A stretch of 64,000 nt of DNA from an uncultured Acidobacteriota bacterium. Its GTDB lineage: Bacteria; Acidobacteriota; Thermoanaerobaculia; Multivoradales; JAHEKO01. The position numbers and the translations under genes are program-made. Positions 1 to 64,000 of the stretch are shown in pieces (position 1 is the first letter of the stretch; the number at the start of each line of letters is the position of its first letter). The notes beneath the pieces were generated by a model. That model worked only from the letters and a program-made list of their open reading frames with translations, was not told the DNA's origin and ran no database searches. The stretch spans positions 1 to 64,000 of the forward strand of contig CAVQNG010000001.1 in NCBI GenBank assembly GCA_963713825.1, given 5' to 3'.

Positions 1-459
1 CTCCGATCGAGAGCTGCACTGGACAAGCGCAAGCTATCGAAATCGGAACCTCCGCGATCCGAGCGGCCATGTAAGTGAGTCTTGCGAAGGGCCAGGCGTT
101 ACACGTGTGATCCGGTCGCCAGTATTCGGACTCACGTCATCCTGATGGTGGCCACCGGCCTCATGGTCGTGATGGTCACGCTGATCATCCTGATGGTGGT
201 GCTGGTCCTGGTGGGGCTGTTGCCCCTGACAGTCGTGGTCATCGTCAGGGTGAGTCTGGTGAGCCTGGTCTAGCGTTGGGTGGCGAGCTGTCCCCTCATC
301 ACGCTGATTGTGTTTGTCTTGCTCATGACTACTGGTCTTGTCATCAGTCTGTTGACCTGCCGCTCTCCTCCCCGCAGTCCCAATTTGGGTCTCGGCCGAG
401 GCGGCAGTTTACCCTCCTACTCATGCGCCCACTTCACCCTTGTGGGGAAGCATCGGCGA

Positions 460-1443
460 TCAACGGCGGTTCTGATCGCGCTCCTCTGAATGCTCGCGGG
501 CATTCCTCGCCTTCCAGCGAAGTGCCGGATGATGGCGTACCCTGTCGGCTAGATCTGAGTTGGCTGGGAAGATCAGTTCCGGCTTGAGCTCGCCCGTCTG
601 CAGTCGCTCGCAGAACTCCCTTTCTGGCTCGGTGAGGCTCAGCAGAGGCTCGAGGACCGCCCAAGAGGCCTCTCGGAGCTCGTTAGCCCCGGGGCGATCA
701 TTGGGGAGAAGCATTGGGTGGAGGAGTCGAGTCACGTCCTCATCGCGAATCCTGTCGAGCCTCTTCTGGTCGTATTCGTAAAGCGGTCTCGGAAGGGTGC
801 CCGCAAGGGCGATGAAGACGGATTGCATGTACGCCGGTGGCCAAGCCTCGGATGACAAGCTCGGCAGACGCGCGACGTCCCAAGCGTCTCGAGTGGCGGC
901 TCGGTCGAGCAGTGCAACCAGTTTGCCGGCGGCGATCTCCGGCCAGGACAGAAGAGCGACCTGAGGGCCTGGTTCGTCGCCGCCACGCCAGATACGTCCG
1001 CGTTGGGCCGGCAGTAGGCAGACCCGGTGGAGGTAGTTGACATCCACCTCCAGTCGGTCAGCCAAAGCGTCGCTGAGCCTCCGATACGACAGGTAGTGCT
1101 TTCGACTCGCATGCGACTCAGCCGACCGTTGCACCGCATAGCCTTGGCTGCGCCCGATCGCCTCAACCGCCTGCTCTACAAGCGGACGGTTCTCCAGCAT
1201 CTGCTGGCGATCGGCTGCACCAATGAAGTTGAAGTCCAGATCGACCGACAGGCGATGGGGTGCGCCGAAACAGAGGTTGAGCGCTGTGCCTCCCTTGAGG
1301 ACGAGGCAATCCCCAAGCAAGGGATGCCGGTCGATCTCTGACAGCAACTCGGCCAGGCGGATGACCTTTTCGAGGGTGTCGACCCGGTAGCCTGTCCTCT
1401 CCGCCAGCCGCAGGAGCGCTCTAGCGGTTGGCAGCATGGTCAT
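460..1443 (-). CDS. AbiEii/AbiGii-family nucleotidyltransferase toxin (type IV TA)
   Basis: Motifs LVLKGGTALN, RLSVDLDF, EIAAGKLVAL and RDAWD; overlaps the 3' end of an upstream AbiEi-like gene. Confidence 0.88.
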   Translation of the reverse strand: MTMLPTARALLRLAERTGYRVDTLEKVIRLAELLSEIDRHPLLGDCLVLKGGTALNLCFGAPHRLSVDLDFNFIGAADRQQMLENRPLVEQAVEAIGRSQGYAVQRSAESHASRKHYLSYRRLSDALADRLEVDVNYLHRVCLLPAQRGRIWRGGDEPGPQVALLSWPEIAAGKLVALLDRAATRDAWDVARLPSLSSEAWPPAYMQSVFIALAGTLPRPLYEYDQKRLDRIRDEDVTRLLHPMLLPNDRPGANELREASWAVLEPLLSLTEPEREFCERLQTGELKPELIFPANSDLADRVRHHPALRWKARNAREHSEERDQNRR

Positions 1444-2232
1444 CGGCGGCAGTCAGCAGTGTCTCCGGCACGATCAGCTTCCAGCCTGAGACGAGCCGGC
1501 CTCCGCGAAGCCCGCGAACGAGGTACTGGTTTTGCCTCAAGCCCCACTTGTGGCACATGTCGAGGAATGGCTGAGGGGTCGACCACTGTTCCCGGTTGCG
1601 CTCGGTTAGCCAGCCCACGGCTGCCCAGAGCGTCCGCTCGTCGTAAGCCTCAAGGACCTGGCGAAGGCTGTCAAAGTCCATTATGGAGAAACCGATTATT
1701 GATTCGAGGAGCTCCTCCAGTCCTCCGACGCGATGCGGCCGTCTGAATCCCTCGACGAGAGTGCGCTCCGGGCCAGTCGTGACGAGGTGCTGTACCTGAT
1801 TGGCGACCGATCGAGTTCCGATCATCTGGAGTTCTCCACGCGCCAACGGCTTCGGAGTGGCCAGGAAGAGTATTCGGGTGGGGCCGACTTCTATGGGCTC
1901 TCGGCGCCGGTCGCAGTGGAGAGTGCATTCGTGCCACACGGAGTGAGCCGCACCCAGGAGCTCGAGGGCGCTATGGTAGGCGAAGATCCCATTCGGACGA
2001 GCTGCCTGAGCCACCAGGAAGGCATCGGGTAGATATTCTGAGCGTCGAGCCCCGGTGGAACCAACGCATAGACGCCCCGCGCAACGGCCTTGATCCGCCC
2101 TGTGGCCAGGTGGTGCTTGAGCTGATTGCGCGCGGAACCCTGGTTTCTCTCGTCTCCGCGGACGGCGGCCAGTTGTTCCAGAGAGAAGACGGGATGGTCG
2201 GCGAGGAAGACGTCGAAGTCGAAGGAATGCAT
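1421..2232 (-). pseudogene. AbiEi-family antitoxin, frameshifted near 2036 (possible sequencing error)
   Basis: N-terminal wHTH (MHSFDFDVFLADHPVFSLEQL...GRIKAVARGVYALVP) is in one frame; the C-terminal AbiEi domain (AYHSALELLG...VTTGPERTLVE) is in another; adding one base at CAG-AA-TAT joins them. Confidence 0.8.
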
Positions 2233-2702
2233 TAGGGCTCGGTTCCCAGGTCGGTTTGTGGGAGTGGTTATCACTTTGCAGACTTCCGGGTAGGAAATTT
2301 ACCCGCAATCAGACAAAACGTCAACTGTTATGCTGCTCTTATGGTTGAGGCGGTCGATGCCAATCGGTTGCAGCGCCCGAAATAGCGGGTACGTTTCGCC
2401 GACTATTCGAAGCCCGCGCTAGACCCGCTACATCTGGTCCCAGAGGGGGGAGGAGGTCTCTGGAGGGTTAACGGGCGCGACCTGACCCCTTCAGAAAGGA
2501 GGGCGGCGCTCGGCTTGTGCGGATCGGGCCGGGTGCCTTGCATTAGGGTGCTACCTACCCGCTGGGGTGGTGCATGTAGAAAGGCGCGGATGTATCGTTG
2601 ATTGAGAAACCGCAAGGCAGAATTGTCGACCTTTCCAGCGGGGCAGAGGCGAAAGCCCGAGAGATTCCTTGTGCGTGGCGGCGAGCTACTGGAGGGAGCA
2701 GC

Positions 2703-3365
2703 ATGAGACCTGTGCAGTTTCGAGTCCTCATCGGCGTCTTGGGTTTCTGTGTACTTGGGACGCTGATTCTTGGCAACCAGAGCGGCGGGCAGCAGCCGTT
2801 CATCCCTGACGAAGCCTCCACGGGCTCCCTTGACACCGAGATAGTGAGGTGCCAGCTCAGCCCGAGCCCCGAGGTGGAGGTGCTTTACCTTGGTGGGTAC
2901 GGGGGGTCAAGCTTCTACGCGGCTCAATATCGCCTGTTCGGAGACGGTCGCCTTGTTCGGGAAATCGTGCCTCAGACGAAGCGCGTGAAGCCCATCCGGG
3001 TAGACGAAGTGGAGCTCGCTCAGGATGACCTGGATCTGATTGTCGAGACGATTGTCCGTGGCCGTCTCGCCGCTGCGACGCCCGAGAACCTTCAGGAATC
3101 ACTGGAAGGCCGGAGGCTCGCGAACGTTGAAGACGCCTCGAACATGGTATTGCGCGTTCAGTTTGCCGCTTGCGACTCCAACGCTGGACTACTGGAGCCC
3201 TTCTCCGCTGAAGTGAGTATTCCCGCACCAACGTTCCAGGCAAGGAGATTCCCAGAGGTCCCAGAATTCCAGGCTTTGCTCACGGTTTATTCCGCACTTG
3301 AAGCCTACTTCCCAGTGCCCGTAGCTGAGGCCCTTGGCGACGGGCAAAGTAGAAACAGCGAATGA
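2703..3365 (+). CDS. Exported hypothetical protein
   Basis: GGAGGGAG RBS before ATG 2703; hydrophobic N-terminal signal; ATGA overlap with the next gene. Confidence 0.6.
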   Translation: MRPVQFRVLIGVLGFCVLGTLILGNQSGGQQPFIPDEASTGSLDTEIVRCQLSPSPEVEVLYLGGYGGSSFYAAQYRLFGDGRLVREIVPQTKRVKPIRVDEVELAQDDLDLIVETIVRGRLAAATPENLQESLEGRRLANVEDASNMVLRVQFAACDSNAGLLEPFSAEVSIPAPTFQARRFPEVPEFQALLTVYSALEAYFPVPVAEALGDGQSRNSE

Positions 3366-4576
3366 CCAAAGCACTGCACTATGCTGTCGCTGCGACGTTG
3401 CTGGCGGTCACGATTGACCCTGCTATCGCAGGCTCCTATCTCGACGTCGTAGACTGCAAAGGCGGTCTAGAGAGTGACCCCACGGTAGGGTGCTTCCCCG
3501 GCGTCCCAGCTGTGCAGCACCCGAGTTGTGCGCCCGACTGCGAGATCACTCCTAACGGAATCACCCACCCAATCTCGTACACTGGAATACAGACGAGTCT
3601 GCCGGTTCGAATCTGCGTAGACGCCACCCACCCAGATCTGGTGCCGATAGTCGATGCCGCGATAGACAAATGGGAGGGGTTGGCTCCAATGATCGACAAC
3701 TGCCGAGACTGTGGCACGTGGGAGCACGGCCCGGCGGCGTCAGGAAAACCCTTTGCATTTACGGTAGTGCTGCATGAGCTAGGTCACTGTGCCCTCGCGC
3801 TTGAACATGTCGATCGAGTCGCGCTTGACAGCACAGGAACGGCATACGTGCCGTCAAGCTTCACTAGATCCGTAAAGGCAGCTAGAGTGGTCGGCGCAAT
3901 AGACGACGGCCTTGACGATATTAGAGGTTCAGCCGATGACTACCATGCCGGAATACTAGGGCCCGCGGAATCGGTCTCGTGGTTTCGAAGCAGCGACAAT
4001 GATCCATTTATTGTCGACTCGACGGTAATCGACATTACCACCTACACAACCGCACGCGCTCGCCTTCCGGCGGGCGATACTTGGGGTGCGAGCGCCAACA
4101 TGTGCGTCTATAGTCCGTCCTTTTGCGACTCCAATCCGCCTCCGCATCGCAACGAGTCTCAAGCGGTCATGTACTCTGCCATCGGCGAGTGATCACTCTT
4201 CTTCGCCCTCGGAGCTGACGATGTGAACATGCTCAAAATGGCACGGACCGGGGTTGATCGGATAGCTAACACCTCGGATGACTACACAGTCGATCTCGTG
4301 AATGTGGGTAATTGTTCGAACACCCACGAGATCAAAGTAACGATGGCAGTCTTACCATTCGAGACCTTGGGTGCCTGTGGTGGAAAGGCCGTTGACTATT
4401 CGTTTGATCCCGGCGATCCTGATCAAGCGCGCCACTTCTCAGTAGTGTTCCAGGATCCTGGCGGGGAACTGATCGTCGAGTTGAACTCAACCAGAAACTG
4501 GGACTACGCGATACCCCTATTTGCGAATAGCTTCGAATCGGGCGACACCTCGGGTTGGTCTATGACCGTGCCCTAG
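3362..4576 (+). CDS. Secreted metzincin-like zinc metallopeptidase interrupted by one in-frame TGA (4190-4192)
   Basis: Signal peptide, VVLHELGHCALALEH zinc motif, Met-turn-like AVMYS; ORFs 3362-4192 and 4223-4576 are in the same frame; C-terminal LFANSFESGDTSGWS tail. Confidence 0.65.
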
Positions 4577-4759
4577 CTCTACGAGAGTTTCCAGGATAGT
4601 TGATCGCGCTGACCCCTACCGATCTACAGCATGAGGGCGCTTCACCCCTTTCTGATGCGGTCGATCTGCGAGCTTCGAGCCCTTGTCGGCCCTGGGCAGG
4701 GATGCCTCGGCAATTCAGCCAGCAGATGAGAATCTCGATTCGAAGACTCTGTGAGGCCG

Positions 4760-4959
4760 TCACTGACCCGCAGTGCCCGTCAAGAGATTCTCGACCGTCA
4801 GGAGTAGGTCCGGCAAGTCCTGTCGAATGAGGTGCCAAACGATCTCGTGGTCGATCGTGTCGTATCCGTGCGCCAGGATGTTCCGGAAAGCGACGATACG
4901 AGGTATCTCGCCGCCGCGTCTCGAATGTCTTCCAGGTACTTGGGCGAATCAGGCTGCAT
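4760..4959 (-). pseudogene. HepT/DUF86 HEPN RNase toxin remnant with internal deletion and frameshift
   Basis: Starts MQPDSPKYLEDIRDAAA, overlapping the MNT stop, then jumps frame into IPRIVAFRNILAHGYDTIDHEIVW (RNxxxHxY HEPN motif); only about 65 codons in total. Confidence 0.8.
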
Positions 4960-5254
4960 AGAGGAGTTGCCGCGTCTTCTCGACGGAGTCGACGAAATAC
5001 GGGTTGCGAAGGCTACGCCGCGTCAGAAGATCCACTTTGCGACCGAAGAGCTCTTCGAGTGCCTCGAGCAGACCGAAGTACTGATCGGCGAGGCTCATCG
5101 ATTCAGTGGGTCGGAAGTCCACGAGAAAGTCCAGATCGCTATCGTCGCGTAGCTTCCCAGTCGCTGCCGAGCCAAAGACTTCGAGGCTCCTGACCTGGTA
5201 TTGGAGGCAGAGGTCAGCCAGTGCATCGCGCTTTGCTTCGATCGACGGGATCAT
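4949..5254 (-). CDS. MNT minimal nucleotidyltransferase antitoxin (MntA-like)
   Basis: VFGSAATG...SDLDFLVDF...LEELFGRKVDL, 101 aa. Confidence 0.9.
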   Translation of the reverse strand: MIPSIEAKRDALADLCLQYQVRSLEVFGSAATGKLRDDSDLDFLVDFRPTESMSLADQYFGLLEALEELFGRKVDLLTRRSLRNPYFVDSVEKTRQLLYAA

Positions 5255-5278
5255 GATGAGGACCTCTCCTGGCCAATT

Positions 5279-6223
5279 CTAACCCGGAGTGGAATCGACC
5301 AAGGCCGATGTCGGTGGGATCCGGCCTGGCCGCAGAGCTGTGGAAGCAACTCTGTGAGCGGATTGTCTCGAGCGCTGGACGTGGGGCGGTGAAGGGCGGA
5401 GGTGCAGTCCGGTTTCAGTCTGGCTGACTCGGACAGCCGGATAGACTCGAATGACTCCCTCGAGTTGAGTGACAGCATTGCTTCGGAAGTCCCGCAGGCG
5501 GGCATAGGCGGATCCGAACTGCGCCTCTAGGCTCTTCCACGGAACCACAGTCGGTTTTCGCAGATAGCTCATCCTGTAGGTGAGCCAGACGTAAAGGTCG
5601 ATAGCGAGGGGCGATCTTTGAAGCTGACTGAATCGCTCGGAGATCGACGGGGACCGCGGAGCGCGTGATCTCTTCGAAGAAGCTCATGGGTCAATACGAT
5701 CTGCGAACGCCAGCTTGGTGGTCGTCGGGAACAGCTTTCGCGAATGGCTTCAGCCACGCAGGACCACCCGCAGTCACGAAGGCGGATCCAGAGGATCGTT
5801 GGAGCGAGGCCTACGGAGGTCTGCCAACTAAGCCGCATTGATAGGAGTCGGCGAAGCTGCTCATGAAGCCGCTGCGCGGTGCCTCGCGGTCCGCTGATGG
5901 TCGACAGTCCCAGCTTGCGAGCCAGGTCGTTGGGCGTTGCGCCGAGATGGATCCTCGGGTTCTTGGTCCGGACCGCTTCAGTCGTCAGCCAGGAGAGCAG
6001 AAGACGGGGATAGGAGCCGTAGGGTAGACCAATGCGTCCGAGGCGCGCTCAGTCGAAGGCGAATGACGACCATTGACCCGCTCGAACCGATGGCTCTCAG
6101 GCCGGCGATGGGGGAGGGTGGTGAGGACCAGGATCCGCGGCATGAAGCCGAGAGCACCGGCCGACAGGGCGTCTACGGACTCGACAGAGAAGAGGTCCTC
6201 TGCGAGGGCTCATGGGCAGCCAT
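5279..6223 (-). pseudogene. RepA-family plasmid replication initiator (RepA_C-like), multiply frameshifted; copy 1
   Basis: Fragments GFMPRILVLTTLPH, ITRSAVPVDLRAI and MSYLRKPTVVPWKSLEAQFGSAYARLRDFR match the intact copy at 35308-36165. Confidence 0.8.
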
Positions 6224-6225
6224 CA

Positions 6226-6599
6226 AGGACAGCACCTGACAACAGAGAGGTAACAATTTTGGTAACAATGAAGTACAACTGAAGGCCGTAATCGGCAGCA
6301 GACGACATTTACGCCTGTCGGCGTAAGTCGCTTGTTTTGTTGTGGTTGCGTGCTGTCGTCTGTTGTGGTTTGCGAGTTTTCAAAGGACTTAAAATCCTTC
6401 CTCCGCAAGGAGATGCGGGTTCGAATCCCGCCTCCGGCACCATCATAAACCTCTCAATTTAAGACACTTACGAGACTTGCGGAGTCTGAGGCAAGGTCGG
6501 TCGGGGCGTCGTTAGGGGCGAGAGGTAACAATTTTGGTAACAATGAACTACGACAGACGCCCGTAGTCGACAGCAGTTGGAGATTACGCCTGACGCCGT
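6226..6599 (+). mobile_element. att junction 1 (attP-like): left arm, tRNA-Leu 3' half, right arm
   Basis: GGTAACAATTTTGGTAACA at 6249-6267 and 6524-6542 flanks the tRNA fragment; the left arm is nearly identical to junctions 2 and 3. Confidence 0.82.
6385..6442 (+). pseudogene. 3' half of tRNA-Leu(TAA) (att core, not a complete tRNA)
   Basis: GGA-CTTAAAA-TCC anticodon arm, long variable arm CTCC-GCAA-GGAG, T-arm GCGGGTTCGAATCCCGC, ends GGCACCA; no D-arm or 5' acceptor strand upstream. Confidence 0.9.
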
Positions 6600-6619
6600 C
6601 TGGATGGCGCTCCTCAAAC

Positions 6620-7501
6620 TCACTCTGGAACCCTGCCGCGCTGCCGCGCTTCATCGAGGGCCGGCTCGATGAACTCGGCCAAGCGCTGAACTACCTCCTT
6701 GAGCTGAATCCCTTCGCCAAGGCCGCTATTCTTGAGAAAGGCACTCCACTCGGAGTCCTTGCTGCTCCAGAACTCCTGCTGGAAAGCGATCGGTAGGCCA
6801 TCGGGGAGGGGCGTCTTGCGCCGCTCGAAAGTCGCGGCGATCGCACTAGCCAACTGTGCACGATCGAAATCGAACTCCTTCGCGAGCATCCAAAGATCGT
6901 AAAAGTCCTTCATTCGAGTATTCGCGATGCCCAGAACGACCATCGCCTGGAACTTCTCGGCCACAACAGTCTCGGGAGGGTAGGCACGGAGCCTCGGAGC
7001 CGGAAGATCGAGGAGAGTCGGAAATGTGATCTCTGTGGGCTCGGGAGTCACGGCATCTCCGAACCCGATATCGACCTGGAGGGGAATACGGGTGGTGTGC
7101 ATCCGGCCCTCGAGGCGTACTCTGACACCCATGTACTCGCTGGGTTCCCGTATCTTGTGCACGCGGATACTCTCGGGTGGGAACTCGAGTCCGTCGGGCT
7201 CTACGTCGATCCGGCACACGTCGTCGAACAGTTCTCTAATGTGATCGGGGTTGCTGTCGCCACTACCTGCGAGGTCAAGGTCACGGGATGGGCGGTAGAC
7301 CTCTTCACTCCACACCGAGAACAGCATCGCTCCCTTAAGGAGGAATCGGTCGGCGTGGCGAGAACGGCTCAGCCGGTAGAGGAGGCGTTCGAGGCCGAAT
7401 CTGGTCAGCGTGAGCTGGAAGTCCTCGTCTCTGGCGCGAGCGAGGTTGAGCAGCCTCTGGCGGATGGATGCCGAGAGGTTCTTCACGCGGCGTCCGCTCA
7501 T
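6620..7501 (-). CDS. AbiEii-family nucleotidyltransferase toxin (type IV TA)
   Basis: LERLLYRL, FLLKGAML, RPSRDLDL, VDIGFGD, ETVVAEKF, NTRMKDFYD. Confidence 0.93.
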   Translation of the reverse strand: MSGRRVKNLSASIRQRLLNLARARDEDFQLTLTRFGLERLLYRLSRSRHADRFLLKGAMLFSVWSEEVYRPSRDLDLAGSGDSNPDHIRELFDDVCRIDVEPDGLEFPPESIRVHKIREPSEYMGVRVRLEGRMHTTRIPLQVDIGFGDAVTPEPTEITFPTLLDLPAPRLRAYPPETVVAEKFQAMVVLGIANTRMKDFYDLWMLAKEFDFDRAQLASAIAATFERRKTPLPDGLPIAFQQEFWSSKDSEWSAFLKNSGLGEGIQLKEVVQRLAEFIEPALDEARQRGRVPE

Positions 7502-8100
7502 GTCAGCGACTCCAGATAGGGGCGCATGACGTTGGCGACGCGGCAGACCTTGGCGTAGTGCCAGAGGTCATCCATCGAGCACTTACGCTCCCGCCAGCAG
7601 TCGCGAACCGCTTCGAGGGCCACGTCCAGGCCGATCTTGTTCCGGTACTTAAAGCAGTCCGCGACGGTCTTGGCAGGGCAGTAGATCCGGACGGCAGTTC
7701 CCTCGATCCGATGCTGTTCGACACCCTCCGTGAGAGCGTCTCCCGAGAACTTCACAACTCGCAGCGGCGGGCCGCCAGAAACGGGTTTCCAAGCTCGTCG
7801 ATCCACTGCCAGCCAAACCTCACGTGGGAGCTGCGTCGTTAGTTGATGGAACTGCAGGGCTGAAAGCAGACAGACCACGCCGTGGGGGACGAGGCGTGCG
7901 GCTTCCACCAGCGAGCGGTGTGCGCTGGGCTCGGCGTTGGGCAGCGTGTACAGCCCGCGGCCAACGCGCACCACAACGCCGTTCATTGTCAGTCTTCGCA
8001 GATACTCTCGTGAGACGCCAATCCGCTCGATGTCACGCGATCGGACAACCCCTCGTTGCCGGACGAACTCGACGACCTGCTCTACCTTGGTTGTGGCCAT
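7498..8100 (-). CDS. AbiEi-family antitoxin / transcriptional regulator
   Basis: RVGRGLY wHTH, GVVCLLSALQFH, YCPAKTVADCFKYRNKIGLDVALEA, VMRPYLE; coupled to abiEii. Confidence 0.93.
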   Translation of the reverse strand: MATTKVEQVVEFVRQRGVVRSRDIERIGVSREYLRRLTMNGVVVRVGRGLYTLPNAEPSAHRSLVEAARLVPHGVVCLLSALQFHQLTTQLPREVWLAVDRRAWKPVSGGPPLRVVKFSGDALTEGVEQHRIEGTAVRIYCPAKTVADCFKYRNKIGLDVALEAVRDCWRERKCSMDDLWHYAKVCRVANVMRPYLESLT

Positions 8101-8122
8101 GATCCCAAGCTCACGAGTTCTT

Positions 8123-8172
8123 AGTTGACAATACCTTGCCAAATTGTACTATGTGATTAGGTTTTGTCAACT
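8123..8172 (-). promoter_or_regulatory. sigma70 promoter of the AbiE operon with inverted-repeat operator
   Basis: Minus strand TTGACA(8170-8165)-16 nt-TACAAT(8148-8143); inverted repeat AGTTGACAATACCT (8123-8136) / AGGTTTTGTCAACT (8159-8172), 13 of 14 positions matching. Confidence 0.75.
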
Positions 8173-8239
8173 CGTTTCCGGAGTCAGATCCGGAAGTCGG
8201 ACTCGGCTCCACCAATTCCCTTCCCCTCTTACCTTTCCC

Positions 8240-9681
8240 TGTGCCTCCTCAATACTCGGCTGCCGATTGGGTCATCGCTGGAGGCTTGTTCTTGAGCGGA
8301 GGTCGGCCGCATCTCCGGCGCGAATACGTTCGCCAACGTTTTGAGGTGGTGAGCGATCCTCTCGTGCGGTGCAGCCGCGCTGGCGCTGGCCAAGGAAGGG
8401 CCCTCCTTCCTCGAGGCAGCCCGCGTAGGAGAATCCGAGCCGAGATCCGCGCGTTCAGGCGGCTTCGCGCCACTCGTACCGGTGGTGGAGTCCTCCGACA
8501 CGAGGCATCGCCACGACCTTGGCAGTCGGCGAGGGCTGTGGTGTCACGGGCCGGCCAGACGGAGTGTCCTTGCGGAGGCCGAGATGCGTCCGGTCGTCAT
8601 GGAAATAGTCGATGTAGGCCCGTGCCAGCCGCACGGCGTGGCGCTCGTTGAATAGGACAACGTGATCGAGGAGCTCACGGCGGCATCCGCCGATCCACCG
8701 TTCAGCCACAGGATTCTGCCAAGGGCTGCGATAGGAGATCCGGCGCGGCTCCGTGCCCATCGACTTGACGAACCCAACCACGGCCTTGCTGAAGATCGAG
8801 TCGCGGTCGAAGATGAGATGCCTCGGCGCAGTTTCGAAGGGGAAGGCTTCCCGCAGCTGCTGGATGACCCAGGCGGCGGTGGGGTTGAAGGTGGCGTTGA
8901 AGTGAAGGATTCGTCGATGCTCATGGTGGATGACGAACCAGCAGTACAGGACGCGCATCGAGGCGGTCGGGACCGTAAAGAAGTCCATGGCTGCGATGTG
9001 CTCCTTGTTGTTGCGCAGGAACGCCAGCCAGCGTTGGACGACATCGGGATTCGCAGGGCGTTGTGGCATGTACCGGGAGACGGTCGCCTCGGAGACGGTG
9101 AAGCCGAGCTTCTCCAGTTCACCGTGAATTCGCGGAGCTCCCCAATCGTTCTCGAGAGCCATTCTGTGGATCAACTCGCTGATCCTCCTGTCCACTCTCG
9201 GCCGCCCTGGGCCCCGCTGGTGTCGGGAGAGCTCAGTCCAGTAGCGTCGAAAACGCTCGCGATGCCACTTCACAACGGTCTCCGGCTTCACGATGACTAG
9301 GCGTTCGGCCCAGCCGCTCCACGCTCTCCTCATCGCCACCCAGAATGCGCGGTCGGCGTCATCGAGCTGCGGGCGAGGTCGCTTCTGCTTCAGCGCCTCG
9401 ACCTGCTGTTTCAAGGCGACGTTCTCGAGAACAACATCGGACTGCGCCCGAAGAGCCACTCGAAGCCCTCGGACAAGGAGAGTGATGAGCAGGAAGAGAA
9501 GTCTGGGCATGGCCGCGCAGGTTGACGGAATCCGTTGTCGGGCGCAATAGCCAGCCGCCAGGTCGGAATACTTGTGCCGCAAGGCGTTGAATCCCCGGGC
9601 GGATCCATTCTGAGGAGCGACAGGTCGAACCCCTGACCTCTTGAATGCCATTTCGTGTTACAGCTCGTGCGGTGAGGCACA
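8240..9681 (-). mobile_element. IS481/IS3-like insertion sequence
   Basis: TGT...ACA ends within the inverted repeat TCCCTGTGCCTC (8236-8247) / GAGGCACAGGGA (9674-9685), enclosing a DDE transposase; no clear target-site duplication. Confidence 0.6.
8455..9510 (-). CDS. DDE transposase (rve integrase core domain)
   Basis: WGAPRIHGEL, MDFFTV, LIFDRDSIF, SPWQNPVAER, GGLHHRY. Confidence 0.92.
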   Translation of the reverse strand: MPRLLFLLITLLVRGLRVALRAQSDVVLENVALKQQVEALKQKRPRPQLDDADRAFWVAMRRAWSGWAERLVIVKPETVVKWHRERFRRYWTELSRHQRGPGRPRVDRRISELIHRMALENDWGAPRIHGELEKLGFTVSEATVSRYMPQRPANPDVVQRWLAFLRNNKEHIAAMDFFTVPTASMRVLYCWFVIHHEHRRILHFNATFNPTAAWVIQQLREAFPFETAPRHLIFDRDSIFSKAVVGFVKSMGTEPRRISYRSPWQNPVAERWIGGCRRELLDHVVLFNERHAVRLARAYIDYFHDDRTHLGLRKDTPSGRPVTPQPSPTAKVVAMPRVGGLHHRYEWREAA

Positions 9682-9820
9682 GGGAGTTGGCTCGAGGTGG
9701 GAGGAGTCAGACGAAAACGGCAGTCTCTCGGATTCGCTTGTCCCGCTGAGTTCCTCTCAAACAGGCGAGTCTGGCTGAGTGGGTGAGCAGATGGTGAGCA
9801 GAGACTCGCGGGCACTAGGC

Positions 9821-12800
9821 TCAGAACGTCTGTCCGAGGCCGACATAGATCTTGTACTCGGGATCTCCATCTCGCCGGTCCAAAGGGAAGGCGAGGTCGA
9901 GACGCAGTGGCCCGATCGGCGAGTCGGCGCGAAGACCCGCACCCACCGATTTGAAGAGCATCGAGCCCACATCTTGGCGGGTGGCCCAGACGTTCCCTGC
10001 ATCGAAGAAGGCCACACCATTGATGATGCTCCAGATCGGGAATCGCAGCTCCTGGTTGGTGACGAACATGGCCTCTCCGCCCAGGGGAATGCCGTCCTCG
10101 CTGATGGGACCCAGACTGTTGGTGGGATAACCACGAACCGAGAATTCACCACCAGCGAAGAGCCGATCGAAGAAGGGTAGCTCCTCGTCGTCTCTCGCCT
10201 CTCTCAGACCAGTCCGGTAGTTGTGCACCCAGACCAGCGCGCTATCGCCCATCTTGACCAGCGGAATCTGGGGTTTCACTTGGCCAAACCAGCCGTATCC
10301 CGTGTAGTCACTGCCCAGATTCTCGCTGGCAAAGGAAAGATCGGACCCCAGAAAGACCGTTACTCGATCTGTCGAGGTCTCGAAGAAGCTCCTTTCCCCT
10401 GTGTCAAACGACACCTGCCAGCCGGAGTAGGGGCTGACGACCGTCTTCTCCCTAACCCCGGAATCGGTCGTGGTCTCTGTGACGCTCCTCTTGTAGACCG
10501 TGTAGAGCCGATGAATACTCCTCTTGCCCCAGGGAAAGGTGAGTTGAGCCCAGGCCTCCTGAGTGTCGGCAACAACACTGTCTTCGTCCGCGCCGTTCTC
10601 ATCCATCTCCTCGTCCGGTTCTGTCGTGCTAGTCACAGGTAGCTGCTCCTCACGACGGGTCTCGAGAAAGAACTCCAGGTTCTTGTTGGTCTGTCGAATC
10701 CGCGGTATCGACCAATAGAGCCGCGCGTTGCGTTCCAAGGTGGCGTAGATGAGCCGCAACCCGAGGGTCTGACCACGACCCAGGAAGTTCAGGTCTGAGA
10801 TGTCGGCCACAACTCCAGCCTCGCGCGTGGACTCGGCTCGCACACCGTAGGTCACTCGGTAGCGGGCGTGCTCCTCGAGCTCAATTGTGATGGGGGTGAG
10901 AACCGATCCGCTTTCTTGCTTGGAGGTCTCCTCACGCCGGATGGCGATTCGTTGGAAGATCCCGGTGCGGGCCAACCGGCGCCTGGCCTCGGTGATGCTG
11001 CTCGGACTGAGGAGCTCTCCCGGCTCGAGTTGGGACACCTCCTTGACCCAGGCCGGTGAAGACGCAGACAAGCCCTCGGTCTGAAGCTCACCGATCCTGT
11101 GTTCACGACCCACCTCGACCTCGTAGAAGAGATCGAACTCCCCAGTCTTGCCGCTGGCCGCCTCTTCGATTCGTGTCTGAACGGCAGCGCTGGCGAAACC
11201 CAACTCCCGAAGGTAGTCCTCCATCAGGAACGAGGTACGAGCGATCTGACCCACGCTGACGGGGTCTCCGGCCCGTAGCTCCCTGGTCTCGTCAAGGGCC
11301 TCCTGCAGCTCCGCATCGACACCCAGTATCCGCACTTGTGCCAGATGCCGCCGAGGCCCCGGATCGACTTTCACCTCGAGGACGAGTCCATCTTCAGAGA
11401 TCTCCCGAGACAAGATCTGGGCCTCCGAGTAGCCGACGGATCGCATGGACTGACGGAATAGCTGATCCGCCACCGGCTCGCCCACGGCCAACTCGACTCT
11501 AGAAAGCCTCGACGCAAACAAGCCCACAAGACCCGCCGCCACATCTCCCGGGACACCCAGGAACGCCAGATTCTGGGGATTCACCAGTCGGCCACCCTGA
11601 CTGTCGACTCGAATGACTCGATTGCCAGTCAGATTTCCTGACTCCTCGAGTTCCGTGGTCACTTGAACCTGCGGATCGAGGAATCCACGGGCCCTGAGAG
11701 CTCGAACCGTATCCCGCCTGATCGTCTCCAGGGCCGGTGAGTCCTCCATACCCGTTGGCTGGTAGAGGGCGATAATGTCCTTCCGAGCTCTCTTCTGGGG
11801 GCGTTCACCTGTGAATTCGAAGTCGACCCTCGGTCCCGGCTCGACGGCAATGCCGACTCTCACTCGGTTTCGAGGCGCAGGTTCCACTTCGACCAACACA
11901 TCCGCTGCTGGAAAACCCTTGCGAGCCATCGCATCCAACATATCGATCTCGATGTCGAAATCGTCGCTTTCGGCCACCGGCTGCCCTTTGCGCAGACCTG
12001 TTGCTCGCCTCACCCGTCGCTTGCCGACGCTCCCCTTCGGCGCCTCGAGATCGATCGCTTGCAGCCGCGGCAACCCATCCTCCGCGGACCGACCTCCACC
12101 GAACTCCAGCATCTGCTGGAGCGTCACCCCGTGATTCGCCTGATCGTTGCGGAAGATCTGTGCCCGCAGGCTCGGCGCAATGGCGAAGTTCTGCAGATTG
12201 ACGATGTCCGTACGACCTTCCGCCTCGCGTGGGTTCTGGGAGAGGACATACGAGATCTGAGGGGTAAGGTGATACGACATCGTGATCCGCGCCGTCGTAT
12301 CGGTCTCCCCCATCAGGGGCAGCGGTTGGACGCTCAGCTCCACGGTCGGCGAGCCGCCGGTAATGGACTGTAGAAAGCGGTTCTGGAAGTAGCTCGTCAG
12401 ACCGGTGGCAAATTCGTCGGCCTGGAAGGCGTTTGCACCGCTCTGTGGGTTGTACCGATCCCAGAAGCCACCTCCCGGACCCTTGTCTGCCGATGCCGTG
12501 CTCCAGACGCTGTCCCATTGACTCCGCAGACGGGGATCCTCCGACGAGGTGGTCGTCTCGAAGTCCATTCTCGGTGGTTCGCCAGAGACTCCCGAAAAGA
12601 CCAACGCACCCGAATCGATGCGGACGGTCTGTCCGTAGGCAGAGACCAATCCACCCGGATCGATATCGATGGTTCCTGCGATTGTCGGGTTGGCCAATGT
12701 GCCACGAACCCGTATCAGCTCCCAATCGGCTCGTAGATCGGCCAGATTGTTCTTGACCCGCACACCCTCCCTGGTGACCAAGTTGATATCCAGATCCGTG

Positions 12801-15800
12801 TCCTCTTGAAAGGCCGAGCCACCGGTCGAGAGATCGGTGGCATTGAACATTCGGATCAGCTCTCTTTCGAGCTGGATGTTGCGCCGCAGGGAACCGCGCT
12901 CGACGTCAATATTGCCGGTCAGTCTTCGGCGCCCGTCCTGAGGCCAGGTCAAATCGAGGTTGCCATCAGCCGATACCGTCAGACCGTGATCGAGGCGATA
13001 CCGGACGCCTGCGAACTCGGCAGTCAACCTCAGGGTCTGATCGTCGCCTTGGCTGCCAGCAACCGTCACCTCTCCACGATTCAGCCGCATCCGGATCTCA
13101 CGGATCTCCAGGCCTGAGGGTCCGTAGATGATCTCCAGCTCTGGCTCACTGATCCGAGTACGGTACTTGCCCGGCAGGACGACACTCGCTTCCGGGCCCT
13201 TCACGTGAATCTCGGCAATGAGGTCGTCGATCGACCCCTGCGCGGTGACAGCCAAAGAAAGCGGTCCCGTCGCTACACCTCCCGCCAAGAAGGGCGTCAG
13301 AGCCGATGAGTCCACGGTGCCCTTCAATTCGAGATCGATGTCCTGAATCAGAGCCGCAAGCTCACCCCCGACAGTCCAGTCAGGATCGACTTCGGCTGTC
13401 AGCCTCAGGTCCAAGGGTGCCTCTGTCCCCGGACCCACGTAGTGCAGGCGAGCCGGCTTCAGCAGGACCTCACCCTCAGAGAGATCGATTCGCAGGTCGG
13501 AGTCCGAGCGTATATGGCTGTCACCATGCCGGACATCCAATCCCGCCACCTCGAGCGTGCCGATTGCCGCCAGAGGATTTGCTGGTTCCAACGAGATCAG
13601 GGCATCGAGGACGCCTTCGATCTCGAAATCGGGTAGATCGATATCAGCGAGAAAGAGTCCTATCTCGGAGGTGCGTCCTAGACTCAAGCCTTTGATTTCC
13701 AGGTCGAGCGACCCGGAGTCGAAAAGAACCGGGAGGCGGGTCAGAGCCTCCGAGTCGGGAAACAGGCCCATCAGCGCGGCCAACGGAACCGAGGCCTCGA
13801 TACTGCCCGGCACACTGGCCGTGCTGACGTCCAGTGCCACCGTTCCACCGTTTAGCCGCGCGTTGATATCGAGTCGCTGGATCTCCTCGTTCGGGCTGAA
13901 GAGTTGCAGGGCAATCGTCGCGTCGCGAATCGGTAACTCCACCTGGGCGCGACCTTCGGCGGCGAACTGCAGAATCTCGTCGCGAGGCAGGATCCCCCGA
14001 AGACCGCCAGCGAGACGCTTGAGGTCCAGTACACCCTCCTCGTAGGAGACTTCGACGGTGAGGCTCTCCTCCGCGGAGGGCACCCAGATGGCTGTCCCTG
14101 CCAGCGCAAGGGAGTCCAGGGAACCGCTCGCTTCGAGATCCGCCAGCAGACTCCCCTGGAGCCGATCCCTGATCTCTGGTGAAAGTCGGGCCAGAATCTC
14201 CTGACGATGGACCAAATCCGGAACCAGTACTTCCAGGAGCTCTTCGAGTTTCGCAAGGCTCACCTCCAGGTCTGGAAGATCGAGGTGAGTCGACGAACCC
14301 TCGAGGGACCCCTCCCGAATCCGTTCGAACCCGGTGAAGTTCCACCCACCTTCGGCCCTGCGAGCTCCCAGCGATTCGGGTAGTAGTTCCACCTCGAAGG
14401 CCAGGTTCGACATTGAAGTCGCGCGTGCCGAGAGCCTCATCAGGATCTCTTCCTCCATTTGCCAGAGCCCGTTCAGTTCGAGATCTGGAGCTTTCACCGG
14501 GCCCTGTGCGGTGGCGGACAGAGAGATCATTCCGGCAGGCCGGAATCCGCCCAGAGCCTCGGCGGCGATTCCTAGCTTGTCTACGAGGCTTGTTAGATCG
14601 TTCTGTTCAATCTCGAGTTCAAAAGACTCGATTCTCGAGTCAGCGAGATCCTCCCAGCCGGGCACGAGAATCCGGGCATCGAGCTCTCTCGTCCCCTCAG
14701 AATCCGTTAGCACCCTAGCCCCCAGATCGACGAGCACACCATCTTCGGGATTCGACATCGCGCTCGCCCGGGCCGAGAGTTTCAGCAGCTGCTCGTCCGC
14801 CAGTCGCCAAGTTCCCTTCAAATCGAGATCTGGGGCAACGACTGGGCCCTGTGCAGTGGCGGACAGAGAGACCGATCCTGCAGCTCGGAATCCACCCAGA
14901 GCCTCGACCGTGACGCCTAGCTCGTCGAGGAGACTCGTCAGATCGGTCTGTTCGATCTCGAGCTCAAATGACTCGATTCGCGACTCAGCGAGATCTTTCC
15001 AGCCAGGCACGAGCATCCGAGCATCGAGATCTCTCGTGCCCTCCGAATCCGGCAATACCCTGGCCTGCAGATCGACAGCGACAACGTCGCCGGAATCGGT
15101 TTCCACGGAATCCTGCGCCTCGAGTCTCGCGAGGACCAGCCCCTCCTCCCCACGACGCCATCGAATGTCGAAAGAACCACGAACAGAATCGTTGGCTGGA
15201 CCACTAGTGATTGCCGCGAAATCGAACCTCGTCTCGAGTTGTGCCAAGAGGTTCAGCTGGGTGCCTTCCAGCACGACTCCTTCCCAACCTGCCTCGGCCA
15301 GCAGGGGGTCGAACAGCTCCATCGGAAGATCTACGATCTCGGCCGAGATCGACCCTGTCAGCAGCGGCCCCGCGGAGGGAGTGACTTGGAGGTTGCCTTG
15401 GAGATCGATCGAACCGCTGCGAGTCAGATCGGGCACCAGCTTGGCGAGATTGGAATGCAGCTCGACCTCCAGGTCGATCGGAGCACCCGACTCCAGGCGA
15501 CCGCTGCCGCTCGCCTCGAGCTCGAGGCCTTCCCCCTTCACCTCGAGCAGATCGACTGCGAACTCACGATTCTCATCAGCCGAGAGCTTCGCGCTCAGCC
15601 CTGCGACAAGGGTCGGACGTCGATGGCTCTCGATGGAGAGTTCTGCCTCCTGAATCTCGAGACCAGCCGTGCCGTCCACGAGAGAGCCTGACACCGACAC
15701 GCCCCTCGCACTCCATCGATCCATCCACTTGTCCAGCTCAGACGAGACCCCCGGAGAAATGACCGATCCCCCGACAATTCGGAGCTCATGGATATCGAGT

Positions 15801-16282
15801 GACGGGAACTGACCCTCCGAACCCTCTTCCCCTCGTTCGGGAGCCTGAGGCAGAGGCGCCCCCAGATCGACCTCGGGTTCGGTCATTCTTGCGTTGTAGA
15901 TCTGAGGCCGATCCGAAAGGAGAGATCGCCAGCCGAGTTCGGCCTGGACTTCTGGCACCACGAGGAATGGATCAGAGTCTCCTCCTCGCCAACGCAGCTC
16001 GAGCTGTTCCAGACGAATCCTTCCTGCTCCCAACGAGATTCCGAAATCCCGTGCGGTCGCATGAATGCCGGTGGCCTCTTCGAGTGTCCCGCCTGCCCAT
16101 CGCAGAATCACGCCCCGTACAGAAGAGGATCTCAGTCCCAGAAAGCCCACCAGACAGAGGAGCAAGAGGACCGTGACCGAACCGATGAGCGCAGCCGTGA
16201 GGACTCGTGGCCATCTCCAGCGGCGCCTCGACTGTGGCTCTGGGGAATGGTCCATATCGGATGACTCAGAACAGCCGCTCAC
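9821..16282 (-). CDS. Fused TamB/AsmA-like repeat region + POTRA + TamA/BamA (Omp85) barrel protein, 2153 aa
   Basis: N-terminal TM anchor; TamB/DUF490-like segment (IRVRGTLANPTIAGTI); POTRA-like repeats; DLNFLGRGQ; RLFAGGEFSVRGY; SPIGPLRLDLAFP; terminal GQTF. Confidence 0.85.
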   Translation of the reverse strand: MSGCSESSDMDHSPEPQSRRRWRWPRVLTAALIGSVTVLLLLCLVGFLGLRSSSVRGVILRWAGGTLEEATGIHATARDFGISLGAGRIRLEQLELRWRGGDSDPFLVVPEVQAELGWRSLLSDRPQIYNARMTEPEVDLGAPLPQAPERGEEGSEGQFPSLDIHELRIVGGSVISPGVSSELDKWMDRWSARGVSVSGSLVDGTAGLEIQEAELSIESHRRPTLVAGLSAKLSADENREFAVDLLEVKGEGLELEASGSGRLESGAPIDLEVELHSNLAKLVPDLTRSGSIDLQGNLQVTPSAGPLLTGSISAEIVDLPMELFDPLLAEAGWEGVVLEGTQLNLLAQLETRFDFAAITSGPANDSVRGSFDIRWRRGEEGLVLARLEAQDSVETDSGDVVAVDLQARVLPDSEGTRDLDARMLVPGWKDLAESRIESFELEIEQTDLTSLLDELGVTVEALGGFRAAGSVSLSATAQGPVVAPDLDLKGTWRLADEQLLKLSARASAMSNPEDGVLVDLGARVLTDSEGTRELDARILVPGWEDLADSRIESFELEIEQNDLTSLVDKLGIAAEALGGFRPAGMISLSATAQGPVKAPDLELNGLWQMEEEILMRLSARATSMSNLAFEVELLPESLGARRAEGGWNFTGFERIREGSLEGSSTHLDLPDLEVSLAKLEELLEVLVPDLVHRQEILARLSPEIRDRLQGSLLADLEASGSLDSLALAGTAIWVPSAEESLTVEVSYEEGVLDLKRLAGGLRGILPRDEILQFAAEGRAQVELPIRDATIALQLFSPNEEIQRLDINARLNGGTVALDVSTASVPGSIEASVPLAALMGLFPDSEALTRLPVLFDSGSLDLEIKGLSLGRTSEIGLFLADIDLPDFEIEGVLDALISLEPANPLAAIGTLEVAGLDVRHGDSHIRSDSDLRIDLSEGEVLLKPARLHYVGPGTEAPLDLRLTAEVDPDWTVGGELAALIQDIDLELKGTVDSSALTPFLAGGVATGPLSLAVTAQGSIDDLIAEIHVKGPEASVVLPGKYRTRISEPELEIIYGPSGLEIREIRMRLNRGEVTVAGSQGDDQTLRLTAEFAGVRYRLDHGLTVSADGNLDLTWPQDGRRRLTGNIDVERGSLRRNIQLERELIRMFNATDLSTGGSAFQEDTDLDINLVTREGVRVKNNLADLRADWELIRVRGTLANPTIAGTIDIDPGGLVSAYGQTVRIDSGALVFSGVSGEPPRMDFETTTSSEDPRLRSQWDSVWSTASADKGPGGGFWDRYNPQSGANAFQADEFATGLTSYFQNRFLQSITGGSPTVELSVQPLPLMGETDTTARITMSYHLTPQISYVLSQNPREAEGRTDIVNLQNFAIAPSLRAQIFRNDQANHGVTLQQMLEFGGGRSAEDGLPRLQAIDLEAPKGSVGKRRVRRATGLRKGQPVAESDDFDIEIDMLDAMARKGFPAADVLVEVEPAPRNRVRVGIAVEPGPRVDFEFTGERPQKRARKDIIALYQPTGMEDSPALETIRRDTVRALRARGFLDPQVQVTTELEESGNLTGNRVIRVDSQGGRLVNPQNLAFLGVPGDVAAGLVGLFASRLSRVELAVGEPVADQLFRQSMRSVGYSEAQILSREISEDGLVLEVKVDPGPRRHLAQVRILGVDAELQEALDETRELRAGDPVSVGQIARTSFLMEDYLRELGFASAAVQTRIEEAASGKTGEFDLFYEVEVGREHRIGELQTEGLSASSPAWVKEVSQLEPGELLSPSSITEARRRLARTGIFQRIAIRREETSKQESGSVLTPITIELEEHARYRVTYGVRAESTREAGVVADISDLNFLGRGQTLGLRLIYATLERNARLYWSIPRIRQTNKNLEFFLETRREEQLPVTSTTEPDEEMDENGADEDSVVADTQEAWAQLTFPWGKRSIHRLYTVYKRSVTETTTDSGVREKTVVSPYSGWQVSFDTGERSFFETSTDRVTVFLGSDLSFASENLGSDYTGYGWFGQVKPQIPLVKMGDSALVWVHNYRTGLREARDDEELPFFDRLFAGGEFSVRGYPTNSLGPISEDGIPLGGEAMFVTNQELRFPIWSIINGVAFFDAGNVWATRQDVGSMLFKSVGAGLRADSPIGPLRLDLAFPLDRRDGDPEYKIYVGLGQTF
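14405..15085 (-). repeat. Intragenic tandem duplication, 345-bp (115-aa) unit x2
   Basis: DLQARVLPDSEGTRDLDARMLVPGWKDLAESRIESFELEIEQ...SARASAMSN recurs as DLGARVLTDSEGTRELDARILVPGWEDLADSRIESFELEIEQ...SARATSMSN. Confidence 0.9.
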
Positions 16283-16389
16283 TCAATGGGGATCCCGAGC
16301 TCTTCGCCCAGCGTCTCCGCTTGAAGTAGGCAATCATATCCAGAGCGATCGCGATCATGACGGCCCGGATCGCGGGATCGCCCACCCCT

Positions 16390-17907
16390 CTATTGCTTGG
16401 GGTCGGCCCACAGCAGTCTGAACCCGGGAAACTGAGATGGCTGCGGGTCGAACGACTCCGGTATTGCCGGCTGGTTTCCGTCTCGTACCGCTGCCACGGA
16501 GGGCGTCATGATCTCGATCCCCGCTTCGTTGAAGAGATCGAGGACGTTCTGGCGAAGAGCTGATTCAATATGGCGTCTTCTCTTGGGTTCCATGGTTTTC
16601 GCGACCAGGAGGTAGGAGACCGCATAGCTGTCGAGCTCCGTCTGCATGACGAACGGTTTCGGGTCGGTCTCGATGCCCTCGGTCTCCAGAGCCGCCCTCT
16701 CCATCAGCTCGTGCACCCGCCTCCAATCCGTGTCATAACCGATGCCGGCCGGGATGAGAATCGCCAGGCCGTCTTCTCGGGTTGCAGCACTGAGATTGAC
16801 GATATCGCCGCTGAGCACTTTGCCGTTCGGAATGGTGATCGCTTCATTTCCCCACGAGCGCACGCGGGTCACAAAGAGCCCTTTCTCGATGACGTCGCCT
16901 TGGACATCGCCGATCTGCACCCGATCGCCATTGCGAAAGGAACGCGTGTAGGTCAGAACGACTCCACTGATGATGTTGTTTATCGCCGCGGTGGCGCCCA
17001 GAGTGATCATGGCGCCGATGAAAATGGAGAATCCCTGGAAGATGTCCGAGCCAGCACCTGGGAGGTATGGATAACTGACGATGATCGTCAGCAGGATCAC
17101 GGCGATGCGCGCGAGCCGGTAGGTCGGAACTCCCCACTCGGGATCGAACCCGGGAAAAGAGATCTGCCCATTTTCAATCGCAGTCGACGCCACGCGGAGC
17201 AGCCGGAGCGAGTAGACGCTTACCGTGACGATCACGATAAGTGTGAAGAGATTGGGCAAGTACGAGACGACCGAAATCGTGACTCGTCTGAACGGGGCGA
17301 GGGCGTAGGGAGCCAACTGACCGGCGAACGGAGCAGTAGCCGGAAAGAACCCGAGCACGATTGGGATGTAGAGATAGAAGGCGCCCAAGCCCGCAGCCCA
17401 CGCCACGATCTTGAGCCCCACCCGAAGGGTCTGTCCCAGTCTTCGCCGCGAAACCAGAGATGCCCTCTGGAACTGGACGGTCTCGCCCCTGGATACCCAC
17501 GTGTCCAACTTCTTGCGAAGGCCCTGGTAGCCCTTGGCAATCAGGGCCAGCACAAAGAGCAGAATCGCAGTTGCCACGACGGTGTAGACCGTGCCGCGCA
17601 GAAAGGTCGTCAGCTGCGTGGATTGAGAGTGGGGACTGAGGTTCGCAAGGAACCAATCGAGACTGGCGGCCCGCCAGAATAGGCCTACGGCGACAATACC
17701 CAAAAAAATCGTTGCGTAAAGAGAGACGCGCCGCCATCGTCGAATGCGCCGTTCTCGTGACTCGCGGAGCAGCACGATCCTGAGGATGATCTCCCGCACG
17801 AGGAAGGCCAGCAGGAAAATCACGAGCGGTTGGACGAATGCAAAGACAACCCATACCGGAAGTCCGAGCTCTGTGGTCATCCATTGGCTGATCGGTAGAT
17901 TGTCCAT
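16390..17907 (-). CDS. MscS-family mechanosensitive channel
   Basis: Multiple TM helices, NNIISGVVLTYTRSFRNGDRVQIG, TELDSYAVSY, FNEAGIEIMTP. Confidence 0.9.
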   Translation of the reverse strand: MDNLPISQWMTTELGLPVWVVFAFVQPLVIFLLAFLVREIILRIVLLRESRERRIRRWRRVSLYATIFLGIVAVGLFWRAASLDWFLANLSPHSQSTQLTTFLRGTVYTVVATAILLFVLALIAKGYQGLRKKLDTWVSRGETVQFQRASLVSRRRLGQTLRVGLKIVAWAAGLGAFYLYIPIVLGFFPATAPFAGQLAPYALAPFRRVTISVVSYLPNLFTLIVIVTVSVYSLRLLRVASTAIENGQISFPGFDPEWGVPTYRLARIAVILLTIIVSYPYLPGAGSDIFQGFSIFIGAMITLGATAAINNIISGVVLTYTRSFRNGDRVQIGDVQGDVIEKGLFVTRVRSWGNEAITIPNGKVLSGDIVNLSAATREDGLAILIPAGIGYDTDWRRVHELMERAALETEGIETDPKPFVMQTELDSYAVSYLLVAKTMEPKRRRHIESALRQNVLDLFNEAGIEIMTPSVAAVRDGNQPAIPESFDPQPSQFPGFRLLWADPKQ

Positions 17908-17925
17908 AGAAGAGCTCCTCGCAGA

Positions 17926-18804
17926 CTATGCCTCGCTGGAGTCAGCCCCCGCTGGGCCGCTCATGAGAATGGTTCCGTCGATGTGTACATCGCGTTGCGG
18001 AAAAGCGATGACGATGCCGTTCTCTCGAAACAGCTCATCGATTCGAAAGCGGATCTCGCTGCGCAACAGCCGCAGGTTTGCCCCGGGTCGGAGCAATGAG
18101 AAGAAGAGGGCTTCGAAAACCAGCGAGCTGTCCCCGAAGTCCTCGAAGATGATCCTCGGCTCCGGATCGTCCAGGACTTCTTCCCGTTCACGGACTGCCT
18201 GCTCGAGCAGCTGTGCGACCTTCCTGACCGGCGAGCCATAGGCAACACCGACCCGGACGGATGTCCTGATCTCCTGGTCCGTCAGCGTCCAGTTGACGAC
18301 CGGGTTCTCGAGGAAGTGACTGTTGGGAATGACGATCCTTACGCTGTCCAGGCGGCGGATCCGAGTCGACCGGGTACCGATGGTCTCGACCCTACCCAGG
18401 GTCCCATCGATCTCGAGCAGATCGTCGACGCGGATCGGCTGCTCGCCCATGAGGATCCAACCGCTGATGAAGTTGTTGATGATGTTTTGGGCTCCGAAGC
18501 CGATACCGATTGCGATCGCGCCAGAGAGAAAAGCAAAGGTCGCCAGTGGCACGTTGAGCATGCCGAGTACAGCCGGAACCAAGGCGATCAGAACAGCTAT
18601 CCAAAGGGCGCGACGAACAATCTGCACGAGATTCGCGTCCCGACCTCTCGACAGCATCCGTTTCGAGATCGCGTTCATGGCCCAGCGAGCCAAACCCAGA
18701 ATCAGAAGGATGACGATCGGGACGCTCAGGACCTGAGCGACCGTGACCGGCGAATCGCCGAACTGGAACAGCTCAATACTCAGAAAGCTCGAAATCTCAG
18801 CCAT
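17926..18804 (-). CDS. MscS-family mechanosensitive channel (small)
   Basis: GIGFGAQNIINNFISG, VGVAYGS, FGDSSLVF, IAFPQRDVH. Confidence 0.93.
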   Translation of the reverse strand: MAEISSFLSIELFQFGDSPVTVAQVLSVPIVILLILGLARWAMNAISKRMLSRGRDANLVQIVRRALWIAVLIALVPAVLGMLNVPLATFAFLSGAIAIGIGFGAQNIINNFISGWILMGEQPIRVDDLLEIDGTLGRVETIGTRSTRIRRLDSVRIVIPNSHFLENPVVNWTLTDQEIRTSVRVGVAYGSPVRKVAQLLEQAVREREEVLDDPEPRIIFEDFGDSSLVFEALFFSLLRPGANLRLLRSEIRFRIDELFRENGIVIAFPQRDVHIDGTILMSGPAGADSSEA

Positions 18805-18840
18805 TACAAGAACCTTTCAGTGTGGAGTACTGGCAGGGAA

Positions 18841-20475
18841 TCAATTCAAGATCAACTGCAACCGCACATTGAACCCCGAACTGTGACCGACGATGCCCAA
18901 GCGGTCGAGCGAGATATCCCGATAGTTCACACTGAATTGCGAGATCGGCGTGAGCCACCAATTGACACCAAGCGACAGGATGTCCAGCTTTCCACCCTCG
19001 ACTGTGCCGTCGGTCAGATCCAGGCGCGAGTATCGGGCGGCGAGCTCGACCGCCCCCCACCCACCCCGGTTGACCGGTCGGCTCACGGGTAGCGGGTTGA
19101 ACACGCCGCTGCGCTTGCGATACCCACGCATCTCGCCCGTGACCGCCCAGGCGCCGGTAAAAGAATAGCCGCTAAACTCGGGATCTCCCGATTCTGCCGC
19201 ATCGACCCCGACGCCAAAGTACTCGGAGCCGAGGAGAAACGGCCCCTTGCGCCAGTAGGCCTCCAGGATCCAGGTCTGAGCGTCTTCTGCCGAGATGGCT
19301 CCCGAGTCGGCGAAGAGCGGTGCGTTGAAGAACTCCGGTCTGGTCCGGTAGCGCAGGGGCTGTTTCGCGTCCGAATGCCTCAGCCCGAGCCCCACGTGCA
19401 GCAGGTTGCTCTCGTCCTTCGACACCGCCGGCACCCAGGTCAAGCGGCCCGTGTAGTTACTCGTCGTGTCACTGAAGGACTCGTCGCCGTCGATCCAGTT
19501 GTTGAACGCCCCCACCGCCCAGGTGAACCACTCCCCGCCGGTCCCACTGAGAGCGAGACCGTGCGTGCGGGCGGGCAGGAAGGCGTCGTTGGCAGCGGCA
19601 CGCTCCTGCATGGGCAAGAACGACAGAGCCGTCAACCTCTCCATCGACAGGGTCTCGCGGAACTTGCCGACGGTGAGGGTCAGGTCAGCGGGCAGAGGAA
19701 TGTCGAGCCGGTAGTCGACGAACTGGAACTCGTCATCCTCCCTGACGTTGAATCCCCTGTCGAATGCATTGGTGGCGACAAACACTGTATACAGCCACGG
19801 TCGCTTGAAGTTGAGCGTGCCGACCACGCCGCCCCGGAAGCCCCGGACCTTGCCCCCTTCGAAGTCCTCGAGCTCGCCGACCTGCTCCTGGCTCTCAGCG
19901 TCCTGGCTCAACCAGAACTGGCGATCCAACATGAGGGCTCCGGTGAACAGACCCGAGATCGGTTTGGTGTCGAACTTGTTCCACTTCCTGCTGTCGTAGT
20001 ACCGGATCGGAACGGCCATCGGTGGCGGCGTGTAGGCCCGCCAGGCTCGGGCCCTGGGCCTGTCTTCGGGAGACGAAGGAGGTGCCTGCGTGAGCTCGTT
20101 CTTAACGATTACCCCCGCCCGAATCGCGAAGCGTACATGCGGCTCTGTGTCCAGCAGCACGTCGAAGTCCACTCGTGGATCCTGGTCGAGAATCAAGAAG
20201 CTAGCGGGTGTGCCAAGGACAAGCTGCCCAAGGAGAAAACCGCCGCTCGCGTCGACACCGACGTCGCTCGACTGGATGACGAGGCTATCTTTCGTCACAA
20301 CGACCAAATTGCCGCCGACGATGAGGAGGTTGACGGGGACGTCGTGCTTCGGCGCGTCGCGACCCGCCAGCCGCACGTTCAGGACGAGGATCCGCTCGGC
20401 GTCGGCGGCGTGGGCGATCGGCGCAACCGCGAAGACCGCCAAGAGGAGAATGGCGAGTGGCGTTCTCTTGATCAT
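18841..20475 (-). CDS. OprO/OprP-family anion-selective porin with N-terminal extension
   Basis: Signal peptide; GKFRETLSMERLT, MQERAA, WAVTGEMRGY, GAVELAARYSRLDL, LGVNWW. Confidence 0.85.
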   Translation of the reverse strand: MIKRTPLAILLLAVFAVAPIAHAADAERILVLNVRLAGRDAPKHDVPVNLLIVGGNLVVVTKDSLVIQSSDVGVDASGGFLLGQLVLGTPASFLILDQDPRVDFDVLLDTEPHVRFAIRAGVIVKNELTQAPPSSPEDRPRARAWRAYTPPPMAVPIRYYDSRKWNKFDTKPISGLFTGALMLDRQFWLSQDAESQEQVGELEDFEGGKVRGFRGGVVGTLNFKRPWLYTVFVATNAFDRGFNVREDDEFQFVDYRLDIPLPADLTLTVGKFRETLSMERLTALSFLPMQERAAANDAFLPARTHGLALSGTGGEWFTWAVGAFNNWIDGDESFSDTTSNYTGRLTWVPAVSKDESNLLHVGLGLRHSDAKQPLRYRTRPEFFNAPLFADSGAISAEDAQTWILEAYWRKGPFLLGSEYFGVGVDAAESGDPEFSGYSFTGAWAVTGEMRGYRKRSGVFNPLPVSRPVNRGGWGAVELAARYSRLDLTDGTVEGGKLDILSLGVNWWLTPISQFSVNYRDISLDRLGIVGHSSGFNVRLQLILN

Positions 20476-22217
20476 CGGTGTTGCTCCTCTCCGCACGGCT
20501 CGTAGAGCGCGTGAGACCATTGCCCGAGCGCCTCCAGCAATACCTCACCAGCAGCACCAGAGGGTGGTCGCGTTCCGATAGCCGTGGCCAGGGTGATGGC
20601 CACATCTACCGTGTGAACGCGGCGCGAGACGGTCTGCGGCTCGATCCCGTTCCCTGCGAAGAGGATCGGCACATAGGTGTCGTATCGCCAGGGCGAGCCG
20701 TGCACGACCGCCACCGACAGCCCGTCCAGGTCGTTGATGAACCAGCCGGGGTTGAATACCACATAGATATTTCCCGACCGCGCGGCGTTGTAGTTGTTCA
20801 GGACCGCTCGCGTCAGCTGGTTGTCGGGGACCGTGCCGCGCTCGAGCGAGGTGCTCGGAACCGCGTAGGAGACGGCGGCAAAGGCGACCAGCTCTTCGGC
20901 GATGGCGCTCTCCAACGCCGCGAGGTCGATGTCGGGGTCGTTGATGATCTCGCTGGTCAGGTAGAGATAGGGGTGGTCGTAGCCCTCGATCATCGGACCT
21001 TCGATGCCGAACTTGATCTTGATGCGCGCGACCACCGGGTCCTTGTCCCATTCGTCGGGCGAGACATAGTCGGCCGGAATACCGAGTGTCTTCAGATATC
21101 CCGGCGCTTCGGGGCCGCCATGATCGGCAGAGAGCACGATCAGCGTGTTCTCGAGCCCGATCTCCTGATCCACAAAGGCGAAGAGATCCGCGAGCGTCCG
21201 GTCGAGTCGCAGGATGTTGTCCTCGGACTCGAGGCTCGAGGGGCCGAAGAAGTGGCCGATATAGTCGGTCGCGGAGTAGCTGACGCCGAGGTAGTCGGTG
21301 ATCTCATCCTCTCCCAGCTCTTCCTCGGCGATGACGGTCTTCGCGAAGTCCGTGGTCATTTCGTCGCCCGCGGGGCTGATTGTCAAGAAGGTCGAGAAGT
21401 AGGGATTCTCGGGGGTCGTGAACTCGTGGGGGAAGGTGCGGCCGTAACTGCCGAGGGAAGCCTCCCACTCCTGATCGTCGCGATCGCCGAAGAGGTAGGT
21501 GTCGATCGGGTGCAGCAACTTCCAGGCGGTATCGGCGTAGCTGTCGGGCAGCTTCTTGGCGTTCCAGTCGACGACCCACTGGGGGTACTCATCGTAGTAA
21601 TAGCTGCTGGTCACGAACTGGCGGGTCGCCTTGGAGAACCAGAAGGCCTTGCCGGCATGGCCCGCCATCGACACCGCTCCCCGATCCTTGACCGAGACGC
21701 CGAAGACCTTGGCTTTGCCGGCAGTGAGCGAGGCCAGCTCGTCGGAGAACGTCGTTGTCAGTATCGCCCTCGGCGAGCGACCGTCGCTGGTGGCAGCTCT
21801 TTGAGTGGGGTCGATCTCCGTATCGGCATCCACATCGGCGCCCTCGGTCAGCAGGCGAGTGTCAGGATCCTCGATGTTGTAGGTCGTGACCCCGGTCGTA
21901 CGGTCGAACCAGATGTTGCCGATCATGCCGTGGGCCGCGGGGTGTGCGCCGGTCGCCAGGGTCACATGGCCGACGATGGTCTCCGTGTTGGCATGGGCGT
22001 GGTGAGCATTGTTGTAGTGAATGCCCTCCTCGAGCAGGTACCGCAGCCCACCTTCACCGAGCCGGTCCGCGTAGCGCGTCGGCAGGTCGCCCCGGAGCTG
22101 GTCGACGGTGATCTGGAGGACGAGCCTGGGTTTTTCCAGCGTTGGTGATGGCCCCGCCACGGCCGTGGATGCCAGGGCCAGCATGAATATCAATCCCGAA
22201 GTTAGGTGTTTCGCCAT
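20472..22217 (-). CDS. Alkaline phosphatase, PafA/nucleotide pyrophosphatase family
   Basis: ITVDQLRGD, TETIVGHVTLATG, SVKDRGA, TDYIGHFFGP, LSADHG, HGSPWRYDTYVP. Confidence 0.9.
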   Translation of the reverse strand: MAKHLTSGLIFMLALASTAVAGPSPTLEKPRLVLQITVDQLRGDLPTRYADRLGEGGLRYLLEEGIHYNNAHHAHANTETIVGHVTLATGAHPAAHGMIGNIWFDRTTGVTTYNIEDPDTRLLTEGADVDADTEIDPTQRAATSDGRSPRAILTTTFSDELASLTAGKAKVFGVSVKDRGAVSMAGHAGKAFWFSKATRQFVTSSYYYDEYPQWVVDWNAKKLPDSYADTAWKLLHPIDTYLFGDRDDQEWEASLGSYGRTFPHEFTTPENPYFSTFLTISPAGDEMTTDFAKTVIAEEELGEDEITDYLGVSYSATDYIGHFFGPSSLESEDNILRLDRTLADLFAFVDQEIGLENTLIVLSADHGGPEAPGYLKTLGIPADYVSPDEWDKDPVVARIKIKFGIEGPMIEGYDHPYLYLTSEIINDPDIDLAALESAIAEELVAFAAVSYAVPSTSLERGTVPDNQLTRAVLNNYNAARSGNIYVVFNPGWFINDLDGLSVAVVHGSPWRYDTYVPILFAGNGIEPQTVSRRVHTVDVAITLATAIGTRPPSGAAGEVLLEALGQWSHALYEPCGEEQHR

Positions 22218-22238
22218 GAGTCCCTCCTTGAGATCGTC

Positions 22239-23318
22239 TCAATCGTCGAGCAAATGTTCGGATACCCAATCGCGGACTTTGGCAATAGCAGCTTGCGACT
22301 CAGCACTCTCCGGGAGCATCGGCACAAACACGTGGGGCATGCCCTCGTATATATCGAGCTTCACCGTCTGACCCGACTGATCAAGCCCCTGATAGAGACG
22401 GATGAAGTTGCTGAGGAAGATCTCTTTCGTACCCCCTTGGATCAAGGTTGGCGGGAAGCCCTGCTTGAAGTCGCCGTACACAGGGGAAACATAGGGGTTC
22501 TTGTGATCCTCTGCATCAGCGTACGCAAGTGCCGCAGGCCCAAGAACGTGTTCATAGGTGAAGTATGGCTCGGCATCGCGGAGCGTCGCGTAAGTGTCAC
22601 CGGTCTCGGAAATATCCGCCCAGGGAGACCACAGTACAAGCGCCGCGGGCATCTCCATACCGAGGTCGCGCATTTTGAGCGTGACACCCGCCGCGAGGCC
22701 ACCGCCTGCGGAGTCACCATAAAGGACAATGTCGTCGGCCGTGAAGCCCTGCTCGGCCAGTGCCTTGAAGACGTCGACGATCGCGTCGGTTGTCTCCTGC
22801 CACTTGGAATGCGGCGCCAGCGTGTAGTCCACCGCGATGACGCGCAGACCGGTTTCTGCGGCGAAGAACATCGCCGCCTCGATCACGGCCTTGGCCGAGT
22901 TCAGCACGTATGCGCCACCGTGAGTGTAGACTGCGATCTTGTCCGTGCTGGCAAGTTCCAAAGGCGTCACCTCGACGACGGGAATGCCGCCGATTTCGCT
23001 CTCCTCGTAGGTCACGCCAAACGCTGCGGCCTTTTCGTCTGCCTTTGCTTCCTTCACCTCGTCGTTGGCGGCCTGCACGGCTTTCCAACCCTCGAGGTCA
23101 TCCGGGGCAGGCATCGGCATTTCGCGGTTTTGACCCTTTTCGGAGAAGAACGCGCCCCATTCAGGCGAGATCGTCTCCGGGACGTTCGCCCACAAGGGCG
23201 TTGTGTCCTGCGCAGCCGGCGGGGAGGAGGCCTTCCCCGAGGGATCGCCAACTTCCTGCGCATCGTCGGCACACGCTGCCAGGATTCCGGCACATAACAG
23301 AAGCGCCAATCGTTTCAT
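22239..23318 (-). CDS. GDXG-family alpha/beta hydrolase (esterase), lipoprotein
   Basis: Lipobox LAAC, HGGAY, GDSAGG, EGMPHVF. Confidence 0.9.
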   Translation of the reverse strand: MKRLALLLCAGILAACADDAQEVGDPSGKASSPPAAQDTTPLWANVPETISPEWGAFFSEKGQNREMPMPAPDDLEGWKAVQAANDEVKEAKADEKAAAFGVTYEESEIGGIPVVEVTPLELASTDKIAVYTHGGAYVLNSAKAVIEAAMFFAAETGLRVIAVDYTLAPHSKWQETTDAIVDVFKALAEQGFTADDIVLYGDSAGGGLAAGVTLKMRDLGMEMPAALVLWSPWADISETGDTYATLRDAEPYFTYEHVLGPAALAYADAEDHKNPYVSPVYGDFKQGFPPTLIQGGTKEIFLSNFIRLYQGLDQSGQTVKLDIYEGMPHVFVPMLPESAESQAAIAKVRDWVSEHLLDD

Positions 23319-23370
23319 TCGTCTCTCCTTTCGCGCAGTTGAGTGTCATCAGAGGTGCCGCAGCCCTCGA

Positions 23371-24924
23371 CTATTCCACCAGCTCAATCTCACCTGGCTG
23401 CCAGCTCCTGTCGAAGAACGCCTCCGTCGGGCTGTAGAAACGCAGCAGAGAGAACCAGCCCTTGCCCGGGACGGTCTGAATCCAGTTGTTCTCTTGTCCG
23501 GCCGGCGCGCTGGGGCCGAAATAGATGTCGACGGACCCGTCCGCGTTCCAGTTCAGGTTGTCGCGGACGTCGTTCTTGCTCGGAAACGGCTGACCGGTCT
23601 GCAGCATGGAACGGGTCTGCGGGTCGTAGACCACGATCGAAAAGAACGCCTCGACCGGAAAGTCCTTGGGCAGGTGGAGCTTGTAGCTCTTCCCACCATC
23701 GAGGTAGTCGCCGTTCTCATCGAGATAGCCCCATAGATACTGCGAGCCAGCACCCACCAGCTCCAGCACCATCGCTGGCGTGTTGACGGTCGCGAAGTAG
23801 TAGAAGTGGGTCCGGGCGTCCAGGTTGCGGCCACCCATACCGTCATCTTTGAGGTACTCCCACGATCCGCCCAGGAAGCCCTCTTTCCAGTAGCTGCCCT
23901 CGTAGACGAAATTCGTCTCGTCGCGTTCGTACCAGAAGATGGCTCGCGAGGTGGCGTTCCCTACCGCAACCGCATCCTCGAGGATCTTCCTCATTCGCTC
24001 GTCGGGTGCGAACGGCATGCCCTTCTGAACACCGACTGAAGCGAAGAGCCCCCGCAGCTCCGGATCGAGCATTTCCATCGGCTCCCGGTCGATGACCGTG
24101 TGCAGCTCTTCGAAGAACTTGTAGTCGTTGGCGTGGATGGTATTGAACGCTTTCTCGGAGCCCGAGATGAATTCCATGGCGGGCGGATTCTCCGCGGTGG
24201 CCAGCGGATAGATCTTCAGACTTTCCCGCCACATCTTGCTTGCGGCATCGGGTTTCCCGTCGACGAGAAACCCGCGCAGAATGAGCCAGTTCACAAAGCT
24301 CGTCGACCTGGCCGTGAAGTAGCCGTCAGGGACCTCACCCTCGTAGCCGGGGGGCAGAATCAGGTACTTGCCTCCCTTGCCGCGGTCGGGACCGGGCGCC
24401 CCCATGTCGATGACGAAACGGAAGTAAGCGTCGTTGACCGTGCCGGGACCGGCGCCGGGAGGGATCTCCACAACCGTTGGGCCGTCCTTCTCGAGGTCGA
24501 GAAACGCTGACGCATAGACGGTGTCGGTGTTGCCGGTGAGAAACAGCGGATTGCTGTCCATGAGCCGGTCGAACACGATGACTTGATTCGAGCTATTCGC
24601 CCCCAGGGAGATCGACCCCAACCGGAGTCCTTCCACCGACGTCGCCGGTATCCCGTTGAGGAAGGTCTCCACGCCACGCAGGAAATCGAGGTTGTCGTAG
24701 ACCAGAGCGGCGGTCTCCTTCGTCGGAATCCCGTCGAAGAACTCGAGGCGGCCGAGTCTCGTTTCCACCTGGTCCGGAGTCATGATCGACTCCGGAATCT
24801 TGTTATTGAACCCCGGTGTCACCTCCTGGGCGAACCCGGGTGTTGCCGCAAGCATGGCGCCAGCGACTACGATCAGCGCGGCCACGGCGTACGCGGTCGG
24901 CCAATGAAACCTCTGTTTCTTCAT
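23371..24924 (-). CDS. Exported DUF1254/DUF1214 protein (paralogue 1)
   Basis: LFLTGNTDTVY, GPDRGKGGKYL, FFSIVVYD, DGSVDIYFGP, NWIQTVPG, LRFYSP. Confidence 0.9.
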   Translation of the reverse strand: MKKQRFHWPTAYAVAALIVVAGAMLAATPGFAQEVTPGFNNKIPESIMTPDQVETRLGRLEFFDGIPTKETAALVYDNLDFLRGVETFLNGIPATSVEGLRLGSISLGANSSNQVIVFDRLMDSNPLFLTGNTDTVYASAFLDLEKDGPTVVEIPPGAGPGTVNDAYFRFVIDMGAPGPDRGKGGKYLILPPGYEGEVPDGYFTARSTSFVNWLILRGFLVDGKPDAASKMWRESLKIYPLATAENPPAMEFISGSEKAFNTIHANDYKFFEELHTVIDREPMEMLDPELRGLFASVGVQKGMPFAPDERMRKILEDAVAVGNATSRAIFWYERDETNFVYEGSYWKEGFLGGSWEYLKDDGMGGRNLDARTHFYYFATVNTPAMVLELVGAGSQYLWGYLDENGDYLDGGKSYKLHLPKDFPVEAFFSIVVYDPQTRSMLQTGQPFPSKNDVRDNLNWNADGSVDIYFGPSAPAGQENNWIQTVPGKGWFSLLRFYSPTEAFFDRSWQPGEIELVE

Positions 24925-24947
24925 CTTGGTCTCCTCTTCAGTTCAGA

Positions 24948-25205
24948 TCAGTCGTCTACCTTCGTCACTTCCAGAATCGGTAGATGCAGCGCGTACAGGG
25001 TCTCGAGCAGCCCGTGCAGCGCGGCCTGGTCGGGAAGCCGCCCCTCTAGGATCGTCCGAGGCTCATCTGACCCAGGGCTCGACGTGGTGACCTCCATTCC
25101 GCCGAGCCGACGGCGCCAATCCTTGCTCACCACGCCCTGGATCACGATGCGGTATTTGGCGGGACCGCCAAAGTCGAAGGCCGCCATGTCATTCGAACTA
25201 CTCAC
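24948..25205 (-). CDS. Small ACT-like hypothetical protein (copy 1)
   Basis: FGGPAKYRIVIQG...W..RLGG...LEGRLPDQAALHGLLETLYALHLPILEV; two homologues in the window. Confidence 0.8.
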   Translation of the reverse strand: MSSSNDMAAFDFGGPAKYRIVIQGVVSKDWRRRLGGMEVTTSSPGSDEPRTILEGRLPDQAALHGLLETLYALHLPILEVTKVDD

Positions 25206-25247
25206 TGGACCTCCCCTCCCGGTTCTTCACTGTCGGGGCATCCGTCC

Positions 25248-26450
25248 CTACTCATAGGAATCCAGCGGGACCTTCGACCACTGGTACCCGGCTTTGCCCA
25301 TCTCGAAGCCCCGGTCGAAGAGCTTGCGCATCCACACCGGATCGAACTGCTCCGTGGGCACCTCGTCGAAATCTTCCGGGATGAAGGCCAGGTTGAAGTT
25401 CAGGCCGTCGCGCGCTGCGAGCGTGTAGATCCTGAAGAGATCGCCGATCCCCTGAGTCCGGATCAGCGAGCCGATCGTGCGACCGGCGATCGGAAAGACC
25501 CTTCGATTTACCGTGGCTCCCGCGACGTCGAGTCGGGCGTTGCGGATGACGTACACGTTGGGCGCCGTAGGCACCTCCAGCTTCTTCAGGACCCGGCTCC
25601 AGTCGAGATTGGGAGGGTACAACACGACCTGCGAGGTGGCGCCACCGTCGACGTGCAGCTCATCGAAGCGCTGGCCGTTGGCCTCGACCTCGATGGCGAC
25701 CGGTGGAAAGGCCGCCGGGATCGACGCCGAGGCGAGGATGATCTGACGGATCAGGTCCAGTGCCCAAGGCTGTCCGCTCATCGCGATCGTGTGGATCCTC
25801 CACAGCACCGGTCGCTGGGCGTCGAGGTTGGTCGTGGCAATGATCAGACTGCGGCCCCTGCGACCTTCGGCGGCGATGGCCTCGAGCACGTCCTCGTCGA
25901 TGTAGCGAGCCAGCAGCGCCGCCATTCTCTCCGTGCCCATCACCGCGTCGTTGGTGACCACGCTCAGCTTGCTGCGCTTCTTCAGCAGGTCCTTGGTCGA
26001 GTAGAGGGTGTACATCTCCTCGAGGACATGGTCGTAGTCGGAGCCGAGATAGGCCCAGGGCGCCGTGAGGGCCCCCGTGCTGATCCCGGTCACCATCTGG
26101 AACTCCGGCCGGTCTCCCTTGGCGCTCCAGCCGGCCAGGAGGCCGGCGCCGAAGGCACCTCTCGCACCGCCTCCGGAGATCGCGAGGTAGTTGTGCGGCG
26201 TGCCGAAGGCCGCCGAGAACCTCGACTCCAGCTCCTCCTTGCTCTGCGCCAGCCACGCGTTCTCGAACGGCGGCGCCTCGTCGGCAAAGTACCGCGCGTA
26301 CTCGATGTCCGGAATGGAGGCGGTCTCGTAGAGCTCGACCGGTAGCGGATTGCGCTTGGGTGCCGAGGCGCAGCCGCTCAGCGCGGCCGCCACGACTGCC
26401 ACCAGCAGCAAAGTCATGATCCTCTTCCGCCGCGGCTCGTCAGGTCGCAT
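25248..26450 (-). CDS. Patatin-like phospholipase, lipoprotein
   Basis: Lipobox LSGC, SGGGARG, GISTG, HVDGG. Confidence 0.92.
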   Translation of the reverse strand: MRPDEPRRKRIMTLLLVAVVAAALSGCASAPKRNPLPVELYETASIPDIEYARYFADEAPPFENAWLAQSKEELESRFSAAFGTPHNYLAISGGGARGAFGAGLLAGWSAKGDRPEFQMVTGISTGALTAPWAYLGSDYDHVLEEMYTLYSTKDLLKKRSKLSVVTNDAVMGTERMAALLARYIDEDVLEAIAAEGRRGRSLIIATTNLDAQRPVLWRIHTIAMSGQPWALDLIRQIILASASIPAAFPPVAIEVEANGQRFDELHVDGGATSQVVLYPPNLDWSRVLKKLEVPTAPNVYVIRNARLDVAGATVNRRVFPIAGRTIGSLIRTQGIGDLFRIYTLAARDGLNFNLAFIPEDFDEVPTEQFDPVWMRKLFDRGFEMGKAGYQWSKVPLDSYE

Positions 26451-26514
26451 GATTCCTCCTCCTCTTGCGATTCCGCCCGTCGTGTTCGACGACGGGTGGC
26501 TGGCTCATGCCCAC

Positions 26515-26584
26515 AGTGTGACTCGGGGCGTCACGCCGCGCATCCCACGAAACGTGGCAGAAATAGGGTAGGAACGAGGGGGAT
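26515..26584 (-). promoter_or_regulatory. Conserved activator-type promoter motif, copy 1
   Basis: Minus strand ATCCCCCTCGTTCCTACCCTATTTCTGCCACGTTTCGT-GGGAT-21 nt-CACACT, upstream of the patatin gene. Confidence 0.65.
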
Positions 26585-26610
26585 CAGGCTCTGGCCTGAC
26601 CTCGGGCGGG

Positions 26611-29382
26611 TCAGTCCGGAGGGTTGCGGTCGAGGACTCCAGCCGCCACGGCGCGCTCGACCGCCTCTCTTCGGCTGTGAGCCCCGAGCTTGGAGTAGAC
26701 CTGTTTGAGGTGACTGCTCACGGTCTGGGACGAGATCTTCAGGCGGGCCGCGATCTCCTTGTTCTGAAGGCGCAGGGCGAGCAGCTCCAGGACGTCCAGC
26801 TCGCGGTGGGTCAGGGCTTCAAGGGTCCCTCCAGCGACCGTGCGCCGCCCCTGGCGCTTCCCCGTCTGGGCGGGTTCGGCCTCGGCCGCGCGCACTGATC
26901 TGCCAGTGGGAGCACCAAAAGCGGTCACGAGGCGCTCGACCCGGGTAGCGAATTCACGCTCCTCGGGGAGCTGGTCGAGAAGGTCTACCATGGGAGTCCC
27001 CAGCTCGACGAAAGGAAGGACGATGTCGCCCTTCTGGGCCATTGTCACGGCCCGCCCGAGATTCTCGAGAGCTTCTTCCGTCTTATCCTGCCTTTCGTAT
27101 GCCGTGGCCAGAAGGGTCAGTACTCTGATCAGTTGGCAGATGTTGTGTTGGACCTCGACCACCTCGGCACACTCCAGCAGCAGCTCTTCCGCACTCGCGA
27201 GGGCGCCTGCCGACCCGACCGCCATCATTGCGCGGCATCGAGTGATCGACGGTATATCCAACCACCAGAGCAGTGCCCCTTCAGGCGGCGGCGCGGTCGC
27301 TCCGAGCCAGCGTATTGCGGCTTCCGATTGTCCCTGCAGGATGGCGAAACGCGCCTCCGCGGACACCGCCAGGCTGTCCATGGCGGGATCCCCGAGGGGA
27401 GCGACATATTCGCTGAGAGTCTCGAGCGCCGCCCGGGCCTCCTCCTCCCGCCCCAGCGCCTGATAGGCAAGCATCAGACCGGTCATCGAGTCGACCGCAG
27501 CCCGCGCGTGATGGATGAACCGGTTCGCGACGGATCGCCCCAGATGCTCGACCGCCGCTCTCCACTCACAGCGCTGCAGGTGAATCACCCCCTGCATATA
27601 GCCGGTCCATATCCGCACGTACGCCGCGGAGCCACGCTCGACGAGCGTCCACATTCTTCGGTTCGCCAACCCGGCGCCGAGCAGGTCACCGGCCACCACG
27701 TGAATGAACACGCGGGCGATCAGCAGCCGGGCCTCTCGCATCGCTTCGACCGACTCAGAATGCGCAAGCAGGTCGTCCAGGAAGCGGAGGCCCTCCTCCT
27801 TCCGGCCCACCATCTGCTTCGCCTGCGCGAAGACGAGTTCGGCATTGCTCCGGAAGTCCGCGTGCGACACGGGAATCTGCTCGAGACCGACGTCCAGGTG
27901 TTGCAGGCTTTCGGCTCCGTTCCCCATGAGCCAGAAGACGTACCCGCGACACACCGCGAGTTCGCCGCGTACCTGCTCGTCGCCGGATTTATCGCCGACC
28001 AGCGATTCGACTTCAGCCAGAAGCGGCGGCACGGCTTCGACTTGGTAGTAGTAGTTCAAGGCAATCCAGGCACGAGCCGTCAGAAGCTCTGCGTGCTGCT
28101 GCACGGTCCCTGTCGAGACGAGCTCAAGCCACCTATCGAGGACGTACCACTGGCTGTCATTGAGGGCTTCGTGTCGGTGCTGAATGACCAACCATACGGC
28201 CCGCCTCATGTCTTCGGCCGCCAGAGCGTGCTTGATCGCTTCGTCTATCAGGCCTTCCTCCTCGAAACACTGGCTGGCCCGCCGGTGGAGGGCCGCGACG
28301 TGATCCGGACCGCGCCGGCGCTCGAGCTCGCTCACGAGCAATTCCTGAAAGAGGTGGTGATACCGGAACCACTCGCGTCGGGCATCGAGAGACACCGTGA
28401 AGAGGTTGCTCCGGCGCAGCTCCTTCAGGAATTCGGCGGCTGTGAGTTCGGTCTGGTCGTCGGTGCTCGGCGGTTCACATACCGCGTCGAGTACCTCCAC
28501 GCAGAAACGATCGAGAATGGATGATGCCAGCATTCGGTCCCGAACCTCGGCGGTCTGCGCAGCCAGCACCTCTCGCAGCAAGTACTCCTGTATGTCCGTC
28601 AGGCGCCCGGGCAGTCTCTTTAGAAACGCATCGGCGTCGCGGACATGCCGCAGCGCCAACGACACGAGCCGCAATCCAACGGGCCACCCCTCCACCTCGC
28701 GCTCCAGGTGTGTCAGCGCCTCATCACTCACGGAGACGTCCGCTGTCGTGCTCAGAAACTCGCTCGTTTCGTGCCCCGTGAACTGGAGGTCCCGCAGGCG
28801 CACCTCGTTGATGTGGTGGGCGGCTCGCAGGCTCGGCAGGTCGAATGGCGGATCCTGGCGAGTGAGAACGACAAGGTGAAACTGGGCCGGGGGGTGATCG
28901 AGCATCCGGAGCATCAGATCGTGCACGGGCGACAGAGGGTCGATCCGGTGATAGTCGTCGAGCACGACGGAGCACGGCGCGTCCATCGCGTCGAGGTCGT
29001 TGAGCAGATAGCCGGCCAGGACCGGAACAGGAGCCAGCGAACCTGCTGCCAGGAGCTCTCGCGTGGCGTCACAAGAGCCGGGCGACACGGTATCCACGGC
29101 GGCAAGGAAGTACAGGAGGAATTCCCTCAGCCCGCTGTCACCGGCATCCAACGACAACCAGGCGATGGGGCTGTCGAGCTGCTCGACCCATTGGGCGACC
29201 AGCACACTCTTGCCGTAGCCGGCCGGGGCCGATACCAAGGTCAGCGGCACCTCGAGGGCCCTGTTCATCGTCGGGATCAGACGCTCCCGGTCGATCAGCT
29301 CTACGGTCAGCTGCGGCCGATACAGCTTGGTCCGCAGGATCGGTTCAAACGCCGGGGTGCTTTTGCCCGGATCGCTCTCCAT
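26611..29382 (-). CDS. MalT-like STAND ATPase / TPR / LuxR-HTH transcriptional regulator
   Basis: RTKLYRP, Walker [31 protein letters not shown]-terminal [22 protein letters not shown]...HLKQVYSKLG. Confidence 0.95.
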   Translation of the reverse strand: MESDPGKSTPAFEPILRTKLYRPQLTVELIDRERLIPTMNRALEVPLTLVSAPAGYGKSVLVAQWVEQLDSPIAWLSLDAGDSGLREFLLYFLAAVDTVSPGSCDATRELLAAGSLAPVPVLAGYLLNDLDAMDAPCSVVLDDYHRIDPLSPVHDLMLRMLDHPPAQFHLVVLTRQDPPFDLPSLRAAHHINEVRLRDLQFTGHETSEFLSTTADVSVSDEALTHLEREVEGWPVGLRLVSLALRHVRDADAFLKRLPGRLTDIQEYLLREVLAAQTAEVRDRMLASSILDRFCVEVLDAVCEPPSTDDQTELTAAEFLKELRRSNLFTVSLDARREWFRYHHLFQELLVSELERRRGPDHVAALHRRASQCFEEEGLIDEAIKHALAAEDMRRAVWLVIQHRHEALNDSQWYVLDRWLELVSTGTVQQHAELLTARAWIALNYYYQVEAVPPLLAEVESLVGDKSGDEQVRGELAVCRGYVFWLMGNGAESLQHLDVGLEQIPVSHADFRSNAELVFAQAKQMVGRKEEGLRFLDDLLAHSESVEAMREARLLIARVFIHVVAGDLLGAGLANRRMWTLVERGSAAYVRIWTGYMQGVIHLQRCEWRAAVEHLGRSVANRFIHHARAAVDSMTGLMLAYQALGREEEARAALETLSEYVAPLGDPAMDSLAVSAEARFAILQGQSEAAIRWLGATAPPPEGALLWWLDIPSITRCRAMMAVGSAGALASAEELLLECAEVVEVQHNICQLIRVLTLLATAYERQDKTEEALENLGRAVTMAQKGDIVLPFVELGTPMVDLLDQLPEEREFATRVERLVTAFGAPTGRSVRAAEAEPAQTGKRQGRRTVAGGTLEALTHRELDVLELLALRLQNKEIAARLKISSQTVSSHLKQVYSKLGAHSRREAVERAVAAGVLDRNPPD

Positions 29383-29763
29383 CTACTTAGAGCTCCCCTT
29401 CCGCTTCGCGATTCGATCTTGGGCCCACTGACTCGATTCCTCGGTGGTGGCGCTGCGCCGCGGCCGCTCGAAAGCCGGAGCTGGCCGACCTGGTGCTGCG
29501 AAGGTCCGATGATACCGTGCCCGAGAGGGCGCAACCGTGGCTCATGCCGAAACCGAGCTCACCCTAAGCAAGCCGGAGGGGGGTCGCTCCAGTGTGGGAG
29601 GGTGTGAAGGGGACGGCGAGCGTTAGCGAAGCTAACCCCTGACGTCATGAATGCCATTCAGTCGGTCATCTTCCCGTCGTAGGAGGATTTCCTGGGGTTC
29701 TCAATTGAGAAAGGGGTCGTCAATCGACAGCGAGATACGGTCGAGTGGACGCAGTGACTATCT

Positions 29764-30522
29764 CTAGGGTCGAAACTGAACGTGAGGTGGGGAAGGGTGG
29801 AGATACAGGCCATAGTCGGATCCGATCTGATCCTGCAGACCCTGCCATGGAACCAGTGTCGGTTTCTTGAGATAGCTCGTCCGGTAGGTGAGCCAGACGT
29901 AGAGGTCGACCGCGAGGGGAGATCTCCGCAGCTGACCGATCGCTCGCAGGTCGACGGGGACCGCGGAACGCGTGATCTCCGCGAAGAAGTGCTGGCCCAG
30001 GAGTACATGTGATCGCCATGTCGGTCGTATTGCGAACAGTCGTCGTAACGGGTTGAGCTCCCAAGCCGCACCCGCAGTCACGCACGCAGTGCCAGCCGAT
30101 CGCGGAGCGAGGTCCAAAGAGGTCTTCCACTCGAGCCGCATTGATAGCAGCCGGCAAAGCTGCTCCTGAAGCCGAGGCGCGGTGCCCCGGGGACCACTGA
30201 TCACCGACAGCCCTAACTTGCGAGCCAGATCGTTGGGTGTGGCGCCGAGCTGGATCTCCGGGCTCTTGGTGCGGACGGCTTGGGTGGTGAAGTAGGCGAG
30301 CAGCAGTCGAGGGTAGGAGCCGTAGGGTAGGCCAACGCGTCGAGGCGCGCTCATCCCCACGGAATGGCGACCGTTGACGCGCTCGAACCGATGGCTGTCA
30401 GGTCTGCTGTGGGGAAGGGTAGTGAGTACGAAGAGCCGCGGCATGAAGCCGAGGGTTCCTGCTGTGAGGACGTCCTCGGACTCCAGAGACAGGAGGTTCT
30501 CCGCTCGAGTCAGGTGGGCCAT
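29764..30522 (-). CDS. RepA-family replication initiator, copy 2 (about 33-aa C-terminal internal deletion)
   Basis: TLPHS, GLPYGSYPRLLL, ITRSAVPVDLRAI, SPLAVDLYVWLTYR; lacks the SRRRDFRRK...QTDTS segment present in copy 3. Confidence 0.82.
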   Translation of the reverse strand: MAHLTRAENLLSLESEDVLTAGTLGFMPRLFVLTTLPHSRPDSHRFERVNGRHSVGMSAPRRVGLPYGSYPRLLLAYFTTQAVRTKSPEIQLGATPNDLARKLGLSVISGPRGTAPRLQEQLCRLLSMRLEWKTSLDLAPRSAGTACVTAGAAWELNPLRRLFAIRPTWRSHVLLGQHFFAEITRSAVPVDLRAIGQLRRSPLAVDLYVWLTYRTSYLKKPTLVPWQGLQDQIGSDYGLYLHPSPPHVQFRP

Positions 30523-30524
30523 AG

Positions 30525-30870
30525 ACGACAGCACCTGACAACACAGAGGTAACAATTTTGGTAACAATGAAGTACAACTGAAAGCCGTAGTCCACAGCAG
30601 ACGGCATTTACGCCTGTCGGCGTAAGTCGCTTGTTTTGTTGCGGTTGTGTGCTGTCATCAGTTGTGGAGTGTGAGTTTTCAAAGGACTTAAAATCCTCCC
30701 TCCGCAAGGAGTTGCGGGTTCGAATCCCGCCTCCGGCACCACCTTAACCTCAACAGAAGACAAGACTTACGACTTTTCAGGTGCTTCCCTTCGGACCGCT
30801 TTCCAGGTCGGAGGTAACAATTTTGGTAACACTGAACCCCATAAGACGACCGCAGTCGACAGCAGTGTGC
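30525..30870 (+). mobile_element. att junction 2 (attP-like)
   Basis: 19-mer at 30548-30566 and 30813-30831 flanks the tRNA-Leu half. Confidence 0.82.
30684..30741 (+). pseudogene. 3' half of tRNA-Leu(TAA) (att core)
   Basis: GGACTTAAAATCC...CTCCGCAAGGAG..GCGGGTTCGAATCCCGCCTCCGGCACCA. Confidence 0.9.
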
Positions 30871-30936
30871 GACGAGTTTCCGCCTCATTTGCTCGACGAC
30901 TCCTCGGAAATGGACTTGGAAAGGGGCTTGGACAGG

Positions 30937-30965
30937 AAAAAGAGCCGGGCGCGAAGGCCCGGCTC
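30937..30965 (-). terminator. Rho-independent terminator of the sulfatase/lipoprotein operon
   Basis: Minus strand GAGCCGGGC-CTTCGC-GCCCGGCTC-TTTTT. Confidence 0.75.
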
Positions 30966-31043
30966 CGGCACCATCATCGAAATCAGTGTTCAACGCAAAG
31001 GACTGGACAGAATGAGGCCTTTCTCTCGGCTAGGTAACCAGGC

Positions 31044-32138
31044 CTAGTTCCCCAGCTGCTCTTCAAGAGCCAGTGTGGACGCATCGAACATTTCCTCGAA
31101 TCCTATTTGGCTCTTTACAAGACCCTGCTCGAATACATACCTCATAATGGACTCCAACTCCTTTCGGTTGGCCTCCACTCCGTACTTCCAATAGTTCGTG
31201 CCCATGAGACCACGTGTGCTTTCAAACTCGTCAGAAGCCCAGGGCAAGGTGACTCTGTTGACCGTTGTGCTCTGCAAGTTCTTATAGGCCAGATCCTTCG
31301 CCTCGGAGTACATTTCAAACACCGCTTTCGCCAACCAGGGATTTTCGGACAGGGCGTCCTTCCGGATGGCGATGACATGCATGATCGGGAACATTCCGGT
31401 CTTGGAGAAATACGCCTGCTCGGTCTCTTTGACGTTTGGAAAAAGCCGTCGGATCCTCGGGTCACCCTCTAAATACGCCTTTGGCGTGATGGCGGTGATG
31501 AGGGCGTCACACTGCCCGCTCAGGAGCAATTCCGATTCGTCGACCCCTTCCGGGCCTCTCGTAATTGGAAAATCGTCGGCAAAGTAGTAATTGGCGAAGC
31601 CCGAGTTCAGCGCCCCTCCATCCGAGCTCTTCGTGGTTTCGATCCACTGCAGATCCTCGGCCTTGACGCCATATTCATCGAGGAGGAAACCCCGTATCCA
31701 GGTATGGGAGCTCATTCCGTATCCGGGCGTGCCGACCCTTTTCCCGACGAGGTCTTCCGGCGTCTCGATTCCGGAGTCAACATGAACAAAGACATTCTTG
31801 TGCCTGAACTCTCTCGAAACAAATACCGGAATCAAGGAATAGCCACGGAAATCCTCGTTGATATATCTCGTGATGTAGGGAATCAATCCGAGTTCCGTCA
31901 CCTCATATTTCTGTTCAGATCCGAAGGCCAACCGATTCAAGGTGTAGATATTCGAGACCTCGAAATTCACATCAGCTTCTGCGATGGATACATGACCGTC
32001 CATGATGGCTCGTGTCCGGTCATAGTCGTATCCGGCAATGTTGAGGGAGAGAGTCTCTTCCTGTTGACCCGAATTGCATCCGGCAATCAGGAATAGAGCA
32101 GCGGCAATCGTGACACCGGTTTGAATCCGTACGCTCAT
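31044..32138 (-). CDS. Periplasmic-binding-protein-fold lipoprotein, 4,5-dihydroxyphthalate decarboxylase-like
   Basis: Lipobox IAGC, YDRTRAIMDG, IPVFVSREFRH, GKRVGTPGY, FPIMHVIAIR, YGVEANRK. Confidence 0.78.
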   Translation of the reverse strand: MSVRIQTGVTIAAALFLIAGCNSGQQEETLSLNIAGYDYDRTRAIMDGHVSIAEADVNFEVSNIYTLNRLAFGSEQKYEVTELGLIPYITRYINEDFRGYSLIPVFVSREFRHKNVFVHVDSGIETPEDLVGKRVGTPGYGMSSHTWIRGFLLDEYGVKAEDLQWIETTKSSDGGALNSGFANYYFADDFPITRGPEGVDESELLLSGQCDALITAITPKAYLEGDPRIRRLFPNVKETEQAYFSKTGMFPIMHVIAIRKDALSENPWLAKAVFEMYSEAKDLAYKNLQSTTVNRVTLPWASDEFESTRGLMGTNYWKYGVEANRKELESIMRYVFEQGLVKSQIGFEEMFDASTLALEEQLGN

Positions 32139-32209
32139 TTGTTGATCCTGTTCTGGTCTTCAGTTCTCACTACTCCAGCCCTGAAGAGCTCTCGAGTGAG
32201 CATGCCTGA

Positions 32210-33889
32210 TTACTCGGCAGCCTTTCGAGCCGCGTAAAAATACTCCAGCAAAGCCTCAGTCTCCGGCCGGAGATTGGCGATGCCTTCATAGGGTTTGCCG
32301 TGTGTCTCCTCACGATCCGGGAACCTCTTCTTCAGTGCCTCGTGACGCTGACGCATGTCGTCGAAGTACGCGACCGACCACATGCCCGTCGCCAACAAAG
32401 GCTTTGTTTCCTTGAGGTCTCGATACAGATCGAATACCGGTAGCGCGAAGCCGGGCGATCCCGGCGCTGGCCAGTGTGCCTTGAACTGCTCCTTGATTGT
32501 GGCCTGCAGATGAGCACCCTCGTAAGCGAACAAGTAGTCGCGACGGCCATATCCATCACCATTCAAAAGCAGCGATGTCTGATTCAATCCGTCGACGACA
32601 CGGTCCCGGGGAATGTACTGATCCGCCTGTGCAATGACCGCAAGCGTCGTGTACCAGTCAGTGGCATGGACGATGTCTCCGACAAAGGTATCGGCTGGTA
32701 TGACATCCGGCCAGCGGACATAGGCGTTCACCCTGATCCCCCCTTCCAAAGTGTCTCCCTTGAAGCCACGGAAGACCATTTGGGAATAGCCGGATTCAGG
32801 CATGGCCTGGAACATGGGGCCGTTGTCGCTCATGACAACGACCACAGTGTTGTCTTCAACGCCGGTTTTTTGCAGCGCCGCAAACAGATCACCAAGGTGA
32901 TCATCGAGGTCTTTCATGCTCTCGACCCATGTGCCACCGTTGGCGGTTACGAATGTTCTGTTTCTGCGGGTAAAATTCACCGGAATCTGTGGCCAATAAT
33001 TGAGAAAGAAGGGCTCATCCTCGGCCGCCAGCTGATTCAGCTTCTCAATCACCTGCGTTTTATAACGCTCGTTCAGAGCGTCATAGTAGGCATAATCCAG
33101 TGGTTTTCCAGCTTCTGCACCCCATTCGTGCGCTTCCTCGCCGGCAACGGCATCAACACCCAACACCCAACCTGAAGGCCGGAAGTTCTTGTCCAAGCGA
33201 TAGTTGGGTATTGTTTCGCGCACCGCAACATTGTCTGCAAGGCGATCATCTTCCGACTCGGGGGTCATGAAGTTGAAGGTCGCCTGGTTGTGAAGGGGGA
33301 AGCTGGCAGTATCAAAACCCTGGTTGTGGGGCATAGCCTGCTCAATATCGCCCTGGTGCCACTTGCCGATGTGTGCGGTGTTGTAGCCAGCCTTTTTCAG
33401 AATCTCGGCAAGGGTGACTTCATCCTTATTAAGCCCCGTTCCTTCCGGCGGCACGATTTTCGGCTCCAGCATGTGACTGCGCACGGGCAGACGTCCGGTC
33501 AAGAGGGCGGTGCGGGTGGGCGTGCAGGTGGGTTCTGAGTACATGCGGGAGAACGTTAGGCTTTCCCGGGCGAAAGAATTGATGTTCGGGGTCGTATAGC
33601 CGCGGACATGGTTCAGCACGGGGTCACCCATCTCGCCGAATCCCACGTCGTCGATCAGCACAAAGAGAATACTGGGGCGCTTTCCGCCGTTGGCATCGCG
33701 CACTTCTTCAAGCTTTTCTGCAATCGCCTCGTCTTCCTGCGCCCATCTGTCACCGTGCTGCGCCAACAGCATGTAGTGTTCCGCATCGTGCTGGATGGGT
33801 TCTTGTGCCTGAACTCTATTTGCTGGGGTCAACAGAAGGAGCCCCAAGACTGCTCCTGTAACCAAAGATCCGGATCTTTGCTTCAACAT
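32210..33889 (-). CDS. Exported arylsulfatase (Cys-type)
   Basis: AAAGGAG RBS, signal peptide, LIDDVG, CTPTRTALLTGR, GKWHQG, SDNGP. Confidence 0.92.
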   Translation of the reverse strand: MLKQRSGSLVTGAVLGLLLLTPANRVQAQEPIQHDAEHYMLLAQHGDRWAQEDEAIAEKLEEVRDANGGKRPSILFVLIDDVGFGEMGDPVLNHVRGYTTPNINSFARESLTFSRMYSEPTCTPTRTALLTGRLPVRSHMLEPKIVPPEGTGLNKDEVTLAEILKKAGYNTAHIGKWHQGDIEQAMPHNQGFDTASFPLHNQATFNFMTPESEDDRLADNVAVRETIPNYRLDKNFRPSGWVLGVDAVAGEEAHEWGAEAGKPLDYAYYDALNERYKTQVIEKLNQLAAEDEPFFLNYWPQIPVNFTRRNRTFVTANGGTWVESMKDLDDHLGDLFAALQKTGVEDNTVVVVMSDNGPMFQAMPESGYSQMVFRGFKGDTLEGGIRVNAYVRWPDVIPADTFVGDIVHATDWYTTLAVIAQADQYIPRDRVVDGLNQTSLLLNGDGYGRRDYLFAYEGAHLQATIKEQFKAHWPAPGSPGFALPVFDLYRDLKETKPLLATGMWSVAYFDDMRQRHEALKKRFPDREETHGKPYEGIANLRPETEALLEYFYAARKAAE

Positions 33890-34093
33890 AGCTATTCTCC
33901 TTTCGGAATCTGACTGTCGTTTCTTCATATCGAATCTTTGGGAGTTACCCTCACCTCTGGGTTCTCTCATATGATCGAACTTCCGACCTCGTCGAGGGTG
34001 ATTCAACTCGTGTTATACCGTTTTCTAAGGCAGGGCGACATCAAAAAGTTGCACGGGTCGATTCTTGGATGGAGCCGACGGTGAATCTTAGCC

Positions 34094-35098
34094 GTGGTAG
34101 AGAAGTACAAGGTGGAAATGAGCCCCGGAACATCAAACCGTAACGCGACGATTCACGCCGCGCACCAGGACTGCGACAGCCTGGAAGACTTCGCAGACGC
34201 CACCAGTGGATGGGAGCTCGATTGGCAGCAACTGGATCGGGGGCCGTTCAAGGCGAGAGTACTGCAGGTCGAGACGCCGTCAACCTTGGTGAGTCAGTTC
34301 CGGGTCAACCGAAAGTTTCACCAGCGGGGCGTGAGCCCTCCCGGGATGCGGACATTCGGAATTGTCGGTGTTCATTCATCCCCGGTGGAGTGGAAGGGCC
34401 GCGAGTGGTCGAAGAATCAGATCGAGGTCTTTCCCACATCTGATCTCTACGAATCCTTGTCACACCCAGGATTCCGAGGCGACGGGTTGTCGATCCCGGA
34501 GGACCGAATCCGGTCGACGGCCAAGACGCTTGGTCTTCCAGATCCTCTCGAGCGCTTGCCCGCAGGGTCTTGTTTCGTCGAGTCGGATCCTAGTCGGATG
34601 GAAGCACTTCGACGAAGCCTGGACCAGTTGTATTCAGCAGTTTCGACCCAGGGCGATGTCACGCTCGATGAGGCGGCATGCTCCGAGATAGAGTTCGAGA
34701 TCCACTCTGCGCTCGTATCTGTTCTCGGGTCGGGTCTCAATACCGATGTTCACTCCCCACCTGCGACCGTTCGATCCAGAGCATTGCGGCTGGCTCTGGA
34801 TTACATCGAAGCCAGGGCCGACGCTGCGCCGAACATTAAAGACATTTGCCTCGCTTCGGGCGTGAGCTATCGGACCCTCAATTACGCCTTTCTCGAGCAT
34901 TTTGGGGTCGCGCCCAAGCAGTACCTCCAAGCGGCGCGTCTTGACGGCGTGCGCAAGGATCTCCGAAAGCTCAGACCGCATTTCGCCATCATCGACGCGG
35001 CCAACCGCTGGGGCTTCTGGCACATGGGCCAGTTTGCGGCGGATTACCGTCGCCATTTTGGCGAGTTGCCGTCGGAAACGCGCGATCGTGTGAAGTAG
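34094..35098 (+). CDS. AraC-family regulator (EutR-like), divergent from the sulfatase
   Basis: WQQLDRGPF N-domain; SYRTLNYAF...PKQYL...ANRWGFWHMGQFAADYRRHFGELPSET. Confidence 0.92.
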   Translation: MVEKYKVEMSPGTSNRNATIHAAHQDCDSLEDFADATSGWELDWQQLDRGPFKARVLQVETPSTLVSQFRVNRKFHQRGVSPPGMRTFGIVGVHSSPVEWKGREWSKNQIEVFPTSDLYESLSHPGFRGDGLSIPEDRIRSTAKTLGLPDPLERLPAGSCFVESDPSRMEALRRSLDQLYSAVSTQGDVTLDEAACSEIEFEIHSALVSVLGSGLNTDVHSPPATVRSRALRLALDYIEARADAAPNIKDICLASGVSYRTLNYAFLEHFGVAPKQYLQAARLDGVRKDLRKLRPHFAIIDAANRWGFWHMGQFAADYRRHFGELPSETRDRVK

Positions 35099-35307
35099 AT
35101 CATACGCTCCGAGATGTTTGCTTGATGTTTGCACGAGCCCTAAGTCGAGCCGAGGATTTGCGAGCTTGGAGTCGGCTGGTCCGGGGCGTCGGCTTCGGGC
35201 TGACGCGATTAGAGATCCGCCGCGACAGCATCATCCCTCGAGCGCGACCCGTTGATCGGGAAGGAGCCGTCCGCTCCTCAGCGAGTTGCGGGAAATGGGT
35301 TCCAGGA

Positions 35308-36165
35308 CTATCTGTGCGGTCGGGCCTGAACGTGGGGTGGGGAGGGGTAAAGCTGGAGGCTGGTGTCAGTCTGGGCAATGCGGACAGCCGGGTAGATGCG
35401 AAGGACATCTGTGAGGTGAGTCAGGGCCTTGCGCCGGAAGTCTCGCCGGCGGGAATAGTCGGCTCCGAACTGGGCCTCGAGACTCTCCCAGGGAATCGAC
35501 GTCGGCTTTCTTAGATAGCTCATCCGGTAGGTAAGCCACACGTAGAGGTCGATTGCCAGGGGTGAGCCGCGCAAGCGGCGGATCGCTCGCAGATCCACGG
35601 GGACCGCGGAACGGGTGATCTCCCGGAAGAAGTGACGGTCGAGAACCACCCTGGGATCCCAAGTCGATCGACGCAGGAGAAGGCTTGAGGCGAGTGCTTG
35701 CAAGGACGGATTGGATGTGGATACGAAGCGTTGACTTCGGGCCCCGGTGCAAGTGTCCTCATATGATCGCCAACTCCATCGTGTCGATAGGAGCCGGCGG
35801 AGCTGATCCTCCAGTCGACGTGCGGTGCCACGCGGTCCGCTGATCGTCGACAGACCCAGCTTTCGTGCTAAGTCATTGGGCGTAGCGCCGGGATGAATCT
35901 CGGGGTTCTTGGTTCGAACCGCTTCAGTGGTCAGGTAGACGAGAAGCAGCCGCGGATAAGAGCCGTAGGGTAGGCCGACACGCCGAGGTGCCCGCAGTCG
36001 GAGCGTGTGGCGACCGTTCACCCGCTTGAACCGGTGGCTCTGTGGCCGGCGATGGGGGAGGGTGGTGAGGACCAGGAGGCGCGGCATGAAGCCGAGTGCA
36101 CCCGCGGTCAGGGCGTCCTCGGACTCCAGAGACGAGAGATTCTCCGCTGGGCTCACGAGAGCCAT
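35308..36165 (-). CDS. RepA-family replication initiator, copy 3 (apparently intact, 285 aa)
   Basis: GFMPRLLVLTTLPH, GLPYGSYPRLLLVYLTTEAVRT, SPLAIDLYVWLTYR, QFGADY, LYPSPPHV, resembling IncW-type RepA_C. Confidence 0.85.
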   Translation of the reverse strand: MALVSPAENLSSLESEDALTAGALGFMPRLLVLTTLPHRRPQSHRFKRVNGRHTLRLRAPRRVGLPYGSYPRLLLVYLTTEAVRTKNPEIHPGATPNDLARKLGLSTISGPRGTARRLEDQLRRLLSTRWSWRSYEDTCTGARSQRFVSTSNPSLQALASSLLLRRSTWDPRVVLDRHFFREITRSAVPVDLRAIRRLRGSPLAIDLYVWLTYRMSYLRKPTSIPWESLEAQFGADYSRRRDFRRKALTHLTDVLRIYPAVRIAQTDTSLQLYPSPPHVQARPHR

Positions 36166-36167
36166 CA

Positions 36168-36510
36168 ACGACAGCACCTGACAACAGAGAGGTAACAATT
36201 TTGGTAACAATGAAGGACAACAGATGCCCGTAATCGACAGCAGACGGCAATTACGCCTGTCGGCGTAAGTCGCGTGTTTTGTTGCGGTTGCGTGCTGTCA
36301 TCTGTTGTGGAGTGTGAGTTTTCAAAGGACTTAAAATCCCCCAGCCGAAAGGCTATCCGGGTTCAAATCCCGGCTCCGGCACCAAGTTAACTTACACAAA
36401 TAGATGGACTTACGGAGCTTCGGGATATCTTCGTCCGGGCGCTCTTTGGGGCAGTGGTAACAATTTTGGTAACACTGAACCACAACAGATGGCCGCAGTC
36501 GACAGCAGGG
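36168..36510 (+). mobile_element. att junction 3 (attP-like)
   Basis: 19-mer at 36191-36209 and 36456-36474 flanks the tRNA-Leu half. Confidence 0.82.
36327..36384 (+). pseudogene. 3' half of tRNA-Leu(TAA), divergent allele (att core)
   Basis: GGACTTAAAATCC, variable arm AGCC-GAAA-GGCT, T-arm CCGGGTTCAAATCCCGG, CTCCGGCACCA. Confidence 0.9.
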
Positions 36511-36636
36511 TGCATCGCATCTGCATTCAGGGCCTGGGGACCGGTTGTGGTCGAGCAGCACAGCGTTCGGTGATCAGCGGGGCGGACCGGGGCGTCGTTG
36601 AGAAGCACTCGCGCGGTCAGGTAGGCTTGCTGCATC

Positions 36637-39414
36637 GTGGAGCACGACACGACCCTCCTGCGCACCAAACTGCACCGGCCGACAGTGGCCGGCGACCTGG
36701 TGGATCGCCTGCGGCTGGACGAGCTGATGGACTCTGCTTTGGAAGTGCCACTGACCCTGGTCTCGGCGCCGGCAGGGTACGGCAAGAGCATGCTCGTCAG
36801 TCACTGGTCCGAGTCGCAGGAGATGGCTCACACCTGGGTATCTCTCGACGAGGCGGACAGCGACCTGTCGGTTTTTCTGAGCTACCTGCTGGCCGCGGTG
36901 AGGAAGATCCTTCCTGAAGCCTGCCCAGAAACGGAAGCCCTGCTCCGCGCCCCCAATCTGCCACCGCTGAATGTGCTGGCCAGCATTCTCACCAACGAAC
37001 TGGACGCGATTGAAAACCCGTTTGTTCTGACTCTGGACGACTATCACGGCATCGAGCCGGCCTCCGAGGTGCACGACCTGCTCAGGCTTGTCCTGGAGCA
37101 TCCTCCGCAGCCCCTCCACCTGGTGCTGGTGACCCGGCGAGACCCGCCCCTGCCGATCGCGTCGATGCGCGCTTTGCGTCAGGTGAACGAAGTGCGGCTT
37201 CAGGATCTTCGGTTCAACGACCGGGAGACTTCGGACTTCCTTGTCGCCACCGCCGGCCTCGAGATCAGTGACGATTCCCTGGCCAACCTGCAGCGGCAGA
37301 TCGAAGGTTGGGCTGTGGGCTTGAGCCTGGTCTCACAGTACCTACGCCATCACGAGGATCCCGAGGAGTTCTTGAAGAGCTTGAGCGGCGGCATTCAACT
37401 CACCCAGCAGTACCTCGTGCAAGAGGTCATCGCGGGACGCTCGCCCTTGATGCAGGAGTGGTTGTTGAGGACGTCGATCCTCGACCGGTTCTGCCCTGCC
37501 CTGTGCGATGCGGTGTGCGCTGGTGAAGGGGAGTCTGGAAGCGATGATCTCGATGGCGATCAGTTCATTGAAGCGCTGCTGCGGGTCAACCTCTTCGCTA
37601 TCTCCCTGGACAGTCGGGGGAAGTGGTTTCGGTATCACCATCTCTTTCGGGAGTCGCTCGAGAAAGAGCTGCAGCGCCGCCTGGAACCGGGCGAGATCTC
37701 CGCACTCCACCTGCGAGCCAGCGAGTGGCTGGAGTCCCGTGGGCTGATCACCGAGTCGATCGAGCATGCCCTGAGAGGCGAAGACGTCGAGAGCGCAGCC
37801 GACCTGATCGAACGGCATCGGCATCGGGAAGTGAATGCAGATCGCTGGTATGTCGTCGGCAAGTGGATGGCGAGGCTACCGCCAGAGATCAAGCAAGAGA
37901 GGCCCGGACTCCTTTTGGCGCAGGCATGGATTGCCTTTTGGCGATTCGAGCTTCCGAGACTCCCCCCGCTCCTCGACCAAGCGGCTCGGGTCCTAGGCGA
38001 CGTTTCGGTGGAGCCGGAACTTGCGGGAGAGCTGGATTTCCACCGCGGCAACCTGGCGTATTGGGACGGTGACTGCGAAGGTGCCGTGAAACCTCTGGAG
38101 CAGGCGCTGGAGAAGACCAGGGGAATCGGCGGCATCGTCGCGGGCAACGTCGAGATCATGCTCGGCCTGGCCCGCTGCATGAGTGGCCGACGCGAAGTGG
38201 CAATCGAGGCTCTCAACGACCGGATTCGGACGGTTGATGCCCAAGACGTGATGCTCCTCTCTCACCTGATCGCCACTCTCGTCTATATCCATATCGCGTC
38301 TGGCGATCTGGCCTCGGCCCGTCTCGCTGCGGATCAACTGCGGTCGATCTCGAAGAGAGCACCGATGCACAACACCGCCGCCTGGGGTCACTACTTCGTG
38401 GCGTGTACGTGCTTGCACTCACTCGAGCTGGGCCGGGCAGCCCAGGGCTTCGCCGACTCGGTTCAGCGCCCATATGTCTTCGAGCCACGAGCGGCTGTCG
38501 ATGCTTTCACGGGTCTTGCGCTCGCGCAACAGCTGGCCGGAGAGGACGGGCAAACTGAGAAGACCATGGCGCGCCTTTTCAGTTTCGTTCAGGCAATGAA
38601 CTCTCCTGACTACTTGATCATGGCCCATGCCTGTCGTGCCCGACTGTCCGTTCTGCAGGGCGATGTGAGGTCCGCTATCGAGTTGACAGGCTCCCTCGGC
38701 GAGGATTCCGCTCTGCCAGACCTGTTCACCTGGCTCGAGATCCCTGCGATCACCCATGCGAGGGTCCTGATCGCGGCGGGGTCCAAGCAGGGCCTGACCC
38801 GGGCAAACGAGTTGCTCCAGACCATCCGCGAACGAAGTGAGACCTGGCGGCTCAGGTGCCAGACGATCGAAGTAACGGTACTTCTGTCCTTGGCCCTGGA
38901 AAAGCGAGGACTTGCCACAGAGGCCGTCGAAGCTCTCCAAGAGGCGGTAGAGCTGGCGCGGCCAGGGGGCTGGGTGCGGCCCTTCGTCGAGGCTGGCCCC
39001 ACGATGGCCGAGATGCTCGAGCGTCTGGACGAGCAGGAGGAATCTGCTGGATTCGTCCAGCGAGTGTTGACGGCCTTCGCTGCAACCGGCGCTCCTGCGC
39101 CGCCGCCGGCCCCGCTCGAGGAGCCGAGTGCTACTGCAACTGCTGCTGCGGCCCCTGCCCCGACCCCGAAGGCTCTCGACGATTTGACCGATCGCGAGCT
39201 CGACGTGCTCGAGCTGCTGGCGCAGCGCCTGCAAAACAAGGAGATCGCCGCTCAGCTCTGCATCTCCACCCATACGGTGAACTATCACCTCAAGCACATC
39301 TACGACAAACTCGGTGTCCAGAGCCGCCGCCAGGCTGTCGAGCAAGCCGTGGAGCGTGGGATCCTCGATCGATCTCGGCTCTGGGGCAAACCGTCCGCGC
39401 CGCGCCGCCAGTGA
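36637..39414 (+). CDS. MalT-like STAND ATPase / TPR / LuxR-HTH regulator (paralogue 2)
   Basis: [57 protein letters not shown]. Confidence 0.95.
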
Positions 39415-39446
39415 GACGGTACCTGCCGTAGGCGCTGGGCGGAGTC

Positions 39447-39516
39447 AACCCCCTTATTTCCCCCCCATTTCCCCCACACTCCTGGGGATGCGGGCCTACC
39501 GCGGAGTGCTTAGGCT
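39447..39516 (+). promoter_or_regulatory. Conserved promoter motif, copy 2
   Basis: C-rich repeats, GGGAT 39485-39489, 21 nt, TAGGCT 39511-39516. Confidence 0.7.
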
Positions 39517-39526
39517 AGGGGTGGCC

Positions 39527-40594
39527 GTGAAGACGACTGCCAGATCGAGGTATCTTGCGACGCTGATGATGGCCTCGAGCTTCATCGGTTGTGTCGCGCA
39601 CACCAGCTCACCACCCGCCTCCATGCCACCAGAGTCTCTCGAGCTCCGCGAGCCGTCTGCTACTCAGCTCTTCTCCTACGAGCGCCGAGAGATTCCGTTC
39701 AAGAATCGGATGCTGGACAAAGAAGAGACGTCGCTCTATCGCGTGCGCTACGTCCGCTTTCCCTCGATCGGTGACAACGGTCAACCGGGCAATCTCGTAA
39801 GGGGCAAGTACTACGAAAGCAAGTTGCAGGGTCGGAAGCCCATGGTCGTGGTGCTGCCTATCTGGGGTCGGCATGTCTATCCACCCGAAAAGATCACCGC
39901 TCATTTGCGGCGACGCAGCCGCGGCCACGTCAATGTCTTTCAGATGGAGGGTCCGAATCACCTTCTCGATTGGCAGGGCCTGGCCTCCGCCCCAGATGAG
40001 GCGTCCTATCTGGATCTCTGGAAGCAGGGCGCGCAACGTGAGTGGGTGGCGATCACCGATATTCGCCGCATCCTCGATTGGGCGAAAACCAGGCCGGACT
40101 TGGACTCCGAACGCATCGGTCTGGTGGGCTTCAGTCATGGAGCCATGGTGGCCGGGGCCGTGGCGGCGCAGGAGCCCCGATTAGCTGCGACCGTTCTGGT
40201 CATGGGTGGTGCGCTGGCCCACCAGGTGCTGGCGCAGTGCCCGCTGACCCGTAGCGCCCCGGCCAGATCGAAGGCCGTGACCGAGTTTGGATGGAGCCCG
40301 GACGAGCTCGAGCAGCGGCTCCAGCCGATCTTCGCGCCCCTGGATCCGGCAAGCTATCCGGGAAGGGTCGATCCGCAACGGGTGCTGATCGTCGAGGCGG
40401 CGCAGGATCAGTGCATGACCGAGACCGCCCGTGAGGCACTCTGGGAGTCGATGGGTCAACCGGAGCGGATACTCATTCCGACTCGGCACAAGCGGGCCTT
40501 TCTGGGAATGACACCGCTGGGATTCAACTGGCTCCGTCACCGGATTGGCGACTTCCTGCTGCGAACCTTGGAGCTGCCAGGGGAGATCCCCTAG
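39527..40594 (+). CDS. Alpha/beta hydrolase, probable lipoprotein
   Basis: FIGC lipobox, RIGLVGFSHGA nucleophile elbow; start uncertain. Confidence 0.78.
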   Translation: MKTTARSRYLATLMMASSFIGCVAHTSSPPASMPPESLELREPSATQLFSYERREIPFKNRMLDKEETSLYRVRYVRFPSIGDNGQPGNLVRGKYYESKLQGRKPMVVVLPIWGRHVYPPEKITAHLRRRSRGHVNVFQMEGPNHLLDWQGLASAPDEASYLDLWKQGAQREWVAITDIRRILDWAKTRPDLDSERIGLVGFSHGAMVAGAVAAQEPRLAATVLVMGGALAHQVLAQCPLTRSAPARSKAVTEFGWSPDELEQRLQPIFAPLDPASYPGRVDPQRVLIVEAAQDQCMTETAREALWESMGQPERILIPTRHKRAFLGMTPLGFNWLRHRIGDFLLRTLELPGEIP

Positions 40595-40604
40595 GATTCT
40601 GCGA

Positions 40605-40672
40605 CTCCCTTAATTCCCCCTCGATTCCCCCTTATTCCGAGGGATTCGGGGCCTGCCGGGGACACACAGAAT
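40605..40672 (+). promoter_or_regulatory. Conserved promoter motif, copy 3
   Basis: TAATTCCCCCTCGATTCCCCCTTATTCCGA-GGGAT(40641-45)-21 nt-CAGAAT. Confidence 0.75.
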
Positions 40673-40698
40673 GTAGCTGTGGCCCACGGAGGTGTGAG

Positions 40699-41670
40699 AT
40701 GAAGTTCGAAAGGTCGCTTTTCGCCAGCGTAATCGGCTGCTGCCTGGCTATCGCCTTGCTAGCCAGCCCGACCGAGGCCCAGTTCCTGGGTCACAACTTC
40801 ACCGGTGACATGGGTCTGATGTCCGGCACCCAAGGGCCACCCGGTTGGAATGTGGCGGCAGTGTATCTGCGCTACGACGGCGAGACCCTGCGTGGCCCTG
40901 ACGGGGAGTCGATCGCGATCGACCCTGACGAGCAGGGCTCGTTGGATGCCAACGCCTATGCGGTCGCCATCACCTGGGTTGCCGAGAAGAAGATCCTGGG
41001 CGGCAACTACAGCTTCGGGATCTTTCCCGCCTTCACCGACAACAGGTTCGAAGTGCCGATTCTCAGTCTGGATGAGAAGGTCGATACGGGCTTTACAGAT
41101 ATCTACATCCAGCCCATCAACCTCGGTTGGCACAAGGAGCGCGCCGACTACATCGCGGGTGTGGGGATCTATGCCCCCACGGGCAGCTACGACGTCAGCG
41201 CCGACGACAATCTCGGATTGGGAATGTGGAGCTTCGAGCTCTTCGGTGGGACCACGGTCTATCTCGACAAGGCCAAGAGCTGGCACTTCGCCACCTCGGC
41301 CTTCTACGAGATGCACTCCGAGAAGAAGGACACCGACATCAGAGTCGGCGACATCCTCACCCTCGAGGGCGGCCTGGGCAAGTCCTGGATGCAAGGTGCG
41401 CTGACCTTCGGGATCGCGTACTTCGCCCAGTGGAAGGTCACCGAGGACCGGGCCGGAGAGCTGCAGCCCATTCTCGACGAGCTCCAGCTCGGCAGACACC
41501 GGGGCTACGGTTTCGGACCGGAGCTGACCGTGCCGATCGCCACAAGCAAGAAGCTGATCGGCTTTATCAACGCTCGCTTCCTGTGGGAAACGGGCATCCG
41601 CAGCCAGCTGGAGGGAACTGTCTTCACCCTGGCCGCCTCGTTCCCGATACCGAGCATCGCGCTGCAATGA
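40699..41670 (+). CDS. SphA / Phenol_MetA_deg-family outer-membrane channel
   Basis: Signal peptide, GFTDIYIQPINLGWH, YAPTGSY, NLGLG, VGDILTLEGGLG, GPELT. Confidence 0.85.
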   Translation: MKFERSLFASVIGCCLAIALLASPTEAQFLGHNFTGDMGLMSGTQGPPGWNVAAVYLRYDGETLRGPDGESIAIDPDEQGSLDANAYAVAITWVAEKKILGGNYSFGIFPAFTDNRFEVPILSLDEKVDTGFTDIYIQPINLGWHKERADYIAGVGIYAPTGSYDVSADDNLGLGMWSFELFGGTTVYLDKAKSWHFATSAFYEMHSEKKDTDIRVGDILTLEGGLGKSWMQGALTFGIAYFAQWKVTEDRAGELQPILDELQLGRHRGYGFGPELTVPIATSKKLIGFINARFLWETGIRSQLEGTVFTLAASFPIPSIALQ

Positions 41671-41709
41671 GACCCCAGTTGGGTCTGAACATCAAGAAAG
41701 GACTATGAA

Positions 41710-42057
41710 ATGGGACTTTTTGGAGACGACAAGAGGCAGGACGAACAGATTGCGGCCCTGGAAGAGCATATCCGCATCCTGACCGAGACGGTTCAGGCCA
41801 ATCAGGTGGATCTCATTGAGGGCCGGATCGTTCTGCTGGCGCTGCAGGCGCAAATTAATGAGAAGGTGTCGGCAGCAGATGTCGACCCGACGATTGTTCA
41901 GCTCAACGAGGAGCTGACGACCGCACGGGATCAGCTCGAAGAGGCCACGGCCGCCGCCTCGGAGAGCTGGGCGACCCTGCAGCAGGGGGTCCGTGACGCG
42001 TTCGAGACGCTGCGTACCAGCGTTCGTCAGGCGGCGGAGAGGGTCAAGCAGAGCTGA
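41710..42057 (+). CDS. Small coiled-coil hypothetical protein
   Basis: AAAGGA RBS; helical heptads; ESWATLQQGVRDAF. Confidence 0.7.
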   Translation: MGLFGDDKRQDEQIAALEEHIRILTETVQANQVDLIEGRIVLLALQAQINEKVSAADVDPTIVQLNEELTTARDQLEEATAAASESWATLQQGVRDAFETLRTSVRQAAERVKQS

Positions 42058-42114
42058 CGCAGGCAGCACTCCTGACTCGACGTACAACCCAGAGGGTGTC
42101 GTAAGGAGGCCCCA

Positions 42115-42474
42115 ATGCCAGATCTGGAAGACCAAGCACTCGAGGTAGATTCGTCACAGGACCGTGCCGAGACAGAACCCTCGGGTATTGCTTTGCCGAG
42201 CTTGCAGTCCATAAGCTGGTCGCTCATCGCTGGCGGTGCCCTGGGTGCCCTCGCCAACCTGCTGACCGGCCGGCGCAGACTGATGGACTGGATTGTGCCC
42301 GTGAGTCTCCTCGGCCTCGGAGCCGGCGTGCTGCTCCAACAGCGTCAGACCCGATTGGAAGCTACTCAGCAGACCATCATCGCCGAGCTCGACGCCTTGG
42401 ACCCGATCGCCCGAGCTCAGGTGTTGCAAGCGGTCGCCAAGGAGCAGCTCGGCTGGGATTCCGACGACGACTAG
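42115..42474 (+). CDS. Small membrane hypothetical protein
   Basis: AAGGAGG RBS; two Gly-rich hydrophobic segments. Confidence 0.65.
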   Translation: MPDLEDQALEVDSSQDRAETEPSGIALPSLQSISWSLIAGGALGALANLLTGRRRLMDWIVPVSLLGLGAGVLLQQRQTRLEATQQTIIAELDALDPIARAQVLQAVAKEQLGWDSDDD

Positions 42475-42508
42475 GGCGTGTCCTGGTCGGCGAGCTCGAC
42501 GCCAAGTC

Positions 42509-43459
42509 GTGCACCGAGTAGTCATCGACCTGGCTCTCTTCCGCATGGACGGAGATTCGATTGTGCGGCTTTCTTGGCAGGTTCTGAAACCATCTGTAGC
42601 CAGATTCAATGCCGCGGATGCGCCAACTCACTCGGCCGCATTGTCGTACTCGATGATCTTCTCTCTCCCGCCCATGCTGTTCATCATCCTCTGGGCCGCT
42701 AGCTTTTTCTCCGACGAGAGGCTCGTGCGAGAGGCAGTCTTTTCCGAGTTTGGAGGGCTGGTCGGTGAGGAGGGAGCAAGCCAGGTGATGGCAACGTTGG
42801 AAAGGATCGAGTTTCGTCGGCCTGGTTGGTGGGCTACCGCTGTCGCTGCGATTACCATGCTGTTGACCGCCTCCACGGTAATGGTCTCCGGGCAGAAGGC
42901 GCTCAACCGCATCTTCAGAGTTGAGTCTGATCAGCCAGCGAATCTGGGCCTCTGGCGATTCGTTCGTGACAGGGTGGTGTCCTTCGCGATGTTGGTGACG
43001 CTCGCCTTCATCCTGTCGGTCTCGTTGATACTCGGGACACTCGTCAACCATTTGGGGACATGGCTGGGGAACTGTATCGGGCCGCTGTCGGGCTGGGTGA
43101 CGGCCCTTGACTCGGCCCTGCTGGATCTCGGTGCCATGACGCTGCTGTTCGCAATGCTGTTCCGCTATCTGCCCGACATTCAGCTGCCCTGGAAAGAGAC
43201 CTGGTTGGGAGCCCTGCTGACGGCGGCCCTTTTCGCGGTCGGCAAGTCCCTGATCGGTCTGCTTATCGGCCGCAGCGAGATTGCCAGCCTGTACGACGCC
43301 GCAGGCAGCGTTCTTGTGCTCATGCTGTGGGTGTACTACGCTGCGGCCATCTTCCTCTTCGGAGCCAGCATCACCGCGGTCCGCGCCGAGATGTCGGAGA
43401 CGGCGGCAGGAGCCGTCAAAGCAGAATTCAGTGCCGGAATCAGGGCAGGAGGAGAGTAG
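42509..43459 (+). CDS. YihY/BrkB-family membrane protein
   Basis: SAALSYSMIFSLPP, ALNRIF, FRYLPD, YDAAGSVLVLMLWVYY; the start may be 42545. Confidence 0.9.
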   Translation: MHRVVIDLALFRMDGDSIVRLSWQVLKPSVARFNAADAPTHSAALSYSMIFSLPPMLFIILWAASFFSDERLVREAVFSEFGGLVGEEGASQVMATLERIEFRRPGWWATAVAAITMLLTASTVMVSGQKALNRIFRVESDQPANLGLWRFVRDRVVSFAMLVTLAFILSVSLILGTLVNHLGTWLGNCIGPLSGWVTALDSALLDLGAMTLLFAMLFRYLPDIQLPWKETWLGALLTAALFAVGKSLIGLLIGRSEIASLYDAAGSVLVLMLWVYYAAAIFLFGASITAVRAEMSETAAGAVKAEFSAGIRAGGE

Positions 43460-43488
43460 CCCAGCATGACGACCAGGAGGAAACGGCC

Positions 43489-43674
43489 ATGACACACGTT
43501 CGTATCATTCTCAACGGTAAAGGGGCCGCCAACCCTCAGGTTCGCGCGGCCATTGAGCGGATTCGAGAACAGGGGCAGACGCTCGAGGTGCGGGCCACCT
43601 GGGAAGGCGGCGACGCCGCCCGGTATGCGCAGAAGGCGCTGCACGATGGTGTGGGAGGTTCAAAGGCACAATGA
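43489..43674 (+). pseudogene. Truncated YegS-like lipid kinase (N-terminal ~55 aa only)
   Basis: AGGAGG RBS; RIILNGKGAANPQVRAAI...EVRATWEGGDAARY, ending before the GGDG motif. Confidence 0.75.
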
Positions 43675-44264
43675 AGACGACGGCGACCTCGCGACCGTCC
43701 TTGGGTAGCCTGCTCAAACGATACAGGTGGCTGTATCTGCTGGGCTGGCTGTTTCTGGCCTTGATCGCGCTGCTCGCGCAGTGGCTGGGCCCGGCGCTAT
43801 TCGAGCAGCTGCGTTGGCTCGTGGATCAAGTGGCGCCGTCTGCGTCCCTGGGGTGGAAGATCGCGCTGGCTGTTGTCGCTTTGATGGTCGCTCCCATGGC
43901 GGCTGGCATCGTCGCCCAGTTCCTGCTGGGTTACCTCAAAGGGCGAAGCAGCTCGAATGCGCTCCTGCAGATGCAGGAGAAGCTGTTCGCCGAGATCGAA
44001 CCGGGCGACGAGCGCGGCTATCAGGTGGCCTTGCTCGCCTGGCCCAACCCTCAGGTTCGAACCCTGGCGCTGGTGACCGCCACGTTCGAAGAGTCGGCCA
44101 CTGGCCGTCAACTCGCCGCCGTCTATCTCCCCGGCACACCGGACCCGACCAAGGGCTCGATCAAGGTCGTCGCGCTGGACGACCTTACTCTCATCGGTTG
44201 GACCCTGGACGACGTCACCTCGTTCCACCTCACCTTCGGCTCGGTCAGCCCCGGAAGCTGCTGA
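43671..44264 (+). CDS. DUF502-like membrane protein
   Basis: Two TM segments, VALLAWPN, AVYLPGTPDPTKG. Confidence 0.75.
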   Translation: MKTTATSRPSLGSLLKRYRWLYLLGWLFLALIALLAQWLGPALFEQLRWLVDQVAPSASLGWKIALAVVALMVAPMAAGIVAQFLLGYLKGRSSSNALLQMQEKLFAEIEPGDERGYQVALLAWPNPQVRTLALVTATFEESATGRQLAAVYLPGTPDPTKGSIKVVALDDLTLIGWTLDDVTSFHLTFGSVSPGSC

Positions 44265-44273
44265 GGCTCCCTC

Positions 44274-46727
44274 ATGAACGTCCAACGACTCGCGACAAAC
44301 TGCACCATCGGCGGCTGTCTGGCTGTCGCGCTATTGGCGGCGATAGCGGGGACGCCGGTCGCGGCCCAGAGCGAGCCCGAAATCGCGACGCTGCCACCCG
44401 ATTCGGCTGCCGGGCCGAGCCCGATCCCGGATGTCGACATCAGTGCCCGGTCCGCCTTGGCACGGGAGCTGGAACGGGGCGCCGAGTCGAAGATCACGCC
44501 GGATGAGCGCCTGACCCAGATCGAGCAGGCCTTGCCAGTCGAGCAGCAGCGCATCGCCGCGCTGGTAGGGCAGACCGACGAGCTCCTCGAGACCGCCGGG
44601 AGCACGTCGCTGATCCGGGAGACCGAAAAGGCCTCGGTGCGGTCCCGAGACCGTCTCGACCGCTGGATGCGGGACCTCTCGGCGCGCACGAATGCCCGGG
44701 CATCGACGCTCGAGGAGCTGCAGGAGGAACGGTCGGTCTGGGAGCTGACGCGGGACCTCGAGCGCGAGGACCCGCTGCCCGAAGCGCTGGAGAACGAGAT
44801 CACGGAGGTCATCGATCTCCTTCGGGCCGGCGAAACCCGCGCCCGCACGGCAAGAGATTCGGTGCTCGCGCTGCAAGCCAGTATCGCGCGGCAGCAGAGC
44901 GTGCTCGAGGAGATCCTAACGCGTCAGCGAGAAGAGGTCTCGCGGCGCACAACGGCGATCTTCGAGGTCGACAGCCCTCCGTTGTGGAAGGTGCTGCGCG
45001 CCCCTGCCGAGCGGGGAGGGGTTGTCGATCAGGTCCGGATTCTCGTGCAGCGGCAGTGGCAGGACCTGCGCGGCTACGTCGCCGAGGAGGGAGCCCGCCT
45101 GTCTGCCTGGTTGTTTCTCTGGGTTGCCCTGGCGGCCTTGCTGATCTCTTTGCGCCACCGGTCGAAGGCGTGGGTGCAGAAGGATCCGTCGCTGGATCGA
45201 GCGGTCTCCTTGCTCGATCGGCCGATTGCCGCAGCGGCGGTGCTGATTCTGGCCCTGACCAACATCGTCGACATCCAGGCACCCACGGCTTGGTTGGACG
45301 TGCTCAACCTGGTACTGGTGTTGGCCCTGCTGTTCTTGCTCCTCGGGGTGTTGGACAAGTCCCTGCACCGCATGCTGTATCTCCTGATCCCGCTCTACTT
45401 CTTCTTCCAACTGGTCAATCTGGCGCCGGTCGCATCCCTCGTCCACCGCCTGGCCATCCTGGCCTTGGGCCTCGTCGGGGTCGTGTACTGCGTCTGGTTC
45501 TTGCGGGTCTTGCGCGCAGACCCCGATCGGTTACCACCGGCCTGGCAGCGAGCTCTGGAGCGCGGGATGCGCCTGGCGATCTTGCTCTACGCCGCGGGAA
45601 TGATCGCCAACGTTCTCGGTAGCGTTCGCCTGGGAGCCTTGGCCGTCGTGGGAACCACCGATGCGGTCTTCACCGGGATTATCCTCTGGGTCGTCAGCGC
45701 GCTCTTGCGATCCATTGTCCGCGTCACCCTCGTCACCAAGAGCGCACATCGTCTCGGCATCGCCCCTGAGCACACGGATGCGGTGCGCGACCAGCTGTTT
45801 CGCCTGATCAGCCTGGTCGCCGTGATCGTCTTCGGTGTCTTTGCTCTCAGAGGCTTCACGCTCTACGAGCCGGTGGCAGACAGGGTCAGGAGCATCCTGG
45901 GCGCCGAGCTCTCCATCGGTGAGTTCTCGCTCAGCTTGGGGGCTGTCCTGACCTTCGTCCTCATCATCTGGCTGTCGGCCAAGCTTGCGGCGCTGGTGGA
46001 ATTCGTGCTCGGCAAGCTCCTCCTGCCACGGACGCGGTTGTCGCAGGGAGCAGCGCATGCTGTCTCTCGGGTCAGCCGCTACACCGTGATCTTCTTCGGC
46101 TTGCTGGTGGCCATCAAGGCCCTCGGCTTCGATATCAGTCAGGCGGCGATCGTGGCGGGCGGTCTCGGGGTCGGCATCGGCTTCGGCCTCCAAAACGTGG
46201 TCAGCAACTTCGTCTCCGGCCTGATCCTGCTCTTCGAGCGGCCGATCCGGGTGGGCGACATCATCGAGGTGGGGACGACGAGCGGCCAAGTGATAGAGAT
46301 CGGCATGCGGGCCACTGTGGTCAGTACCTGGAGGGGCTCGGAGCTGATCGTCCCCAACTCCAAGCTCATCGCTTCGGATGTCGACAACTGGACCTTGCAT
46401 CACGATCGGCGACGGCTCGAGATCCCGGTCGGGGTCGCGTACGGCACCGATCCGGAGGTCGTGGCGAAGCTGCTCGTAGATATAGCAGCGCGTCACCCCA
46501 GGATCGACGCCTTCCCCGAGCCGCAATGTCTTTTCCTGGGATTCGGCGAGAGCTCGCTGGATTTCCAGCTACGCGCCTGGGCAGAGGCAGGCGAATACTT
46601 CGGGATCGAGAGCGAGCTGCGGTTCACCATTACCCGAGCTCTGGACGAAGCCGGCATCACGATCCCCTTCCCGCAACGCGACCTGCACCTCCATCCCGCG
46701 GGCGGGCAGCTGCCGGCCGATTCCTGA
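44274..46727 (+). CDS. Large MscS/MscK-like mechanosensitive channel
   Basis: Signal peptide, periplasmic coiled coil, many TMs, GIGFGLQNVVSNFVSGLILLFERPIRVGD, PFPQRDLH. Confidence 0.92.
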   Translation: MNVQRLATNCTIGGCLAVALLAAIAGTPVAAQSEPEIATLPPDSAAGPSPIPDVDISARSALARELERGAESKITPDERLTQIEQALPVEQQRIAALVGQTDELLETAGSTSLIRETEKASVRSRDRLDRWMRDLSARTNARASTLEELQEERSVWELTRDLEREDPLPEALENEITEVIDLLRAGETRARTARDSVLALQASIARQQSVLEEILTRQREEVSRRTTAIFEVDSPPLWKVLRAPAERGGVVDQVRILVQRQWQDLRGYVAEEGARLSAWLFLWVALAALLISLRHRSKAWVQKDPSLDRAVSLLDRPIAAAAVLILALTNIVDIQAPTAWLDVLNLVLVLALLFLLLGVLDKSLHRMLYLLIPLYFFFQLVNLAPVASLVHRLAILALGLVGVVYCVWFLRVLRADPDRLPPAWQRALERGMRLAILLYAAGMIANVLGSVRLGALAVVGTTDAVFTGIILWVVSALLRSIVRVTLVTKSAHRLGIAPEHTDAVRDQLFRLISLVAVIVFGVFALRGFTLYEPVADRVRSILGAELSIGEFSLSLGAVLTFVLIIWLSAKLAALVEFVLGKLLLPRTRLSQGAAHAVSRVSRYTVIFFGLLVAIKALGFDISQAAIVAGGLGVGIGFGLQNVVSNFVSGLILLFERPIRVGDIIEVGTTSGQVIEIGMRATVVSTWRGSELIVPNSKLIASDVDNWTLHHDRRRLEIPVGVAYGTDPEVVAKLLVDIAARHPRIDAFPEPQCLFLGFGESSLDFQLRAWAEAGEYFGIESELRFTITRALDEAGITIPFPQRDLHLHPAGGQLPADS

Positions 46728-46742
46728 CCCGACCCGGATCCG

Positions 46743-46812
46743 AACCCCCTCATTTCCCCCTCGATTCCCACTTGTTTCAAGGGATTCGTAGTGATCTGCG
46801 GTGCATCAGCAT
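46743..46812 (+). promoter_or_regulatory. Conserved promoter motif, copy 4
   Basis: CCCCCTCATTTCCCCCTCGATTCCCACTTGTTTCAA-GGGAT(46781-85)-21 nt-CAGCAT. Confidence 0.75.
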
Positions 46813-46877
46813 AAATAGCACTGCGAATCTCATCTGGCGGAGTCAAGCGCCCAGACAGGACCGTAAGGAGGACGATC

Positions 46878-48479
46878 ATGGATGAGTATCGAAGCAAGAC
46901 GTGGCGGCAGGTCACCTGGATTGCGGGTGTATGGGTGCTGGTGGCCGCGAGTCTGATCGCCGTCGGCTGTGCACCTCAGGGGTCGCCTGAAGGTGAAACC
47001 ACTGCAGCGGCAGCGGCCGAGCCGGCGCCACCGACCCAGATGAAGATGACCACGGCAATTCCGGAATCGATCACCACTCCGGACAGGGTGGAAACCTCCA
47101 TCGGGACCTTCGAGTTCTTCGATGGCGTGCCCACCAAGAAGAGCACGGAAATGGCCTATGACTTTTTGGACAAGGTCAATGCCTACAAGGCACTTCTCAG
47201 CACCATTCCCACCGTTTCCATCAACGAGCTGCGCCGGGGCCAGGCGGCGGTCGGTGCGAAGACCAGCAACCAGATCTGCATCTACGACACGCTGATGGAT
47301 TCGAAGTCGCTCGTCCTGACCGGGAACACCTCCACCATGTATGCGCTGGGCTTCCTCGACCTGGAGAAGGACGGCCCCACGGTGATCGAGCTGCCGCCCG
47401 GCATGCTCGGCGTGCTCAACGACATGGGCTTCCTGCACATGACGGACCTCGGTGCGGCCGGCCCCGACAAGGGCAAGGGCGGCAAATACCTGGTGCTGCC
47501 TCCCGGCTACGAGGGTGACGTGCCCAAAGGCTATTTCGTCGTGCAGTCCAAGACCTACAACGTCTGGAACTTCATGCGCGGCTACCTGGACAAAGGCGTG
47601 AAAGCGGCGTCCGACAATATCCGCAACAACCTCAAGGTCTATCCACTGAGCCGCGCCGCGGATCAGCCGACCATGGAGTTCATCAATGTCTCCGGCAAAG
47701 AGATGAACACCGTTCTCCCGACGGATTACACCTTCTTTGAGCGCATCAACGAGGTGGTCCAGAAAGAGCCGGAAGGCTTTCTCGACCTCGAGGTCCTCGG
47801 CCTGTTGCGGTCCATCGGCATCGTCAAGGGTCAGCCCTTCAATCCGGATGCCCGCATGAAGGCAATCCTGACCGATGCGGCAGCCATCGCAGAGGCCACG
47901 GCGCGGACCATCACTTACTACCCGCGCGTGGCCGGTCAATACGCCTGGGGCGACATGGAAGGGGCCTGGGTCGTACCGTTTGCCGATAATGATTCCACCT
48001 GGATCGAAAACAGCGCCCGGAAGATCGAGAACCAGATCTACTACCACTACAACTGCATCGTGGTGACGCCGGCGATGGCCGCGGCTCCGGATCCTGGCAA
48101 GGGCTCCGAGTACGTATTTGCCTCGCTGGACACGGAGAAGAAGATCCTGGAGGGCTCCAAGAGCTACAAGATGACCCTGCCCGCGAATGTCCCCGTTGCG
48201 GACTTCTGGGCAATCACCCTCTACGACACGCAGACGCGCTCGCAGCTGCAGACCGACCAGCAGTTTCCGACGCTGGACACCTACACCGAAGGGTTGCAGA
48301 AGAACGAGGACGGCTCGTACACCATCTATTTCGGGCCCGAGGCACCCGCGGGCCAGGAAAGCAACTGGCTTCAGACCATTCCCGGCAAGAGCTGGTTCAT
48401 TGCCCTGCGTATCTATGGACCCGAACAGCCCTGGATCGAAGGCGCATGGCGGCCGAGCGACGTCGAGCTGGTCGCATAA
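46878..48479 (+). CDS. DUF1254/DUF1214 lipoprotein (paralogue 2)
   Basis: AVGC lipobox, LTGNTSTMY, GPDKGKGGKY, FWAITLYD, LRIYGP. Confidence 0.9.
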   Translation: MDEYRSKTWRQVTWIAGVWVLVAASLIAVGCAPQGSPEGETTAAAAAEPAPPTQMKMTTAIPESITTPDRVETSIGTFEFFDGVPTKKSTEMAYDFLDKVNAYKALLSTIPTVSINELRRGQAAVGAKTSNQICIYDTLMDSKSLVLTGNTSTMYALGFLDLEKDGPTVIELPPGMLGVLNDMGFLHMTDLGAAGPDKGKGGKYLVLPPGYEGDVPKGYFVVQSKTYNVWNFMRGYLDKGVKAASDNIRNNLKVYPLSRAADQPTMEFINVSGKEMNTVLPTDYTFFERINEVVQKEPEGFLDLEVLGLLRSIGIVKGQPFNPDARMKAILTDAAAIAEATARTITYYPRVAGQYAWGDMEGAWVVPFADNDSTWIENSARKIENQIYYHYNCIVVTPAMAAAPDPGKGSEYVFASLDTEKKILEGSKSYKMTLPANVPVADFWAITLYDTQTRSQLQTDQQFPTLDTYTEGLQKNEDGSYTIYFGPEAPAGQESNWLQTIPGKSWFIALRIYGPEQPWIEGAWRPSDVELVA

Positions 48480-48493
48480 GAACCCAGGACGTT

Positions 48494-48522
48494 TAGAGGG
48501 CGGGGTTTATCCCCGCCCTCTA
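48494..48522. terminator. GC-rich hairpin (terminator or REP-like)
   Basis: TAGAGGGCGGGG-TTTAT-CCCCGCCCTCTA perfect 12-bp stem after the stop codon; no U-tract. Confidence 0.5.
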
Positions 48523-48652
48523 CAACGACCCGAGAATGAGAGATGAAATACAACGAAGTCACTGAGAACCGCCCTGGCCGTATTGACGGCCTTCTGCTTG
48601 ATCGGCGCCGCATCGCCGAGCCCGAGAGCTGATCTGAAAGGAACCGTTGTCG

Positions 48653-49491
48653 ATGAAAATCACATCACCCATCAAGGTTGTCTTGGCCGGGCTGGTAGCG
48701 GCCGGGCTGGCGCTTCCGGTCCAGGCGCAGGAGGACAACACCGGCACCAACCCGGTCAACTTCACCTACGACTTCCGGCTGTATGCCGAGATGGCGAGCC
48801 TGCCGATCGACGACAGCTCGCTGATCACCAACACCGTCGAGCTCCGCTGGCCCTTCGGCCGCGACGTCGCCAACCTCAAGGGGGTGGGAGCCGGCAGCTT
48901 GTACCACGACCTGGGCAGTCGGTTCGGGACGCGCGTCCGGGCACGCTACTCGAACCTCAGCGTCGACGTGCCGGGTTCGAATACGTACACGCGTCTCGGG
49001 GATCGGCGATATGGATGCGCGGCTTCTGTACCTGCCGTACATCGGCAAGAAGACGATCCTCGCGGTCGGTCTCGAGGGCTTCTTCGCCACCGCTACCAAC
49101 GACGCCCTCGGGTCCGGCAGGACCTCGCTCGGACCGACCGTGATCGGGGTCTTTCCCGGTCTGGTTGGCCGCGGGAAGCCTTTTCGCGCCCGCCTACCAG
49201 TACGTGTTCGACGTCGGCGGCTCGAGCGATCGCGCCGACATCAGCCGCAGCCAGCTCGACCTCTACTTCGTGTGGACGCTTGCCGGCGGCAAGAACTGGC
49301 TGATCGTCGATCCGCAGGTCATCTTCGACCACGAGAACGACAGGACACCGGCGCTGACAGAGATCGAGTGGGGCTTCATGATCGCGCCCAAGGTCGGCAT
49401 CAGTGGCTGGCTGCGCCCAGGGGCCGGGATCGGCGCAGACCGGCTCTACGACTGGAACCTCGAGGCGGGCATCAAGTTCGTCTGGCGGTGA
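48653..49491 (+). pseudogene. Exported beta-barrel-like protein, frameshifted near 48990 and 49176
   Basis: Signal peptide + NTGTNPVNF; continues GIGDMDAR... and then SLFAPAYQY...WNLEAGIKFVWR in successive frames. Confidence 0.65.
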
Positions 49492-49716
49492 GGAAGCGAA
49501 GGGTCAACGAATCAAGAGTTGGAGGTAGAGATGAAGCAGTCGCTCGAGGAGCACCCGCACCCACCCGGGGTTTCCTTGACGGAAACCGGGCCATAGAGGC
49601 GACGATGACCCTTGATTCGCAATCGGTGCGCAGGCTGAATGTTCCGCCGGCCTTGTCCGACCCGGAATACTCGGCCTACTCGTTGAGAAAAGATTGAAAG
49701 GAGAAGGAGAGATACT

Positions 49717-51194
49717 ATGAAAAACAAAATTACCAACCGAACCCTGCTGGCAGGACTGCTGGCAATCGCGCTGATATCTTCCGCTGGTGCGGCCGATAAG
49801 CCCAATGTAGTAATTATGCTGTCAGACAACATGGGATACGGTGACTTAGGCAGCTACGGCAGCGGCGGTGAGCTTCGGGGCATGCCGACGCCACGCATCG
49901 ACCAGCTGGCAAGCGAAGGGCTCATGCTCACTCAGTTTTTCGTGGAGCCGGGCTGTACACCGACCCGCGCGGCTTTGCTGACAGGCAGATATTCTCAACG
50001 TGCAGGATTGGGAAGCATTATTATTGCCGGTACACCCAGCACACTTCAGGATAGTGAGGTGACGCTTGCCGAACTGTTCAAATCAAAAGACTACGCCACT
50101 GCCATTGTGGGTAAATGGCATCTGGGTGAAGAAAAGCAAAGCCTGCCCATTCACCAGGGCTTTGATGAATACCATGTTGGGATTTTACAAACCACCGACG
50201 GTACATTGTATCCGGATGGTATGCGTAGAAGCGGTATACCGGAGGCAGAAATTGCCAAATCGCAATGCCTCTATCTGGGAATCAGAACCCGGAAAGGATG
50301 TGTTGAAAAAGGTCCGTCCCTACGATCTTGAATACAGGCGGCATATCGAAGGTGACATAGCGCAAGCCTCCGTGAAGTACATCAAAGAACAGGCAAAAGA
50401 AAAGAAACCATTCTTTCTTTATGTGGGATGGTCACATGTGCATTATCCGGCCTTGCCTCATCCCGACTTTGAAGGGAAATCGAGTGCCGGGCTTTTTGGT
50501 GATGCTGTGATGGAACTTGACTACCGTACAGGACAGGTGCTTGACGCCATAAAGGAGGCCGGCATTGAAGACAACACCATCGTTATATGGCTTTCCGACA
50601 ATGGGCCGGCTACAACCCAGGGGTCCAACAACGATTTCCTGGGCAGTTCACCCGGACCGTTCCGTGGAGAGGTTGGTGATGCACTTGAGGGGTCACTGCG
50701 CGTTCCGGGAATGATCAAATGGCCAGAAAAGATCAAACCGGCGAAGAGCAACGAGATGGTAGCTATCCACGACTTTTACCCTACATTGGCCAATATTATC
50801 GGGGCTAAAGTACCAACTGACCGTGCCATTGATGGCGTCGATCAGGGTGATTTCTTCCTAGGCAAAAACAAGCAGTCAGCGCGCGAAAGCCTGATCACGT
50901 TCATGGAAGGCGAGGTTGCTGCAGTGCGCTGGAAGCAGTGGCGGATTTATCCAAAGCAATTCATTTCATCTGCTGGCAACCCGTCCCTCATGGGCGTGGG
51001 CGGCTATCGTGCCGAGGGGATGGGTTATCCTTCTATTTATAATATTGCCCGTGATCCACGGGAACAATGGAACCAGAGTTGCAGTCTCTGCCTTTGTGCT
51101 CGGACCGTATATGAAGATTGTGGGCGAATACCAGAAGTCACTGGAAAAATATCCCAATCCACCAGCCTTCAGCATGACAAAATTTGCGAAGTAA
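49717..51194 (+). pseudogene. Arylsulfatase with two single-base frameshifts (about 50266 and 51077)
   Basis: SDNMGYGD, CTPTRAALLTGR, GKWHLG / SDNGP, EGSLRVP, DGVD / C-terminal helix, split over three frames. Confidence 0.85.
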
Positions 51195-51324
51195 CGAGGG
51201 CAAGAAAGCATTGCATGCTGCGCCGGGGATTATCCTTGGCGCAGCATACATGACTAAAAAAGAAAATTGGAGTCTTAATAATGTCAAACATCCTCAAGGC
51301 GATGGGGCAGGAACGGGCTCATAC

Positions 51325-52074
51325 GATCCCGATGAACGCGGCTCCCTGGACGCCAATGCGTACGCGATTGCCATCACGTGGGTGGCCGAGAAGACCCTCC
51401 TGGGCGGCAACTACGGCTTCGGGATCTTCCCCGCCTTCACCGACAACAAGTTCGAGGTCCCCATTCTCACCCTCCAGGAAAAGGTCGATACCGGCCTCAC
51501 CGATGTGTACATCCAGCCCATCACCCTTGGTTGGCACAAGAAGCGCGCCGACTACATCGCCGGCCTCGGAATCTACGCCCCCACTGGCAGGTACGCCCCG
51601 GACGCCGACGACAACCTCGGCATGGGGATGTGGAGCTTCGAGCTCTTTGGAGGCACCACGCTCTACTTCGACGACGCCAAGAGTTGGCACTTCGCCACCA
51701 CCGCCTTCTACGAGACCCACACTGACAAGGAGGACACGGACCTCAGGGTTGGAGACATCCTGACCCTCGAAGGCGGCCTCGGCAAATCCTGGATGCAGGG
51801 CGCGTTGACCGCGGGCATCGCCTACTTCGCGCAGTGGAAGGTCACCGACGACCAGGCGGGCGAGCTCCAGCCGATTTTCGATGAGCTTCAACTCGGCAGG
51901 CATCGCGGCTACGGCATCGGACCGGAGGTCACCATCCCCATCGCCACCAAGAAGAAGTTGATCGGCTTCATCAACGCTCGATTTCTCTGGGAGAATGGGA
52001 TCCGCAGCCAACTGGAGGGGACCGTCTTCACTCTCGCCGCATCGTTCCCGATCCCCAGTATCGCGCTACAGTAG
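51325..52074 (+). pseudogene. 5'-truncated SphA-family channel, duplicate of 40699-41670
   Basis: Similarity begins abruptly at DPDERGSLDANAY and runs to the identical FPIPSIALQ end; no signal peptide. Confidence 0.8.
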
Positions 52075-52122
52075 AGGAAAGCGGTCTCTCACCCCAATGA
52101 CCAAGACGGACCGGAGTGCCTA

Positions 52123-52710
52123 ATGGGAAAGAAGCTTCAACGTCGCTCACCAGAGGAAAGGCGCAAGCGAATCCAGTGGCTCTACCTGCTCGGCTGGATC
52201 TTTCTGGCTGTAATTGGACTCATAGTCAATTGGGTGGGCGTACAGCTATTCGAGCAACTGGACTGGCTCGTGCAGTGGCTGGTGCCGTCTGGGTCCTTGG
52301 CGTGGAAGATCGCAGTGGGTGTGATCCTCCTCATCGCAGTGCCTCTGGCGGCCGGCACGTTCGCGCAGTTCCTCATGGAGTTCTTCCATGGGCGGCGCAA
52401 CGTGGACGCGCTGATGCAGATGCAGCAGAAGCTCTTCGCGGAGTTGGAGCCCGGCGATCAGGGGTATCGGGTGGCACTGGTCGACACTCCCAATGCGAGT
52501 GTGAGGTCTCTGGCGGTCGTCACCGGTACCTTTGAGGAATCCGAGACGGGCCGCGAACTGGCCGCCATCTTTCTTCCCAACACCCCAGATCCGACAAAAG
52601 GCTCGATGCGAGTCGTGCCAGTGGAGGATCTTTCCTTCACCGGCTGGACGGTGGACGACCTCACCACCTTCCATCTCACCTTCGGATCGGTCAGTCCAAG
52701 AACCTGCTGA
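52123..52710 (+). CDS. DUF502-like membrane protein (paralogue of 43671-44264)
   Basis: WLYLLGW, AIFLPNTPDPTKG, FHLTFGSVSP. Confidence 0.75.
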   Translation: MGKKLQRRSPEERRKRIQWLYLLGWIFLAVIGLIVNWVGVQLFEQLDWLVQWLVPSGSLAWKIAVGVILLIAVPLAAGTFAQFLMEFFHGRRNVDALMQMQQKLFAELEPGDQGYRVALVDTPNASVRSLAVVTGTFEESETGRELAAIFLPNTPDPTKGSMRVVPVEDLSFTGWTVDDLTTFHLTFGSVSPRTC

Positions 52711-52737
52711 GATCTGCGCTCGGCACTCTGCGTGGCC

Positions 52738-52792
52738 TTGCTCTGCAGTCAGGAGAGTCGTAGAATGACTCATTGTGAGTCACTAATGACTC
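52738..52792 (+). promoter_or_regulatory. vapBC promoter and operator
   Basis: TTGCTC-17 nt-TAGAAT; overlapping palindromes TGACTCA-TTG-TGAGTCA and GAGTCA-CTAA-TGACTC. Confidence 0.65.
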
Positions 52793-52805
52793 GAGCGATG
52801 AACGG

Positions 52806-53078
52806 ATGCCGACCATGAAACAGCTGACAATTCGAGGATTCGACGAGCCGCTCGAAAGACGCTTACGAGAGATGGCTCGGGAGCAGGGAATCTCGCTCAA
52901 TCGGGCCGCGCTGGCGCTCATGCGCCGAGGTGCCGGTGTGTCCGAGAGCCGTGATGCGATCGACACGGTGGGCTCCGGCTTGGACAGCTTTATAGGCGTC
53001 TGGTCCGACGAGGACGAGGCGGAGCTCCTAGAGGCCCTCGAGCCGCTCGAGCAGATCGACCCCGAGCTCTGGTCGTGA
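52806..53078 (+). CDS. RHH antitoxin (FitA/VapB-like)
   Basis: MKQLTIRG...AREQGISLN; GTGA overlap with the PIN toxin. Confidence 0.85.
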   Translation: MPTMKQLTIRGFDEPLERRLREMAREQGISLNRAALALMRRGAGVSESRDAIDTVGSGLDSFIGVWSDEDEAELLEALEPLEQIDPELWS

Positions 53079-53527
53079 GGATTGCTCTCGACACGAACGC
53101 CTACTCGGCCCTGATGAGGGGCCACCGGGATGTCGCGGTATTGATTCGCCGCTCGGAGGTAGTTCTGGTCCCTGCCGTCGTGGTCGGTGAGCTCATCTAC
53201 GGGTTTCGGCTCGGCTCTCGCTTCGAGGAGAACGCTGCCAGGCTCGAGGCATTTCTCTCAGCTCCTTCCGTGGACCTGCTGCCAGTTACCTTCAGCACCG
53301 CGGATCGGTTCGGCCGCATAGCGGCAGCTCTTCGGCAAAAGGGCACCCCGATACCGACGAACGACATTTGGATCGCGGCCCAGGCTATGGAGGTGGGCGC
53401 GGATCTCCTGTCCTCGGACTCTCACTTCGGCGCGGTCGATGGCCTGGCGTGGCTGGCCTTCTCGTCTACGGAAGAGGACAGTGTGCGCGAGCGGGTCTGG
53501 AAGTATCACGCCGGCCAGGCTCCCTGA
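53075..53527 (+). CDS. vapC: VapC PIN-domain toxin
   Basis: IALDTNAY, GELIYG, KGTPIPTNDIWIAA, SSDSHF. Confidence 0.93.
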   Translation: MRIALDTNAYSALMRGHRDVAVLIRRSEVVLVPAVVVGELIYGFRLGSRFEENAARLEAFLSAPSVDLLPVTFSTADRFGRIAAALRQKGTPIPTNDIWIAAQAMEVGADLLSSDSHFGAVDGLAWLAFSSTEEDSVRERVWKYHAGQAP

Positions 53528-53597
53528 GCCCCACTCATATCCCCCCTGATTCCCCCCCATTTCGAGGGATGCGGAGGCCGTTGCCCGGCCTCAGAAT
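53528..53597 (+). promoter_or_regulatory. Conserved promoter motif, copy 5
   Basis: CCCCACTCATATCCCCCCTGATTCCCCCCCATTTCGA-GGGAT(53566-70)-21 nt-CAGAAT. Confidence 0.75.
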
Positions 53598-53622
53598 GAC
53601 GGTGCACAAGGAGGAAGTGACG

Positions 53623-53886
53623 ATGTCGAAGTCGCCAGTAGAGAGAGACATCGAGTTCGGTGGCCCCGCCACCTATCGCATCGTCGTTCAAGGCGAGCTG
53701 ACCCAGGACTGGAGCGGGAGGCTCGGTGGCCTGCGGATCGTGAACTGCAGCAGGGAAGGCCGGGCCGCCCGTACGCAGCTCGAAGGGCGAATCCGCGACC
53801 AGGCGGAGCTCAGCGGCGTGCTCGGCACCCTCCATGGCCTTCACCTGCCGATCCTCGAGGTTCTGGAGATCGAGGGCGAAGAATGA
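53623..53886 (+). CDS. Small ACT-like hypothetical protein (copy 2)
   Basis: AAGGAGG RBS; FGGPATYRIVVQG...LEGRIRDQAELSGVLGTLHGLHLPILEV. Confidence 0.82.
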   Translation: MSKSPVERDIEFGGPATYRIVVQGELTQDWSGRLGGLRIVNCSREGRAARTQLEGRIRDQAELSGVLGTLHGLHLPILEVLEIEGEE

Positions 53887-53927
53887 ACTGGCTTCGAAGT
53901 TCGCCTCGGCCTCAAAGGAGGAAAGTG

Positions 53928-55535
53928 ATGAGACGAAATGCAAAACAAGAACGACTGACCCTCGCTTGGGCTGCCGGCCTTCTGGCGGTGACCGCCCTCG
54001 CATGGACCACAGTCGGATGCGCGCCGCAGGGTGGGTCGCAAGGTGATACCTCCGAGGCTCAGACAGCGGTCGCTCCACCGACGATGAAGATGACCACCGA
54101 CATTCCGGCATCGATCACTGCACCGGATTCGGTGGAGACTTCGATCGGCACTCTCGAGTACTTCGACGGCGTGCCGAAGAAGGAGACGGTCAAGACCGTG
54201 TACGACTATCTCGACCGCTCGCGGGCGGTCAACGTCTATCTCAACTCGATTCCCGCCCTGTCCATGAACGCCCTGCGCGAAGGACAGGCCGCCATGGGCG
54301 CAGATTCAAGCAACAAGATCGTCATCTATGACAACCTGATGGACTCCAAGACCATCCTGCTGACCGGCAATACATCAACGATGTACGCTCTTGGGTTCCT
54401 TGACCTCCTCAAGGACGGTCCGACTGTCATAGACCTGCCGCCTGGCATGCTGGGCATTCTGGACGATATGGCTTTCAAGTACATGGTTGACCTCGGCGTC
54501 GCGGGCCCTGACAAGGGCAAAGGCGGCAAGTACCTCGTCCTGCCTCCTGGTTACAAAGGTGATGTTCCAAAAGGATACTTTGTCGTTCCTTCCAAAACCA
54601 GCGGTGTATGGGTCTTCATGCGCGGGTATCTCGATAAGAGCCTGCCGATCGAGAAGGCGATCCCGGGCGCTTCAAAGAACATCCGGGACACGCTGAAGGT
54701 TTACCCGTTGTCGACCGTGCAAAACCCGCCGGTGACGGAGTTCATCAACGTGTCCGGCAAGGACATGCACATGATCCTCCCCAATGACTACAGCGCATTT
54801 GAGAAACTGCATGCTCTGATCCAGACCGAGCCGGATGACTATCTCGGGCCGGAAGCCAAAGGCATGATGGCCGCTATAGGTATTGAAAAAGGTAAGCCCT
54901 TTGATCCAGATGCACGGATGAAGAAGATCTTGACCGATGCGGCTGACATTGCCAATGCCGCTGCCCGCGCGATCAGCTACTTCCCGCGTGACCCCGGCAA
55001 CCTGACCTTCAAGGATAGCAATGCCTGGGTTACCGCCTACGCCGACAAAGACACCACCTTCACCCGCAACGGCGCCTATCGTCTCGACCCGCGCGTCCTT
55101 TTCCACTTCGGCTACATCTGCGTTTCTCCGGCCATGGCCATGACCGTTCCTGGAAAAGGCTCCGACTACTCCATGGGAATGCTCGATTCCAAAGGCAACG
55201 TCCTGGATGGTTCCAAAACCTACAAACTGCACATCCCACCGAATCCGCCAGCCAAGGACTTCTGGGCCATCACCATGTATGACACTCAGACCCGTTCCCA
55301 ACTGCAGACCGATCAGCAGTTCCCAACCCTTGGAAGTCAGGATAAAGGCATTAAGACCAATCCCGACGGATCGATGGATATTTACTTTTCCCCGAAAGCC
55401 CCCAAAGGCATGGAAGGCAACTGGCTCCAGACCATTCCAGGAAAAGGCTGGTTCATTGCCCTGCGTATCTATGGGCCCGAACAGCCCTGGATCGACCAGA
55501 CCTGGCGTCCGGGTGAAATCGAGCTGGTTCAATAG
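53928..55535 (+). CDS. DUF1254/DUF1214 lipoprotein (paralogue 3)
   Basis: TVGC lipobox, LTGNTSTMY, FWAITMYD, LRIYGP. Confidence 0.9.
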   Translation: MRRNAKQERLTLAWAAGLLAVTALAWTTVGCAPQGGSQGDTSEAQTAVAPPTMKMTTDIPASITAPDSVETSIGTLEYFDGVPKKETVKTVYDYLDRSRAVNVYLNSIPALSMNALREGQAAMGADSSNKIVIYDNLMDSKTILLTGNTSTMYALGFLDLLKDGPTVIDLPPGMLGILDDMAFKYMVDLGVAGPDKGKGGKYLVLPPGYKGDVPKGYFVVPSKTSGVWVFMRGYLDKSLPIEKAIPGASKNIRDTLKVYPLSTVQNPPVTEFINVSGKDMHMILPNDYSAFEKLHALIQTEPDDYLGPEAKGMMAAIGIEKGKPFDPDARMKKILTDAADIANAAARAISYFPRDPGNLTFKDSNAWVTAYADKDTTFTRNGAYRLDPRVLFHFGYICVSPAMAMTVPGKGSDYSMGMLDSKGNVLDGSKTYKLHIPPNPPAKDFWAITMYDTQTRSQLQTDQQFPTLGSQDKGIKTNPDGSMDIYFSPKAPKGMEGNWLQTIPGKGWFIALRIYGPEQPWIDQTWRPGEIELVQ

Positions 55536-55606
55536 CGCCTTGTAGTCGATGATTGGCGGCTGGTTTCTCCGCCACCATGACAGAAATAGGGAAGAAGGAG
55601 GAAGCG

Positions 55607-57172
55607 ATGAGAACCGTACCGCTATTCGCATTGGCTTTGGCCAGTCTGCTGTCCACCGGCCTGGTGGCCGTCTCCTGGGCTGCACCGCCTGATTTGAAGA
55701 TGATCACGCAAAAGCCTGAAATGAAAATGACGACCCCGATTCCGGAGAACATCACCACGCCGGATAAGGTCAAGACGCCGATTGGCACCCTGGAGTTCTT
55801 CGACGGCATTCCGATCGGTGACACCAAGGATGCGGTTTACGACTACATGGATCGGGCCCGCGCGGTACAAGTCTACGTGGCTACGATACCGGCGGTCTCC
55901 ACCTACAGCCTGCGCCAGGGCAGCCTGGACATGGGGGCGACCGCCAGCAACCAGATAGTGATCTGGGAGCAGCTGGGAGACTCGAAGTCACTGGTGTTGA
56001 CCTACAACAACACCTCGCTCTACACCTGGGGTTTTCTCGACCTGGAAAGAGACGGCCCGACCGTGGTTGAGGTCCCGCCCGATGTGCTGGGCGTATTTGA
56101 TGATGGTTACATGCGCTACCTGAGCGACTTCGGTGCGGCCGGTCCGGACAAGGGCAAAGGCGGCATGTATCTTGTCCTGCCTCCGGGTTACAAGGGCGAC
56201 GTGCCAGAGGGCTACTTCGTCGTCAAGTCCACCAGTTATGTGGTGTGGAACTTCATGCGCGGCTATGTCAGGGGCAGTGTTCAGGACCCCGCCAACGTCA
56301 AGAAGTCCGCCGACAATATCGTGGATAACCTCAAGGTCTACCCGTTGGGAAAAAAAGATAATCCGCCGAAGACCGAATTCATCAATATGACCGGGAAGTA
56401 TTACAACACGGTCCCGCCGAACGACTTCAGCTATTTTGAGCGACTCAACGAGATCGTCCAGAAAGAGCCGATCAGTTTCATCGAGCCTGAAACGCGCGGC
56501 CTGATTGCGGCCATTGGCATCGTCAAGGGTAAGCCCTTCAAGCCGGATGCGCGGATGAAAGAACTGCTGACCGAAGCTGTTGCCATCGGTAATGCCTACG
56601 CGCGCGCCAATACCGTGTTCCCGCGTGATCCCGGACAGCGTATCTACGGTCCGGACAGCGAGTGGGTCATGGCCTTTCCGGACAGGAATGCTTTCTTCCT
56701 GGCCGACGGCGCCCGCCGCTACGACGCACGCTTGTGGATGCACTACAACGCCGTTGTCGTCACGCCCGCCATGGCCGGCATCAAACCAGGCCTTGGTTCA
56801 GATTACGGCATTGTCGGCATGGACTCGAAGCAACGGCCCCTGGATGGTGCGAAGACCTACAAGCTGCATCTGCCGCCCGACATACCTGTCAAGGATAACT
56901 GGTCGGTGACCATCTACGACACGCAGACCCGTTCCATGTTGCAGACCGACCAGCCGTCCGCCGGTATCAACAGCCTGGGTGCGGGGATCAACAAGAACTC
57001 CGACGGCTCCATCGACATCTACTTTGCCCCGAAAGCGCTGAAGGGCAAGGAGAGTAACTGGATCCAGACGATCCCCGGCAAAAGCTGGTTCATCCTCCTG
57101 CGCATGTACGGGCCGCTTGAGCCCTGGCTCAACAAAACCTGGCGTCCGAGTGAGTTGGAAGTGGTGGAGTAG
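55607..57172 (+). CDS. DUF1254/DUF1214 exported protein (paralogue 4)
   Basis: RBS, signal peptide, LTYNNTSLY, NWSVTIYD, LRMYGP. Confidence 0.9.
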   Translation: MRTVPLFALALASLLSTGLVAVSWAAPPDLKMITQKPEMKMTTPIPENITTPDKVKTPIGTLEFFDGIPIGDTKDAVYDYMDRARAVQVYVATIPAVSTYSLRQGSLDMGATASNQIVIWEQLGDSKSLVLTYNNTSLYTWGFLDLERDGPTVVEVPPDVLGVFDDGYMRYLSDFGAAGPDKGKGGMYLVLPPGYKGDVPEGYFVVKSTSYVVWNFMRGYVRGSVQDPANVKKSADNIVDNLKVYPLGKKDNPPKTEFINMTGKYYNTVPPNDFSYFERLNEIVQKEPISFIEPETRGLIAAIGIVKGKPFKPDARMKELLTEAVAIGNAYARANTVFPRDPGQRIYGPDSEWVMAFPDRNAFFLADGARRYDARLWMHYNAVVVTPAMAGIKPGLGSDYGIVGMDSKQRPLDGAKTYKLHLPPDIPVKDNWSVTIYDTQTRSMLQTDQPSAGINSLGAGINKNSDGSIDIYFAPKALKGKESNWIQTIPGKSWFILLRMYGPLEPWLNKTWRPSELEVVE

Positions 57173-57192
57173 TTCGCCGGAAGAAAGCAAAG

Positions 57193-57220
57193 GGCGGGAC
57201 GAATCAAATCTCGTCCCGCC
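57193..57220 (+). terminator. Intergenic hairpin (stabiliser or terminator)
   Basis: GGCGGGACGA-ATCAAATC-TCGTCCCGCC. Confidence 0.45.
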
Positions 57221-57242
57221 AAAGATAATTGGAGAAACAGAT

Positions 57243-58793
57243 ATGAAATCCAAATCACTTGTTGCCCTGGCCCTTGCCGGACTGATGATGGCTGGTATTA
57301 CCAGCACAGCATGGGCGCAAACCGGAGAGAAGAGCATTTTTGACCTTGCCGCTGCCGAAGTGAAATTCAAGCCCGGAGGCTTCAAGCCTGCTCCGGCCAA
57401 GATTGACACGCGGTACGGCGCCCTGGAATTCCCCGGTGGCTATCCAACCGAAGAGACCAGGCAGAAGGTCTACGATGAGCTCGACCTGCAGCGCGCCACT
57501 CAGCTGTACCTCGATATGTATCCCGCCCTGTCCATGCGCGGAATGATGCTTGGAACGGCACGCGATTACGGAGCAAAGAACAGCTCGGATATTTCGGTTA
57601 CGGCCGACCGGCTGGATTCCAGCGCGTTGTTCCTGACTGGCAATACAGAAAGCATCTACGCCATGATCGTGTTTGATCTCAAAGTAGATGGCCCTACGGT
57701 TTTTGAAGCGCCCGCCGGATTGATGGGACCTGTGGATGACGCGAACTTCCTGTTTGCTTTCGATATTGGCCCCACCGGCAAGGACAAAGGCAAGGGTGGA
57801 AAATACCTGCTTCTTCCTCCTGGTTACGAAGGGGATGTGCCGGACGGCTACTTTGTATTCAAGTCGCCGACCAATCGTCTCTTTTCGTTTGTTCGCGCCA
57901 ACGCGGCGGTGGTCGGAACCGGCGAGAAAGCGATGGAATTCTTCCGCAAGAACGCCAGGGTTTATCCATTGATGACCGGCCCCCGTGAAGGCAAGTTCAC
58001 CAATGTGTCAGGAATGCCCATCAATACATTGGTTCCGGAAGATGCCACCGCTTTCGAGTGGATGCATGACATCGTCAACTATGAGCCGGCCGAAGCCTTC
58101 GGCAAAGAAAAACTGGGGCGTCTCGCATCGATCGGCATTGTTCAAGGCAAGCCGTTCAACCCCGACGCCCGCATGAAGAAGATCCTGGACCAGGCCGCTA
58201 AAGAAGGCGTGGCGATGTCCCGCGTGATCGCATTCGACAGCCGCCAAGCCGCGGCGAAGGTCTATCCGAATCGCAGTTGGGAGAGTCCCTACATCGGCGA
58301 TAGCTCGAGCTTCGACCCTGACGGCTACTTCAATCTGGAGGCGCGGACGACGTTCCACTTCACCGCCGACGGCATCACGCCCGCCATGGCGGCCCAGATG
58401 CCGGACGGATTGGGTTCCCGCTACCAGACCACCTACAAGGATAAGGACAACAAGTACTTTGACGGCAACAAGACCTACAAGCTGCACATGCCGCCGAATG
58501 TACCGGTCAAGCTGTTCTGGGCGGTGACCGTATACGACCCCTGGACCCGCTGCGAGATCCAGAGCCAGCCCTACCCGAGCATCAGCAGCCAGCAGAATCC
58601 GCTGCCGAAGACCAATACCGATGGCTCCATCGATATCTATTTCTCCACGAAACAGCCGCAAGGCGTTGCGGCAGAGAACTGGGTCAAGACCCTGCCGGAC
58701 CAGGGGTTCTTCGTCTACATGCGCTACTACGGCCCACTCAAGGCCTTCAATGACAAGACGTGGGTGCCCAATGATGTCGAGCTGGTGAAATAG
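57243..58793 (+). CDS. DUF1254/DUF1214 exported protein (paralogue 5)
   Basis: Signal peptide, FLTGNTESIY, FWAVTVYD, MRYYGP. Confidence 0.9.
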   Translation: MKSKSLVALALAGLMMAGITSTAWAQTGEKSIFDLAAAEVKFKPGGFKPAPAKIDTRYGALEFPGGYPTEETRQKVYDELDLQRATQLYLDMYPALSMRGMMLGTARDYGAKNSSDISVTADRLDSSALFLTGNTESIYAMIVFDLKVDGPTVFEAPAGLMGPVDDANFLFAFDIGPTGKDKGKGGKYLLLPPGYEGDVPDGYFVFKSPTNRLFSFVRANAAVVGTGEKAMEFFRKNARVYPLMTGPREGKFTNVSGMPINTLVPEDATAFEWMHDIVNYEPAEAFGKEKLGRLASIGIVQGKPFNPDARMKKILDQAAKEGVAMSRVIAFDSRQAAAKVYPNRSWESPYIGDSSSFDPDGYFNLEARTTFHFTADGITPAMAAQMPDGLGSRYQTTYKDKDNKYFDGNKTYKLHMPPNVPVKLFWAVTVYDPWTRCEIQSQPYPSISSQQNPLPKTNTDGSIDIYFSTKQPQGVAAENWVKTLPDQGFFVYMRYYGPLKAFNDKTWVPNDVELVK

Positions 58794-58835
58794 ACGCAGG
58801 ATGAACTGTTCCGGACTGAATCAAGGAGATTCGAG

Positions 58836-60338
58836 ATGAATGAGAAACGGCTGCCTTTTCTGACGGCGATCCTGGTGATCCTGGCCGCTACCACGGCCTG
58901 GGCAGAGTCACCGACGATGAAGTACACCACCAAGATCCCGGCCAACGTCATTACCCCCGATCGCGCGGAAACCCGCCTGGGGACGCTGGAATTCACGGAC
59001 GGCTTTCCCACCGCGGAGACTTCGGAAAAAGTCTGGGACCACATGGACTTCTCCCGCGCCGTCGAGGTCATGATCATGACCACCCCGGCGGCCTCGCTGC
59101 AGGGCTTCCGCAAGGGCATCCAGAAGTGGGGGCCGGATAACGAGACCATGATCTATTGGGACGGTCGCTTGGATTCCAAGGGCCTGCTCCTGACCGGAAA
59201 CACCACGGTGGTCTACACCTTCATGTGGATCGATCTCAAGGACGGTCCCATGGTCATGGAGACCCCGCCCAACGTGTTGGGCATCATCGACGATGCGTGG
59301 TTCCGGTACGTCTGCGATTTCGGCAATGCGGGCGACGACAAGGGCAAGGGCGGGAAGTTCCTGCTGGTGCCACCCGACTATGAAGGCGCCATCCCCGACG
59401 GCTATTTCGTCAAGAAGTCCAGGACCTATGGCCATTGGCTGGCCATGCGCGGCTTCATGACGAACTTCGACCCGGATCCGGTGGTCAAGAATATGAAGGA
59501 CCACTTCCGCCTCTACCCGCTGGGCAGTGCGCCCAAGGAGGTCAATTGGGTCAATACGGCCATGCAAGATTTCAATACGCTACATGCCCAGGACGCTACC
59601 TTCTATGACGAGGTCAATCTTACGGTTCAGGAAGAGCCGGCATCGTCCCATGATGCGGAGGTTCTCGGACTGATGGCTTCCATCGGTATCCAGAAGGGCA
59701 AGCCCTTTGCACCGGACGCTCGGATGAAGAAGATCCTGGCCGAAGCGGCCGCCGTGGGCACCGCCGCCCAGCGGTCCATCCTCTTCCGCAACCGCGACGA
59801 GAACGTCGTCATCTGGCCCGGCAGCAAGAGCTGGGAGATCGGCTTCGCCGGCGGCAGCTATGAGTTCAACAACGACGGAGTCAGCCTGATCGATTCCCGG
59901 GTCCGCTTCCACTTCTATGCGACCGGGATCACGCCGGCCATGGTCAAACCACCGGTAGGCGCGGGATCGCAGTATGTAATTGGCCTGCGCGACTCCGAGG
60001 GCAAGGCGCTGGATGGCAGTAAGACCTATAAGATCCACATCCCGCCCAATGTTCCGGCCAAGCGGTTTTGGGATATCACTGTCTACGATAACCAGACCCG
60101 CTCCCTCTTGCAGACGGACAATCCCTACCCAGGAGTCACCAGTATCGATCCGGCCACTGTCGGGAATGCAGACGGTTCCTACGACGTCTACATAGGCCCG
60201 AAGAAGCCCGATGGAAAAGTGAACTGGATCCAGACCGATCCCAGCAAGGGCTGGAACATGCTGTGGCGGATCTACGGTCCGACCCAGGTCTGGTACGACA
60301 AGGGCTGGCGGCCGAGTGAGATCGAGCTGGTGAAGTAG
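58836..60338 (+). CDS. DUF1254/DUF1214 exported protein (paralogue 6)
   Basis: Signal peptide, LTGNTTVVY, FWDITVYD, WRIYGP. Confidence 0.9.
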   Translation: MNEKRLPFLTAILVILAATTAWAESPTMKYTTKIPANVITPDRAETRLGTLEFTDGFPTAETSEKVWDHMDFSRAVEVMIMTTPAASLQGFRKGIQKWGPDNETMIYWDGRLDSKGLLLTGNTTVVYTFMWIDLKDGPMVMETPPNVLGIIDDAWFRYVCDFGNAGDDKGKGGKFLLVPPDYEGAIPDGYFVKKSRTYGHWLAMRGFMTNFDPDPVVKNMKDHFRLYPLGSAPKEVNWVNTAMQDFNTLHAQDATFYDEVNLTVQEEPASSHDAEVLGLMASIGIQKGKPFAPDARMKKILAEAAAVGTAAQRSILFRNRDENVVIWPGSKSWEIGFAGGSYEFNNDGVSLIDSRVRFHFYATGITPAMVKPPVGAGSQYVIGLRDSEGKALDGSKTYKIHIPPNVPAKRFWDITVYDNQTRSLLQTDNPYPGVTSIDPATVGNADGSYDVYIGPKKPDGKVNWIQTDPSKGWNMLWRIYGPTQVWYDKGWRPSEIELVK

Positions 60339-60442
60339 TTGAATCGACAAGCCTCGAGGGGGACGGGCGACGACCCGTCCCACTTCCTCGATCCAACAAG
60401 CCAAGTGGCCTCGAAAAGTCGACGCAGAAAGAGGGACACGCC

Positions 60443-61402
60443 GTGAAGAAGAAATCTCTCCCCATCCTCGCCCTGGCTTGGGTGGCTGTGGGGCTGCCTG
60501 CGGCATCGGCCGATGAAGGCGGGGCTAGCTTCTGGCTGCCTGGGCAATACGGCAGTCTGGTGGCGACCCCGGCCGACCCCGGCTGGTCGTTGCCGTTGAT
60601 CTACTACCACGCCTCCGCGGACGCCGAAGGCGGCAAGGAGTTCTCTCTCGGCAGCACGATCACTCTGGGGGTGGATCTCGGCGAGGACCTGTTGATCGTG
60701 GTGCCGACCTACACCTTTCACAATTCTGTCTTCGGCGGTCAGGCGGCGATCAGCATGGCAGCTTTCTACGGGGGAGTGGATGTCGCCGCCGCCGCCACGC
60801 TGACGGGTCCGGGCGGGGAGATTCTGTCCGGAAGCGTCAGCGATTCCGCCACCGAGCTCGGGGATCTCTTCCCTTCCGCTTCCTTGCGTTGGAATCACGG
60901 GGTGCACAACGGCATGACCTACGTGATGCTCGGCGTGCCGGTGGGAGCCTACGACGTCGATCGCCTCGCGAATCTAGGCACCAATCACTGGGCAGTGGAC
61001 GCCGGCGGGGGCTACACCTACTTCAACACCAAGACCGGCTTGGAGTTCTCGGCGGCGGGTGGCCTCACCTACAATTTCGAGAATCCCGCCACTCACTACA
61101 AGAACGGCATCGATGCGCACCTCGGTTGGGGCGCTTCGAGATTCACGTCTGAGCAGGTGCAGGTCGGTCTGGTGGGCTATTTCTACTACCAGATTACCGG
61201 TGACAGCGGCGCCGGTGCCGTCCTGGGCGACTTCAAGTCCCGCGTCAACGGCGTCGGGCCGCAGTTTAGCTACCTCTTCAACCTGGGCAAGAAGCAGGTC
61301 TACCTGAACGTCAAGGGCTATTGGGAGTTCGGTGGTAGGTACCGGCCCGAAGGCTGGAATACCTGGCTTACCCTGTCTGTGCCGATCGGTGGATCATCGT
61401 GA
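60443..61402 (+). CDS. SphA / Phenol_MetA_deg-family outer-membrane channel
   Basis: ADEGGASFWLPG, PVGAYDVDRLANLG, ENPATHYKNG, VGYFYYQITGDSG. Confidence 0.88.
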   Translation: MKKKSLPILALAWVAVGLPAASADEGGASFWLPGQYGSLVATPADPGWSLPLIYYHASADAEGGKEFSLGSTITLGVDLGEDLLIVVPTYTFHNSVFGGQAAISMAAFYGGVDVAAAATLTGPGGEILSGSVSDSATELGDLFPSASLRWNHGVHNGMTYVMLGVPVGAYDVDRLANLGTNHWAVDAGGGYTYFNTKTGLEFSAAGGLTYNFENPATHYKNGIDAHLGWGASRFTSEQVQVGLVGYFYYQITGDSGAGAVLGDFKSRVNGVGPQFSYLFNLGKKQVYLNVKGYWEFGGRYRPEGWNTWLTLSVPIGGSS

Positions 61403-61430
61403 CAGCAGGAGCCCTCGCAAGGAGATCGAA

Positions 61431-62909
61431 ATGAAAGCGACAGCGTGGACCACCTTCGTTCTGGCCGGAGTGCTGACCATCGGCCCGACAACCCCCCTTT
61501 CCGCCGCCGACATACCCACCGAACCGCTTGGCGGCAAGCCGCCGGCGGACACGAAGGCGTCGTTTTCCGATTTCGATACCTTCAAGGATCAGGTGCTATA
61601 TCAGCGCGCCTTCGAGGCCGTTCTGTGGTCCGTACCGATGGTCAACAAGCTGGGCCTGCGTCGCGGCACCTTTGCGATCGGTGGCGGCGACAACGTGGTT
61701 CTCGCCTGGTCGGCGGGCGTGAAGCCCTATTTCGAGGCGCTGACCCCGAACAATGTCTCGCCCTACGTCAACTGCACGATGGACCTCAGCCAAGGGCCGG
61801 TCGTGGTCGAGGTGCCCCCGGCGAATGACAAGGCTGGCCTGTTCGGGCAGATCGCGGATCACTGGTATCAGACCTTCGTCGACATCGGTCCGATCGGCAT
61901 CGACAAGGGCAAAGGCGCCAAGCTGGTCCTCACCCCTCCGGGCTGGACGGGCGACATCCCCAAGGGCTTTACCGAAGTCAAGAGCCCCAGCTTCCGCATC
62001 GATTTCGCGTTTCGCAACGTACCGTCTCCAACGGGAACGCAGAAGGATCTCGACGCGCTCGCCAGCAAGGTCGCCGTCTACAACCTGTCGGAGCTTCCCA
62101 ACCCGGCGCCGACGAAGTTCATCGACCCGTTGAATGAACGCTGGCCAACGCTGGCGCGGTATGACGAGCGCTGGTTCGAGGACCTGCACGACATCATCAG
62201 CATCGAGAACGCCATGCCGCGGGACAAGACGATGATGGGCCTGCTCAAGACCATCGGGATCGAGAAGGGCAAGCCCTACGCCCCAGACGACGAGACCAAG
62301 GCGATCTACCGCAAGGCGGTGGTGGACGCCTATCACTACATGCAGGCGACCTTCGAGCGGGAACTACCAGGAGAAGGGTGGTGGGACGACCGCAAGTGGC
62401 GCAACATTTTCTTCCACGACGAGAACATGGGCTTCACTTGGGAGACGGACACCCTGGTGGATTACGACATGCGGGCGGTGCGCCCATGGTTCTCGGCCAT
62501 CTATTTTCCGGCGAAGGTCGCAGAGAAACCGGCGACGATGTATATCGCCACGATGCATGACGAGAACGGCAACCTCATGGAAGCGGGCAAAACCTACTCG
62601 CTGACTGTGCCCAAGGATGTGCCCGTCAAGCAGTTCTGGTCGCTGACGATCTACGACCGCGAGACCTTTACCTTCATCTACTCGCCTCAGGAGCTTCCGG
62701 GCCTTTCCTCGCGCGATACCGACAAGATGAAAAAGAACGATGACGGCAGCGTGACGCTCTACTTCGGCCCCAAGGCACCCGACGGGCTGGAGGCGAACTG
62801 GATCCCGACCTCCGGCAAGGCACCCTATGCCATGTTCCGTTTCTACGGCCCCGAGGAGGCTTTCTACAACAAGACCTTCAAGCTGGAGGATGTGGAGCTG
62901 GTCGAGTAG
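61431..62909 (+). CDS. DUF1254/DUF1214 exported protein (paralogue 7)
   Basis: Signal peptide, LTPNNVSPY, GIDKGKG, FWSLTIYD, FRFYGP. Confidence 0.9.
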   Translation: MKATAWTTFVLAGVLTIGPTTPLSAADIPTEPLGGKPPADTKASFSDFDTFKDQVLYQRAFEAVLWSVPMVNKLGLRRGTFAIGGGDNVVLAWSAGVKPYFEALTPNNVSPYVNCTMDLSQGPVVVEVPPANDKAGLFGQIADHWYQTFVDIGPIGIDKGKGAKLVLTPPGWTGDIPKGFTEVKSPSFRIDFAFRNVPSPTGTQKDLDALASKVAVYNLSELPNPAPTKFIDPLNERWPTLARYDERWFEDLHDIISIENAMPRDKTMMGLLKTIGIEKGKPYAPDDETKAIYRKAVVDAYHYMQATFERELPGEGWWDDRKWRNIFFHDENMGFTWETDTLVDYDMRAVRPWFSAIYFPAKVAEKPATMYIATMHDENGNLMEAGKTYSLTVPKDVPVKQFWSLTIYDRETFTFIYSPQELPGLSSRDTDKMKKNDDGSVTLYFGPKAPDGLEANWIPTSGKAPYAMFRFYGPEEAFYNKTFKLEDVELVE

Positions 62910-62914
62910 GCGAA

Positions 62915-62984
62915 ATCCCACTCATTTCCCCCTCGATTCCTTCCTATTGTGAGGGATTCGCCGGTCGGCCGGGGGTTGGAGAAT
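62915..62984 (+). promoter_or_regulatory. Conserved promoter motif, copy 6
   Basis: ATCCCACTCATTTCCCCCTCGATTCCTTCCTATTGTGA-GGGAT(62953-57)-21 nt-GAGAAT. Confidence 0.75.
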
Positions 62985-63019
62985 GGGAAGGCAAAGGATA
63001 AGGCTAAGGGGGTTGAAAC

Positions 63020-63283
63020 ATGCCTGAACAGTCAGAAACCCAAGATATCGAGTTTAGTGGGCCAGCCACCTATCGCATCGTTGTCCAGGGGGTTGTGAAC
63101 CAGGACTGGGCCGACCGTCTTGCCGGGCTGAAGATCAGCACGGTGAGCCGAGGTGACCACTCCGCCCATTCGACCCTGGAGGGGCCGATCCGCGATCAGG
63201 CCGAGCTCAGCGGTGTGCTCGAGACCCTCTACGGCTTGCACCTGCCGATCCTGACGGTGGAGAAAGTGGAAGACACGAACTGA
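63020..63283 (+). CDS. Small ACT-like hypothetical protein (copy 3)
   Basis: FSGPATYRIVVQG...LEGPIRDQAELSGVLETLYGLHLPILTV. Confidence 0.82.
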   Translation: MPEQSETQDIEFSGPATYRIVVQGVVNQDWADRLAGLKISTVSRGDHSAHSTLEGPIRDQAELSGVLETLYGLHLPILTVEKVEDTN

Positions 63284-63375
63284 TCGATGCAGCCATTCGA
63301 TCGCAGATCGAGGGCCTCGGCTTTCCTGACCATGAATTCTGGCCATTGCTTCTCGATTGCAGGTAAGACCCTGTC

Positions 63376-64000
63376 ATGACGCGAAGCCACGCCATCCGCT
63401 GGTTACGGTTTGCCGGCGTCTGTATCGCCCTGGCTACCGTCGCTGCAACACCAGCGGTAGCGAATAAGACTGACCAGATCCACATCGCAGGGATTGTGAT
63501 CGTGGGTGAGGTCAAGAGCCTCGAACGGGGCCGACTGCGGATCAGCACCGACTTCATGGGCACGGTCGAGGCGGACTGGGCGCAGGTCACGCGACTCGAC
63601 AGCAAGAAATGGTTCGAGGTCGAAGTCCGGGACGGTCATCGCTATTTTGGCAACATCGTGGACAGTGGCGAAGACAGTGTCCTCGCCGTTGAAGGCGACG
63701 ACACCACGGTGCGCCTGCCGTTCTCTGAGCTGGTGCTGATCAATCAGTCGAAGGAGGGCTTCTGGGGAAAGATCGACCTCAGTCTCGCCCTGGGCTACAG
63801 CTTCGTGCAAGCGACCGATACCACTCAAGGGTCCATCACCGGTGATGTCAGCCGCCGGACCCGACGCTTCTACAGCCAGTTTCATCTGCTGTCGATCCTC
63901 AGCGAGACGGGTGATGACCGCTTCACGCGCAACGATGTCTCGTGGACCATCACCCGGGCCCTGAAGGGCCGCTGGACCTATGATGCCGCAGCCGAATTCC
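63376..64000 (+). CDS. DUF481-like outer-membrane protein (partial, runs off the window)
   Basis: Signal peptide, KTDQI..., GEVKSLERGRLRISTDFMG, FWGKIDLSLALGYS; open to the end of the window. Confidence 0.7.
   Translation, partial: MTRSHAIRWLRFAGVCIALATVAATPAVANKTDQIHIAGIVIVGEVKSLERGRLRISTDFMGTVEADWAQVTRLDSKKWFEVEVRDGHRYFGNIVDSGEDSVLAVEGDDTTVRLPFSELVLINQSKEGFWGKIDLSLALGYSFVQATDTTQGSITGDVSRRTRRFYSQFHLLSILSETGDDRFTRNDVSWTITRALKGRWTYDAAAEF

Follow-up and report, generated by a model that had tools for sequence, protein, structure and literature searches.

Tandem integrase-less units with a RepA gene and tRNA-Leu(TAA) halves in an uncultured sediment acidobacterium: a probable CIME-like array

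In the genome of an uncultured sediment acidobacterium of the Thermoanaerobaculia, a metagenome-assembled genome (MAG) of 38 contigs and 96% completeness, units without tyrosine or serine recombinase are arranged in tandem, separated by attP-like junctions and equipped with the gene of a replication initiator, RepA. With moderate confidence we regard them as CIME-like non-autonomous integrative elements with a replicase of their own, which would be moved by an integrase acting in trans. The window, i.e. the whole stretch of 64,000 nucleotides analysed here, comprises C1:1-64000, position 1 being the end of contig C1. The initial annotation of this DNA had arrived at a related interpretation, which held for the tandem recombinase-less units and the attP-like junctions, and found no support regarding integrase and likeness to integrons.

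Layout of the array and tRNA-Leu(TAA) halves at its junctions

The three modules first recognized in the window, each composed of repA, an arm, a 58-nt 3' half of tRNA-Leu(TAA) and a second arm, were confirmed (J1 to J3, Table 1), and families of direct repeats spaced 24299 and 5643 bp reproduced the claimed unit lengths at the expected places. The view that the units stand in tandem and have repA as sole gene in common was likewise supported. Extension of the contig, recommended as a search for more junctions, revealed J4 and, at C1:76804-76956, a truncated module (J5) to the right; to the left the contig ends. A sixth module (J6) was located on another contig at C3:669424-669763. With the left arm of copy 1 as reference, those of the other copies were 89-92% identical, the 58-nt tRNA parts were 79-97% identical to copy 1, and identity of whole modules among copies amounted to 73-92%. 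On balance, we assume an array of at least 77 kb with at least five elements behind tRNA-Leu(TAA), of which the positions up to about 36 kb are the first part. As side observations, J5 is devoid of the expected terminal tRNA half and J6 presents itself as a lone attP-like site adjoining conserved genes.

Table 1. Coordinates of units, repA copies and junction parts in the window and directly behind it.
Feature	Position	Strand	Basis
Unit a, right-hand part, cut by contig end	1..5278	.	Pfam
repA copy 1, pseudogene, several frames	5279..6239	-	ORF list, tblastn, PF04796 partial (34 bits)
Left arm of J1, P-arm-like; GGTAACAATTTTGGTAACA at 6249-6267	6226..6384	+	Junction alignment, motif search
tRNA-Leu(TAA) 3' half of J1, anticodon stem-loop to CCA	6385..6442	+	Alignment
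Right arm of J1, P'-arm-like; motif at 6524-6542	6443..6620	+	Alignment, motif search
Unit b cargo	6620..29760	-	Pfam
repA copy 2 (RepA_C), premature stop near C terminus	29761..30522	-	Pfam, tblastn
Left arm of J2; motif at 30548	30527..30683	+	Alignment, motif search
tRNA-Leu(TAA) 3' half of J2	30684..30741	+	Alignment
Right arm of J2; motif at 30813	30742..30866	+	Alignment, motif search
Unit c cargo	31044..35098	.	Pfam
repA copy 3, intact, 285 aa	35311..36165	-	Pfam, tblastn, structure model
Left arm of J3; motif at 36191	36170..36326	+	Alignment, motif search
tRNA-Leu(TAA) 3' half of J3, divergent allele	36327..36384	+	Alignment
Right arm of J3; motif at 36456	36385..36508	+	Alignment, motif search
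Unit d cargo, runs past window end	36637..64000	.	Pfam, repeats
repA copy 4 at distal end of unit d; J4 at C1:65456	C1:64458-65294		

Modules of several organisms might have been stitched into one contig by assembly or binning, an explanation that deserves hardly any credence. The MAG is split into 38 contigs, contigs of relatives end at such modules, and a 9-kb element on contig C35 is 99.93% identical to a contig from the MAG of another species; yet the module copies of the array differ by 8-27% and are therefore not collapsed repeats, arrays with at least two junctions are present in independent assemblies (L090, L106, L108, G033:C6), and parts of the stretch were recovered in Logan contigs of public runs from seven studies. 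Joints in Logan contigs (30741 to 36187, 30745 back to 30546, 29913 to 35580) are unreliable, with flanks of just 23-31 letters within the repeated modules.

Tandem islands at tRNA and tmRNA genes can be built by tyrosine integrases that cross over in the anticodon loop, the 3' part of the tRNA being duplicated at each island end; the element supplies the new tRNA 3' half and carries arm-type repeats on both sides. The junctions fit into this scheme. ARAGORN detected no intact tRNA in the window, and the 58-mers correspond to the 3' part, anticodon stem-loop through CCA, of the only tRNA-Leu(TAA) of the genome. Alignment of six junctions with the intact tRNA showed that identity starts at the 13-nt block GGACTTAAAATCC, i.e. 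at the anticodon stem-loop, much as had been proposed; 30 distinct halves were aligned as well, and the break point of J5 lies exactly at AAGGACT, where tRNA homology starts. Since identity runs from the anticodon-loop crossover to the 3' end, the attP-like nature ascribed to the junctions was supported. The prediction of an intact tRNA-Leu(TAA) and probably an integrase left of position 1 was borne out in its first half: the tRNA terminates contig C34, oriented as predicted and followed by the same right arm, and the next 5 kb contained no integrase. As this tRNA sits on a separate contig, its linkage to position 1 is only inferred; C34, C1 and C35 could not be linked because no overlaps exist among their ends.

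Judged from the 30 distinct tRNA halves, the stems are preserved via compensatory changes: pairing is complete (100%) in the variable-arm helix, where each of the four pairs shows compensatory changes, and reaches 98.7% in the T stem, where 10 halves have a GC-to-CG swap; in the divergent half of J3 the changes in T stem and variable arm are compensatory as well. Each element would read right arm, cargo, repA and left arm, and the junctions inside the array, made up of left arm, tRNA 3' half and right arm, would be attP-like hybrids from successive integrations in the anticodon loop.

RepA and the cargo of the units

The shared gene belongs to the RepA_C family (PF04796), with 76-91 bits for copies 2, 3 and 4 at a cut-off of 26. 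Three of the six copies are damaged, and in copy 1, which is frameshifted, tblastn recovered the pieces in different frames. RepA copies of the array are 58% identical to each other and are not sisters in the tree, where copy 2 groups with a copy from a relative (G003) as its sister. The AF2 model of RepA (pLDDT 80.4, pTM 0.81) had RctB domains 2-3, RepE54, pPS10 Rep and Pi as top folds in Foldseek, with probability 1.0 and TM 0.42-0.58 to 5tbf, 7uv6, 8ac8 and 1rep and probability 0.96 and TM 0.39-0.43 to 2nra; a sequence search of the PDB with RepA yielded no matches. By Pfam and by fold, RepA is an iteron-type plasmid initiator with the two winged-helix domain fold of the RepE/Pi/RctB type, and this fold ruled it out as a recombinase. 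Relatives at about 40-42% identity are annotated as RepA in 1092 plasmid records. Plasmid relatives possess iterons of 3 x 22 bp; a plasmid-style iteron array was found neither near repA nor across the window, there being just 2+2 copies of a 9-mer and no array of three or more, and therefore no origin was located. The only circular contig retrieved (L148) is a distant RepA_C plasmid.

The cargo, assigned by Pfam, differs from unit to unit. Unit a contains AbiEii/AbiEi-like genes (460-2308) and an MNT-type nucleotidyltransferase (4949-5254). In unit b an AbiEii/AbiEi toxin-antitoxin (TA) pair, a 2153-aa TamB-POTRA-Omp85 fusion, two MscS, an O/P porin, a phosphodiesterase, an alpha/beta hydrolase, DUF1254/DUF1214, a patatin and a MalT-LuxR regulator were identified; as a correction to the initial annotation, it does encode a DDE (rve) transposase (8455-9651). 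Unit c harbours an NMT1-like binding protein, a sulfatase and an AraC regulator, and its cargo had no substantial match in five relatives, while unit d comprises a MalT-LuxR regulator, hydrolases, MscS, a sulfatase and six DUF1254/DUF1214 paralogues. A comparison of relatives, suggested as a check for variable cassette content and order, showed that both differ between genomes; in G003, one of those compared, the TA pair abuts repA and the 21.6 kb at 8143-29760 are absent. The reported lack of tyrosine and serine recombinases in the units was upheld, as whole-genome profile searches with PF00589 and PF00239 gave no match on C1 and Pfam scans of its large ORFs returned cargo only, with no integration/excision or transfer genes.

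Arm motif, integrase and origin of the elements

Every junction carries two copies of GGTAACAATTTTGGTAACA, an invariant 19-nt motif of tandem 9-mers, placed symmetrically about the anticodon-loop crossover, one copy lying about 136 nt left of it and the other 129-139 nt right of it. All 12 copies in the genome are situated at junctions or adjoin the intact tRNA. The motif was present in six of 45 family genomes and in four of 401 class genomes, all four belonging to the host's family, and the reversed pattern used as control matched none of the former and one (G041) of the latter. In 25 distinct right arms conservation reached 0.98 in the motif columns versus 0.64-0.85 in the flanks. The most likely role of these 9-mer pairs on either arm is that of arm-type sites for a predicted tyrosine integrase of the clade. 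Alternatively, the motif could be a RepA operator, and tandem 8-9-mers also precede repA in distant RepA_C loci near which no integrase was found. Two viral contigs with the motif, low in GC and with three GGTAACA repeats each, were discarded as unrelated to this element family. One of them (L181) bears an integrase-like gene about 700 nt from these repeats.

The cognate integrase expected in the genome was not recovered: profile searches of the whole 96%-complete assembly disclosed none predicted to target tRNA-Leu(TAA). The integrase on C35, with an Arm-DNA-bind_3 domain and GGTTACCACTATGGTTACCAC preceding its gene, was rejected as helper because its homologues occupy tRNA-Glu(TTC), tRNA-Arg and tRNA-Gly, and the one on contig C25 is part of a 12-kb island at tRNA-Lys(CTT) with a 228-nt repeat of its own. 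Neither did an integrase adjoin the GGTAACAAT motif in the 45 family genomes, the 401 class genomes, 79 metagenome loci and two viral contigs. With no cognate integrase found in this genome, the array is probably static there at present. Of the 79 metagenome loci, 29 possess the motif, 17 of them with both copies around a tRNA half; tblastn found no integrase in any of the 29, nor did Pfam among ten ORFs adjoining right arms in eight loci.

Three relatives (G016, G007, G030) carry integrases at the same tRNA, along with a tandem pair of 8-12-mers, different in sequence in each, 62-65 nt past the tRNA end and roughly 25-50 nt ahead of the int start. In G016 the layout is tRNA-motif-int, 48.6 kb, then repA-motif-tRNA half; synteny of its surroundings with the flanks of the array was not detected. 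The right arm of the array is colinear with the arms of G007 and G030, and conservation ends at their int start codon, a boundary common to 25 distinct right arms. Colinearity with int-bearing arms and conservation that stops at the int start suggest that the int ORF was lost once and that an integrase-less lineage spread afterwards. The elements would then descend from an int...repA island family, intact in the relatives, from which int was lost from the start codon onward; since then a tyrosine integrase of the clade, acting in trans, would have inserted members of the lineage and probably also excised and reshuffled them.

Tandem tRNA islands are usually read as graveyards of dead elements, and each unit might have arrived with its own int, deleted independently, never have moved without it and be immobile by now. 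The intact int-bearing relatives at the same tRNA, repA copies broken as in decaying islands, the insertion sequence within unit b and the genome without a cognate integrase agree with this, as does decay as the usual origin given for CIMEs in passages of PMC5704250. Independent deletions, however, are expected to be ragged and to leave int fragments, but all 25 distinct right arms stop at the int start, and the search for decayed integrase remnants in the units, which would have pointed to ordinary eroded islands, found none. Moreover, integrase-less ends of the same kind enclose cargo that varies, across three genera and on many metagenome contigs, and the tRNA halves are diverse alleles of intact structure; we thus consider independent decay unlikely.

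Insertion without any integrase, by homologous (Campbell-type) recombination of RepA plasmids sharing the 1.2-kb module of repA, arm and tRNA half into the tRNA gene or a resident module, appears more improbable still. It would agree with a true plasmid initiator family, with modules offering several hundred bases of homology and with the failure to find an integrase on C1, in the motif-bearing metagenome loci or beside right arms. Against it, all copies share homology with the tRNA precisely from the anticodon stem-loop on, which is also where J5 breaks, and a module identity of 73-92% offers RecA a poor substrate. The arms, moreover, run colinear with P' arms of elements that bear an integrase, and a plasmid has no evident use for a structurally maintained tRNA 3' half, except to make the gene whole again after site-specific insertion.

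A boundary common to the arms, an invariant motif, tRNA halves kept intact in structure and units shuffled among genera point instead to an integrase-less lineage that has long been moving with a replicase of its own. Far more tentatively, this may be a long-lived 'satellite' lineage of integrative plasmids, which discarded int once, diversified (RepA to 58%) and spread among genera of sediment Thermoanaerobaculia, borrowing a helper's tRNA-Leu integrase for insertion, excision and shuffling and replicating the excised circle by its own RepA, with the tRNA-Leu locus as open-ended gene-collecting platform. In a bolder version of this idea, the four 9-mers flanking the crossover would be the RepA origin, split and silenced by integration and rebuilt by excision. 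A lineage moving in this way would parasitize integrases of other elements and open a route by which envelope, hydrolase, regulator and toxin-antitoxin genes reach the poorly known Acidobacteriota of sediments. A J-type attP together with a G030/G007-type integrase provides a testable pair.

Comparison with known systems

Both CIMEs and accretion in tandem at att sites are already in print, as passages of PMC5704250 show for the ICESt1/ICESt3 family of Streptococcus thermophilus (Pavlovic 2004 and Bellanger 2011, cited therein). Like CIMEs as depicted there, the units showed no integration or transfer genes among their large ORFs, keep both att sites, follow one another in tandem where a target gene has its 3' end and would in principle be movable by the integrase of a neighbour or incomer; sites of one att family (arms plus tRNA half) flank each unit. 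In contrast to the CIMEs of that account, the integrase-less state looks inherited by lineage, with one boundary at the int start in 25 junctions from three genera, rather than arisen by separate decay, a plasmid-type replication initiator is found in every unit, and no helper ICE or IME was seen in the array. The host, moreover, is an acidobacterium. From ICEs and IMEs the units differ in having no integrase of their own.

Salmonella genomic island 1 (SGI1), an integrative mobilizable element, is, as far as it is treated in the relevant parts of PMC7433901, also chromosomal and has an initiator of the RepA_C family (S003), which the island needs to replicate like a plasmid once excised. By analogy with it, RepA may keep the predicted excised circle of the present elements alive. 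According to the same source SGI1 possesses int and xis, an oriV with four 17-bp iterons by rep, mobilization genes, a site at trmE and dependence on AcaCD of IncC, whereas int, xis, mobilization genes and an iteron array were not found in the present elements, which target a tRNA.

The term 'integron-like', applied to the array in the initial annotation, is an analogy only. Recombinase-less gene units do pile up at one site and in one orientation, as in integrons, but IntI, attI, the Pc promoter and folded attC sites are missing; the units, multi-gene and 2.6-29 kb in size, bring their own regulators and TA pairs, and the sites are double-stranded attP-like regions of about 300 bp, of tRNA type with arm repeats and a tRNA half. 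From classic tandem tRNA islands, finally, the array is set apart in that none of its units has an integrase and each carries a replicase gene at its distal end.

Architecture, extent and gene content of the array

A repeat search of the window recovered direct-repeat families with start-to-start spacings of 24,299 and 5,643 bp, which bears out the tandem module placed by the initial annotation at 6385, 30684 and 36327 (junctions J1-J3). Each copy comprises four parts, namely a minus-strand repA, a left arm of 159 nt, a stretch of 58 nt and a right arm, with identities between copies of 89-92% in the left arm, 79-97% in the 58-nt stretch and 77-86% over 56-80 nt of the right arm. A scan of the window with ARAGORN gave no tRNA; the 58-mers can be aligned to the 3' portion of tRNA-Leu(TAA), the sole such tRNA gene in the genome, and share with it a 13-nt block of identity (GGACTTAAAATCC) that begins in the anticodon stem.

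Further modules were located beyond the window (Table). J5 is devoid of a terminal tRNA half, and J6 is an isolated attP-like module, flanked on one side by genes with 80-85% conservation across the genus and on the other by variable DNA. It marks the border of a genus-wide conserved block, and no tRNA-Leu gene is nearby. An intact tRNA-Leu(TAA), followed by a right arm with its motif, was found on contig C34. The initial annotation had expected this tRNA to the left of position 1, probably together with an integrase; the tRNA was recovered, and no integrase was found in the 5 kb past it, where a Usp protein and a LysR fragment are encoded. As no overlap between contig ends was found, the join of C34 to C1, of which the window makes up the first 64 kb, could only be inferred.

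The shared gene, repA, belongs to RepA_C (PF04796). An intact gene is found in copies 3, 4 and 6; copy 1 has become a pseudogene through frameshifting, copy 2 stops prematurely and copy 5 is reduced to a 168-nt stump. That the units possess neither tyrosine nor serine recombinases, as initially described, was confirmed by a whole-genome profile search, in which five tyrosine-recombinase matches and one resolvase match all fell on contigs other than C1. The cargo consists of AbiEii/AbiEi and HepT/MNT toxin-antitoxin pairs, an rve transposase, a 2153-aa TamB-POTRA-Omp85 fusion, MscS channels and porins, sulfatase and phosphodiesterase-type hydrolases, amidohydrolases, DUF1254/DUF1214 paralogues, and MalT-LuxR, AraC and OmpR-like regulators. 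The first gene of unit d, the fourth cargo block, is a MalT-LuxR regulator, and between the genes of this unit a 45-nt C/T-rich element recurs, possibly serving as a common promoter or operator.

Coordinates of junction modules, the intact tRNA gene and further features (C, contigs of the studied genome G000; L, metagenome or viral contigs)
Feature	Location	Strand	Remarks
J4	C1:65456		further module copy, outside the window on the same contig
J5	C1:76804-76956		left arm breaks off at AAGGACT, then unrelated DNA
J6	C3:669424-669763		sixth module
J6 with repA	C3:669424-670717 (= L026:14425-15718)		repA intact, 89% identical to copy 3
Intact tRNA-Leu(TAA)	C34:150874-150960	+	5 kb from end of C34
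Fusion ORF	window 9821-16282	-	2153 aa, joins DUF748/TamB-like, POTRA and Omp85 domains; TamB and TamA normally two proteins
DUF1254/DUF1214 paralogues, unit d	46878-48479, 53883-55535, 55553-57172, 57117-58793, 58836-60338, 61332-62909		four head to tail, ~1.6-kb spacing, 60-80% alike at DNA level; one paralogue with 97% identical copy in G004:C27
DUF1254/DUF1214 paralogue, unit b	23371-24924
C/T-rich element, unit d	39448-39492, 40604-40648, 46744-46788, 53529-53573, 62916-62960		five copies, 73-84% alike
Short non-coding repeats (examples)	L026:1515-1710 and 4826-5115 (= C3:656514-656709, 659825-660114)		~120-200 nt, dozens of copies in 5/5 genomes of the genus
tRNA-Lys(CTT) island	C25:512027-524487		12 kb; bounded by 228-nt direct repeat (99% identical) covering most of the tRNA; integrase faces its 5' side
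Integrative element (int, RepA_C)	C35:324-9388 and G003:C173:1-9066		9 kb, 99.93% identical, MAGs of two species
GGTAACA repeats	L181:3960-4000, L182:13790-13830		IMG/VR contigs, 35-36% GC; three repeats spaced by 10-12 bp; contain the exact 19-nt motif

The arm motif and integrase-bearing relatives

Both arms carry a 19-nt tandem pair of 9-mers, GGTAACAATTTTGGTAACA, which occurs 12 times in the genome (11 exact, one with one mismatch), twice per full junction and once each at J5 and after the intact tRNA, in a single orientation. Relative to where the tRNA part starts, the left-hand copies lie at about 136 nt and the right-hand ones at 129-139 nt. It is present in 6 of 45 family genomes and in four of a class-wide sample of 401 genomes, each of the four a member of this family; a reversed-pattern control gave no match in the family search and one (genome G041) in the class search. 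Across the 25 distinct right arms compared, which come from this genome, its relatives and metagenomes, conservation reaches 0.98 in the motif columns and 0.64-0.85 in the flanks, and drops to about 0.5 some 55 nt past the motif. Tandem 8-9-mers lie upstream of repA in distant loci as well (C11, Amphibiibacter and a Patescibacteria contig), so that the motif could be a RepA operator. The exact motif was also met in two low-GC viral contigs unrelated to this element family; L181 has an integrase-like gene at a distance of about 700 nt, and L182 gave no integrase match.

Tandem pairs also lie ahead of integrase genes in related genomes. On the near-complete chromosome of G016, tRNA-Leu(TAA) is followed 65 nt on by ATCCGCAC-TAT-ATCCGCAC, beyond which lie a 380-aa integrase and 48.6 kb of cargo; the distal end has a repA (47% identical), that tandem motif again and a tRNA half; ten of the roughly 35 ORFs of this island were scanned and included an HTH_17-ATPase, an ABC system, kinases and a UvrD + OLD-TOPRIM pair. 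Integrases of the same clade also adjoin tRNA-Leu(TAA) in G007 and G030, each with its own tandem pair ahead at the same distance (TTGTGGGTGCAA x2 and TGGGTACATT x2). The right arm of the window is colinear with the arms of these two genomes, with a common GACTTACG box, the tandem pair and a GTCGAC box, and its conservation ends at the position of their int ATG; mainly for this reason we think that the int ORF would have been removed once, not many times.

A census of 79 metagenome loci encoding a RepA relative revealed the motif, with up to one mismatch, in 29, and both motif copies around a tRNA-Leu half in 17; L090, L106 and L108 have two junctions on one contig. A tblastn search with three integrase queries, not exhaustive and directed at mostly short contigs, matched two of the 79 loci, both without the motif. 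Among ten ORFs adjoining right arms at eight loci, Pfam identified no integrase; they encode a MalT-LuxR regulator, PLD, VWD, DUF481, subtilase, DUF3604, AbiEii and MscS, and one had no Pfam match.

Signs of mobility, possible replication and candidate helper integrases

In 30 distinct tRNA halves, about five of which are intact tRNAs and the remainder junction halves, pairing is complete (100%) in the variable-arm helix, where both sides have changed at 4/4 pairs, and reaches 98.7% in the T stem, where 10 of the 30 have a GC-to-CG swap. Of all cells, 91% are paired, compared with 78% in shuffles (none of 500 as high) and 30-58% with partners slid. The structure agrees with elements that supply their own 3' half to a functional tRNA whenever they integrate, and disagrees with in-place decay of duplicates of a single gene.

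Identity among RepA copies 2, 3 and 4 is 58%. In a RepA tree of 17 rows (matches of at least 200 residues), copy 2 pairs with a copy from G003 and copy 3 with that of J6, with support of 100/99 for each pair, and copy 4 falls outside the clade holding copies from G003, G004 and G033. Cargo and unit order vary among relatives. G003:C101 shows a J1-type right arm and AbiEii/AbiEi (89%) directly adjoining a copy-2-like repA (84%), which corresponds to unit b minus 21.6 kb (8143-29760), with the rve gene at the left edge of the missing block. On G033:C6, an MNT gene and repA remnant like 4910-5416 (87%) are joined to a J4-type right arm (92%), and on G004:C27 a DUF1214 gene 97% identical to 61461-63013 is followed by a repA at only 70-74%. 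The cargo of unit c had no substantial match in five relatives, though the modules match there.

More than 2800 proteins match RepA at E up to 1e-5, the best 120 of them at least 58% identical and mostly on short metagenome contigs, several on one contig; annotated RepA genes in 1092 plasmid records match at about 40-42% identity. No PDB match was obtained by sequence alone. An AlphaFold model from 26 sequences (pLDDT 80.4, pTM 0.81) gave as best folds in Foldseek RctB domains 2-3, RepE54 and pPS10 Rep-DNA complexes, with Pi weaker (E from 4e-5, TM 0.39-0.58). Plasmid relatives of RepA show three 22-bp iterons; the window contains no iteron array, only 2+2 9-mers, and this absence counts against replication of the element.

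Two integrases of this genome were considered as helpers. That on C35 (448 aa, Arm-DNA-bind_3 domain) is preceded by GGTTACCAC-TAT-GGTTACCAC, in an element also encoding RepA_C, a DnaB-like helicase and an RHS protein, and was rejected as cognate since its homologues adjoin tRNA-Glu(TTC), tRNA-Arg and tRNA-Gly. That on C25, 48-49% identical to the G016 integrase, was rejected too; its location is tRNA-Lys(CTT), and a 228-nt repeat lies at a distance of 12 kb. As both are poor candidates for a cognate, the array is probably not active at present in this genome. The near identity of the C35 element to its G003 counterpart is due to either a transfer in the very recent past or the placing of one contig into two bins.

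Comparison with known systems

The structure agrees with tandem accretion and with the definition of cis-mobilizable elements (CIMEs), which have both att sites and no integration or transfer genes (PMC5704250). The Rep of SGI1 has a RepA_C domain and is needed together with an iteron oriV for excised SGI1 to replicate (PMC7433901); a RepA_C replicase is thus common to SGI1 and the present array. A limited, term-based literature search met, among the records listed, no prior description of this integrase-less repA family. Compared with CIMEs and SGI1, the array differs in that its integrase-less state appears to be inherited by a whole lineage, that the replicase is kept in every unit, and that the host belongs to a different phylum.
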